This document shows positions 1 through 64,000 of a stretch of DNA of 64,000 bases, in pieces (positions within the stretch are counted from its first letter, which is position 1; the number at the start of each line of letters is the position of its first letter). A model generated the notes under the pieces. It had not been told where the DNA came from. It saw only the letters and a program-made list of their open reading frames with translations, and made no database searches. This DNA comes from Tubulanus polymorphus (Eukaryota > Animalia > Nemertea): positions 1,984,001 to 2,048,000 of the forward strand of contig NC_134036.1 in NCBI RefSeq assembly GCF_964204645.1, written 5' to 3'. Position numbers and translations under genes: made by a program.

Positions 1-49
1 AAACAGAGACAAAAATGATCAGAAGAGTCAAGCGAGAGGACTTAGACTC

Positions 50-112
50 ATCAGAGAGAGAGGGGGAGAGGGAGAGCCGGAGAGGGAGAGAAAGAGAGGG
101 GGGAAAGGAGAG
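50..112. repeat. GA-rich low-complexity/microsatellite tract
   Basis: Runs of (GA)n/(GGA)n; explains the low-complexity N-terminal part of ORF 15..332. Confidence 0.8.
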
Positions 113-1226
113 ATTCAATAGTTGTGCACAGTTCGAACCCATATTCGACGTGTTATTTGATGTCCTCACCAATCTTTTAGAGATTTCCACAATTTCATTG
201 AAATATTTGATAGACGGCCGGAACCTTTCCTGTATGTCACACATAAACACGGCCGTACGGGACGGTTCTAAATTTCCTAAATATTCTACCGACATGGGCG
301 CCGCCATTTTGTCCACGGAACTGGTCATGTGATCTGCGCTGTTGTGCCCGTAATGCGAATAGAAATCAAGAAGTTACCAGGAATAAAACGAATATTTATA
401 AACGCAGGGACATAATAATTTCAGAAGTCAATTAGCGTGCTGTCAATAATAGAAAATATTTGCAAAATTGTTTTCGATCTTGCAAGGTGGCAGCACGGTA
501 CAGTTGACAAATTCAATGCAAATGTACTATATTGAACACGACGGCGTGCATTTGCGGTTCGGTTCGGGTTGTTAGTGATTTAGTCTAATAAATAACACCT
601 TGTTTCTCCTAATCGTTCGGGTCGTAATCAGTTCATTTCTACAACTGTCCGCTTGATCACGAGTTTGAAATATGTTATGCAGTAGAAGCGGCCGGCCGGG
701 TCAACTTTTAAACTCAGTGGGATTGGCATTAATGCTGGCCTTCGTTAGCAACGCCTTTTAGCCTACAAACAAGATGCAATAAAGAAAATTGAAAAATATA
801 ATAAAAGTTATCTAGACTAGAATTGAATTCTCCATTAATTCATTTTAATTGTTATAATGCATATAAATTTAAGTCATAATCTCGTTAAAACCGTTACCAA
901 TCTCCAAACTATGTAATATCACTCAATTCGTGTGATGAAAGTTGAGAAATATATCGAAAATTTATTCATAGCGTTTATTGTGTTTTTGATTAATTCATTT
1001 TATTTGTAATAATCAGATGCATAAATGAATTCTTTATTTCGCGAAGCCGTTACCCCCAATATCCAGATAATATAATACGAATTCTTTAGCAGCCTAAACG
1101 GTATCTTCAGTCAAAATATATAAATCTCCAATCCGACTGATCAGTTTGTGGTTCAAACTCTTGTGGTAACAGTCGCTACAGAGATCATCTAAACGGTTTC
1201 GTCACTGGACTTAGGAAGACGAGGGG

Positions 1227-2712
1227 GTGGAACTGATACAGTTTATTACGGTTACAGCAGTTCTGTTGGTTCTCTTAGCTCAAAGTAAGTTAAAGTTTTT
1301 TTGTTAAGGACTTCAATATACATATTGTGTATATTTCAGTTCTTTACGAAAACATTTTATCGAAGCAATTGTTCGTAATTTGATTAACCCTAAGTGGTTT
1401 CGATCAGGAAAATCACATTCTCTAAATTCTGATACGTTTTAATCTAATTTTCAGGCACTGCAGGTCGTCCTGCTAATCTCACCTGTGCCGCTTGTATTTA
1501 CTATTATTGTGACAGCAAAGATAAGGCATTCTATGAAAATGTGAAAACATTTGCAAATGGCCGTAAGTTGTTTCTACTATATTTTGATTATTTATTCATT
1601 GTGTCGGTCAGCAGCGAGAAATTCAACATCTTCTTATTCCACATCGATAATGGGATTAGTTTTTATAGGAAATCCCGCACTAAGTTAGGATCGCACGTGA
1701 TAGCAAGGATCCTGTGTCAGCGAAGATCCCCTGCCCCACAGCCTTACGGGGATTAGAACCATCACGCGGGACACTGCCGCAGAACCGTGACCAGTAGTGA
1801 TACTCATAGCATGAGCTCCCTCCTACTCCCCAGCACGAGTCTAACCAATCTATTCGATTTTACTTCAGTTGGAATGCTTGATTGGAAAACCGCAGACAAA
1901 ACTGGTAGACTGCCATATTTACACGAGAAATGCATGGAAAGTATATGGGATGATACCACTCAACCGCTGAAAATCGCACCAGTTCTTCTTGGATAAAATA
2001 ATCGCTATCGACTGCCCCGAAAATCACGAATGCGTGGTAAGTGTAGAACATTACATATAGGGATTCATCTGGAAGGGGTATTTCTCGCCAGGGAGGGGTG
2101 TCCGGGGTGAGGCCCCTCTTCAGGAAAAGTGTACCCGCGTTAGAGGCCTCTCTACTGAGAAGGGTGTCCGGGGTGAGGCCCCTCTTCAGGAAAAGTGTAC
2201 CGGAGTTGGAGGCCGAGATGAGACAAATCTCCAAAAATCAAGCAGAAATCCATGGACCGGTGAAATATGTTGAAATGAGCCTCATAGATATAAGAAATAT
2301 CGATGATGAAATACGACGATACCGGAAAAGTTATCCTATCAAAATGGTGACTTTCAACCTTGTCAAATGGTTTTGGACCAAGTCTCACTGCGTGGTGCCC
2401 TTGTGGCTTATGTGGCCCGCAACAAAATCATGAGAGAAAATGCACTTACAGATTCATAACTCACATCGCTATTATAACTATGTTTTTTTGCTAATATATT
2501 TTGTTTCACAGGAATTCCAGTACAAAAAAACTCTGGTTATCAAAGGTTGTATGCCCGAGAAATATGTTAAATGTCGAAGTGATGTGGAAATTTATGGCAG
2601 GGACGTCAGGGTGGAATGCTGTGACGAAATCAACATGTGCAACAGTGCTGCCACCTATAGGATGAATATGATGATTTACTCCGCGGTTTTTCTGTTATTT
2701 CATTTTGTTTAA
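1227..2712 (+). pseudogene. Ly6/uPAR three-finger (quiver-like) GPI-anchored protein, copy 1, probable pseudogene
   Basis: Exons 1227-1284, 1455-1562, 1869-2036, 2512-2712, inferred from GT-AG sites and homology to copies 2 and 3. Start codon is GTG where paralogs have ATG. Exon 3 is 168 nt (needs 2+3n), giving a frameshift and a stop at 1994-1996. Exon 4 retains GC..C..CC..CN and a hydrophobic tail. Confidence 0.75.
2085..2205. repeat. GC-rich intron-3 minisatellite (GGGTGTCCGGGGTGAGGCCCCTCT core), Ly6 copy 1
   Basis: Repeated ~33/66-bp units; homologous array in copy 2 intron 3. Confidence 0.7.
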
Positions 2713-3804
2713 ATAATCGATTCTGTTAATTCGACTCGCACGCCTCCTACCGGAAATTGAAACATATTTTGCTTTTTTGGCTTGGTTTTAAACGAATGAT
2801 TAAATTAATGATCGGATTTATATTTTAGAAGATCGTTTTTCATATTAGAAGTAAATAATTTGTGTTCATGCTTAGAAATTTACGAATTTTGCAATCAACA
2901 TTAAGGCTAATTATTGATCGCTTTTCTTTCTGTCCCGATTCGAGTTTCATATTAGATGCTTACGTACACGGCAAACAGTGTCATTCTAGAAATATCGAAC
3001 GAATTTGTTTTTACAGTCTGTTTGTTGCAGTACAATATTTCAACTCTGTTTAGTATTAAAAAAGTAACTCAGTCCGAGTTGAGTCGTTTATTTCATATGT
3101 TTAAAATTTTGATTCGAATTCAATCAATTTGATTTTGTTTCGTAAATGTTATTTATTTTGACATGTTTGACTTTCTTTTTTGTTTAATTCAGTTTTGTAT
3201 AGGCTCAGATTTCAATAGATTTACACACATTATTGTTACGAGCGATTAAATCAATATCTCTTCCATATCATATAAAATTATATCTGATTATTTATTCATT
3301 CTTTTGTCAGGAGATTCAAATTTATCAATTTTTAATTCAAATATTTCCGATTTGAAGATTTTAGTTTTTATCTTTTTTTAACATGTAAATTCATCAATCT
3401 TGTAATCTTCACAATATTATTGATTAAATTCAGTACTTTTTCATTCAAGTTATCAATATTTAATTCAAACTTTATTGAATTTCGTTTCGTTTCGTTTTAT
3501 TTGAAATATTTAGATTCATATTCACGTGATAGGGTAAAAATAATTGCTTAATTAAATGCACGAGAATTATTTCAGTTTTTGTTTTATTTCTTTTGGTTGA
3601 TTTTGTTCTAACCTTGACCTTCCCGGATGAAACTCCTCCAACACAATTCTCCCTCAATCATCCTGGATGTATTTCTAACCCGAGTGCTGCAACTCATCAA
3701 CCCGACCCAAACCGAGGAATTAGTCCAGTAAATATAGCACGTGTAGTGATGAAATCCTGCACGATAGAAATTATAGAATTTAAAAGTAGTTTCGCTTAAT
3801 ATCA

Positions 3805-3940
3805 TGAGGATTGTGTTTGGTGCCTCCTGAGGATTGTGTTTGGTGCCTCTTGAGGATAGTGTTTTGGTGCCTCCTGAAGATTGTGTTTGGTGCCTCCTGA
3901 ATATTGTGTTTGGTACCTCATGAGGATTGTTTGTTGCCTC
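3805..3940. repeat. 23-bp minisatellite (TGAGGATTGTGTTTGGTGCCTCC), about 6 units
   Basis: Direct tandem units; the same repeat is expanded at 15797-16133. Confidence 0.9.
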
Positions 3941-4415
3941 CGATTTTCAAAGTTGCCAAACGTTGCTAAAACCATTTGTAAAAACATAACTTTTTTAATC
4001 GAAATGAGCATGGATTATCAGAATGATATATTTGTCGGTTTCGTTCTGTACATAGCTTCACTTGCAAAAATGGCGGCGTCAGTTATGAATGTAAGCAGTA
4101 ATTTCGGATATCATTATCCCGAAACAACCTCCAAGTCAAGTTGTTCATTTGTTTTTTCAATTTCTCGATCACTGAATTACAATGATTTTAAGAAAAAAAT
4201 AATTTTCGAAAAATATTTTCACCGCCTCGGCAATCATTTTAACTCCATCGAATCTGTTATCCAACTTATGAGAAAAAATGTCCGCTAATTTCAGTATTTC
4301 TATCTGTTTAAAAAACAACTCTTTTGTCAATCTCCTATTATTCATTATTATATAAATTCTATTTGTATTTATAATTGATGATGAAATAAATTACATTACA
4401 TTACATTTAAATACT

Positions 4416-4990
4416 TTATACATAAGTAACTGTAGCAGCTCGTGCCATTTTGATGACAAAGTTTGCCAGTAGATTTGCCAGTAGAGTACATTTAAAACAT
4501 TTACTTGTATTTTGAACCATGTATACAACCCGACACCAATAGTGCTGCCTTAAACGTTCTAGCTTTTGTAAAGATATTATTTTAGGAGCACTATTGTAAA
4601 TGATATCACAATATTCATAATGAGGATATATAAATGATTTATAGATAGTATCTAGATGTGATGATTTAAGTTTATAAGACGGTGATTTAATAAGGTTTAG
4701 GCATCTTAAAACTTTTTCATACACATAGCTAACATGGTCTTCGAATGAAAGTTTTTAATCCAATAATAAATCCAAGGCGCTTATGTTTATTTACTATTGG
4801 TATCGGGTTGTCACGCAGATACAATTGATCGTATAATATATTACTTCTTTTTTGAAAAAGTTAGGTCATAGCTTTTACAAACTTTAAAATCAAGTTTCAA
4901 GCGAGACACCCATTCAAGATCATTCAAAAGTATTCGGTTACCAACATTTGGATTTTCAAGATCGATTGAGGAATATAGTGATATCGTTTA
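4416..4990 (-). mobile_element. Degenerate non-LTR retrotransposon (CR1/L2-group-like) ORF2 fragment
   Basis: Minus-strand ORF contains LDTIYKSFIYPHYEYCDIIY, like the post-RT 'LY.S.I.P.LEY' region of LINE ORF2. Broken by stops and frameshifts; boundaries approximate. Confidence 0.65.
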
Positions 4991-5346
4991 TATCGTGAGT
5001 TAGATTTAAAGTTAGTTCATTTTCAATGAGCTAACTCATAGTTAAATCTTAACTTGGAACTGTGGAACTGGAAGCAGTCTCTCTAGAATACAATAAATCG
5101 TGTGAGTTTAAATGTGAAATAATTATAATTGATCACATAGGACTCTTTCGAACAATTTGATAGGGTGCTGAGTAGTTATAGTTATTAGGATCAGATCAAT
5201 CCCCTTTTTTAAATTGCAGTGACAATACCTAATTTCCACGCCGATGGAAAAGTTTCCTTTGCCATTAAGTTATTAAAAAGTCCAGCAATTAAAAGGTGAT
5301 GCGTAGCGGATAGATAGTTTGAGCATCTGATTTGTAATGCCATCAG

Positions 5347-5484
5347 GGGCCAGTTGCACAGCCGTGACTTAAGTCCAAAAGTGTTCTTAAATCTTAAGAC
5401 TGGTCTTAAGTGGTTAGATTGGCTATAGAACTAAGTTAGTCTTAGACTGGTGTTAAGTCTAAGCCATGACTATGCAACCGGCCC
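5347..5484. mobile_element. PIF/Harbinger-like MITE
   Basis: TIRs GGGCCAGTTGCAC / TGCAACCGGCCC, flanked by a CAG 3-bp duplication (5344-46, 5485-87). Confidence 0.75.
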
Positions 5485-5903
5485 CAGGACCGCAAGCTTT
5501 GTTGACAGGCAAGTCTTTGATTAGTTTTAAAATGCAATCAATATTGGTTTCCTGGAGTTCTACACTGGCTCGACACCTGGCAGAAAAGTTTGATTGCTTA
5601 TGCGAATGAATTCATTTAAACCTGTTACCTGGACCGATTTTCAGAATTAATACGAATTCCTTGGAAGCTCACACGGTAACCGGACCAACTGATCATATGA
5701 ACCAAACACATATGAAATAAATGAATTCTTTATCTTGTTCAGCCATTACCCCCAAATGCTTGGATTAATTCTTCTAAAGCCCAAACGGTATCTTCGGGTT
5801 TTCTCAATCCGCCTCATCGACAGTAGTTTGTGGTTCGAAGTCGCTACAAAGATCATCCATCGGTGGCGTCAGTGGAATTGCTGAAACTTCAAAAGACGAC
5901 AGG

Positions 5904-7413
5904 ATGGAACTGATACAGTTTATTACGGTTGCAGCACTTCTGCTGGTTCTGTTAGCTCAGGGTAAGTTTGTATTCAATATATATCTCAGCCCTCGAAGCA
6001 ATTGTTCATAATTTGATTAACCCTAAGAGGTTGTGATCAGGGAAATTCACATTTCCTCAGTTCTGATACGTTGGAATTCTATTTTTCAGGCACTGCAGGT
6101 CGTCCTGATAATCTCACCTGTGCCAGTTGTGGTTACCATGATGCCAGCAATCAGGCCTACTATAATGATGTGAAAAAATTTGCAAACGAACGTAAGTTGT
6201 TACTATATTTTGATTATTTATTCATTGTGTCGGTCAGCAGCGAGAAATTCAACATCTTCTTATTTCACATCGATAATGAGATTTGTTTTTATAGGAAATC
6301 CCGGACTTAGTTAGGATCGCGCGTGATAGCAAGGATCCTGTGTCAGTGAAGATCCCCTGCCCCACATCCTTACGGGGATTAGAACCATCATGCGGGACAC
6401 TGCCGCAGAACCGTGCCGAGTAGTGATACTCATAGCATGAGCCCCCTCCTACTCCCCAGCACGAGTCTAACCAATTTTTTCAATTTTACTTCAGTTGGAA
6501 TGCTTGATTGGAAAACCGCAAACGGAACTGGTAAACAGCCATATTTCACCAAGGAATGCACGCGCACTATATGGGACGATGATGATCGAAAGTCTGACTC
6601 CATGGAACTTAACAATGATAGGTACCAGTTCTTTATGGATAACATAATCGGGATCAGCTGCCCCAAAAAACATGAATGCGTGGTAAGTGTAGAGCATTAC
6701 GGTTCCGTCTGGGAGGGTCGTGTCTCGCCAGGGAAGGGATTCCGGGGTGAGGCCCCTCTCCAGGAAAAGTGTGTCCCGGTTGGAGCCCCTCTCCTGAGAG
6801 GGGTATCCGGAGTGAGGCCCCTCTCCCGAGAGGCGTGTCGGGGTGGAGGCCTCTCTCCTGAGAGGGGTATCTAGGGTGAAGGCTTCTCTCCTGAGAGGCG
6901 TGTCCGAGATGAGACAAATCTCCAAGAATCAAGCAGAAATCCATGGACCGGTGAAATATGTCGAAATAAGCCTCATAGATATATAAAAAAATTAATGATA
7001 AAAAACGGCCATACCGAAAAATGTTATCCTATCAAAATGGTGACTTCCAACCTTGTCAAATGGTTTTGGACCAAGTCTCGCTGCGTGGTGCCCATGTGGC
7101 CCATGTGGTCCTCAACAGAAGCTCGAGAGAAAATGCACTTAAAGATTTCATAACTCACATCGCTATTATAACTATGTTTTTTTACAGATTTGGTTTGTTT
7201 TCCATTTTGTAGGAATTCATGTACAAAAAAAGTCTGGTTATCAAAGGTTGTATGCCTCAGAATCCTGGTAAATGCCAAGAAAAGTGGCTGGTCGGTGACA
7301 AGAAGGTCAAGGTGCTCTGCTGTGAAGATTTCAACATGTGTAACAGTGCTGCCACCTTTACGATGAATATGATGATTTACTCGGCGGTTTTTCTGTTATT
7401 TCATATTGTTTAA
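5904..7413 (+). CDS. Ly6/uPAR three-finger (quiver/sleepless-like) GPI-anchored protein, copy 2 (intact)
   Basis: Exons 5904-5961, 6090-6191, 6495-6682, 7213-7413 splice in frame (phases 1,1,0). Signal peptide MELIQFITVAALLLVLLAQG; 10 Cys (CxxC...C...C...C...GC...C...CC...CN); hydrophobic C-terminal GPI-type signal. Confidence 0.88.
6725..6910. repeat. GC-rich intron-3 minisatellite, Ly6 copy 2
   Basis: Repeated GGGGTGAGGCCCCTCTCCTGAGAGG-like units. Confidence 0.7.
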
Positions 7414-8957
7414 ATAATCGATTCTGTTAATTCGACTCGCACGCCCCCTACCGGAAATTGAAATGTATATTGCTTTTTAGGCTTATTGTTAGGTGAGTAA
7501 CTCAACCCGAGTTGAGTTTGCTATTTCAATTTTTGATTAATTCAGTTTTGCATAGGCTCAGATTTCAATAGATTTACACACACTATTGTTACCAGCGCTT
7601 TATTTCATATCACTTTCATTCTATGTCGAATTTATCTTGATTAGCGATTTTTTTTATCTAAATAATTCAAATTAATCGATTTTAATTCATATTTAATATT
7701 TCAAGAATTTCGTTTCATTTTTCAATGTACAAATCATAATCTTGTAATTTTCTCAATTATATTTATCAATTAATTAATATTTCTATTCAAATTTTATGTT
7801 TTTATTTGAAATTTTTACATTCATTTTTACGCGATAAAGTAAAAGTAATCGCTAAATGCATGAGAATTATTTCAGTTTTTGTTTTATTTCTTTTGGTTGA
7901 TTTTGTTCTAACCTTGACCTTCCTGGATGAAACTTCTCCAACAAAATTCTCCATCAATCATCCTGGATGTATTTCTACCCGAGTGCTGCATCTCATCAAC
8001 CCGACCCAAACCGAGGGATTAGTCCAGTAAATATAGCACGTGTAGTTATATGAAAACCTGCACGATAGCAATTATAGAACGTAGAAGTAGAACAGCATAA
8101 CTTTTTTGATCGAAATGAGCATGGACTATCAGGATGATATATTTGTCGGTTTCGTTCGGTAAATAGCGTCACTTGCAAAAATGGCGGCGTCAGTTGACTG
8201 TAAGCAGTAAATAGACTACATTCGGATATAACTATCCCGAAACAACCTCCAAGACAAGTTGTTCATTTATCTTTTGAATTCCTCGTTCACTGAATTACTA
8301 TGTTTTGAGGAAAAAAATTATTTTCGAAAAATATTTTTCCCACCTCGGCAATCATTTTGAACTCCGTCAAATCTGTTATCCAACTTATAGTAAAAGAATG
8401 TCCGTTTATTTCAGCGTTTCTATCAGTTTAAAAAAAACAACTTTTTTGTCAATCTCCAATAAACGTCTTGCTATTATTAATGAAATTCTTTATCTCGACA
8501 AACCGTTACCGTTAACTCACAACAATTGTAGCGTCATTGCTCTGAGAATTTCGATTTTTCTCCGTTAATTTGAATTATTTCGAATCGAAAGTTTTCTTTT
8601 TTTCAACGCCTACGAGACTGGAAAAAATATAAGGAAAGTAACCATAACGTTTATTGTTTTGGATACAAATAAATGAATCATTTCATGACAAACCTGTACC
8701 GATTCAGATAGAACACGAATTCTTCAGAAGCCTAAACGGTAACTGGACCGGCTGATCATACTGATTTAACAAATGTAAGCCGATACCGCCAGTGTCCTGA
8801 TAAATTCTTTAGAAGCCTAAACGGTATCTTCAGTCAAAATATATAAATCTCCAATCCGCCTGATCAGTTAGTTGTTCGAACTCTTGCAGTTACAGTCGCT
8901 ACAAAGATTACCCAACCAATCGTCAGTGGAATTGCTGAAACTTCAAAAGACAACAGG

Positions 8958-11900
8958 ATGGAACTGATACAGTTTATTACGGTTACAGCACTTCTGTTGG
9001 TTCTGTTAGCTCAGGGTAAGTTCGTATTTTATAAATAGTTCTCAAAAAGGTTTTATCAAAGCTTCTATTTATCATTTGTGTAATCAATATAAGTAATAGG
9101 GATAATAGGCTTTCAGGCCAAAGGTCGAACGGTCGAGAAATTTTCCAAATGTGAAAATAACAATAATTTCTACTTGAATTAGTCGCGTACACTCCTAATT
9201 CAAGTAGAAATCATTGTTATTTTCACATTTGGAAAATTTCTCAACCTTTCAACCTTTAACCTGAAAGCCTATTATCCCTATTACTCTTAAAATATTCATA
9301 TACATGAATAAAATATAAATGAATAACATATATAAGTAATTTGAAAAGTAGGCTACGAGAGTACGAGCTCTTATAGAATAGATATATAGATATATCTTAA
9401 ACATATTTCAATATTTATATTTGTATATATTTTCATATAAAGATGTTGGAATTCAATGTAATTTAGATGATGAAATTGTTGCGCCTAAATATAATCCTAA
9501 TGAAAGCGTTTTATGTAATTGTGGAAAATATTATACTCGAAGGAATAAATCACACCATCTTAAATCAAAATATCATAACTCAAAAATAATAATTCAACTC
9601 TAAATATTCATATTCAAAATAAGATATTTCAAATTACTTTTAATTTTTTTTCTTTAAATAAATGGATGATTTCAGCATTACAACTGGAAAAAGTGATTTG
9701 AAGCATTATTTAGTAGCAGGAGGATTAATTTTGGCTGCATTATACTTTTACTATGAGAATATTTCAAAAGATTTGATGAATGAAAATAATAAATTGAGTA
9801 AAAAATTAAAGAAGTTAAATGGAAACAATCACAGAAAGAATAACAATAAAAAAAGTTAATTTAGAAAATGATTTAGAGGATTAAAACAGCATCTTTTAAT
9901 TTCATATATTTTGACTATAAAAATGAGTGAAAATATATTAAACTTATTACATCTAATATATAAAAATCAAAAGAATATTAAATCAATTATTATGCTTACA
10001 GGTTTATTTTCTTTTTCGATTTATAGTATAAAACATTTGTTAGAATTTTATGATTGCTGTAAAATTAGATACACAGAATTGAAAGAAAATATAAATTATC
10101 TATCAGATAGAATTAATAATATTAAGTGTTGTGAAGTATGTAATAAAAGATATAAAAGTTTAAAGAGTTTAAAAACTCATAAATATATTCATGAGCTAAA
10201 TGATAAACTGTATAATTCAAATTAAGTTTTTTAATGATATTTTAATAAAAATATCTATAATAAATGGAACAGCCACAAACTGTAAATATTACGCATAGTG
10301 TTGTTAATATACATCAGAAGAAATGTTCTAAGTGTAAAATAAGTAAGCCATTTACAGAATATTATAATCATAAATATTCTAAAGGTGGTATACGAAATAT
10401 TTGTAAAACTTGTAGTAAACTAAACAAACAGAATTATAGAAATAATACTGAAACACGCAAAGATAAGATTAAGCAATATCGAGCAAATAATAGAGAATAT
10501 TATAAAGAACTGAATAAAAATTATCAAAAAGAAAGATATCAAACAGATTTCAATTTTGAATTTAAAAAATGTTTAAGAATTAGATTATTACATTTATTCA
10601 GTAAAGATAAAAACTCAGACTACTACACTAACACATTTATTGGATTGTTCAGATAAATTTTTAAAATCATGGATTATATTTCAGTTCAATGATGAAATGA
10701 ATATTAATAATTATGGAAATTATTTTCATATTGATCACGTGTTACCAATATCTAAATTTGATATGGATGATGAATACAATAAAAAACTTATTTGGAATTG
10801 GAAGAATTTAAGGCCTCTTGAAAAGAAAGAAAATATGATCAAACATAACAAACTTGATATGAAATTATATTTGGATCAATTAGATAAAGCAAAGAAATTC
10901 ATTGAATTATGGAATAGTGATCCAAATAATGAAAAATATGTTGAATCTTTATTGAGTGGTTAAAGATTAATATATCTCAAATTGAGAATAAGACTGTTAA
11001 ATTGGTTGAAATATTGAAAAAATTATATTTCATTAAAAAGGGGGGTTGAGGTATCAATGTATTAAATACGTATTAAATACGTATTAATGTATTTAATACA
11101 TATTAATGGTATTAAATACATATTATGCTTTATCTTTTAAATTTAAGTCACAGAAGTAATTTATTTTTTAATTTATTCATATATGTTATAAAATTTCTTT
11201 ACATAAACTAGAATAATACGAGATGATACTAACTTATTCAAGGTAAAGTTTTTCTAGTATTATTCTAGTCAAATGTAAAGTAATTTAGCATCAATAAGAA
11301 TTGAATAAAAAACAATACAATTGAATAAGCTAGTGTTGTTAAAGTAACTTATTGTTTTTCTAATGTTTTTTATTCAATTCTTATTGATGCTAAATTACTA
11401 TTTTAATGAAATCTTTTATGAAATTTTTAATTGTTTAAAAATTTTTTTCTAATTCATTTAAATCGATATCTTTGAAATGTAGTATCTGTTCATTCATATT
11501 TATAAATAATTTTTTTTATTAAAATTTATATTTTCATTAACTCGTTAATTACTCGTTACTTTTAAACATAAAATAAGAATTTAACGCATATAAATATAAA
11601 TATTCACTGTTTTAAATATGAATTATTTCACTCGTTAATTACTCGTTACTTTTAAACATAAAATAAGAATTTAACACATATAAATATAAATATTCACTGT
11701 TTTAAATATGAATTATTTCAATCACACTTTACTTACACTTTTAATGTTTAAAAATCTAACTCATACAAATATAAATATTGAAATATGTTTAAGATATATC
11801 TATCTATCTATTCTATAAGAGCTCGTACTCTCGTACTCTGATCTGAAAGCCTGCTTTTCTAATTACTTATTTATGTTATTCATTTATATTTTATTCATGT

Positions 11901-13981
11901 ATATGAATATTTTAAGAGTAATAGGGATAATAGGCTTTCAGGTTAAAGGTTGAAAGGTTGAGAAATTTTCCAAATGTGAAAATAACAATAATTTCTACTT
12001 CTTCAACCTTTCAACCTTTAACCTGAAAGCCTATTATCCCTATTACTAATATATACAGTTGACTTCGTTCAAGTCATCATAGCGAGGACGTTAACGATTT
12101 ATTGAAATGTCCACCCAGTCCTGGCAGTGTGGCTGTCTCTTCAGGCACTGCAGCTCGTCCTGATAAACTGATTTGTGCCATGTGTGCTTGCCATGGCGGA
12201 GATAAGGCTATCTATGATGATCTGAAAAACTTTGCCGGGACAGGTTCATGTAAATTTATCCTCAAAATGCTTATCACGTGACCATCTGAGCCGTTGCAGT
12301 TGTCAGTAATCGTAACCGACATTAAGCAGGGAAGCAACTAGGAGGATCGAGGACCTCAGTTGCTGCGAATCGGAGCGCAGTCGACATAAGCTGGGCTGCG
12401 ATCGCGGTTGCTCTCAGTTGCGTCGGAAGGCGTCGCGTTGCTTGTCGACAGCCAGCCTTAAACGATTTATTGAAATGACGACTTGAAATTGAATTGTAAA
12501 TTATTAAAATTGTGACTCAAAAATAGCGACAACTGCAACGATTCGATGACTTACTAATTTAGAAAGGGATCAGCTATCTTCAATTCTGATACCTTGGAAT
12601 CTTATTTTCAGTCACAGTCGTTACGAGTTTGACTTGTGCCAGTTGTGCGCACTATCGTGATGGTGATAAGGCTATCTATGATGATATGAAAAACTTTGCC
12701 GATAAACGTAAGTTTATTCTTTATTAAGTAAATCGCAATTCAAGGCCAAGGATGAGGCCTGTTTAATGTTATCAGTTATTGATTCACATCACCAAGCGAA
12801 ACGTTAACTTTCCTGGAGGAATTTACTGTAGACCGTAATAATTGGAGGTGCCTTGTACATCACATCGTGACGCAGCGGCGTTGGCGATGTCATAGATAAA
12901 GAAGAAGAACCTCTTTTCATTCCACATCGATGGTTGGATTTATAGCTTTGAAATTCACACGCAACCCTACTCTAGTTATAATAATGATCGCGTGATGGCA
13001 GGGATCCTGTGTCAGAGAACGCCCCCTAGTGCCACCTCCACGAGATCCGAACTATCACGCGGGACCACGCCATTGCCACGAGACCGCATCCAGTGGTCAT
13101 ACTCCCTTACAGAACACGACCATCACGAGACTCAACCATCACTAGTCCCCAGCATGAGCCCCCTCCTACTCCCCAGCACGAGTCCCCTACTAGTCCCCCT
13201 GCACGGGTCTAACAACTTTATTTCACTTAACTTCAGTTGGAATGCTTGATCCGAATACCGCAAACGGAACTGGTAAACTGCCTTATTTCATCATGGAATG
13301 CATGCGCCGTGTATTGGTTATCAAGGGTGACAATGGACCATTGGTACGCGTTGATGAAGATTATCAGTTCTACCTGAAAAACATTATCGGTATCGATTGC
13401 CCCGAAAAACACGTATGCGTGGTAAGTGTAGGACCAAACACAAGGGGCTCTCTCTCTCTCCCTCTCCCTCTCCCTCTCCTGGCTCTCCCTCTCCTTCTCC
13501 CTCTCCTGGCTCTCCCTCTCCCTCTCCTGGCTCTCCCTCTCCCTATATCGGGACGTATTTTAAATCTCCATCGCAGACCGTTTTCATTATTTCCTCGACC
13601 TCAGGTACGATCATACTGAATTAAGTTTTCGCGACGGCACCGCCTGTGGCATGTGAGACTGTGTGTTTTCAGAATACTCCATATCCCAACTGGAAAAATC
13701 ATCCATGCTTTTAGATGAAAACATATAGCTGACATTCGTTGGTTTTGGCTAATTTGTATTTTTTCGTTCTTATTCAGGAATTCAAGTACAAAAAAGTGGC
13801 GGTTATTCGAGGTTGTATGCCTGAGAATCCTGATAAATGTCAAGGCGAGTGGTCGATAAATGGCAAAGACACGATCAATGTGCTGTGCTGTAACGAAGAC
13901 AAAATGTGCAACAGTGCTGCCATCTACAGGATGAACATGATGATTTACTCTGCGGTTTTTCTGTTATTCCGTTTTGGATGA
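8958..13981 (+). CDS. Ly6/uPAR three-finger (quiver-like) GPI-anchored protein, copy 3
   Basis: Exons 8958-9015, 12612-12707 (alternative exon 2 at 12145-12249), 13237-13421, 13778-13981 splice in frame. Same signal peptide, 10-Cys pattern and hydrophobic tail as copy 2. Intron 1 is expanded by a 3-kb insertion. Confidence 0.82.
9421..9603 (+). CDS. Small C2H2-like zinc-finger protein (element cargo; TTG start, true start uncertain)
   Basis: CNCGKYYTRRNKSHHLKSKYH motif. Confidence 0.5.
   Translation: MYIFSYKDVGIQCNLDDEIVAPKYNPNESVLCNCGKYYTRRNKSHHLKSKYHNSKIIIQL
9662..9859 (+). CDS. Small membrane protein (element cargo)
   Basis: ATG start, single hydrophobic stretch YLVAGGLILAALYFYY, basic tail. 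Confidence 0.5.
   Translation: MDDFSITTGKSDLKHYLVAGGLILAALYFYYENISKDLMNENNKLSKKLKKLNGNNHRKNNNKKS
9911..10225 (+). CDS. Hydrophobic segment plus C-terminal C2H2 zinc-finger protein (element cargo)
   Basis: CEVCNKRYKSLKSLKTHKYIH is a canonical C2H2 motif; hydrophobic IIMLTGLFSFSIYSI; likely ATG at 9923. Confidence 0.55.
   Translation: MTIKMSENILNLLHLIYKNQKNIKSIIMLTGLFSFSIYSIKHLLEFYDCCKIRYTELKENINYLSDRINNIKCCEVCNKRYKSLKSLKTHKYIHELNDKLYNSN
10264..10963 (+). pseudogene. HNH endonuclease with N-terminal CxxC...CxxC domain, split by a frameshift near 10640
   Basis: ORF 10264-10656 (KKCSKCK...CKTC, basic helix) overlaps ORF 10640-10963 (FHIDHVLPISKF...NWKNLRPLEKKENMIKHNK = HNH core). Architecture typical of large-DNA-virus HNH proteins. 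Confidence 0.7.
11540..11720. repeat. 91-bp tandem duplication inside the Polinton-like element
   Basis: ACTCGTTAATTACTCGTTACTTTTAAACATAAAAT...GAATTATTTC occurs twice. Confidence 0.85.
12145..12249 (+). other. Duplicated exon 2 (2a) of Ly6 copy 3
   Basis: TTCAG acceptor, open frame TAARPDKLICAMCACHGGDKAIYDDLKNFAG, phase-compatible GT donors at 12244 or 12250. Confidence 0.65.
12283..12548. mobile_element. Short TIR element (MITE-like)
   Basis: CGTTGCAGTTGTC near the left end is inverted as GACAACTGCAACG near the right end. Confidence 0.45.
13448..13543. repeat. (CTCCCT)n pyrimidine repeat in intron 3 of Ly6 copy 3
   Basis: Directly visible; produces spurious LP/SP-rich ORF extensions. Confidence 0.9.
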
Positions 13982-15796
13982 TTCTTTTAAATTCGACTCG
14001 CACGCCACCTACCGGAGATTATATCTCATATTTCTGAATTATATCTCACTTTAAACGAATGATTTAATTAATATTTCAAACCAAATGCGGATTTTAGACG
14101 ATTCGTGTTTTTTTCATCTTAATACTAATATGATTGAATTAATGATCTGATTCATATTTTTTAGAAGATTTTTTTCTCATTTTAGGACTAAAATTGATTT
14201 CTTTACTTAAGGATGAATACAATGATTTACTCCGCGGTTTCTCTGCTTTTCTCTTATTTCATTTTGTTTAAACAATCGATTCTGTTAATTCGACTCACAC
14301 GCCCCCTACCGGAATTTGAAACATGTTTTGCTTTTTAGGCTTAGTTTTAAACGAATGATTAAATTAATGATCGGATTTATATTTTGGAAGATTGTTTTTC
14401 ATCTTAGAAGTAAATATTGATTGCTTTAGATTCTGTTCCGATTCGAGTTTCATATTAGATACTTATTATATACACGGCAAAGAATGTCATTCTAGAAATA
14501 TTCAATGAATTTGTTTTCATAGAAATTTACGAATTTATAATCATCCATAGTGCTAAATATTGATTGCTTTAGATTCTGTTCTGATTCGAGTTTCACATTA
14601 GATTCTTACGTACACGGCAAAGAATGCCATTCTAGAAATATCGAACGAATTCGTTCTGACTGACGGTTCAAATCTGTTGAGTATTTTCTTTTTCAGTTAT
14701 CAAAAGTAACTCAGCCCGAGTTGGGTTTGTTACAGATTACATTTTCGTTTATTTCATAGGGTAAAAATTCCGATTCGAATTCAATCAAATATGATTTTGT
14801 TTCGCAAATTTAATTTATGTTGACATGTTTGATTTTTGTTTAATTCAGTTTTGCATATGTTCAGATATCAATAGATTTACACATTGTTGCAGGCATTTTA
14901 TTTAATATCTCTCTATATTTAATATTGCACGTAGTGTTAATCTTGTAATTGTCTTAATTTTTGAATTTGTTCTGACAATCTGTTTGTTGAAGTACAAGTA
15001 CAACATTTTAAATCTGTTTACAAATATCAAAAGTGAATCAGCTCGCAATGTGTTTGCGATAGATCAAATTGTCGTTTATTCTGTATGCGTTAAAATTCTG
15101 ATTCTAATTCAATTAATTAGAGTCTGTTAATGTTTTATATATTCAAACTCGTTAAAAGAAAATTATGATTCATTCTTTGGGATTTTACATAGATATTTCA
15201 ACACATTCAAACATGTTTGACTTGCTCATTTCGATTTTTGTTTAATTCAGTTTTGCATATGCTCAGATATCAATAGATTTACACACATTATTGTTATAAG
15301 CTCTTTATTTCATATCTCTTTCATTTCAATGTAAAATTATATCTTGATTATTGATTTATTTTGTGTTAAGAGATTCAAATAATTAAATTTCTAAAACAAA
15401 TTTTTGAGGATTTGAGTTTTATTTTGAATGTGTTTATTCATCAATCTTGTAATCGTCTCAATTCTATTGATTCAGATTAATATCTTACATTCAAATGAAT
15501 CAATTTCTAATTCAGATTTTTTTCATATTCACGTGATAGGGTAAAAATAATTGCTTAATTAAATGCATGAGAATTATTTCAGTTTTTGTTTTATTTCTTT
15601 TGGTTGATTTTGTTCTAACCTTGACCTTCCTGTATGAAACTCCTCCAACACAATTCTCCATCAATCATCCTGGATGTATTTCTAACCCGAGTGCTGCAAA
15701 TTATCAACCCGACCCAATCCGAAGAAGGCGTCCCGTAAATATAGCACCTGTAGTTATGAAATCCTCCACGATAGAAATTATAGAAAGCAGAAGTAA

Positions 15797-16133
15797 ATTG
15801 TATTTGGTACCTCCTGAAGATTGTGTTTGGTACCTCCTGACGATTGTGTTTGGTACCTCCTGATGATTGTGTTTGGTACCTCCTGAAGATTGTGTTTGGT
15901 GCCTCCAGAGGATTGTGTTTGGTACCTCCTGAGGATTGTATTTGGCGCCTCCTGATGATTGTATTTGGCGCCTCCTGAGGATTGTGTTTGGTACCTTCTG
16001 AGGATTGTATTTGGTGACTCCAGAGGATTGTGTTTGGTGCCTCCAGAGGATTGTGTTTGGTACCTCCTTATGATTGTGTTTGGTACCTCCTGAGGATTGT
16101 GTTTGGCGCCTCCTGAGGATTGTGTTCGGTGCC
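15797..16133. repeat. 23-bp minisatellite, about 15 units
   Basis: GAGGATTGTGTTTGGTACCTCCT tandem units. Confidence 0.92.
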
Positions 16134-16644
16134 GAAATTGAAATAGTTTTCTTCCAAAAGTCGACCGCACATAACACGGGGTTCGAACCGTATCTCCGTT
16201 CACAATGGTCAAACAGTTTATAACTGGGCGTTGTATAATCTGTAATCATGTTCGGTGACATTGAATATTTCCGAATGAAGCGATTTTCAAGGTCATCGAC
16301 ACTCCGCTATATTTGTCAAAATTATTTCATTTATGAAAACTCATCTAAAAAGAACTCATTTTGCGTTTTTCTAGGCACCGCTTCGATATTAGTTAATGTT
16401 GGAGGATATTGTAAGGACGCTATACCCGGATACTCGTGTTGTAGTACGGACGAAGGATTTCTCTGCTGGGACTTGTCTGTTGTCTGTTGTCAATGTAGGA
16501 CATTATTTTCGTTTTCCTATGTGTGTGTGTAAGTTATAAGTTTGTTGTCACTCTTACATTAAACCTAATATCCATAGATTATAATGTTTCTTTCAATTCA
16601 GAATTAGGACGTTTCATGTATTCAATCGACGTTGCTTTTTCCAG

Positions 16645-17295
16645 ATCAGCGATTCCTTACTTTCTCATCATCTGGATCTGTTTGCTGCCGATACCCGGAG
16701 GTTGACTAGACCTACACTGATTCATTCGACACCTTGTTAGATATTCCATGATGCTCTACACTGAAATAAATTTCGGGTGAGCGAAGCGGTTTAATATCGG
16801 GTACCTTAATAGAATGTATATGTTTTGTGTTAAATCAACAGTTCTAATGTTGATTTTTGCGTTACATTTTCAGATGCAGCCTTTCCTACACGTGATCTGA
16901 TTGCTGCCGATACCTGGAGGTTGACGAAACTAAAACTGATTCCAGACCTTTCTAGATAATCGATGATGCTCTACGCTGGAATATATTTGTGGCAAGCGAG
17001 TAGATTTGTTGTAAAAAGTTTATTACTGGGTTATGGATTGTACGTGTATTGCGTTTAATCAGCAGGTCTATTTTCTAGTTGATTTTTACGTTTCATTTTT
17101 CAGATTCAGCCCTTCTTCCTCAAGACCCGATTGCTAACATACATCATTGCGTACTGACTATATCAAAAAGATAAATAGTGGACATTAGACCAACCTGGTC
17201 CGATATTGGCGACTTCAGGGAGTGAGTACTGTTAGCTTGGATATTTCATCTCCCAAGGGAAATGTACCTGTAATGAAACTCGATTCCTGAATTTG
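16645..17295 (+). other. Putative non-coding 5' exons upstream of gene A (16645-16776, 16874-16991, 17104-17295)
   Basis: Pyrimidine-rich CAG acceptors; GTGAGC/GCAAGC/GTGAGT donors. Exons are related to each other; all three frames of the first are closed. Homologs lie upstream of B, D and F. Confidence 0.5.
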
Positions 17296-17905
17296 GTGAG
17301 TAGACATTTCAATGTTTGTTTTATACGGAACTTAGGTTAGTTGGGGTTCAAGTTTATTCAAACGGATAGAACCTCGTTACAACAAACACAGATACAGTAG
17401 ACTCTTAACTGGAAGTTAATTTCTGACCAGTGACTTGGTTCAGTCGATACTTCGAGTTTGATAAACTGAATTCATCATATTGTATTGTTGCAAAAAATGT
17501 GTCCAAGTTTAAGATGTTGATTCAGCTTAAAAAGATTTTAGTTAAAGAGGAGTTCTAATGTAAAAAAAAACAATTTATTGGATGAAGAAAACTATTGATT
17601 TATTCCATAAACTTGATTATGAAATGTAAAGCATGCAGACCGTGTCTTGTAACCGGTTCAACCGTTCGAGACATTTATACATTAATGTTCCATAGTTCAA
17701 TCACAAACTCTCAATCGCGCACTTGACTCTTGACATTTATAAGTCATATTTGCAAGAAACATTCTTAGATATTAGAAAGATGATCCACAATGTTAATTCA
17801 TCACTTGACGCTTGTCTTATTTAAATTTGATTCATCAAATGTCTCCCGTTCTTCACCGCGGCGTCTGCGTCCAAAGTTTCCATCGTGACTTGAATTTATC
17901 TTCTG

Positions 17906-18034
17906 GTCTCAGTTTCACAAAAAAGTTAAACTCAAATTTTTGGTGTAATTGCTATTGGTTACTTCATGTTTTGAAAGAGGACAACAATTCAAACTTAACC
18001 GTTTTAGGCTTAAACTTTTTCGTGAAACTGGGCC
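17906..18034. mobile_element. Harbinger-like MITE
   Basis: Imperfect TIRs CAGTTTCACAAAAAAGTT / AACTTTTTCGTGAAACTG; CTG flanks on both sides. Confidence 0.6.
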
Positions 18035-18814
18035 CTGGGGAAAATTGAAAGCGAGTTTCAAACGCGTTTAAAGCGTTCCGTTTACATCTAAACTAAACGG
18101 GATTCGAACCCCACTGTCAGAAACCTTCACGGCCATCAACCCGCCTGATGGCTCAGAGCCCGACTGTATGATTTGGAACAGGAAAGTACGGGTCATACGG
18201 ATGTCAGTTGATGGTTTTCTTGGCCTGAGTTTGGCGACTTCTTGGAGTGGCTCCGCCGAGGCGTTCAGATACTAGTCCAAGTTCGTATGGACATATCGGT
18301 AGTTAGGAAGGGGGCTCGAAACTTCAGACGACATTTCAAATGGGCACGGTGTACTTGGAACTCTTGTTATCAATTCCATTTGTGTCTGTTCAAAGTATTT
18401 CGACAAACAAAGTGCGTCAAGAGATCCGAGAAAGGGGTCAAAACACCGATTAGATTCAGACCTTGGACATATCACTTCACCAAGAACCTTAGTGTCTGAT
18501 GTACCACAGACACTAAGATGCGAACGAGATTTTCTCAATACTTTTAAATCACTGGTTGAACATATCACATGACTGTTCTTAAGAAATACCTGAGCTGATC
18601 ACTGACATTATCTAGTTCATAGAGAAACCATTTTATATGTGTCTATAATATTTATCAGAGACATTAAACTGTGTTACTAAATCTGATAATCGGGTTCGTA
18701 ATTCAAAATACCGGTCACCGCGATTAGAATCAGACCTTGGGACTAATATCACCTGACTGTTCTACGCCCAAACCGCATTCAGTTCATTGCTGGTGTTAAT
18801 TACTGACGGTCAAC

Positions 18815-20797
18815 ATGGCTACAAGTTATCCGGATCGTTTCGAGATTTCCGTACCTTTCAAAGGACGTCGCGTTACCGTTTGGTCCGATCAGGATAATGA
18901 GTACAGAACGATACAAAATTACTTTTATCAGCCGCTGTTTAAATTGGAATCTGATCGAATAATTGCGGATGGAAATGTATTACAACTTGATATAACTCTG
19001 TGGTGTGAAGAATTAGAGGCTGCTATTGAACAAAAACTAAAAACCATCTATACAGGTCACGTAATAGCGGTGCAGATGATGCCGTTTGATGAGGTAAGAA
19101 TCTGTAATTCTCATCTTCAGTTTCATCATCACCCGCGTGTATATACTAGACGGGTGACCACTGCGAGGTGAGAGTCAAATAAAAAAAATCGTTTTATATT
19201 TCAGGTGAAATTAGAATGGAGAGATGCGCCCTCTGGTGTGGAGATACCGAATCATCCGATCCCGTTCAATCATCAACCTCAGAATCACGTGTTTATCGTT
19301 AAATGTGAAAATGAAGAAATGTGTGAAATTTACAAATCGCGACTTCAACAATCTCCGCAATCAATAGGTTCGGGTCTTGTGATCGGTGCTAGTCGTCACG
19401 GAAACGAATACGTGTTTAGAGTGAACACTGTACCGATCAGTGAAGCGCGAACAGTTCAACCAGACATTGATCAACGTCATCATTCCCTAATTGACAATGT
19501 CAAACTGTTTCATGATAATTTAGAAAATCAATTCTCTCAATTGAAGCAGACTATAGACACAGTTGAAGAGAGGCTGAACCGGTGCTGTACTGAACAACAA
19601 CTTGAAGAGAGGCTGAACCGGTGCTGTACTGAACAACAACTTGAAGAGAGGCTGAACCGGTGCTGTACTGAACAACAACTTGAAGAGAGGCTGAACCGGT
19701 TCTGTACTGAGCAACACCTTGAAGAGAGGCTGAACCGGTGCTGTACTGAACAACAACTTGAAGCATTAGAAGTTAAACTGAACAACGCTATCGATGACGT
19801 CACAGGGAGAACTATCAGTGATGTCATAGGGAGAATGGATAAAATGGAGAGATCTACTTATGACGTCATAGGAAGAGTGGATGAAGTGGAGAGTTTCATT
19901 GGTGTCGTCATTGATTCATTAACGATCAGTAAACAGGTTCAGACAGACTTCAGACCCAGTCTAGTGACGTCATTACCTGGTGAGCAGACGGGTCAACAGT
20001 CACGTATAATATGTGCGGACCTCTGGGGGTCCAGTGATATATATTACATGGATGATAATGATGTAATGAAGAGATATATAGAGTGTGTTGATGGTGATTA
20101 TGTACTAGGACTCTATACTGATAGTAACGGTCACCTGTTTGTAGTCGTGGAGAAAAACATGAAACTCTTCCTGAGAAAATATAAAGATCAGGACAAAGTG
20201 TTAGAGGAAGATGTCAGTGATATCGTGTCTATATGTGAAACACTAGTCATTCGCGGTAACAATATTTACATCCATTTAGATAGAGACGTTCGTGTTTTAC
20301 GTCTATTAGAAAACCCTGTAAACAGTTTAATTGATAGAAACCGTGTGAAAAAATATCAGCTCCCGGATGGAGAGTACGAATATAACAAATGTTTAGATGC
20401 CGACACGCGGGGACGCATGTTTGTATACTGTAATAGATCGGGAAGATTACTCTATCTAACAGCTGATGCGGAATTGATCAGTTTTATCAATGTGGAAGAT
20501 TCCGGACTAACATTTGATCCACTTGCGGGGTCCCCGTGTATAATCAATGATAAACATGTATTATTATCGGTAAACTCTAGGACTGGTAACAAAGGAGCCG
20601 TGATTAGTATGAGATATAATGATGAGGGGTTTATAGATCACCCGCGTATAGTATTGAACTCTACTGACAGAGCGACATATGAGATACACAAAATATGTGA
20701 CAGTAAGACTGTAGTTATCCGTCACTGGGATAACAGTTATAAAATGGACTCACTGCGAGTTTATAATATAAACACTGTACTCACTCGTACAAAATAG
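18815..20797 (+). CDS. Array gene A: N-terminal domain + 13-aa repeat stalk (5x) + predicted beta-propeller, 623 aa
   Basis: Exons 18815-19093 (GAG|GTAAGA) and 19205-20797 (TTTCAG|GTG), phase 0, open. NHL-like blade motifs (GLYTDSNGHLFV, LDADTRGRMFV). Confidence 0.88.
19565..19759 (+). repeat. Coding 39-bp VNTR (EERLNR[C/F]CTEQQL) x5
   Basis: Tandem units within gene A exon 2. Confidence 0.95.
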
Positions 20798-21068
20798 AAA
20801 TTCGGTTTTAATCAAACATGATATAACACGTTTCATCAAGGATTAAATCCATAGATAGTTGAAATATGTGAATTTCTTAAAAGTTAAAGAATGTATCTTT
20901 TTAGGACCTGTTTATGGAATGAGACTCTCATTCATTCTATTACGTTATATATCATAACAGAAAAAAAAGACTAAAAGTTAAGAAGAAAGAATTTGACGAA
21001 AAAAGTAATTTCTATTAGAATTATTGTGAGAATGTAATCAATTATGATTGTATCGCAAAAGAAAACAA

Positions 21069-22375
21069 TAGCGAAGTTTCCAGTTACCAGGGGCCATTTT
21101 GAGGCGGTCCCGCGGGTCCCGCATCGTTGGAAAGATTTAAACATTTTTTAAACTAAAACTTCTAGCGCGATTCATTGTAGTCCATTCGTCTTTTGGCACA
21201 AAAATTAAAGTCATGAATCGTTAAAAAGGTGACCATTTCTATTTTCTGATGGTGTTTATTATATTTTTCTCGACTGCAACAATCGAACACAGTTACAGTT
21301 TAAAAAAGATACGTCACTTTAAGGAAGGCGTACTTCTAAAAAAATTGGTAATTTTGTGTTATTGACTGTCACTTTTCCATGTTAAGATCTAGAATTTTTC
21401 ATTGAAGATAGAGTTTTATCTGAGGATTTTGTTGATACTACATTCGTAAAAATATCTTCATAGAAACGCGCGTGGCCATCGGTTGAGTCAAGAGCAAAGC
21501 GCGCACGAGTGGTTGACCGTCGATTTTCTGCATACCCGTTCTAAGCCAATTTCATGGAAATTTTAAAGTTTTTTTTAATTTAAATCATCGTTTGATTGTT
21601 TCCATGTTGAATTGAGGGTATTTGGTGTCTCCCCAGCATAATTAGATTTGAAACGATGCTTGATGTTTACAACGACCGCTTGTTTTTATTGAAAGACTGC
21701 ATCTTTGTGTCGTGTCACCTAGAAGCCGATCCTCTATTCGATCGACACTGCGCTCGGTCCCATGTTTAACGTTCGACGATTGAACATTCTAGGTCAGATA
21801 AGACAAGTTTCTTGAAATTTTTTCCTAATGCAAAGTATCTGATTTTAATCTATAAAAATATTTAGTATCTAGAAAATTGCCATGAAAATAGCGCAATACG
21901 CGCATGCAGAAACTCGACGGTCATCCACTCGTGCGCGCTTTGCTATTGACTCAACCGGTGGCCACGCGCGTTTCTATGAACATATTTTTACGAATGCAGT
22001 GTCAACAAAATCCTGAGATAAAACTCTATCTTCAATGAAAAATTCTACATTGTATCTCTTAACATGAAAAAGTTACAGTCAATAACACAAAATTACCAAT
22101 TTTTTGAGAAGTACGCCTTCCTTAAAGTGACGTATCTTTTTTAAACTGTAACTGTGTTCGATTGTTGCAGTCGAGAAAAATGAATTAAACACCATCAGAA
22201 AATAGAAATTGTCACCTTTTTAACGATTCATGACTTTAATTTTTGTGCTAAAAGAGTGGTGGACTACAATGAATCGCGCTTAAAGTTTTAGTTGAAAAAA
22301 TGTTAAAATCTGTCCAATCATGCGGGACCCGCGGGACCGCCTCAAAATGGCGCCTGGTCACTGGAAACTTCCCTA
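21069..22375. mobile_element. Non-autonomous foldback DNA transposon, ~460-bp TIRs, TAG...CTA ends (Academ-like termini)
   Basis: 21069-21535 is the inverted match of 21902-22375; no ORF; no clear TSD. Confidence 0.8.
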
Positions 22376-23218
22376 TTTGAAAAAAATATTAATTATAATT
22401 GGAATTATTTTAATAATGTATTTAATTACGATCTAATATTGTAAAAAGAAAATATAACAGAAATAAATATCATTATCATTATCCAGTTTTAAATTCCACT
22501 ATAGTCAAATTTGTCTCAGGTTTTCATATCATCCTGGATCATTCTGAGGACAGTTGTACAGTCATTGCTTAGAATTTTAGATCGTTTCTATAACCAATCT
22601 AACGAATCGCCCTGCAATACAGGACTGAGGGACCATGAGACCGTCCTATTATACCTGAGAGGAGATCAAATAATTAATGAAGGAAGCGGACTTATAGACC
22701 GTCCACTTAAAAGTACCAGACGAATGATGAGTTGAGCGAAGGATTGCGAAGGGTTGTCGCATCGTTTAAGGATTTATTGCAACAATTCACGATCGAATAG
22801 TTTTGAAGATTAGTTTTTCTTGAATTTTAAATTCAATCGGATGCAATTAATCTTTAAGAAATTCATCATCAAACAATGACAGAATTATTCGTTTGCATTT
22901 TCGAAAATAAAATATAATTTACTTTTTGTGAATCTCAAATGAGAGCCCAATATCGATTTTATTAGTTAGTCATGTTCTACAGTCGTTACGCTGACTTGAT
23001 CGCTTCATTTTGTAAATAGACCTATATTTCAAAGTCCTGATCGGTCAAAGTCGATTAAACCGGGTTACAGCGTATAGAATATCTAATGACGGTTATAACT
23101 ATTTCACGTAATGGCTAATGTTATAAAATGTACGCTTCCTGGTTCGGAGACTGTGGTTACTACAAAGGGTGGTTCTAAAAACCGCAATAGATGTCGCCTT
23201 CGCTTAATTTTCACTTGT

Positions 23219-24284
23219 TTCGCTGAAGCAAAAAAATTTCTCTATGATAAAGCTATGAAAGCTATGTATTCTATTATTCAAAAGGGCAGACGTTTGAAAC
23301 TTCCAGTAGATGTAATGTTTAAACTATTTGACATGTGCGTCGCTCCTATCGCGTTGTACGGTTGCGAAATCTGGGGATATGAAAACCTTGACTTATTAGA
23401 AAACCTCCACTGTTTATTTTGTAAAATTATCATGAAAGTTACAAAATATTCCCATAACCTTCAAGTATTAGCGGAGTTAGGACGTTATCCTATGTATATA
23501 AGCGTAAAGCGTAGAATGATTAATTTTTGGGTCAAAACGATTGAGTGCAAACAAAGTAAACTTAGTTCAATTCTCTATAAGATATCTTATAATTTATATC
23601 TGAATGATAGGTTTAAGAGCCCCTGGCTGTTATTTATTAAGAAGACTTTTGATGACTGTGGCCTTTCGTATATATGGACACAACAATCTATGGTAAACTC
23701 TAGGACTTCCCCAAAACAATTACACCGTTTACTCCGTGATCAGCATGTGCAAGAGACAGAATTTAGGCTAAATAATAACCCGTTATACATTAATTTTAGA
23801 CAATATAAGAAGGATATCAAATTTGAAAACTATATAAATCGGCTTGATGACGACTTAGTGACCAGCTTATTCCAGTTCAGGATTGGGTCTTATCTCCTAC
23901 CTGTATATAAATTGTCAAATCTCCATCTACCGAGAACCGATAGATTATGCCCCACCTGTAACGTTTTAGGCGACGAACTACATTTCATTTTTGACTGTAA
24001 ATTACTTACCGTATTCCGTGAAAGCTACCTAAATTCAAATACCTTTCGGAATCTTGATGTTTTAAAAAATCCAACTTTTAAACTTGCTAAATTTATCAAA
24101 TTAGGTCTGGATGTATATAGATCCCTCCGTTAGTGTGTGTAAATAGTATGTTGTAAATAACGTTTGTTATGTTTCAAAGTGCTTTTATCTACTGTTTTTG
24201 TAAATAATTGTAAATACTGTTTCTTTTCCTCCATATACCATGGAAATGGTTGGAGTGTAATAAATATTCGTATTCGTATTCGTA
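23219..24284 (+). mobile_element. 5'-truncated LINE (CR1/L2/Crack group) with ORF2 C-terminal part
   Basis: FD..V.PI.LYGCEIWG, ELGRYP and CPTC..GDELHFIFDC (CCHC) motifs; AATAAA plus (TATTCG)n tail; TTCACTTGT duplicated at 23210-18 and 24285-93. No RT catalytic core. Confidence 0.88.
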
Positions 24285-24324
24285 TTCACTTGTCGTAGAG
24301 TTTTCTCAGGAGACTAAGGAGGTT

Positions 24325-24992
24325 AGCTCGGTGGGTACAGGATGTTGCTCCGACCCAGGGGCGACTAGCTCGATGGTGGGTACAGGATGGCTCTCCGGCC
24401 CACATGTGATAAGCTCGGTGGTGGGTACAGGATGTTGCTCCGACCCAGGGGCGACTAGCTCGATGGTGGGCACAGGATGGCTCTCCGGCCCACATGTGAT
24501 AAGCTCGGTGGTGGGTATGGATGGCGCTCCTGCCCACAGGCGACTAGCTCGGTGGTGGGTACGGGATGTTGCTCCGACCCAGGGGCGACTAGCTCGATGG
24601 TGGGCACAGGATGGCTCTCCGGCCCACATGTGATAAGCTCGGTGGTGGGTACAGGATGGCGCTCCTGCCCACAGGCAACTAGCTCGGTGGTGGGTACAGG
24701 ATGTTGCTCCGACCCAGGGGCGACTAGCTCGATGGTGGGCACAGGATGGCTCTCCGGCCCACATGTGATAAGCTCGGTGGTGGGTACAGGATGGCTCTCC
24801 TGCCCACAGGCGACTAGCTCGTTGGTAGGCACAGGATGGCTCTCCTGCCCACAGGCGACTAGCGCGGTGGTGGGTACAGGATGGCTCTCCTGTCCACAGG
24901 CGACTAGCTCGATGGTGGGCACAGGACGGTGCTCCTGCCCACAGGCAACTAGCTCGGTGGTGGGCACAGGATGGCGCTCCAGCCCACAGGCG
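24325..24992. repeat. 45-bp GC-rich VNTR, about 15 units
   Basis: GGTACAGGATGGCTCTCCTGCCCACAGGCGACTAGCTCGGTGGTG and variants. Confidence 0.93.
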
Positions 24993-25385
24993 AATTCATG
25001 TTAGTAACATACGTAGGCTTACTTTTTACGCAGAAGATTTTTTCTTTCTGCATTTTGTGTCCAACCTCGTTCACCGGGACTTACGCCGAGCCACTACAGT
25101 TAACCAAGCTTAAATCATCATCAAATAAGTCATCGAATCACTCGTCATCTTTAATTCTATTTCTTTAATGTACTGGAGTAGGTATAAGTCATCATTTCGA
25201 TAAGTCAAAAAACGCTGAGAAGACTTAAGCAAGGTTGATTTGAAATTCCTAAATTAATCGAAATAGAAAAATAAAAAATGAAATAAAACTTGTTCTGGTG
25301 TAAGACATTTGGTCTGATCTCCCGTGATGAGAGGAAATAGGAGCGCGTTATCAGAAGATAGTGACATGTAGATTTCCAGGACCGC

Positions 25386-25411
25386 TATATAAAGCTGGGT
25401 TCACTCTCAGT
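25386..25411 (+). promoter_or_regulatory. Candidate TATA box/initiator ahead of the non-coding exons upstream of gene B (also at 38853 and 52718)
   Basis: GCTATATAAAG followed by TCAGT and downstream splice-site-bounded non-coding blocks. Confidence 0.45.
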
Positions 25412-27108
25412 CCTGGTCTCCACACAGATATCCGTCGTTCTACAATCTTAGTACAACCATACTGTGGCGAATCGATTTCAAGGTCATTGACACTGCGCTA
25501 TATTTGTCAAAATTATTAAAAGAACTCATTTTGCGTTTTTCTAGGCACCGCTTCGATATAAGTTAATGTTGGAGGATATTGTAAGGACGCTATACCCGGT
25601 TACTCGTGTTGTAGTAAGGACAGTAAAAGGATTTATCTGGTAGGGCTGGGCTTCGTCTGGACCTGTTGTACATTATTATTTACCTAATACCCATACATAA
25701 TGTTTCAATTCAGAATTAGGACGTTCCATGTGTTCAATCGACGTTGCTTTTTCCAGATCAGCGATTCCTTACTTTCTCATCATCTGGATCTGTTTGCTGC
25801 CGATACCCGGAGGTTGACTAGACCTACACTGATTCATTCGAGACCTTGTTAGGTAATCCATGATGCTCTACACTGAAATAAATTTCGGGTGAGCGAAGCG
25901 GTTTAATATCGGGTACCGTAATAGAATGTATATGTACTGTGTTAAATCAACAGTTCTAATGTTGATTTTTGCGTTACATTTTCAGACAGATGCAGCCTCT
26001 CCTGCCGATACTGTTAACTTGGATGTTACATCTCCCAAGGTGAATGTACATGTAATGAAAATCCATTCCTGAATTTGGTGAGTAGACATTGTTTGTTTTA
26101 TACGGAACTTGGGTGGGGTTTAAGTTTATTCAAACGGATAGAACCTCGTTACAACAAACACAGATACAGTAGACTCTTAACTGGAAGTTAATTTCTGACC
26201 AGTGACTTGGTTCAGTCGATACTTCGAGTTTGAAAAACTAAAATTATCATGAATTGTTGCAATATATGTTTTCAAATTAAATGTGGTAATTCACCTTTTA
26301 CAGATTTTAGTTCAAGTCGAGTTCTTATGAGCAGCGATTTACCAGATAAAGTTTACTATTGATTTATTCCATAAACTTGATTATGAAATGTAAAAAAAAA
26401 AACAGATTTTGTCGCCCGCTCGAAACGTGTTCAATCGTCCCAGACATTTATACATTAATGTTCCATAGTTCAATGACGTGCACTTGACTCTTGACATATT
26501 CGTGAGTCATATTTGAAAAAATTCCGTGATAACAAAGTCATGCGCATAGATTATTTGAAAATGATCCGAAATATTAATTCGCCACTTGAAGACAATTTTC
26601 ATACGGCGGATGTCATTTGGTGGTTTCCTGCCCTTGGCCTTTATGATAATCAAGAGATTCGCTTTACGGATGCTTTCAAATACTAATCAAACACCAGATT
26701 TCAGATCACTTTCCAAGTGGGAACGTAGAACTTGAAACTCTTGTTATCAATTTTATTTGTGTCTTTTCAAAGTATGTCGACAAAAAACTGCGTTCATGAC
26801 ATTTGACAGGAATGTCAAAATACCGATTTGTCACCCTGATTAGAATCAGACCCTGGACATATCACATGAATTTTCTTATAAAACACCTGAGTTGATTACT
26901 TATTATCTAGTTCACAGGAAACCATTTTATATGTGTCTATAATATTTATCAGACACATTAAACTGCGTCACTAGATCTGATAATCGGGTTCGTAACCGAA
27001 AATACCGGTCACCGCGATTAGAATCAGACCTTGGGACTAATATCACCTGACTGTTAAACGCCCAAACCGCATTCACTTCATTTCTGGTGTAAATTACTGA
27101 CGGTCAAC

Positions 27109-29164
27109 ATGGCTACAAGTAATCCGGATCGTTTCGAGATTTCCGTACCTTTCAAAGGACGTCGCGTTACCGTTTGGTCCGATCAGGATAATGAGTACAG
27201 AACGATACAAAATTACTTTTATCAGCCGTTGTTTAATTTGGAATCTGATCGAATAACTGCGGATGGAAATATATTACAACTTGATATAACTCTGTGGTGT
27301 GAAGAATTAGAGGCTGCTATTAAACACGAACTAAAAACCATCTATACAGGTCACGTAATAGCGGTGCAGATGATGCCGTTTGATGAGGTAAGAATCTGTA
27401 ATTCTCATCTTCAGTTCCATCATCACCCGCGTGTGATACTAGACGGGTGACCACTGCGAGGTGAGAGTCAAATAAAAAAATCGTTTTCTATTTCAGGTGA
27501 AATTAGAATGGAGAGATGCGCCCTCTGGTGTGGAGATACCGAATCATCCGATCCCGTTCAATCATCAACCTCAGAATCACGTGTTTATCGTTAAATGTGA
27601 AAATGAAGAAATGTGTGAAATCTACAAATCGCGACTTCAACAATCTCCGCAATCAATAGGTTCGGGTCTTGTGATCGGTGCTAGTCGTCACGGAAACGAA
27701 TACGTGTTTAGAGTGAACACTGTACCGATTAGTGAAGCGCGAACAGTTCAACCAGACATTGATCAACGTCATCATTCCCTAATTGACAATGTTAAACTGT
27801 TTCAAGATAATTTAGAAAATCAATTCTCTCAATTGAAGCACACTATAGACACAGTTGAAGAGAGGCTGAACCGGTGCTGTACTGAACAACAACTTGAAGA
27901 GAGGCTGAACCGGTGCTGTACTGAACAACAACTTGAAGAGAGGCTGAACCGGTGCTGTACTGAACAACAACTTGAAGAGAGGCTGAACCGGTTCTGTACT
28001 GAACAACAACTTGAAGAGAGGCTGAACCGGTGCTGTACTGAACAACAACTTGAAGAGAGGCTGAACCGGTGCTGTACTGAACAACAACTTGAAGAGAGGC
28101 TGAACCGGTGCTGTACTGAACAACAACTTGAAGAGAGGCTGAACCGGTGCTGTACTGAGCAGCAACTTGCAGCATTGGAAGTAAAACTGAATAAGACTAT
28201 CGATGACGTCACAGGAAGAACAATCAATGATGTCATAGGGAGAATAGATAAATTGGAGAGTTCTATTGGTGACGTCATTGATTCATTAACGATCAGTAAA
28301 CAGGTTCAGACAGACTTCAGTCCCAGTCTAGTGACGTCATTACCTGGTGAGCAGACGGGTCAACAGTCACGTATAATATGCGCGCAGTACTGGGAGTCCA
28401 GTTATATATATTACATGGATGATAATAATGTAATGAAGAGATATATAGAGTGTGATGGTGATGATTGTTTACTAGGACTCGATAAAGATAGTAACGGTCA
28501 CCTGTTTGTAGTCGTGGAGAATAACGAGAAACTCTGCCTGAGAAAATATAAAGATCAGGTCAAAGTGTTAGAGGAAGATGTCACTGATATTGTGTCTAGA
28601 TGTGGAACACTAGTTATTCGCGGTAACAATATTTACATCCAGTTAGATAGAGACGTTCGTGTTTTACGTCTATTAGAAAACCCTGTAAACAGTTTAATTG
28701 ATAGAAACCGTGTGAAAAAATATCAGCTCCCGGATGGAGAGTACGAATATATCAACAGTTTAGATGTCGACACGCGGGGACGCATGTTTGTATACTGTGA
28801 TAGATCGGGAAGATTACTCTTTCTAACAGCTGATGCGGAATTGATCAGTTTTATCAATGTGAAAGATTCCGGACTAACATTTGATCCACTTGAGGGGTCC
28901 CCGTGTATAATCAATGATAAACATGTATTACTATCGGTAAACTCTAGGACTGGTAACAAAGGAGCCGTGATTAGTATGAGATATAATAATGAGGGGTTTA
29001 TAGATCACCCGCGTATAGTATTGAACTCTGCAGACAGTGCGACATTAGAGATACACAAAATATGTGACAGTAACACTGTAGTTATCTGTCACTGGGATAA
29101 CAGTAATAAACCGGACTCACTGCGAGTTTATAATATAAACACTGTACTCACTCGTACACAATAA
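27109..29164 (+). CDS. Array gene B (8 stalk repeats), 648 aa
   Basis: Exons 27109-27387 and 27497-29164; paralog of gene A; repeats at 27857-28168. Confidence 0.88.
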
Positions 29165-29403
29165 ACACCCGGTTTTAATCAAACATGATATAACACGTTT
29201 CATCAAGGATTAAATCCATAGATAGTTGAAATATGTGAATTTCTTAAAAGTTAAAGAATGTATCTTTTTAGGACCTGTTTATGGAATGAGACTCTCATTC
29301 ATTCTATTACGTAATATATCATAACAGAAAAAAAAAACTTAAGAAGAAAGAATTTGACGAAAGAAGTCATTACTATTAGAATTATTGTGAGAATGTAATG
29401 AAT

Positions 29404-29610
29404 GCCGTGATTAGTATGAGATATAATGATGAGGGGTTTATAGATCATCCGCGTATAGTATTGAACTCTGCAGACAATGCGACATTAGAGATACACAAAG
29501 TGTGTGACAGTAACGCTGTAGTTATCCATCACCGGGATATCAGTAGTAAACAGGACTCACTGCGAGCTTATAATATAAACACTGTACTCACTCGTACACA
29601 ATAAACACCC
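29404..29610 (+). pseudogene. Orphan duplicate of the last ~66 codons of the array gene (3' cassette 1)
   Basis: AVISMRYND...TVLTRTQ* open, with about 13 substitutions versus gene B; followed by a more decayed copy at ~29629-29730. Confidence 0.85.
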
Positions 29611-30025
29611 TAAAAGCTCTGTAAGTTGGACATTAGACATATATGAAGTGTGTAACAGTTTGAGTTATCCGTCACTAGGATAAAAGTAATAAACCGAATA
29701 ATGTAAACACTTCATAAAATAGAAACCAGTTTTAACCTGATTTTATATCAAGTATGAGACTAACGGTTACGATAACGTCTAGTGATTTAGCGTTTGACGA
29801 CACGAATGTCTGTGTAATTAAATCGCTAATAAAGTCGTACATTTAACGGGGATTTCAAAAAGCCTTTTTGAGGTTTAACTAATTTATCAAAGAATGAATT
29901 ATTTTAAGTAGTTAAGAAAAGTTAACTTGAAATCTATTTCAAAGCACATTCATAATTTTGGTGAAAGTGGGGCGCAAGTTCTTAATGGTAAATACGTAAT
30001 CCACGCTTAAAATTAAGTTCCTAGT

Positions 30026-30132
30026 AGCGGTTTTATAGACTGGTATTAACTTTAGTCTGGGGGTTAACTATATTCATTTTTAATTGTGTTAACCCCCGGG
30101 TTGAAGTTGACACCAGTCTATAAAATAAGCCC
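30026..30132. mobile_element. Palindromic MITE-like element (copies near 43375-43480 and 63360-63465)
   Basis: TTTTATAGACTGGT...GGGGGTTAAC / GTTAACCCCC...ACCAGTCTATAAAA. Confidence 0.6.
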
Positions 30133-31853
30133 CTTTAGTTTTATTCCCACGAAATTTTCTGAGCATGTTCACTCAACAAAACAGGAAAATGATCTGAAAT
30201 TCTTTTTTGAGATTTGACGTTATTTTGGGCTGTTTCTTGTGAAGCAAAATCAAATCACTGAGTTGAGGAGTTCTACCCTAATCTGTTAGTAATAATTGGA
30301 ACTTATGGGATTTTCCGACTCACTAAGTTTTCGACTTTGACATGTTAAACTAATTATGATATAACACGTTTCATTCGGGATTCAATCCATATATAGTCAA
30401 AATGTGGATTTTTTAAAAGTGAAAGAATTTAAGGTTTTTTGAAACCTGTTTGCGGAATGTGACTTTTCAGTCATACCATTACGTAATATAATATAAAAGA
30501 AAAGAGACTAAAAGTTGAGAAGAGAAAAGTTTTATGAAAAAAGTAATTATCATTAGAATTATTGTAAGAATGTATTCAATCATGATTGTATTGTAAAAAG
30601 CTAATATATTGACGAAATGATAATTATTAGAATTATAATAATAATGTGATTAACTATAATTGTATCGTCAAAAAAGAAAATATAACAAAAATAATTATTA
30701 TGATCATCAACCAGTTGTAATTTCCGCTTTATTATTTTTTCTCTCTGGTCTTCTGTATAACATCAGGTCACTGGATCATCCTGAGGTCAGATGCACAGTC
30801 ATTGCTTAGAAGACCATTTTAATTATGTTGCCAATCTAACGAATTGCCCTGCAATGCGTGCAGTGCAAGAAACGGACAAGACCGTCCAATGAATAGCACC
30901 ATTGAGGCTTGTTAAAGGGCCAATGATGAGTTTTGTAAAATTACCACAAATAAGCGTTTTTGATAAAAATGATATAAATTTTCGATGACAAAAATTTGTC
31001 GAAAAATCAATAAAATTATTATTGGAGAGGATTTTTAAATAAGTAATTTCGACCTCGGTGAACCCGGAAGTATGACTGACGTCACTTACAGAACAGCAAC
31101 ATCAACAAACATTGAAAAAACAGGGCGGGTAATTCAGAAGGGTTGTCGCATTTTTATGGACGAATTGCAACAATTCTCGCTCAAATAGTTTTGAAGATTA
31201 GTTTTCTTTTCTTGAATTTCGAATTGAAAACGAATGCGATTCGTCTTTGAAAACAAATTCAATAAGACCCTGGACATATCACGTGACTGTTCTTATAAAA
31301 GACCCGAGTTGATTACTGACGTCATTATCTAGTTCATAGAGAAACCGTTTTATCTGTATCTATAAGATTTATCTGCGTCACTAGATCTGATAATCGGGTC
31401 TGTATTTCAAATTAGCGGTATGGTTTATTTAGATTATTATGACGTCATAACATTCGCGCACCTAGATAGTTCACGTGTTTGGCGTAAAGGTCGCTGAAGG
31501 TTGCGACTCTGTACCTTCGTGGGGGGTTCAAAATACCGATCAGTCACGTGGTTAGAATCAAACACTGTGAATGATATCAATTCACTTTTTTGTGTTGGTA
31601 GCAACAACAGTTAAAAACGACTTCAATTGTTAATTTCGTTTTAAGTTACGTGTTTGTATTATGTCTGTATCTATTGACGACGACCTATTTATCAAACGGT
31701 AAAATGGCGGCAGAACTGGTTCTTGCCGCGCCCGTCTTTTGTACAGTTACTATTTAGAGAAGGCAAACCAGAACCCTGGGACTAATATCACCCGACTGTT
31801 CTACGCCCAAACCGCATTCAGTTCATTTCTGGTGTTAATTACTGACGGTCAAC

Positions 31854-34213
31854 ATGGCTACAAGTAATCCGGATCGTTTCGAGATTTCCTTACCTTTCAA
31901 AGGGCGTCGCGTTAACGTTTGGTCCGATCAGGATAATGAGTACAGAACGATACAAAATTACTTTTATCAGCCGTTGTTTAATTTGGAATCTGATCGAATA
32001 ACTGCGGATGGAAATATATTACAACTTGATATAACTCTTTGGTGTGAAGAATTAGAGGCTGCTATTGCACAAAAACTAAAAACCATCTATACAAGTCACG
32101 TTATAGCGGTGCAGATGATGCCGTTTGATGAGGTAAGAATCTGTTAATGTCATCTTCAGCTTCATCATCATCCGCGTGTGATACTAGATGGGTGACCACT
32201 GCGAGGTGAGAGTCAAATAGAAAAAATCTTTTTATATTTCAGGTGAAATTAGAATGGAGAGATGCGCCCTCTGGTGTGGAGATACCGAATCATCCGATCC
32301 CGTTCAATCATCAACCTCAGAATCACGTGTTTATCGTTAAATGTGAAAATGAAGAAATGTGTGAAATCTACAAATCGCGACTTCAACAATCTCCGCAATC
32401 AATAGGTTCGGGTCTTGTGATCGGTGCTAGTCGTCACGGGAACGAATACGTGTTTAGAGTGAACACTGTACCGATCAGTGAAGCGAGGCCAGTTCAACCA
32501 GACATTGATCAACGTCTTAATTCCCTAATTGACAATGTCAAACTGTTTCATGATAATTTAGAAACTCAATTCTCTCAATTGAAGCACACAGTTGAAGAGA
32601 GACTGAACCGGTTCTGTACTGAACAACAACTTGAAGAGAGGCTGAACCGGTTCTGTACTGAACAACAACTTGAAGAGGGGCTGAACCGGTTCTGTACTGA
32701 ACAACAACTTGAAGAGAGACTGAACCGGTTCTGTACTGAACAACAACTTGAAGAGAGGCTGAACCGGTGCTGTACTGAACAACAACTTGAAGAGAGGCTG
32801 AACCGGTTCTGTACTGAACAACAACTTGAAGAGAGGCTGAACCGGTGCTGTACTGAACAACAACTTGAAGAGAGGCTGAACCGGTGCTGTACTGAACAAC
32901 AACTTGAAGAGAGGCTGAACCGGTTCTGTACTGAACAACAACTTGAAGAGAGGCTGAACCGGTGCTGTACTGAGCAACAACTTGAAGAGAGGCAGAACCG
33001 GTTCTGTACTGAACAACAACTTGAAAAGAGGCTGAACCGGTTCTGTACTGAACAACAACTTGAAGAGAGGCTGAACCGGTGCTGTACTGAGCAACAACTT
33101 GAAGAGAGGCTGAACCGGTTCTGTACTGAACAACAACTTGAAGAGAGGCTGAACCGGTGCTGTACTGAGCAACAACTTGCAGCATTGGAAGTAAAACTGA
33201 ATAAGACTATCGATGACGTCACAGGAAGAACAATCAATGATGTCATAGGGAGAATAGATAAATTGGAGATATCTATTGGTGACGTCATAGGGAGAATGGA
33301 TGAAGTGGAGAGTTCTATTGGTGACGTCATTGATTCATTAACGATCAGTAAACAGGTTCAGACAGACTTCTCACCTAACCTAGTGACGTCATTACCTGGT
33401 GAGCAGACGGGTCAACAGTCACGTATAATATGCGCGGAGTACGGGGAGTGCAGTGATATATATTACATGGATGATAATGATGTAATGAAGAGATATATAG
33501 AGTGTGTTGATGATTATGTACGAGGACTCGATACAGATAGTAACGGTCACCTGTTTGTAGTCGTGGAGAAAAACGGGAAATTCTACCTGAGAAAATATAA
33601 AGATCAGGACAAAGTGTTAGAGGAAGATGTCACTGATATTGTGTCTCTATGTGGAACACTAGTTATTCGCGGTAACAATATTTACATCCAGTTAGATAGA
33701 GACGTTCGTGTTTTACGTCTATTAGAAAACCCTGTAAACAGTTTAATTGATAGAAACCGTGTGAAAAAATATCAGCTCCCGGATGGAGAGTACGAATATA
33801 TCAACAGTTTAGATGTCGACACGCGGGGACGCATGTTTGTATACTGTAATAGATCGGGAAGATTACTCTATCTAACAGCTGATGCGGAATTGATCAGTTT
33901 TATCAATGTGGAAGATTCCGGACTAACATTTGATCCACTTGCGGGGTCCCCGTGTATAATCAATGATAAACATGTATTACTATCGGTAAAGTCTAGGACT
34001 GGTGACAAAGGAGCCGTGATTAGTATGAGATATAATGATGAGGGGTTTATAGATCACCCGCGTATAGTATTGAACTCTACTGACAGTGTGACATGTGAGA
34101 TACTCAAAATATGTGACAGTAACACTGTAGTTATCCGTCACTGGGATAACAGTAATAAACCGCACTCGCTACGAGTTTATAATATAAACACTGTACTCAC
34201 TCGTACAAAATAG
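31854..34213 (+). CDS. Array gene C (15 stalk repeats), 749 aa
   Basis: Exons 31854-32132 and 32243-34213; repeats at 32594-33178. Confidence 0.88.
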
Positions 34214-34484
34214 AAATTCGGTTTTAATCAAACATGATATAACACGTTTCATCAAGGATTAAATCCATAGATAGTTGAAATATGTGAATTTCTTAAAAGT
34301 TAAAGAATGTATCTTTTTAGGACCTGTTTATGGAATGAGACTCTCATTCATTCTATTACGTTATATATCATAACAGAAAAAAAAGACTAAAAGTTAAGAA
34401 GAAAGAATTTGACGAAAAAAGTAATTTCTATTAGAATTATTGTGAGAATGTAATCAATTATGATTGTATCGCAAAAGAAAACAA

Positions 34485-35791
34485 TAGCGAAGTTTCCAGT
34501 TACCAGGGGCCATTTTGAGGCGGTCCCGCGGGTCCCGCATCGTTGGAAAGATTTAAACATTTTTTAAACTAAAACTTCTAGCGCGATTCATTGTAGTCCA
34601 TTCGTCTTTTGGCACAAAAATTAAAGTCATGAATCGTTAAAAAGGTGACCATTTCTATTTTCTGATGGTGTTTATTATATTTTTCTCGACTGCAACAATC
34701 GAACACAGTTACAGTTTAAAAAAGATACGTCACTTTAAGGAAGGCGTACTTCTAAAAAAATTGGTAATTTTGTGTTATTGACTGTCACTTTTCCATGTTA
34801 AGATCTAGAATTTTTCATTGAAGATAGAGTTTTATCTGAGGATTTTGTTGATACTACATTCGTAAAAATATCTTCATAGAAACGCGCGTGGCCATCGGTT
34901 GAGTCAAGAGCAAAGCGCGCACGAGTGGTTGACCGTCGATTTTCTGCATACCCGTTCTAAGCCAATTTCATGGAAATTTTAAAGTTTTTTTAAATTTAAA
35001 TCATCGTTTGATTGTTTCCATGTTGAATTGAGGGTATTTGGTGTCTCCCCAGCATAATTAGATTTGAAACGATGCTTGATGTTTACAACGACCGCTTGTT
35101 TTTATTGAAAGACTGCATCTTTGTGTCGTGTCACCTAGAAGCCGATCCTCTATTCGATCGACACTGCGCTCGGTCCCATGTTTAACGTTCGACGATTGAA
35201 CATTCTAGGTCAGATAAGACAAGTTTCTTGAAATTTTTTCCTAATGCAAAGTATCTGATTTTAATCTATAAAAATATTTAGTATCTAGAAAATTGCCATG
35301 AAAATAGCGCAATACGCGCATGCAAAAACTCGACGGTCATCCACTCGTGCGCGCTTTGCTATTGACTCAACCGGTGGCCACGCGCGTTTCTATGAACATA
35401 TTTTTACGAATGCAGTGTCAACAAAATCCTGAGATAAAACTCTATCTTCAATGAAAAATTCTACATTGTATCTCTTAACATGAAAAAGTTACAGTCAATA
35501 ACACAAAATTACCAATTTTTTGAGAAGTACGCCTTCCTTAAAGTGACGTATCTTTTTTAAACTGTAACTGTGTTCGATTGTTGCAGTCGAGAAAAATGAA
35601 TTAAACACCATCAGAAAATAGAAATTGTCACCTTTTTAACGATTCATGACTTTAATTTTTGTGCTAAAAGAGTGGTGGACTACAATGAATCGCGCTTAAA
35701 GTTTTAGTTGAAAAAATGTTAAAATCTGTCCAACCATGCGGGACCCGCGGGACCGCCTCAAAATGGCGCCTGGTCACTGGAAACTTCCCTA
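34485..35791. mobile_element. Foldback DNA transposon, copy 2
   Basis: Near-identical to 21069-22375 at the same position in the unit. Confidence 0.8.
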
Positions 35792-36634
35792 TTTGAAAAA
35801 AATATTAATTATTATTGGAATTATTTTAATAATGTATTCAATTACGATCTAATATTGTAAAAAGAAAATATAACACAAATAAATATCATTATCATTATCC
35901 AGTTTTAAATTCCACGATAGTCAAATTTGTCTCAGGTTTTCATATCATCCTGGATCATTCTGAGGACAGTTGTACAGTCATTGCTTAGAATTTTAGATCG
36001 TTTCTATAACCAATCAAGCGAATCGCCCTGCAATACAGGACTGAGGGACCATGAGACCGTCCTATTATACCTGAGAGGAGATCAAATAATTAATGAAGGA
36101 AGCGGACTTATAGACCGTCCACTTAAAAGTACCAGACGAATGACGAGTTGAGCGAAGGATTGCGAAGGGTTGTCGCATCGTTTAAGGATTTATTGCAACA
36201 ATTCACGATCGAATAGTTTTGAAGATTAGTTTTTCTTGAATTTTAAATTCAATCGGATGCAATTAATCTTTAAGAAATTCATCATCAAACAATGACAGAA
36301 TTATTCGTTTGCATTTTCGTAAATAAAATATAATTTACTTTTTGTGAATCTCAAATGAGAGCCCAATATCGATTTTATTAGTTAGTCATGTTCTACAGTC
36401 GTTACGCTGACTTGATCGCTTCATTTTGTAAATAGACCTATATTTCAAAGTCCTGATCGGTCAAAGTCGATTAAACCGGGTTACAGCGTATAGAATATCT
36501 AATGACGGTTATAACTATTTCACGTAATGGCTAATGTTATAAAATGTACGCTTCCTGGTTCGGAGACTGTGGTTACTACAAAGGGTGGTTCTAAAAACCG
36601 CAATAGATGTCGCCTTCGCTTAATTTTCACTTGT

Positions 36635-37705
36635 TTCGCTGAAGCAAAAAAATTTCTCTATGATAAAGCTATGAAAGCTATGTATTCTATTATTCAAAAG
36701 GGCAGACGTTTGAAACTTCCAGTAGATGTAATGTTTAAACTATTTGACATGTGCATGGCTCCTATCGCGTTGTACGGTTGCGAAATCTGGGGATATGAAA
36801 ACCTTGACTTATTAGAAAACCTCCACTGTTTATTTTGTAAAATTATCATGAAAGTTACAAAATATTCCCATAACCTTCAAGTATTAGCGGAGTTAGGACG
36901 TTATCCTATGTATATAAGCGTAAAGCGTAGAATGATTAATTTTTGGGTCAAAACGATTGAGTGCAAACAAAGTAAACTTAGTTCAATTCTCTATAAGATA
37001 TCTTATAATTTATATCTGAATGATAGGTTTAAGAGCCCCTGGCTGTTATTTATTAAGAAGACTTTTGATGACTGTGGCCTTTCGTATATATGGACACAAC
37101 AATCTATGGTAAACTCTAGGACTTCTCCAAAACAATTACACCGTTTACTCCGTGATCAGCATGTGCAAGAGACAGAATTTAGGCTAAATAATAACCCGTT
37201 ATACATTAATTTTAGACAATATAAGAAGGATATCAAATTTGAAAACTATATAAATCGGCTTGATGACGACTTAGTGACCAGCTTATTCCAGTTCAGGATT
37301 GGGTCTTATCTCCTACCTGTAAATAAATTGTCAAATCTCCATCTACCGAGAACCGATAGATTATGCCCCACCTGTAACGTTTTAGGCGACGAACTACATT
37401 TCATTTTTGACTGTAAATTACTTACCGTATTCCGTGAAAGCTACCTAAATTCAAATACCTTTCGGAATCTTGATGTTTTAAAAAATCCAACTTTTAAACT
37501 TGCTAAATTTATCAAATTAGGTCTGGATGTATATAGATCCCTCCGTTAGTGTGTGTAAATAGTATGTTGTAAATAACGTTTGTTATGTTTCAAAGTGCTT
37601 TTATCTACTGTTTTTGTAAATAATTGTAAATACTGTTTTTTTTCCTCCATATACCATGGGATGGTTGGAGTGTAATAAATATTCGTATTCGTATTCGTAT
37701 TCGTA
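36635..37705 (+). mobile_element. 5'-truncated LINE, copy 2
   Basis: Same truncation point and TSD as copy 1; one extra TATTCG tail unit. Confidence 0.88.
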
Positions 37706-37744
37706 TTCACTTGTCGTAGAGTTTTCTCAGGAGACTAAGGAGGT

Positions 37745-38459
37745 TAGCTCGGTGGGTACAGGATGTTGCTGCGACCCAGGGGCGACTAGCTCGATGGTGG
37801 GCACAGGATGGCTCTCCGGCCCACATGTGATAAGCTCGGTGGTGAGTACAGGATGGCTCTCCTGCCCACAGGCGACTAGCTCGTTGGTAGGCACAGGATG
37901 GCTCTCCTGCCCACGGGCGACTAGCTCGATGGTGGGCACAGGATGGCTCTCCGGCCCACATGTGATAAGCTCGGTGGTGAGTACAGGATGGCTCTCCTGC
38001 CCACAGGCGACTAGCTCGTTGGTAGGCACAGGATGGCTCTCCTGCCCACGGGCGACTAGCTCGATGGTGGGCACAGGATGGCTCTCCGGCCCACATGTGA
38101 TAAGCTCGGTGGTGGGTACAGGATGGCGCTCCTGCCCACAGGCGACTAGCTCGGTGGTGGGAACAGGATGTTGCTCCGACCCAGGGGCGACTAGCTCGAT
38201 GGTGGGCACAGGATGGCTCTCCGGCCCACATGTGATAAGCTCGGTGGTGAGTACAGGATGGCTCTCCTGCCCACAGGCGACTAGCTCGTTGGTAGGCACA
38301 GGATGGCTCTCCTGCCCACGGGCGACTAGCTCGGTGGTGGGTACAGGATGGCTCTCCTGCCCACAGGCGACTAGCTCGATGGTGGGCACAGGATGGCGCT
38401 CCTGCCCACAGGCGACTAGCTCGGTGGTGGGCACAGGATGGCGCTCCTGCCCACAGGCG
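37745..38459. repeat. 45-bp VNTR, about 16 units
   Basis: Same unit as 24325-24992, with a different variant order. Confidence 0.93.
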
Positions 38460-40595
38460 AATTCATGTTAGTAACATACGTAGGCTTACTTTTTACGCAG
38501 AAGATTTTTTCTTTCTGCATTTTGTGTCCAACCTCGTTCACCGGGACTTACGCCGAGCCACTACAGTTAACCTAGCTTAAGTCATCATCAAATAAGTCAT
38601 CGAATCACTCGTCATCTTTAATTCTATTTCTTTAATGTACTGGAGTAGGTATAAGTCATCATTTCGATAAGTCAAAAAACGCTGAGAAGACTTAAGCAAG
38701 GTTGATTTGAAATTCCTAAATTAATCGAAATAGAAAAATAAAAAATGAAATAAAACTTGTTCTGGTGTAAGACATTTGGTCTGATCTCCCGTGATGAGAG
38801 GAGATAGGAGCGCGTTATCAGAAGATAGTGACATGTAGATTTCCAGGACCGCTATATAAAGCTGGGTTCACTCTCAGTCCTGGTCTAGACAGAGATATCC
38901 GTCGTTCTACAATCTTAGTACAACCATACTGTGGCGAATCGATTTCAAGGTCATCGACACTCCGCTATATTTGTCAAAATTATTTCATTTATGAAAACTC
39001 ATCTAAAAAGAACTCATTTTGCGTTTTTCTAGGCACCGCTTCGATATTAGTTAATGTTGGAGGATATTGTAAGGACGCTATACCCGGTTACTCGTGTTGT
39101 AGTAAGGACAGTAAAAGGATTTATCTGGTAGGGCTGGGCTTCGTCTGGACCTGTTGTACATTATTATTTACCTAATACCCATACATAATGTTTCAATTCA
39201 GAATAAGGTCGTTTCATGTGTTCAATCGACGTTGCTTTTTCCAGATCAGCGATTCCTTACTTTCTCATCATCTGGATCTGTTTGCTGCCGATACCCGGAG
39301 GTTGACTAGACCTACACTGATTCATTCGAGACCTTGTTAGGTAATCCATGATGCTCTACACTGAAATAAATTTCGGGTGAGCGAAGCGGTTTAATATTGG
39401 GTACCGTAATAGAATGTCGCTTGTATTGCATTAAATCAACAGTTCTAATGTTGATTTTTGCGTTACATTTTCAGACAGATGTAGTCTCTCCTGCCGATAC
39501 TGTTAACTTGGATGTTACATCTCCCAAGGTGAATGTACATGTAATGAAAATCCATTCCTGAATTTGGTGAGTAGACATTGTTTGTTTTATACGGAACTTG
39601 GGTGGGGTTTAAGTTTATTCAAACGGATAGAACCTCGTTACAACAAACACAGATACAGTAGACTCTTAACTGGAAGTTAATTTCTGACCAGTGACTTGGT
39701 TCAGTCGATACTTCGAGTTTGATAAACTAAAATTATCATGAATTGTTGCAATATATGTTTTCAAATTAAATGTGGTAATTCACCTTTTACAGATTTTAGT
39801 TCAAGTCGAGTTCTTATGAGCAGCGATTTACCAGATAAAGTTTACTATTGATTTATTCCATAAACTTGATTATGAAATGTAAAAAAAAACAGATTTTGTC
39901 GCCCGCTCGAAACCGGTTCAATCGTCCCAGACATTTATACATTAATGTTCCATAGTTCAATGACGTGCACTTGACTCTTGACACATTCGTGAGTCATATT
40001 TGAAAAAAATCCGTGATAACAAAGTCATGCGCATAGATTATTTGAAAATGATCCGAAATATTAATTCGCCACTTGAAGACAATTTTCATACGGCGGATGT
40101 CATTTGGTGGTTTCCTGCCCTTGGCCTTTATGATAATCAAGAGATTCGCTTTACGGATGCTTTCAAATACTAATCAAACACCAGATTTCAGATCACTTTC
40201 CAAGTGGGAACGTAGAACTTGAAACTCTTGTTATCAATTTTATTTGTGTCTTTTCAAAGTATGTCGACAAAAAACTGCGTTCATGACATTTGACAGGAAT
40301 GTCAAAATACCGATTTGTCACCCTGATTAGAATCAGACCCTGGACATATCACATGAATTTTCTTATAAAACACCTGAGTTGATTACTTATTATCTAGTTC
40401 ACAGGAAACCATTTCTAGTATGTCTATAATATTTATCAGACACATTAAACTGCGTCACTAGATCTGATAATCGGGTTCGTAACCGAAAATACCGGTCACC
40501 GCGATTAGAATCAGACCTTGGGACTAATATCACCTGACTGTTAAACGCCCAAACCGCATTCACTTCATTTCTGGTGTTAATAACTGACGGTCAAC

Positions 40596-42511
40596 ATGGC
40601 TACAAGTAATCCGGATCGTTTCGAGATTTCCGTACCTTTCAAAGGACGTCGCGTTACCGTTTGGTCCGATCAGGATAATGAGTACAGAACGACACAAAAT
40701 TACTTTTATCAGCCGCTGTTTAATTTGGAATCTGATCGAATAACTGCGGATGGAAATATATTACAACTTGATATAACTCTGTGGTGTGAAGAATTAGAGG
40801 CTGCTATTAAACACGAACTAAAAACCATCTATACAGGTCACGTTATAGCGGTGCAGATGATGCCGTTTGATGAGGTAAGAATCTGTAATTCTCATCTTCA
40901 GTTTCATCATCACCCGCGTGTGATACTAAACGGGTGACCACTGCGAGGTGAGAGTCAAATAGAAAAAATCTTTTTATATTTCAGGTGAAATTAGAATGGA
41001 GAGATGCGCCCTCTGGTGTGGAGATACCGAATCATCCGATCCCGTTCAATCATCAACCTCAGAATCACGTGTTTATCGTTAAATGTGAAAATGAAGAAAT
41101 GTGTGAAATCTACAAATCGCGACTTCAACAATCTCCACAATCAATAGGTTCGGGTCTTGTGATCGGTGCTAGTCGTCACGGGAACGAATACGTGTTTAGA
41201 GTGAACACTGTACCGATCAGTGAAGCGCGAACAGTTCAACCAGACATTGATCAACGTCTTAATTCTCTAATTGACAATGTCAAACTGTTTCATGATAATT
41301 CAGAAAATCAATTCTCTCAATTGAAGCGGACTATAGACACAGTTGAAGAGAGGCTGAACCGGTGCTGTACTGAACAACAACTTGAAGAAAGGCTGAACCG
41401 GTTCTGTACTGAACAACAACTTGAAGAGAGGCTGAACCGGTTCTGTACTGAACAACAACTTGAAGAGAGGCTGAACCGGTGCTGTACTGAACAACAACTT
41501 GAAGAGAGGCTGAACCGGTGCTGTACTGAACAACAACTTGAAGCATTAGAAGTTAAACTGAACAACGCTATCGATGACGTCACAGGGAGAGTGGATGAAG
41601 TGGAGAGTTCTATTGGTGACGTCATTGATTCATTAACGATCAGTAAACAGGTTCAGACAGACTTCTTACCTGACCTAGTGACGTCTATACCTGGTGAGCA
41701 GACGGGTCAACAGTCACGTATAATATGTGCGGACTACGAGGAGTCCAGTGATATATATTACATGGATGATAATAATGTAATGAAGAGATATATAGAGTGT
41801 GTTGATGGTGATTATGTACTTGGACTCGATACAGATAGTAACGGTCACCTGTTTGTAGTCGTGAAGAAAAACAAGAAACTCTGCCTGAGAAAATATAAAG
41901 ATCAGGACAAAGTGTTAGAGGAAGATGTCACTGATATTGTGTCTGGATGTGGAACACTAGTTATTCGCGGTAACAATATTTACATCCAGTTAGATAGAGG
42001 CGTTCGTGTTTTACGTCTATTAGAAAACCCTGTAAACAGTTTAATTGATAGAAACCGTGTGAAAAAATATCAGCTCCCGGATGGAGAGTACAAATATATC
42101 AACAGTTTAGATGTCGACACGCGGGGACGCATGTTTGTATACTGTAATAGATCGGGAAGATTACTCTATCTAACAGCTGATGCGGAATTGATCAGTTTTA
42201 TCAATGTGGAAGATTCCGGACTAACATTTGATCCACTTGCGGGGTCCCCGTGTATAATCAATGATAAACATGTATTATTATCGGTAAACTCTGGGACTGG
42301 TAACAAAGGAGCCGTGATTAGTATGAGATATAATGATGAGGGGTTTATAGATCACCCGCGTATAGTATTGAACTCTACAGACAGTATGACAGTTGAGATA
42401 CGTAAAGTGTGTGACAGCAACACTGTAGTTATCTGTCACTGGGATAACAGTAATAATCAGGACTCACTGCGAGTTTATAATATAAACACTGTACTCACTC
42501 GTACACAATAG
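40596..42511 (+). CDS. Array gene D (5 stalk repeats), 601 aa
   Basis: Exons 40596-40874 and 40985-42511; repeats at 41345-41539. Confidence 0.88.
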
Positions 42512-42751
42512 AAATTCGGTTTTAATCAAACATGATATAACACGTATCATTCGAGATTAAATCCATAGATAGTCGAAATATGTGGATTTTTTAAAAGTTA
42601 AAGAATGTATCTTTTTAGGACCTGTTTATGGAATGAGACTCTCATTCATTCTATTACGTAATATATCATAACAGAAAAAAAAAAACTTAAGAAGAAAGAA
42701 TTTGACGAAAGAAGTCATTACTATTAGAATTATTGTGAGAATGTAATCAAT

Positions 42752-42952
42752 GCCGTGATTAGTATGAGATATAATGATGAGGGGTTCATAGATCTCCCGC
42801 GTATTGTAATGAACTCTGCAGACAATGCGACATTAGAGATACACAAAGTGTGTGACAGTAACACTGTAGTTATCCATCACCGGGATAACAGTAGTAAACA
42901 GGACTCACTGCGAGCTTATAATATAAACACTGTACTCACTCGTACACAATAA
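42752..42952 (+). pseudogene. 3' cassette 2 (orphan duplicate of the gene 3' end)
   Basis: Homolog of 29404-29610. Confidence 0.85.
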
Positions 42953-45209
42953 AAACCCTAAAAGCTCTGTAAGTTGGACATTAGACATATATGAAGTGTG
43001 TAACAGTTTGAGTTATCCGTCACTAGGATAAAAGTAATAAACCGAATAATGTAAACACTTCATAAAATAGAAACCAGTTTTAACCTGATTTTATATCAAG
43101 TATGAGACTAACGGTTACGATAACGTTTAGTGATTTAGCGTTTGACGTCACGAATGTCTGTGTAATTAAATCGCTAATAAAGTCGTACATTTAACGGGGA
43201 TTTCAAAAAGCCGTTTTGAGGTTTAACTAATTTATCAAAGAATGAATTATTTTAAGTAGTAAAGAAAAGTTGACTTGAAATCTATTTCAAAGCACATTCA
43301 TAATTTTGGTGAAAGTGGGGCGCAAGTTCATAATGGTTAATACGTAATCCACGCTTAAAATTAATTTCCTAGTAGCGGTTTTATAGACTGGTATTAACTT
43401 TAGTCTGGGGGTTAACTATATTCATTTTTAATTGTGTTAACCCCCGGGTTGAAGTTGACACCAGTCTATAAAATAAGCCCCTTCAATTTTATTCCCACGA
43501 AATTTTCTGAGCATGTTCACTCAACAAAACAGGAAAATGATCTGAAATTCTTTTTTGAGATTTGACGTTATTTTGGGCTGTTTCTTGTGAAGCAAAATCA
43601 AATCACTGAGTTGAGGAGTTCTACCCTAATCTGTTAGTAATAATTGGAACTTATGGGATTTTCCGACTCACTAAGTTTTCGAGTTTAACATATTAAACTA
43701 ATTATGATATAACACGTTTCATTCGGGATTCAATCCATATATAGTCAAAATGTGGATTTTTTAAAAGTGAAAGAATTTAAGGTTTTTTGAAACCTGTTTG
43801 CGAATGACTTTTCAGTCATACCATTACGTAATATAATATAAAAGAAAAGAGACTAAAAGTTGAGAAGAGAAAATTTTTATGAAAAAAGTAATTATCATTA
43901 GAATTATTGTAAGAATGTAATTAATCATGATTGTATTGTAAAAAGCTAATATATTGACGAAATGATAATTATTAGAATTATAATAATAATGTGATTAACT
44001 ATAATTATATCGTCAAAAAAGAAAGTATAACAAAAATGATTATTATAATCATCAACCAGTTGTAATTTCCGCTTTATTCTTTTTTCTCTCTGGTCTTCTG
44101 TATAACATCAGGTCACTGGATCATCCTGAGGTCAGATGCACAGTCATTGCTTAGAAGACCATTTTAATTATGTTGCCAATTTAACGAATTGCCCTGCAAT
44201 GCGTGCAGTGCAGGAAACGGACAAGGCCGTCCAATAAATAGCACCATTGAGGCTTGTTAAAGGGCCAATGATGAGTTTTGTAAAATAACCACAAATAAGT
44301 GTTTTTGATAAAAATGATATAAATTTTCGATGACAAAAATTTGTCGAAAAATCAATAAAATTATTATTGGAGAGGATTTTTAAATAAGTAATTTCGACCT
44401 CGGTGAATCCGGAAGTATGACTGACGTCACCTACAGAACAGCAACATCAACAAACATTGAAAAAACAGGGCGGGTAATTCAGAAGGGTTGTCGCATTTTT
44501 ATGGATGAATTGCAACAATTCTCGCTCAAATAGTTTTGAAGATTAGTTTTCTTTTCTTGAATTTTGAATTGAAAACGAATGCGATTCGTCTTTGAAAACA
44601 AATTCAATAAGACCCTGGACATATCACGTGACTGTTCTTATAAAAGACCCGAGTTGATTACTGACGTCATTATCTAGTTCATAGAAAAACCGTTTTATCT
44701 GTATCTATAAGATTTATCTGCGTCACTAGATCTGATAATCGGGTCTGTATTTCAAATTAGCGGTATTGTTTATTTAGATTATTATGACGTCATAACATTC
44801 GCGCACCTAGATAGTTCACGTGTTTGGCGTAAAGGTCGCTGAAGGTTGCGACTCTGTACCTTCGTGGGGGGTTCAAAATACTGATCAGTCACGTGGTTAG
44901 AATCAAACACTGTGAATGATATCAATTCACTTTTCTTGTGTTGGTAGCAACAACAGTTAAAAACGACTTCAATTGTTAATTTTGTTTTAAGTTACGTGTT
45001 TGTATTATGTCTGTATCTATTGACGACGACCTATTTATCAAACGGTAAAATGGCGGCAGAACTGGTTCTTGCCGCGCCCGTCTTTTGTACGCCCGTCTTT
45101 TTTTACTATTTAGAGAAGGCAAACCAGAACCCTGGGACTAATATCACCTGACTGTTCTACGCCCAAACCGCATTCAGTTCATTTCTGGTGTTAATTACTG
45201 ACGGTCAAC

Positions 45210-47492
45210 ATGGCTACAAGTAATCCGGATCGTTTCGAGATTTCCGTACCTTTCAAAGGACGTCGCGTTACCGTTTGGTCCGATCAGGATAATGAGTACA
45301 GAACGATACAAAATTACTTTTATCAGCCGCTGTTTAAATTGGAATCTGATCGAATAACTGCGGATGGAAATATATTACAACTTGATATAACTCTGTGGTG
45401 TGAAGAATTAGAGGCTGCTATTGAACAAAAACTAAAAACCATCTATACAGGTCACGTAATAGCGGTGCAGATGATGCCGTTTGATGAGGTAAGAATCTGT
45501 AATTCTCATCTTCAGTTTCATCATCACCCGCGTGTATATACTAGACGGGTGACCACTGCGAGGTGAGAGTCAAATAGAAAAAATCTTTTTATATTTCAGG
45601 TGAAATTAGAATGGAGAGATGCGCCCTCTGGTGTGGAGATACCGAATCATCCGATCCCGTTCAATCATCAACCTCAGAATCACGTGTTTATCGTTAAATG
45701 TGAAAATGAAGAAATGTGTGAAATCTACAAATCGCGACTTCAACAATCTCCGCAATCAATAGGTTCGGGTCTTGTGATCGGTGCTAGTCGTCACGGGAAC
45801 GAATACGTGTTTAGAGTTAACACTGTACCGATTAGTGAAGCGCGAACAGTTCAACCAGACATTGATCAACGTCATCATTCCCAAATCGACAATGTCAAAC
45901 TGTTTCATGATAATTTAGAAAATCAATTCTCTCAATTAAAATGCACAGTTGAAGAGAGGCTGAACCGGTTCAATACTGAACAACAACTTGAAGAAAGGCT
46001 GAACCGGTTCTGTACTGAACAACAACTTGAAGAGAGGCTGAACCGGTTCTGTACTGAGCAACAACTTGAAGAGAGGCTGAACCGGTGCTGTACTGAACAA
46101 CAACTTGAAGAGAGGCTGAACCGGTGCTGTACTGAACAACAACTTGAAGAGAGGCTGAACCGGTGCTGTACTGAACAACAACTTGAAGAGAGGCTGAACC
46201 GGTGCTGTACTGAACAACAACTTGAAGAGAGGCTGAACCGGTGCTGTACTGAACAACAACTTGAAGAGAGGCTGAACCGGTTCTGTACTGAACAACAACT
46301 TGACGAGAGGCTGAACCGGTGCTGTACTGAACAACAACTTGAAGAGAGGCTGAACCGGTGCTGTACTGAACAACAACTTGAAGAGAGGCTGAACCGGTTC
46401 TGTACTGAACAACAACTTGAAGAGAGGCTGAACCGGTGCTGTACTGAACAACAACTTGCAGCATTGGAAGTAAAACTGAATAAGACTATCGATGACGTCA
46501 CAGGAAGAACAATCAATGATGTCAAAGGGAGAATAGATAAATTGGAGATATGTATTGGTGACGTCATAGGGAGAATGGATGAAGTGGAGAGTTCTATTGG
46601 TGACGTCATTGATTCATTAACGATCAGTAAACAGGTTCAGACAGACTTCAGACATAGTCTAATGACGTCATTACCTGGTGAGCAGACGGGTCGACAGTCA
46701 CGTATAATATGTGCGGGATGGAAGTCCAGTGATATATATTACTTGGATGATAATGATGTAATGAAGAGATATATAGAGTGTGTTGATGGAGATTATGTAC
46801 TAGGACTCGATACAGATAGTAACGGTCACCTGTTTGTGCTCGTGGAGAAAAACGAGAAATTCTTCCTGAGAAAATATAAAGATCAGGACAAAGTGTTAGA
46901 GGAAGATGTCACTGATATTGTGTCTGGATGTGGAACACTAGTTATTCGCGGTAACAATATTTACATCCAGTTAGATAGAGACGTTCGTGTTTTACGTCTA
47001 TTAGAAAACCCTGTAAATATTTTGATTGATAAAAACCGTGTGAAAAAATATCAGCTCCCGGATGGAGAGTACAAATATATCAAATGTTTCGATGTCGACA
47101 CGCGGGGACGCATGTTTGTATACTGTGATAAATCAGATAGATTACTCTATCTAACAGCTGATGCGGAATTGATCAGTTTTATCAATGTGGAAGATTCCGG
47201 ACTAACATTTGATCCACTTGCGGGACGCCCGTGTACAATCAATGATAAACATGTATTACTATCGGTAAACTCAAGGACTTGTGACAAAGGAGCCGTGATT
47301 AGTATGAGATATAATAATGAGGGGTTTATAGATCACCCGCGTATAGTATTGAACTCTACAGACAGTGTGACATGTGAAATACACAAAATATGTGACAGTA
47401 ACACTGTAGTTATCTGTCACTGGGATAACAGTTATAAACCGGACTCACTGCGAGTTTATAATATAAACACTGTACTCACTCGTACACAATAA
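45210..47492 (+). CDS. Array gene E (13 stalk repeats), 723 aa
   Basis: Exons 45210-45488 and 45600-47492; repeats at 45951-46457. Confidence 0.88.
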
Positions 47493-47762
47493 ACACCCGG
47501 TTTTAATCAAACATTATATAACACGTATCATTCGAGATTAAATCCATAGATAGTCGAAATATGTGGATTTTTTAAAAGTGAAAGAATGTATCTTTTTAGG
47601 ACCTGTTTATGGAATGAGACTCTCATTCATTCTATTACGTTATATATCATAACAGAAAAAAAGACTAAAAGTTAAGAAGAAAGAATTTGACGAAAAAAGT
47701 AATTTCTATTAGAATTATTGAGAGAATGTAATCAATTATGATTGTATCGCAAAAGAAAACAA

Positions 47763-49077
47763 TAGCGAAGTTTCCAGTTACCAGGCGCCATTTTGAGGCG
47801 GTCCCGCGGGTCCCGCATCGTTGGAAAGATTTTAACATTTTTTAAAACTAAAACTTCTAGCGCGATTCATTGTAGTCCATTCGTCTTTTGGCACAAAAAT
47901 TTAAGTCATGAATCGTTAAAAAGGTGACCATTTCTATTTTCTGATGGTGTTTATTTTATTTTTCTCGGCTGCAACAATCGAACACAGTTACAGTTTAAAA
48001 AATATACGTCACTTTAAGGAATGCGCCTCAAAAAGATTGGTAATTTTGTGTTATTGACTGTAACTTTTTCATGTTAACAGTTACAATGAAGAATTTTTCA
48101 TTGAAGCTAGAGTTATCTGAGGATTTTGTTGATACTACATTTGTAAAAATATCTTTATAGAAACGCACGTGGCCACCGGTTGAGTCAAGAGCAAAGCGCG
48201 CAAGAGTGGTTGACCGTCGATTTTCTGCATACCCGTTCTAAGCCAATTTCATGGAAATTTTAAAGTTTTTTTAAATTTAAATCATCGTTTGATTGTTTCC
48301 ATGTTGAATTGAGGGTATTTGGTGTCTCCCCAGCATAATTAGATTTGAAACGATGCTTGATGTTTACAACGACCGCTTGTTTTTATTGAAAGACTGCATC
48401 TTTGTGTCGTGTCACCTAGAAGCCGTTATCCTCTATTCTCTGATCGACACTGCGCTCGGTCCAATGTTTAACGTTCGACGATTGAACATTCTAGGTCAGA
48501 TAAGACAAGTTTCTTGACATTTTTTCCTAATGCAAAGTATCTGATTTTAATCTATAAAAATATTTAGTATCTAGAAAATTGCCATAAAAATAGCGCAATA
48601 CGCGCATGCAGAAAATCGACGGTCATCCACTCGTGCGCGCTTTGCGCTTGACTCAACCGGTGGCCACGCGCGTTTCTATGAACATATTTTTACGAATGCA
48701 GTGTCAACAAAATCCTGAGATAAAACTCTATCTTCAATGAAAAATTCTACATTGTATCTCTTAACATGAAAAAGTTACAGTCAATAACACAAAATTACCA
48801 ATTTTTTGAGAAGTACGCCTTCCTTAAAGTGACGTATCTTTTTTAAACTGTAACTGTGTTCGATTGTTGCAGTCGAGAAAAATGAATTAAACACCATCAG
48901 AAAATAGAAATTGTCTCCTTTCTAACGATTCATGACTTTAATTTTTGTGCTAAAAGAGTGGTGGACTACAATGAATCGCGCTAGAAGTTTTAGTTGAAAA
49001 AATGTTAAAATCTGTCCAACCATGCGGGACCCGCGGGACCGCCTCAAAATGGCGCCTGGTCACTGGATACTTCGCTA
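47763..49077. mobile_element. Foldback DNA transposon, copy 3
   Basis: Homolog of 21069-22375, more diverged from copies 1 and 2. Confidence 0.8.
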
Positions 49078-49920
49078 TTTGAAAAAAATATTAATTATTA
49101 TTGGAATTATTATAATAATGTATTCAATTACGATCTAATATTGTAAAAAGAAAATATAACACAAATAAATATTATTATCATTATCCAGTTTTAAATTCCA
49201 CGATAGTCAAATTTGTCTCAGGTTTTCATATCATCCTGGATCATTCTGAGGACAGTTGTACAGTCATTGCTTAGAATTTTAGATCGTTTCTATAACCAAT
49301 CAAGCGAATCGCCCTGCAATACAGGACTGAGGGACCATGAGACCGTCCTATTATACCTGAGAGGAGATCAAATAATTAATGAAGGAAGCGGACTTATAGA
49401 CCGTCCACTTAAAAGTACCAGACGATTGAGGAGTTGAGCGAAGGATTGCGAAGGGTTGTCGCATCGTTTAAGGATTTATTGCAACAATTCACGATCGAAT
49501 AGTTTTGAAGATTAGTTTTTCTTGAATTTTAAATTCAATCGGATGCAATTAATCTTTAAGAAATTCATCATCAAACAATGACAGAATTATTCGTTTGCAT
49601 TTTCGTAAATAAAATATAATTTACTTTTTGTGAATCTCAAATGAGAGCCCAATATCGATTTTATTAGTTAGTCATGTTCTACAGTCGTTACGGTAACTTG
49701 ATCGCTTCATTTTGTAAATAGACCTATATTTCAAAGTCCTGATCGGTCAAAGTCGATTAAACCGGGTTACAGCGTATAGAATATCTAATGACGGTTATAA
49801 CTATTTCACGTAATGGCTAATGTTATAAAATGTACGCTTCCTGGTTCGGAGACTGTGGTTACTACAAAGGGTGGTTCTAAAAACCGCAATAGATGTCGCC
49901 TTCGCTTAATTTTCACTTGT

Positions 49921-50986
49921 TTCGCTAAAGCAAAAAAATTTCTCTATGATAAAGCTATGAAAGCTATGTATTCTATTATTCAAAAGGGCAGACGTTTGAA
50001 ACTTCCAGTAGATGTAATGTTTAAAATATTTGACATGTGCGTCGCTCCTATCGCGTTGTACGGTTGCGAAATCTGGGGATATGAAAACCTTGACTTATTA
50101 GAAAACCTCCACTGTTTATTTTGTACAATTATCATGAAAGTTACAAAATATTCCCATAACCTTCAAGTATTAGCGGAGTTAGGACGTTATCCTATGTATA
50201 TAAGCGTAAAGCGTAGAATGATTAATTTGTGGGTCAAAACGATAGAGTGCAAACAAAGTAAACTTAGTTCAATTCTCTATAAGATATCTTATAATTTATA
50301 TCTGAATGATAGGTTTAAGAGCCCCTGGCTGTTATTTATTAAGAAGACTTTTGATGACTGTGGCCTTTCGTATATATGGACACAACAATCTATGGTAAAC
50401 TCTAGGACTTCCCCAAAACAATTACACCGTTTACTCCGTGATCAGCATGTGCAGGAGACAGAATTTAGGCTAAATAATAACCCGTTATACATTAATTTTA
50501 GACAATATAAGAAGGATATCAAATTTGAAAACTATATAAATCGGCTTGATGACGACTTAGTGACCAGCTTATTCCAGTTCAGGATTGGGTCTTATCTCCT
50601 ACCTGTAAATCAATTGTCAAATCTCCATCTACCGAGAACCGATAGATTATGCCCCACCTGTAACGTTTTAGGCGACGAACTACATTTCATTTTTGACTGT
50701 AAATTACTTACCGTATTCCGTGAAAGCTACCTAAATTCAAATACCTTTCGGAATCTTGATGTTTTAAAAAATCCAACTTTTAAACTTGCTAAATTTATCA
50801 AATTAGGTCTGGATGTATATAGATCCCTCCGTTAGTGTGTGTAAATAGTATGTTGTAAATAACGTTTGTTATGTTTCAAAGTGCTTTTATCTACTGTTTT
50901 TGTAAATAATTGTAAATACTGTTTTTTTTCCTCCATATACCATGGGGATGGTTGGAGTGTAATAAATATTCGTATTCGTATTCGTA
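49921..50986 (+). mobile_element. 5'-truncated LINE, copy 3
   Basis: Same truncation point, TSD and tail as copy 1. Confidence 0.88.
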
Positions 50987-51024
50987 TTCACTTGTCGTAG
51001 AGTTTTCTCAGGAGACTAAGGAGG

Positions 51025-52324
51025 TTAGCTCGGTGGGTACAGGATGTTGCTCCGACCAAGGGGCGACTAGCTCGATGGTGGGCACAGGATGGCTCTCCGG
51101 CCCACATGTGATAAGCTCGGTGGTGGGTATGGATGGCGCTCCTGCCCACAGGCGACTAGCTCGGTGGTGGGTACAGGATGTTGCTCCGACCCAGGGGCGA
51201 CTAGCTCGATGGTGGGCACAGGATGGCTCTCCGGCCCACATGTGATAAGCTCGGTGGTGAGTACAGGATGGCTCTCCTGCCCACAGGCGACTAGCTCGTT
51301 GGTAGGCACAGGATGGCTCTCCTGCCCACAGGCGACTAGCTCGGTGGTGGGTACAGGATGGCTCTCCTGCCCACAGGCGACTAGCTCGATGGTGGGCACA
51401 GGATGGCGCTCCTGCCCACAGGCGACTAGCTCGGTGGTGGGTACAGGATGTTGCTCCGACCCAGGGGCGACTAGCTCGATGGTGGGCACAGGATGGCTCT
51501 CCGGCCCACATGTGATAAGCTCGGTGGTGAGTACAGGATGGCTCTCCTGCCCACAGGCGACTAGCTCGTTGGTAGGCACAGGATGGCTCTCCTGCCCACA
51601 GGCGACTAGCTCGGTGGTGGGTACAGGATGGCTCTCCTGCCCACAGGCGACTAGCTCGATGGTGGGCACAGGATGGCGCTCCTGCCCACAGGCGACTAGC
51701 TCGGTGGTGGGTACAGGATATTGCTCCGACCCAGGGGCGACTAGCTCGATGGTGGGCACAGGATGGCTCTCCGGCCCACATGTGATAAGCTCGGTGGTGA
51801 GTACAGGATGGCTCTCCTGCCCACAGGCGACTAGCTCGTTGGTAGGCACAGGATGGCTCTCCTGCCCACAGGCGACTAGCTCGATGGTGGGCACAGGACG
51901 GTGCTCCTGCCCACAGGCGACTAGCTCGGTGGTGGGTACAGGATGGCTCTCCTGCCCACAGGCGACTAGCTCGATGGTGGGCACAGGATGGCGCTCCTGC
52001 CCACAGGCGACTAGCTCGGTGGTGGGTACAGGATGTTGCTCCGACCCAGGGGCGACTAGCTCGATGGTGGGCACAGGATGGCTCTCCGGCCCACATGTGA
52101 TAAGCTCGGTGGTGAGTACAGGATGGCTCTCCTGCCCACAGGCGACTAGCTCGTTGGTAGGCACAGGATGGCTCTCCTGCCCACAGGCGACTAGCTCGGT
52201 GGTGGGTACAGGATGGCTCTCCTGCCCACAGGCGACTAGCTCGATGGTGGGCACAGGATGGCGCTCCTGCCCACAGGCGACTAGCTGGGTGGTGGGCACA
52301 GGATGGCGCTCCTGCCCACAGGCG
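51025..52324. repeat. 45-bp VNTR, about 29 units, with a 270-bp higher-order period
   Basis: The TTGCTCCGAC variant recurs at 51181, 51451 and 51721. Confidence 0.93.
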
Positions 52325-54437
52325 AATTCATGTTAGTAACATACGTAGGCTTACTTTTTACGCAGAAGATTTTTTCTTTCTGCATTTTGTGTCCAACCTC
52401 GTTCACCGGGACTTACGCCGAGCCACTACAGTTAACCTAGCTTAAGTCATCATCAAATAAGTCATCGAATCACTCGTCATCTTTAATTCTATTTCTTTAA
52501 TGTACTGGAGTAGGTATAAGTCATCATTTCGATAAGTCAAAAAACGCTGAGAAGACTTAAGCAAGGTTGATTTGAAATTCCTAAATTAATCGAAATAGAA
52601 AAATAAAAAATGAAATAAAACTTGTTCTGGTGTAAGACATTTGGTCTGATCTCCCGTGATGAGAGGAAATAGGAGCGCGTTATCAGAAGATAGTGACATG
52701 TAGATTTCCAGGACCGCTATATAAAGCTGGGTTCACTCTCAGTCCTGGTCTCCACACAGATATCCGTCGTTCTACAATCTTAGTACAACCATACTGTGGC
52801 GAATCGATTTCAAGGTCATTGACACTGCGCTATATTTGTCAAAATTATTAAAAGAACTCATTTTGCGTTTTTCTAGGCACCGCTTCGATATAAGTTAATG
52901 TTGGAGGATATTGTAAGGACGCTATACCCGGTTACTCATGTTGTAGTAAGGACAGTAAAAGGATTTATCTGGTAGGGCTGGGCTTCGTCTGGACCTGTTG
53001 TACATTATTATTTACCTAATACCCATACATAATGTTTCAATTCAGAATTAGGACGTTCCATGTGTTCAATCGACGTTGCTTTTTCCAGATCAGCGATTCC
53101 TTACTTTCTCATCATCTGGATCTGTTTGCTGCCGATACCCGGAGGTTGACTAGACCTACACTGATTCATTCGAGACCTTGTTAGGTAATCCATGATGCTC
53201 TACACTGAAATAAATTTCGGGTGAGCGAAGCGGTTTAATATTGGGTACCGTTATAGAATGTATATGTTTTGTGTTAAATCAACAGTTCTAATGTTGATTT
53301 TTGCGTTACATTTTCAGACAGATGCAGCCTCTCCTGCCGATACTGTTAACTTGGATGTTACATCTCCCAAGGTGAATGTACATGTAATGAAAATCCATTC
53401 CTGAATTTGGTGAGTAGACATTGTTTGTTTTATACGGAACTTGGGTGGGGTTTAAGTTTATTCAAACGGATAGAACCTCGTTACAACAAACACAGATACA
53501 GTAGACTCTTAACTGGAAGTTAATTTCTGACCAGTGACTTGGTTCAGTCGATACTTCGAGTTTGAAAAACTAAAATTATCATGAATTGTTGCAATATATG
53601 TTTTCAAATTAAATGTGGTAATTCACCTTTTACAGATTTTAGTTCAAGTCGAGTTCTTATGAGCAGCGATTTACCAGATAAAGTTAACTATTGATTTATT
53701 CCATAAACTTGATTATGAAATGTAAAAAAAAAACAGATTTTGTCGCCCGCTCGAAACCGGTTCAATCGTCCCAGACATTTATACATTAATGTTCCATAGT
53801 TCAATGACGTGCACTTGACTCTTGACACATTCGTGAGTCATATTTGAAAAAAATCCGTGATAACAAAGTCATGCGCATAGATTATTTGAAAATGATCCGA
53901 AATATTAATTCGCCACTTGAAGACAATTTTCATACGGCGGATGTCATTTGGTGGTTTCCTGCCCTTGGCCTTTATGATAATCAAGAGATTCGCTTTACGG
54001 ATGCTTTCAAATACTAATCAAACACCAGATTTCAGATCACTTTCCAAGTGGGAACGTAGAACTTGAAACTCTTGTTATCAATTTTATTTGTGTCTTTTCA
54101 AAGTATGTCGACAAAAAACTGCGTTCATGACATTTGACAGGAATGTCAAAATACCGATTTGTCACCCTGATTAGAATCAGACCCTGGACATATCACATGA
54201 ATTTTCTTATAAAACACCTGAGTTGATTACTTATTATCTAGTTCACAGGAAACCATTTCTAGTATGTCTATAATATTTATCAGACACATTAAACTGCGTC
54301 ACTAGATCTGATAATCGGGTTCGTAACCGAAAATACCGGTCACCGCGATTAGAATCAGACCTTGGGACTAATATCACCTGACTGTTCTACGCCCAAACCG
54401 CATTCACAATTTCTGGTGTTAATAACTGACGGTCAAC

Positions 54438-57400
54438 ATGGCTACAAGTAATCCGGATCGTTTCGAGATTTCCGTACCTTTCAAAGGACGTCGCGTTACC
54501 GTTTGGTCCGATCAGGATAATGAGTACAGAACGACACAAAATTACTTTTATCAGCCGCTGTTTAATTTGGAATCTGATCGAATAACTGCGGATGGAAATA
54601 TATTACAACTTGATATAACTCTGTGGTGTGAAGAATTAGAGGCTGCTATTAAACACGAACTAAAAACCATCTATACAGGTCACGTAATAGCGGTGCAGAT
54701 GATGCCGTTTGATGAGGTAAGAATCTGTAATTCTCATCTTCAGTTTCATCATCACCCGCGTGTGATACTAAACGGGTGACCACTGCGAGGTGAGAGTCAA
54801 ATAGAAAAAATCTTTTTATATTTCAGGTGAAATTAGAATGGAGAGATGCGCCCTCTGGTGTGGAGATACCGAATCATCCGATCCCGTTCAATCATCAACC
54901 TCAGAATCACGTGTTTATCGTTAAATGTGAAAATGAAGAAATGTGTGAAATCTACAAATCGCGACTTCAACAATCTCCACAATCAATAGGTTCGGGTCTT
55001 GTGATCGGTGCTAGTCGTCACGGGAACGAATACGTGTTTAGAGTGAACACTGTACCGATCAGTGAAGCGCGAACAGTTCAACCAGACATTGATCAACGTC
55101 TTAATTCTCTAATTGACAATGTCAAACTGTTTCATGATAATTCAGAAAATCAATTCTCTCAATTGAAGCGGACTATAGACACAGTTGAAGAGAGGCTGAA
55201 CCGGTGCTGTACTGAACAACAACTTGAAGAAAGGCTGAACCGGTTCTGTACTGAACAACAACTTGAAGAGAGGCTGAACCGGTTCTGTACTGAACAACAA
55301 CTTGAAGAGAGGCTGAACCGGTGCTGTACTGAACAACAACTTGAAGAGAGGCTGAACCGGTGCTGTACTGAACAACAACTTGAAGCATTAGAAGTTAAAC
55401 TGAACAACGCTATCGATGACGTCACAGGGAGAGTGGATGAAGTGGAGAGTTCTATTGGTGACGTCATTGATTCATTAACGATCAGTAAACAGGTTCAGAC
55501 AGACTTCTTACCTGACCTAGTGACGTCTATACCTGGTGAGCAGACGGGTCAACAGTCACGTATAATATGTGCGGACTACGAGGAGTCCAGTGATATATAT
55601 TACATGGATGATAATAATGTAATGAAGAGATATATAGAGTGTGTTGATGGTGATTATGTACTTGGACTCGATACAGATAGTAACGGTCACCTGTTTGTAG
55701 TCGTGGAGAAAAACGAGAAACTCTGCCTGAGAAAATATAAAGATCAGGACAAAGTGTTAGAGGAAGATGTCACTGATATTGTGTCTGGATGTGGAACACT
55801 AGTTATTCGCGGTAACAATATTTACATCCAGTTAGATAGAGACGTTCGTGTTTTACGTCTATTAGAAAACCCTGTAAACAGTTTAATTGATAGAAACCGT
55901 GTGAAAAAATATCAGCTCCCGGATGGAGAGTACAAATATATCAACAGTTTAGATGTCGACACGCGGGGACGCATGTTTGTATACTGTAATAGATCGGGAA
56001 GATTACTCTATCTAACAGCTGATGCGGAATTGATCAGTTTTATCAATAACACGTTCCCAAATGTTTTGATACTTTCTCAGTTTGTATCAAATATATTGCC
56101 AATTTCTGGTCCTTGAGTCCTGAAAAATGATAAATTTACAGCGCAAAATCGTACAAACGTGTCAATTATACTTCTAAACACTTTATTTGCGGACCAGTTT
56201 ATGAATTGAGTGTGGGCCATAGAGCGCTATATCCGCCTGTGATCTCGACTTTCAATTTATTACGTAAGCTATTCGTGAACAAAATGCGGCCGGCGCACAA
56301 TAGAAACTTCGCTCTATGTATTCTTTCATTACCGCCGACAAAGAGGACCGATATTTCGCAAATTGGATTCGGGAGGTTTAAACCTCCCAAGGTCAAATCA
56401 CTAAAATTGTGACCTTCGTGGAGATTATCTAAAAAGCCGATGGTAATCAAATTTAGCAGAACTTTTAACCCAAACGTTCAATGGTTTGAAAATCTTTCAA
56501 TGGCATTCCTAAGTATTTGATGAAAGTTGAGAAATCATAAGATATTCATATAACCATGGACTCTAAAACCTAAATCGTTTAAGAGTCCCTGGTATAAAAA
56601 AAAACTTTGCATAACGAAGAAGCAAAAATTCGAATCCGAACCATCTGTTTGGAATTGATTCTTATGAAATGGAAACAAATGCGTGAGCACTACTCATTGA
56701 TTCGTTCATTATTGTACAATATGTTTCATTTTTTGACCGTAAGACGTTGACATTATGTCAATTTCATTCAATTTACTTTGCGGCTTTACAACGGCTATTT
56801 CACTGGTTCTGCGTGATGAGATAATTCTGATTAAAGTTATTGTATTAATTTCTACATGTATATACGTAATGATACTCTTTCTGAATAAAAGATGCAAGTT
56901 ATTCGAATCCCCACCATTGTTCTCTACAATGTACGTTAATCAAACTCACGATAAAACCAGAGCCAAAACCATGGACTCAAAAACGAAGAATCCGTGGTCA
57001 AACATACAATTTTAATTTCCCCGTTAGTTCACTGATGCCGTCAGTTTCTATCGAATGCAAGGATTCTAGCCAATCAGAGAGGCGCATGTACACATCCATT
57101 GGCATACTTAGTTCTAGTACAACTTAGACAATAATCAAGGTTCGAGCCAATGTCAGTAACTAGAATATGTTCTTTCATCAAATATAAATATCTCAGCAGT
57201 AGTCAGTTAGTTGAGTTTGTTTGACTTGTTTTGTATTTCATCAATCAATCTATTTCATTTTATTTTAAAGTACAAACTAAACGCTTGAATTGCTTATAAC
57301 ACGACCAGGTATGAATTAGAATAGATCGGCTTAATATTTCGAATGCAAATTTGGCGATTAAGCAATCGAAAATTCGAAGTGCTTGAGAAATTTATCAATA

Positions 57401-60400
57401 CGCCCATTACTCCGAATAGCGATAAGTTCATTGACACATGTGACCATTGTTTTGTTACTTTCGATAAGCGATTCGAATAAGCTATGCGACAGCTAACGAC
57501 AGCACAATCGCAATATCAACAGAAGTTCATTTTATCCTACATGATGAGGCTAAATTCAGTGAAATCGATCGTGTTCTGAAATATATATTTTCCTGGATAC
57601 ATTTTGTTTATTGTAGCTATTCTATGCGGTTTTATACATTAACCTGCTATAACATATTGACCGTTTTCAAGAACCCAAAAATTACAATTTTCTGGGAATC
57701 CTAATTTGTCCTAAACGATATTCCAACTATTATTTTGTTAATTATTCAACTATCATCACTAACTGGGTAAGTTAGTTGAACTTACATAAAGATATATCAT
57801 TAGGGACACTTCAATTTCACACCGTTCAATATCATAAGGGAACAAAATTCTTTGAAACTTGGTTAATAGTAGTTCTTAAGACTAGGTTTTGTTTCCGGAA
57901 TTTACTAAATGTACCAGTTCTAATAATTCACTCATTGAAGCTTCTATACATTAGAAGTGAAAGCTCGTGCGTCGAAATAAATAGTTAACCTTTAAAGTAC
58001 TACTCGTCTCTTCATTTAAATTCAAATAATATAAGTCTTTATTGATTCTTTTTTGATGGAATATGCATAACTTTTTCTGGGCAAATTTCTATATTCTGTC
58101 AAGTCATGGACTCTAAAACGATTTAGACATTAAAACGTTTTAGAGTCCATGGTCAAGGTATTTTGGCTATAACGAGTATAACTAACTCCCTGGGGTAACG
58201 ATGTGGCTGATGAAATGATCTCTCCCATTGTAATCCCACCATTCAATTACTCATTGTATAACAACTCTCACAATTAAGCCTCGGACTCTTAAACGAATTA
58301 TGAGTGCATGCTTTAGTATAGGCTCTGATATAGAGCATATTGTCTTGATTTAGAACATGTATGCATAAACTCTAGGCTGCAAAGAAATACGTTTTCAGCG
58401 GCTTTAATCGAGTTAAATCTTTCGTGATAGATTAACACAGAGAGGCGGCACCCAATCGCTGCTTATTGACATTAGGCACAAGTCACTGTTATGTTCATTA
58501 GTAAAACTAATATAGAATGAATAAGTGAGGAGGGAAAATGTATAAATTAAATTTATAAATGAATTTATAAGAATTTAGCATGCATCGGAGTGCACTTAAA
58601 TTGGATTATTACAAAATAACTCACTTCAAAATTTATGATATTGTTTCATTGATATTTATTACTTTAAAGCGATTCACTTTAAGAACTTTGGTCAACAATA
58701 AGTCTGACCTGCAAATCAAATCATCGGGAGAACAAAATACTGTTTCAAAAAATTATATTGCTAATACATTCCTAATCTTAATCTCTCGCCATAAACCTAC
58801 TGGATTTAGGGCCTGGGGCATTTTACATGGTTGTAGGTAAAATTCCCCTAGGTAAAATCCTCACTTGGCGATTTTTCAAGAACATTTGAAAGCACGATAT
58901 CTATTCAAACATATTCATCTACAATACAACTGCAATATATTTAACTGTGCATTGATCTCTTTTGTTGAAATAAATCTTTAAATAAATTCATAGAATAAAT
59001 GAAATTCATGAACTTTTTATTCATACTTTCTTTTCATATTTTATTCATACTATCTTTTAATTCGAACTAAATAACTCTTTTTTACTTGTGGTATAGTATG
59101 CTTATGATATGGATTCGATTTACGTATCAATATTTTCATGTTGACGGGAGCCTGATGATGGCTAATAGCATTAGCCGAAACATTGCTCGTAGAACATTTG
59201 ATTTTTAGCTGAATTCATTGTGGGATTTGTCTCGTTATTCACCATACACGGATTGTGTATTTCCTTCTCATTTTCATGTTGGTTTTGAACAACTTAAATT
59301 TTGCGATTCTAATACCTTATTAACTTTAGATGACAGTAATACCTTCAATTTACATGTAAAATATGATCACTGCTGAAAGTGTAATAAGGAATATATATTT
59401 ACTCCAGTGACAATATTTTGATTCAAAGATTTAATTCAATCATCTAGTCCGAGTCTGTATGGTAAAACTTCTGGCTAACCAATAGCTAACCGAATACCGA
59501 CAAAAGAAGGTGGTCGCTTAAAAATTAGTTTATTTATGCAACAGGAATCTATCTTGATTTCAAGGGCACTTCAATTAATCGTTTCAATAGTGACCACTTC
59601 AAATTAGCCAGTAGTTTAAATGACCGAATTCAATCAACCGATTCGTATCCTAAGAATGAGAATTGTATCTAACCACAGTAGTCATTCTTCATCAAACGTT
59701 CGGTCATCATATTATACATCTATACATCATTACTATCATCTTCAGTTAATAGAAGTGCAATAAAATCTAGAATCTATGAGTTGAGTTTTTTTTAACATAA
59801 TAAATTGTGTTGATTTTATGTTAGTTAAATCAAATATTGGGAATATTTTACCGGGGGATTTTTACTTTGGGGATAATAAGCTAAATTATTTTATATCATC
59901 GGTTTTCATTAAGAAAAAAAACAACTATTAATCTTAACGTCACTTATATTTCTTTTGGAGCATTAAGATTCTTTCATTGAATTAAATATGTTATTTCGTA
60001 CAATAGTTCATGACAGTGCGTCATTCACGCTTATATGTACAAAACTTCTTTACAGAGTTCAAAATATAAACCAACAATCTCATCTCAAGCATGTACTAGC
60101 GCTGACGTTATGGGATAAAACCAAGTCTCGATTAATTGCCTAAAATGTGGGTACATTCATTCAAATCAGGACTAAAATACGCTTATATGAATATCTTGCT
60201 TGATATCATTTTACATTACGGGTGTCTCATAGGCCTGGTTTTACTTGTACATTGTCATCAATTGATTAAACATCCCAACTAACTTCTGTATTTACTCATG
60301 GCTTAATCACTGGTATTCAATATCTAGTCGGCTATAGAAAGACTAACCCGATAAAATTCCATTAACCGTTCGTCCAGAGTCGAACACTCGTTAATTCGCA

Positions 60401-62496
60401 ACGATTTTAAAGAAAGAAAATGATTGCATGAAATCTACTTTTCGTATCAATCGGCGTCCAATCACTTAAACCATCCTAAACACAGTAGTGTAGTAGTTTG
60501 TGTCTATTTGCTTTTGCTGATGTCATTTAACATAACAATGGAAATGTATTCGTTTATTTGGAAATTATATGAAGATATGGAGTAATCATGTGACAAATCA
60601 AATTATTACTGCAAGGCAAAACATAGCGCACTTCAGATATATGATATGGCCTTAAAGACTTTTCATATATTAACAGTCCAGTTTAACGTCTATTGATATG
60701 AATAGTCCAGTTTTGATATGACTGTCGCAACAGTTGGAATAAAACCTATGAAATCTAGGGGCATTTATCTCATGAAATTTAGATTTGAGATAATTGTATT
60801 GTATTGTGTGAGGATTAAACACTTCAATGGCTGGTGATTATTTGTGATGAAGTAATCAGTGAGATGGACTGTTGATGTAGCCTTGATTGAGGCACTCGGG
60901 TCAGATAATATTTTTACATAAAACAGTGCATTTGTTAAAGCAGAACACATGATTTTAAACTAGATATAAGTAGCTAAACCGTTAATTTTCATTCCTAACT
61001 TTTCATCACTCCCGATTATCAAAAATAATTCAACAGTTTGATTAACGGATAGTTGCAGTTAACAACATTTCTATCTGATAGAGAAGGTATACAGGTATAC
61101 AGAGGAACAAGAAAAGAACATCCAACTAGACACTGAAAAATCTTTATTCCGGTTTTTACCAGGGGCCTTTACCTTGGGGTATATTTAACTAGGGGATTTT
61201 TACTGAAAGGGACCTTTACGGGGCGAGTTTTTACCCGATCACATCGATTATTGAATGACATGTTCGATAAATCATGACAAAAACTGGTATCACTGGTACA
61301 ATTTGCTAATTTTCGCTATTCGGGTGGTTCTGTAGATTATTGGCTATACCGTTGGTAACTGACTAGCTATTTGTATCACTGATCGGACTGTGAAAATATA
61401 GCTTTGACAAAACCACAACGAGAAATGAATCAAATGCAATATTTTACTCGAAAACGAGCATAACCATGGATTCAGTAACGTTTTTTTACAATCCATGGCT
61501 GAAATGACGCTATTGAAAAAATCAATGAGAAATACTGCCTCCGATTTTTATGACTAAAATATAGGAATGAATTCCGAACAGAATCAAATCAGGTTGTTAT
61601 TATTGGTATTGTGTATACATTTCATTTATTAGATATTTCAAGTAATTCGTGTAATTAGGAAAAACTCGATCCAATAATGGGTTTTTCTTTCGGTTTTAAG
61701 TAATTTACAACTTACCAAATATGGACTACATGGTTTGACATTAAAACCAGTGAGCATTATGGTATCAAGTTCAACCAAAATTGATTACGATCGGCCTTTC
61801 GTAGAATCTCCCTGAAGGTCACAATTTTAGTAAATTGACCTTGGGAGGTTTAAACCTCCCGAATCCAATTAGCAAAATATCGGTCCTCTTTGTCGGTGAC
61901 AATAAAAGTACCCTGCGCGTAACTTTCTATTGTGCGCCTGCCGCGTTTTGGGCACGAGTAGCTTACGTAATCTTAATTGAAAGTTGAGATCACAGGCAGA
62001 TATTGAGGTCTATGGCCCACACATAACATCATAAATTGGTCAGGAAATAAAGTGTTTTGTGGTATAGATGACACGTTTGTACGATTTTACACTGTAAATT
62101 TATCATTTTTCAGGACTTTCAGGACCTAAAATCGGCAATATTTTTGATACAAACTGAGAAAGTATCAAAACATTTGAGAACGCGTTCAATGTGGAAGATT
62201 CCGGACTAACATTTGATCCACTTGCGGGGTCCCCGTGTATAATCAATGATAAACATGTATTACTATCGGTAAACTCTGGGACTGGTAACAAAGGAGCCGT
62301 GATTAGTATGAGATATAATGATGAGGGGTTTATAGATCACCCGCGTATAGTATTGAACTCTACTGACAGTGTGACAGGTGAGATACACAAAATATGTGAC
62401 AGTAACACTGTAGTTATCCGTCACTTGGATAACAGTAATAAACCGGACTCACTGCGAGTTTATAATATAAACACTGTACTCACTCGTACAAAATAG
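54438..62496 (+). pseudogene. Array gene F (5 stalk repeats), interrupted by a transposon
   Basis: Exon 54438-54716; exon 2 is split into 54827-56047 and 62191-62496, which rejoin in frame (..ISFIN|VEDSGL..) once the insertion and one TSD are removed. Confidence 0.9.
56048..62186. mobile_element. 6.1-kb DNA transposon with ~400-bp imperfect TIRs and a 4-bp TSD (CAAT); no recognisable transposase
   Basis: Ends AACACGTTCCCAAATGTTTTGATACTTTCTCAG / CTGAGAAAGTATCAAAACATTTGAGAACGCGTT; CAAT at 56044-47 and 62187-90; the empty site is seen in genes A-E. Confidence 0.92.
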
Positions 62497-62736
62497 AAAT
62501 TCGGTTTTAATCAAACATGATATAACACGTTTCATCAAGGATTAAATCCATAGATAGTCAAAATATGTGGATTTTTTAAAAGTTAAAGAATGTATCTTTT
62601 TAGGACCTGTTTATGGAATGAGACTCTCATTCATTCTATTACGTAATATATCATAACAGAAAAAAAAAAACTTAAGAAGAAAGAATTTGACGAAAGAAGT
62701 CATTACTATTAGAATTATTGTGAGAATGTAATCAAT

Positions 62737-62937
62737 GCCGTGATTAGTATGAGATATAATGATGAGGGGTTTATAGATCATCCGCGTATAGTATTGAACT
62801 CTGCAGACAATGCGACATTAGAGATACACAAAGTGTGTGACAGTAACACTGTAGTTATCCATCACCGGGATATCAGTAGTAAACAGGACTCACTGCGAGC
62901 TTATAATATAAACACTGTACTCACTCGTACACAATAA
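62737..62937 (+). pseudogene. 3' cassette 3 (orphan duplicate of the gene 3' end)
   Basis: Homolog of 29404-29610. Confidence 0.85.
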
Positions 62938-64000
62938 AAACCCTAAACGCTCTGTAAGTTGGACATTAGACATATATGAAGTGTGTAACAGTTTGAGTTA
63001 TCCGTCACTAGGATAAAAGTAATAAACCGAATAATGTAAACACTTCATAAAATAGAAACCAGTTTTAACCTGATTTTATATCAAGTATGAGACTAACGGT
63101 TACGATAACGTCTAGTGATTTAGCGTTTGACGACACGAATGTCTGTGTAATTAAATCGCTAATAAAGTCGTACATTTAACGGGGATTTCAAAAAGCCGTT
63201 TTGAGGTTTAACTAATTTATCAAAGAATGAATTATTTTAAGTAGTTAAGAAAAGTTAACTTGAAATCTATTTCAAAGCACATTCATAATTTTGGTGAAAG
63301 TGGGGCGCAAGTTCTTAATGGTAAATACGTAATCCACGCTTAAAATTAAGTTCCTAGTAGCGGTTTTATAGACTGGTATTAACTTTGGTCTGGGGGTTAA
63401 CTTTATTCATTTTCAATTGTGTTAACCCCCGGGTTGAAGTTGACACCAGTCTATAAAATAAGCCCCTTTAGTTTTATTCCCACGAAATTTTCTGAGCATG
63501 TTCACTCAACAAAACAGGAAAATGATCTGAAATTCTTTTTTGAGATTTGACGTTATTATGGGCTGTTTCTTGTGAAGCAAAATCAAATCACTGAGTTGAG
63601 GAGTTCTACCCTAATCTGTTAGTAATAATTGGAACTTATGGGATTTTCCGACTCACTAAGTTTTCGACTTTGACATGTTAAACTAATTATGATATAACAC
63701 GTTTCATTCGGGATTCAATCCATATATAGTCAAAATGTGGATTTTTTAAAAGTGAAAGAATTTAAGGTTTTTTGAAACCTGTTTGCGGAATGTGACTTTT
63801 CAGTCATACTATTACGTAAGATAATATAAAAGAAAAGAGACTAAAAGTTGAGAAGAGAAAATTTTTATGAAAAAAGTAATTATCATTAGAATTATTGTAA
63901 GAATGTAATCAATCATGATTGTATTGTTAAAAAACTAATATATTGACGAAATGATAATTATTAGAATTATAATAATAATGTGATTAACTATAATTGTATC

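Follow-up and report, generated by a model that had tools for sequence, protein, structure and literature searches.

We lean towards the view that six clustered genes in the nemertean Tubulanus polymorphus encode modular recognition proteins of the cytosol, members of a family specific to Tubulanus in which the top face of a C-terminal propeller is diversifying. We put this family forward as a candidate set of intracellular sensors, one that seems not to have been described before.

Layout of the tandem array

The window, by which we mean the whole 64,000-nucleotide stretch of T. polymorphus (Nemertea) DNA that was analysed, contains three tandem units of ~13 kb each, together comprising six two-exon genes (A to F) on the + strand, and two further genes prolong the array outside the window. 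Exon 1 of each gene spans 279 nt, from the ATG to a GAG followed by gtaaga, and the intron of about 108-110 nt ends in the acceptor tttcag. Each encoded protein begins with a conserved head of ~185 aa, continues in a stalk where a 13-aa repeat occurs 5-15 times, and ends in a C-terminal domain of 296 aa. The features are as follows.

18815-20797, + strand: gene A (LOC141914060, P0001, 623 aa); exon 1 18815-19093, intron 19094-19204, exon 2 19205-20797; 13-aa repeat array 19553-19756 (5 units); propeller 19907-20794
27109-29164, + strand: gene B (P0005, 648 aa); exon 1 27109-27387, exon 2 27497-29164; repeat array 27845-28165 (8 units); propeller 28274-29161
31854-34213, + strand: gene C; exon 1 31854-32132, exon 2 32243-34213; repeat array 32591-33175 (15 units); propeller 33326-34210
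40596-42511, + strand: gene D; exon 1 40596-40874, exon 2 40985-42511; repeat array 41333-41536 (5 units); propeller 41621-42508
45210-47492, + strand: gene E; exon 1 45210-45488, exon 2 45600-47492; repeat array 45948-46454 (13 units); propeller 46605-47489
54438-56047, + strand: gene F, 5' part; exon 1 54438-54716, exon 2 54827-56047
56048-62181, no strand assigned: non-autonomous DNA transposon of ~6.1 kb within gene F
62182-62496, + strand: gene F, 3' part; propeller blades 5-6, frame open to the stop codon
23111-25088, no strand assigned: filler of the A-B spacer, with copies in the C-D (36527-38555) and E-F (49813-52340) spacers

The original prediction of a six-gene tandem array holds for the number of genes but not for the integrity of F: genes A-E (5/6) are intact, and F is split by the 6.1-kb transposon. 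The frames of A-E are open, as had been proposed, whereas F is cut, though both of its pieces remain open. The propeller of F is severed after blade 4 (…LISFIN), at 56047/62182, and the NCBI model P0012 for this gene runs on into the inserted element. The terminal inverted repeats of this element measure ~440 bp (56048-56490 and 61741-62186); it has the target duplication (T)CAAT and contains no ORF of >=90 aa. The spacer filler carries a 45-bp satellite and a 340-aa ORF with a terminal CxxC…HxxxxC motif, which is probably a retrotransposon ORF2 tail. The DNA intervening between the genes, previously described as "almost invariant", proved to be 96-97.5% identical between units, corresponding to a divergence of 0.025-0.04. 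All of the variable motif series listed earlier were present (DLWGSSD/QYWESSY/EYGECSD/DYEESSD/G-WKSSD, the series beginning with EKNMKLF, and VS[IRLG]C), as were YNKCL/YINSL/YIKCF and the series beginning with DRATYE and SYKMD.

Conserved head and repeat stalk

The head is nearly constant in the array. Of the 93 residues of exon 1, 11 differ, in agreement with its description as near-constant, and exon 2 opens with 82 aa (~78 had been claimed) that are identical in all six genes, with 7 of 246 nucleotides differing, all of them synonymously. Head omega was 0.2-0.3, and the control site model gave 0.30 with a positive class of 0.9% of sites. Database searches used the exon references or the NCBI models. 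Foldseek found no match of the head in the PDB at E <= 0.001, and the top hit of a wide VIA-align search (ArgR oligomerisation domain, Z 6.7) was at background. In the ESM Atlas, the head matched unnamed bacterial proteins of ~750 aa at TM 0.56-0.64, and in BFVD it gave a single match, to a Medusavirus protein without assigned function (E 5.6e-5). A protein-atlas feature search of the head came back blank, and Pfam and PADLOC returned scattered sub-threshold matches only (DUF6650, E 0.02; Cas6b, E 0.003). An E2/UBC-like reading of the head, based on its conserved His…Cys stretch, was abandoned for want of a match to the UBC fold. The head is an uncharacterised domain that bacterial and giant-virus proteins resemble only weakly in structure, and a candidate signalling or effector module.

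The stalk is built from a 39-bp (13-aa) repeat present in 5, 8, 15, 5, 13 and 5 units in A-F, which bears out the variable stalk length proposed earlier, and the region contains both a 13-aa and a 14-aa repeat. A homodimer prediction with two copies of P0001:180-335 returned 'no answer' (score 0.01) and speaks neither way. Matches to Galaxin_repeat in the stalk were read as an artefact of di-cysteine periodicity, and homology to secreted galaxins was rejected because a signal peptide is absent; a sub-threshold NNH2 match (E 0.07) also falls within the repeat array. No signal peptide or TM segment was found by hydropathy, for which alone the exons were concatenated, and Pfam detected neither RING nor B-box in the exon-2 ORFs and P0001:1-200 at E <= 1, in accordance with the absences originally noted. 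Pfam likewise found no NACHT or NB-ARC in the window genes.

This architecture recalls TRIM5alpha and the teleost finTRIM proteins (B30.2/SPRY), in which a constant N-terminus and a coiled-coil-like spacer precede a C-terminal recognition domain with positively selected surface loops, and which expanded by tandem duplication (PMC2657112). Unlike these proteins, the worm family uses a propeller rather than SPRY as its recognition fold, its head is not RING/B-box, and some of its members bear a caspase.

The predicted propeller and its variable face

The AlphaFold model of the C-terminal 296 aa (pLDDT 90.6, pTM 0.90, 24 strands) confidently predicts a six-bladed NHL-like propeller, as had been anticipated from the sequence. 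The closest structures were the NHL domains of Mei-P26, Brat, Thin, NHL-2, TRIM2, TRIM3 and TRIM71 (Z 25.0-22.3, rmsd ~3 A, ~250 residues), and in VIA-align the best 13 matches were all TRIM-NHL domains (Z 25.0-22.6), followed by other six-bladed propellers at Z ~22. By sequence, the family is not a member of the TRIM-NHL group. PF01436 had no match in the family at E <= 1, as against 33 repeats in other genes of the genome, and the family profile gave 0 matches to PDB sequences at E <= 10. An hhalign comparison with the worm's canonical NHL domains returned a probability of 4.7%, with the G-L-x-T-D-x-N-G-x-L-F-V motif in register.

These results bear on the reading, which we regard as highly improbable, that the genes encode fast-evolving post-transcriptional regulators resembling the TRIM-NHL proteins Brat, LIN-41 and Mei-P26 and binding RNA on the top face, for example in the germline. 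Like the TRIM-NHL proteins (Brat, Mei-P26, LIN-41/TRIM71, TRIM2/3 and NHL-2), the worm proteins end in a six-bladed NHL-type propeller, with an N-terminal module and then an elongated region of repeats or helices ahead of it; the order of head, repeat stalk and NHL-like domain resembles that of RING/B-box, coiled coil and NHL; furthermore, the nearest folds are all RNA-binding TRIM-NHL domains, whose top face is the ligand face and RNA site (PMC4015489). However, the worm top zone is acidic by residue count (net charge -5 to -15), whereas the top faces of RNA-binding NHL domains are basic, that is, electropositive (PMC4015489). The family also lacks RING and B-box, shares an identity of only 8-14% with TRIM-NHL proteins, and gives no NHL profile signal, since Pfam finds NHL in other genes only. 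TRIM-NHL proteins occur as few conserved orthologues, whereas an omega above 1, arrays of dozens of diversifying genes and a caspase fusion would be unexpected for housekeeping regulators.

Variation is concentrated on one side of the predicted propeller. The b-c and d-a loops form the top face by convention (PMC4015489), and this face was assigned here from DSSP strand topology, not from measured coordinates. In the top zone (loops plus 2 residues, delimited after alignment inspection), 52 of 114 sites are variable, compared with 28 of 182 in the remainder (P 2e-8). With the pure loop classes, which were delimited beforehand, variable residues account for 35/67 in the odd-numbered loops (b-c, d-a) and 7/55 in the even-numbered ones (P 4e-6). 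The expectation of about two variable patches per blade on a single face is therefore matched by patches on alternate loops (b-c, d-a).

A tree-free tally of distinct codon changes yielded an omega of 1.9 for the top zone (P 0.023 for >1) and 0.56 for the rest of the domain (P 0.02 for <1), with different N:S ratios in the two (P 0.0016). Omega was 0.39 in the bottom-face loops and ~1 over the whole domain. The dN/dS above 1 foreseen for the variable zone was thus found there, and values below 1 elsewhere. Pairwise means in the top zone were 0.105 for dN and 0.053 for dS, beside the intergenic divergence of 0.025-0.04, and dN exceeded dS in all 28 of 28 pairs. The site models M1a/M2a, run with our own code and with relative branch lengths fixed, gave an LRT of 100 for the local genes and placed 13% of the sites at omega ~8, although these tests may be inflated because recombination is rampant and a single tree was assumed. 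On these codon comparisons, the top face is accumulating replacements at ~2x the synonymous rate, while the scaffold, bottom face and head are under purifying selection.

A second array, of 13 genes on chromosome 8, repeats the local pattern more weakly. Its M2a LRT was 227, 18 of the 25 selected sites fell within the top zone (P 5e-4), and six selected sites were common to this array and the local clade (P 0.002). The zone-average omega there was 1.24, which is not significant. As a separate observation, zone averages exceed 1 only modestly in either array (1.9 locally, 1.24 on chromosome 8).

A very unlikely explanation for the clusters is that they mark the least constrained surface loops of young duplicates, in a recent birth-and-death expansion that drifts to pseudogenes under relaxed constraint. 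The whole-domain omega of ~1, the transposon disruption of one of the six copies and the about 45 stop-bearing fragments in the genome would all suit such a history, and constraint on a propeller is generally lowest in its loops. Relaxation cannot, however, lift dN over dS or over the intergenic divergence, and top-zone dN is ~2x dS and ~3x the spacer value. Moreover, the bottom-face loops are equally exposed yet remain at omega 0.39, the head of the same genes stays at 0.2-0.3, and the same sites were selected again in an independent clade. Frames are also kept open in 21 of the 22 copies examined (8/9 local and 13/13 chromosome-8 genes).

The diversifying patches are, as judged from their alignment, recombined as mosaics among paralogues. 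The four-gamete test failed for 58% of informative site pairs, and a limited set of patch variants is common to the paralogues in differing combinations. A PHI-like recombination test did not reach significance (P 0.15), since incompatibility is at saturation even for adjacent sites. The fungal HNWD/NWD NLRs (het-d, het-e and het-r of Podospora) likewise have a diversifying propeller interaction face, exchange sequence between paralogues and are coupled to cell death (PMC1805685, PMC2873952). Their proteins combine WD40 with NACHT and HET and carry near-identical internal repeats, whereas the worm family has no NACHT, its blades are mutually dissimilar, and exchange proceeds between genes patch by patch.

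Caspase-fused paralogues and possible function

The family comprises at least 40 genes, and no homologue outside T. polymorphus was found among 1.84 billion representative proteins, consistent with its initial description as an undescribed system. Pfam found no caspase domain in the six window genes, whereas Peptidase_C14 is present in the paralogues P0008, P0014, P0015 and P0016, with full matches in P0008 (E 3e-67) and P0016 (E 6e-57). Peptidase_C14 is complete in the P0008-type paralogues and includes the SHG and QACRG motifs, and at least 7 loci have a single open frame that runs through the propeller and the first caspase exon. The caspase-fused propellers nest within the head-linked ones with support of 100/99. 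These paralogues lend indirect support to a role in death or defence; caspases also have non-immune roles. Like initiator caspases with CARD/DED prodomains, they place an N-terminal interaction domain before a complete Peptidase_C14, but they use a hypervariable propeller, and not a death-fold adaptor, as the prodomain, which implies direct sensing instead of recruitment to an adaptor platform.

An unlikely alternative places the family in a different genetic conflict, such as silencing of transposons or other selfish elements, a toxin-antidote or drive system, or intracellular self/non-self incompatibility of the fungal HET/NWD type. Transposon remains and satellites are interleaved with the arrays, and the family is limited to one species or lineage; moreover, the fungal HNWD proteins, which share the hypervariable propeller face, paralogue exchange and cell death, function in allorecognition (PMC1805685). 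Against this, animal allorecognition normally operates on the surface of cells, whereas the worm proteins lack a signal peptide or TM segment, and the 13-kb unit shows no evident toxin or antidote gene that could act as a partner; no sequence feature separates such a reading from immunity.

For the cytosolic recognition family that we favour, we infer that the ligands bound by the top face evolve rapidly and are most likely proteins from parasites, from viruses or from other genetic antagonists, and that binding would cluster the molecules. In the propeller-caspase paralogues, the output may be direct, with the fused caspase activated by proximity, while in the window genes it would pass through the conserved head carried on the stalk. 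The repertoire could arise by duplication of genes, by gene conversion over short tracts and by slippage of the repeats. More tentatively, the family may constitute a lineage-specific innate-immune system of animals, built on one hypervariable NHL-like propeller that is either fused to a caspase without a CARD/DED adaptor or linked by a stalk to a new head, and in which ~twelve top-face loops would be diversified in the germline by tandem duplication and patchwise gene conversion.

To our knowledge, almost nothing has been described of nemertean immune genetics, and our literature search for nemertean work on caspase and NHL returned lymphoma papers only. The short list of folds turned into diversified intracellular sensors comprises LRR, SPRY and, in fungi, WD40; the family would bring the NHL-like propeller to this list in animals. 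In the propeller-caspase paralogues, a ligand may gate the caspase directly, which bears on the ways in which death-fold adaptor pathways might have been bypassed or preceded. In addition, the locus presents a compact natural case of combinatorial patch exchange among paralogues.

Organization of the gene array and its spacers

The window lies on the chromosome-scale contig C12 (1,984,001-2,048,000) of Tubulanus polymorphus, a nemertean, and NCBI lists the genes of the array as 'uncharacterized protein LOC141914060' and similar. All six genes (A-F, + strand) consist of a 279-nt exon 1, a GT-AG intron of 108-110 nt and a single long exon 2, and they are arranged in three ~13-kb units with two genes per unit. 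The array continues past the window, with two further genes just outside and near relatives 270 kb and 690 kb away. As proposed in the original prediction, the head is constant: exon 2 opens with 82 residues that show no difference among genes A-F, and only 11 of the 93 residues of exon 1 differ. The series of variable motifs quoted there also matches the sequence exactly, with all of the listed details present, whereas the 'almost invariant' intervening DNA was overstated, as the spacers are 96-97.5% identical between units.

The stalk is built from a 13-aa repeat, ERLNRCCTEQQLE, present in 5, 8, 15, 5, 13 and 5 units in genes A to F, respectively, and followed by one to three units of a 14-aa repeat. 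In the NCBI model LOC141914175 (P0017, 340 aa), most of gene E (45600-47492) is treated as intron, from the interior of the 13-aa array as far as blade 2, and the model stops early; it is probably an annotation artefact arising from the repeats. In a paralogue, P0018 (G000 C8, about 759.5-762.7 kb), the head and a propeller are followed by a 14-aa repeat (GDVIGRVDKVEKST) in about 40 copies and then by a second propeller; the stalk repeat is thus capable of great expansion, and a propeller can be duplicated inside one gene. The long spacer of each unit contains a 340-aa transposon-like ORF and a 45-bp satellite.

Elements in and between the genes (window positions)
21067-21565 / 21873-22377, and correspondingly in each of the other units: a ~500-bp sequence duplicated in inverted orientation (91% identity), in the long spacer just downstream of A, C and E
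23111-24133, 36527-37549, 49813-50835: 340-aa ORF, >97% conserved across the three units
24250-25088, 37616-38555, 50996-52340: 45-bp satellite, copy number varying by unit
29404-29603, 42752-42951, 62737-62936: partial copy of the last 66 propeller codons, ~240 bp 3' of genes B, D and F
56048-62186: non-autonomous DNA transposon of 6.1 kb, with ~440-bp terminal inverted repeats and a (T)CAAT duplication; all ORFs shorter than 90 aa

The 340-aa ORF has no Pfam match; its terminal motif, C-x2-C … H-x4-C, recalls the C-terminal end of ORF2 in non-LTR retrotransposons. The satellite produces long spurious ORFs on both strands. The 66-codon partial copies share about 90% nucleotide identity with the propeller and remain open to their own stop; their patch variants ADNATL and HHRDISSKQD are absent from the local genes and resemble those of the chromosome-8 paralogues, and the copy may act as a conversion donor or as an alternative 3' exon, or may be a relic. 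The 6.1-kb transposon splits gene F after blade 4 of the last domain, and the insertion looks recent, since both halves of the gene are still open. The NCBI model LOC141914253 (P0012) runs from gene F into the inserted element.

Fold of the C-terminal domain

An alignment of 17 paralogues served to model the C-terminal 296 aa, and the model (pLDDT 90.6, pTM 0.90) contains 24 strands forming six four-stranded blades, with the N-terminal strand as the closure. Foldseek and VIA-align both ranked TRIM-NHL domains first (Mei-P26, Z 25.0; Brat, 24.5; then Thin, NHL-2, TRIM3, TRIM2 and LIN-41/TRIM71), followed by other six-bladed propellers at Z ~22, and the predicted fold is NHL-like. Judged by sequence, the domain is not an NHL member. 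A Pfam scan of it returned nothing at E <= 1, the propeller profile matched nothing in the PDB at E <= 10, and the Pfam NHL model found 33 repeats in other genes of the T. polymorphus genome and none in the propeller family. When aligned by hhalign with the worm's own canonical NHL domains, the propeller gave a probability of 4.7%, with one G-x-x-x-D-x-x-G-x-hydrophobic motif in register.

Selection on the propeller top face

Alternate loops of the propeller beta-meander share a face. The top face has been defined as the b-c and d-a loops (PMC4015489). With loops classified from the DSSP strand list alone, so that faces follow strand topology and not model coordinates, variable residues among the eight closest genes (the local clade) occupied 35/67 positions in the b-c/d-a loops and 7/55 in the a-b/c-d loops (P 4e-6). 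When the two strand residues beside each loop were added, the variable sites were 52/114 in this top zone versus 28/182 (P 2e-8). The enrichment supports the prediction that each blade carries two variable patches on one face, the face being assigned by topology.

The gene tree was poorly resolved, and 58% of the informative site pairs, neighbouring sites included, failed the four-gamete test. Patch variants such as CDGDDCLL, KKNKKLC, DLWGSSD and QSSRDVR are common to differing sets of genes, and this mosaic pattern suggests either gene conversion over short tracts or repeated selection for identical variants.

Pairwise omega over the whole domain was 0.5-2.6, with a mean near 1. A tree-free count of distinct codon changes, which is robust to recombination, gave the top zone an omega of 1.9 (P 0.023 for >1) and the remaining sites 0.56 (P 0.02 for <1), with the non-synonymous/synonymous ratios differing at P 0.0016; omega was 0.39 for the bottom loops alone. 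Mean top-zone dN was 0.105, as compared with a dS of 0.053, an intron divergence of 0.041 and a spacer divergence of 0.025-0.04, and dN exceeded dS in 28/28 pairs. For the local genes, our own approximate code for M1a/M2a, in which M0 supplied the fixed relative branch lengths, yielded an LRT of 100 and omega ~8 at 13% of sites, although such tree-based LRTs are to be read cautiously because of the mosaic patch variants and the four-gamete failures. The head served as an internal control: in these genes its omega was 0.30, and its positive class comprised only 0.9% of sites. Since the 82 invariant head residues carry seven synonymous differences, they are held by selection and not merely by youth.

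The pattern was seen again in 13 genes from a chromosome-8 array, whose frames are all open; the likewise tree-based LRT was 227. The selected sites there fall in the top zone in 18 of 25 cases (P 5e-4), and six are common to the local clade (P 0.002); the tree-free omega was weaker (1.24 in the top zone vs 0.80) and not itself significant. Thus, the head and scaffold are constrained, and the top face is positively selected and mosaic. Neutral decay is an improbable account of the variation, as it conflicts with the excess of dN over both dS and spacer divergence and with the constraint seen on the bottom loops and on the head.

Distribution, partner domains and possible mode of action

Among 1.84 billion proteins, the propeller profile found only 12 representative clusters, all of T. 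polymorphus, and the head was likewise found in this species only; our literature search retrieved no paper describing the propeller family. The queries for the searches were exon sequences and NCBI models. Genome-wide, at least 92 matches to the propeller were counted, of which about 45 are full-length with open frames; the head has about 43 matches, nearly always in one frame with a propeller. At seven or more loci, a propeller continues into a caspase exon in a single open frame. Among the caspase-bearing paralogues, the Peptidase_C14 domain of P0008 is complete (E 3e-67) and carries SHG and QACRG motifs, and P0016 has a rewritten cysteine loop. The propeller tree nests caspase-linked propellers among head-linked chromosome-8 genes (support 100/99) and sets a second caspase-linked lineage apart, so one recognition module has, on more than one occasion, been joined to partners of two kinds.

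The window proteins are taken as cytosolic, because no signal peptide or hydrophobic segment was found in them (maximum 19-residue hydropathy ~1.1). By residue count, the top face is net acidic (-5 to -15), while the RNA-binding face of Brat is basic (PMC4015489). This acidity and the array-scale diversification both argue against a TRIM-NHL-like role in RNA regulation, which we regard as very unlikely. We lean towards a mechanism in which the top face would bind fast-evolving ligands, probably proteins, the binding would cluster the molecules, and the signal would be relayed by the caspase in paralogues that carry the fusion and by the head in the window genes. The more specific reading as an anti-pathogen immune system, close to the immune-type recognition of the original prediction, is a possibility that we hold tentatively. 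A different kind of genetic conflict (transposon control, drive or incompatibility, for example) is inseparable from immunity on sequence alone, and we consider it unlikely. In its way of working, the family resembles the antiviral TRIMs (TRIM5alpha, finTRIM; PMC2657112) and the fungal HNWD propeller NLRs (PMC1805685, PMC2873952) without being a member of either; RING, B-box, SPRY, NACHT and the NHL profile were each sought in the window proteins, and none was found.

The head (~185 aa, from exon 1 and the start of exon 2) is predicted to be a two-lobed alpha/beta domain (pLDDT 83). It has no informative relative: the top Z in the PDB was 6.7, unnamed bacterial proteins in the ESM Atlas gave TM 0.56-0.64, and the structure search also found one giant-virus protein of unknown function. 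In heads sharing only 21-40% identity (alignment A2), C127 of P0001, the gene A protein, is invariant and H116 nearly invariant (residues 116-127), and the two may form a functional pair.
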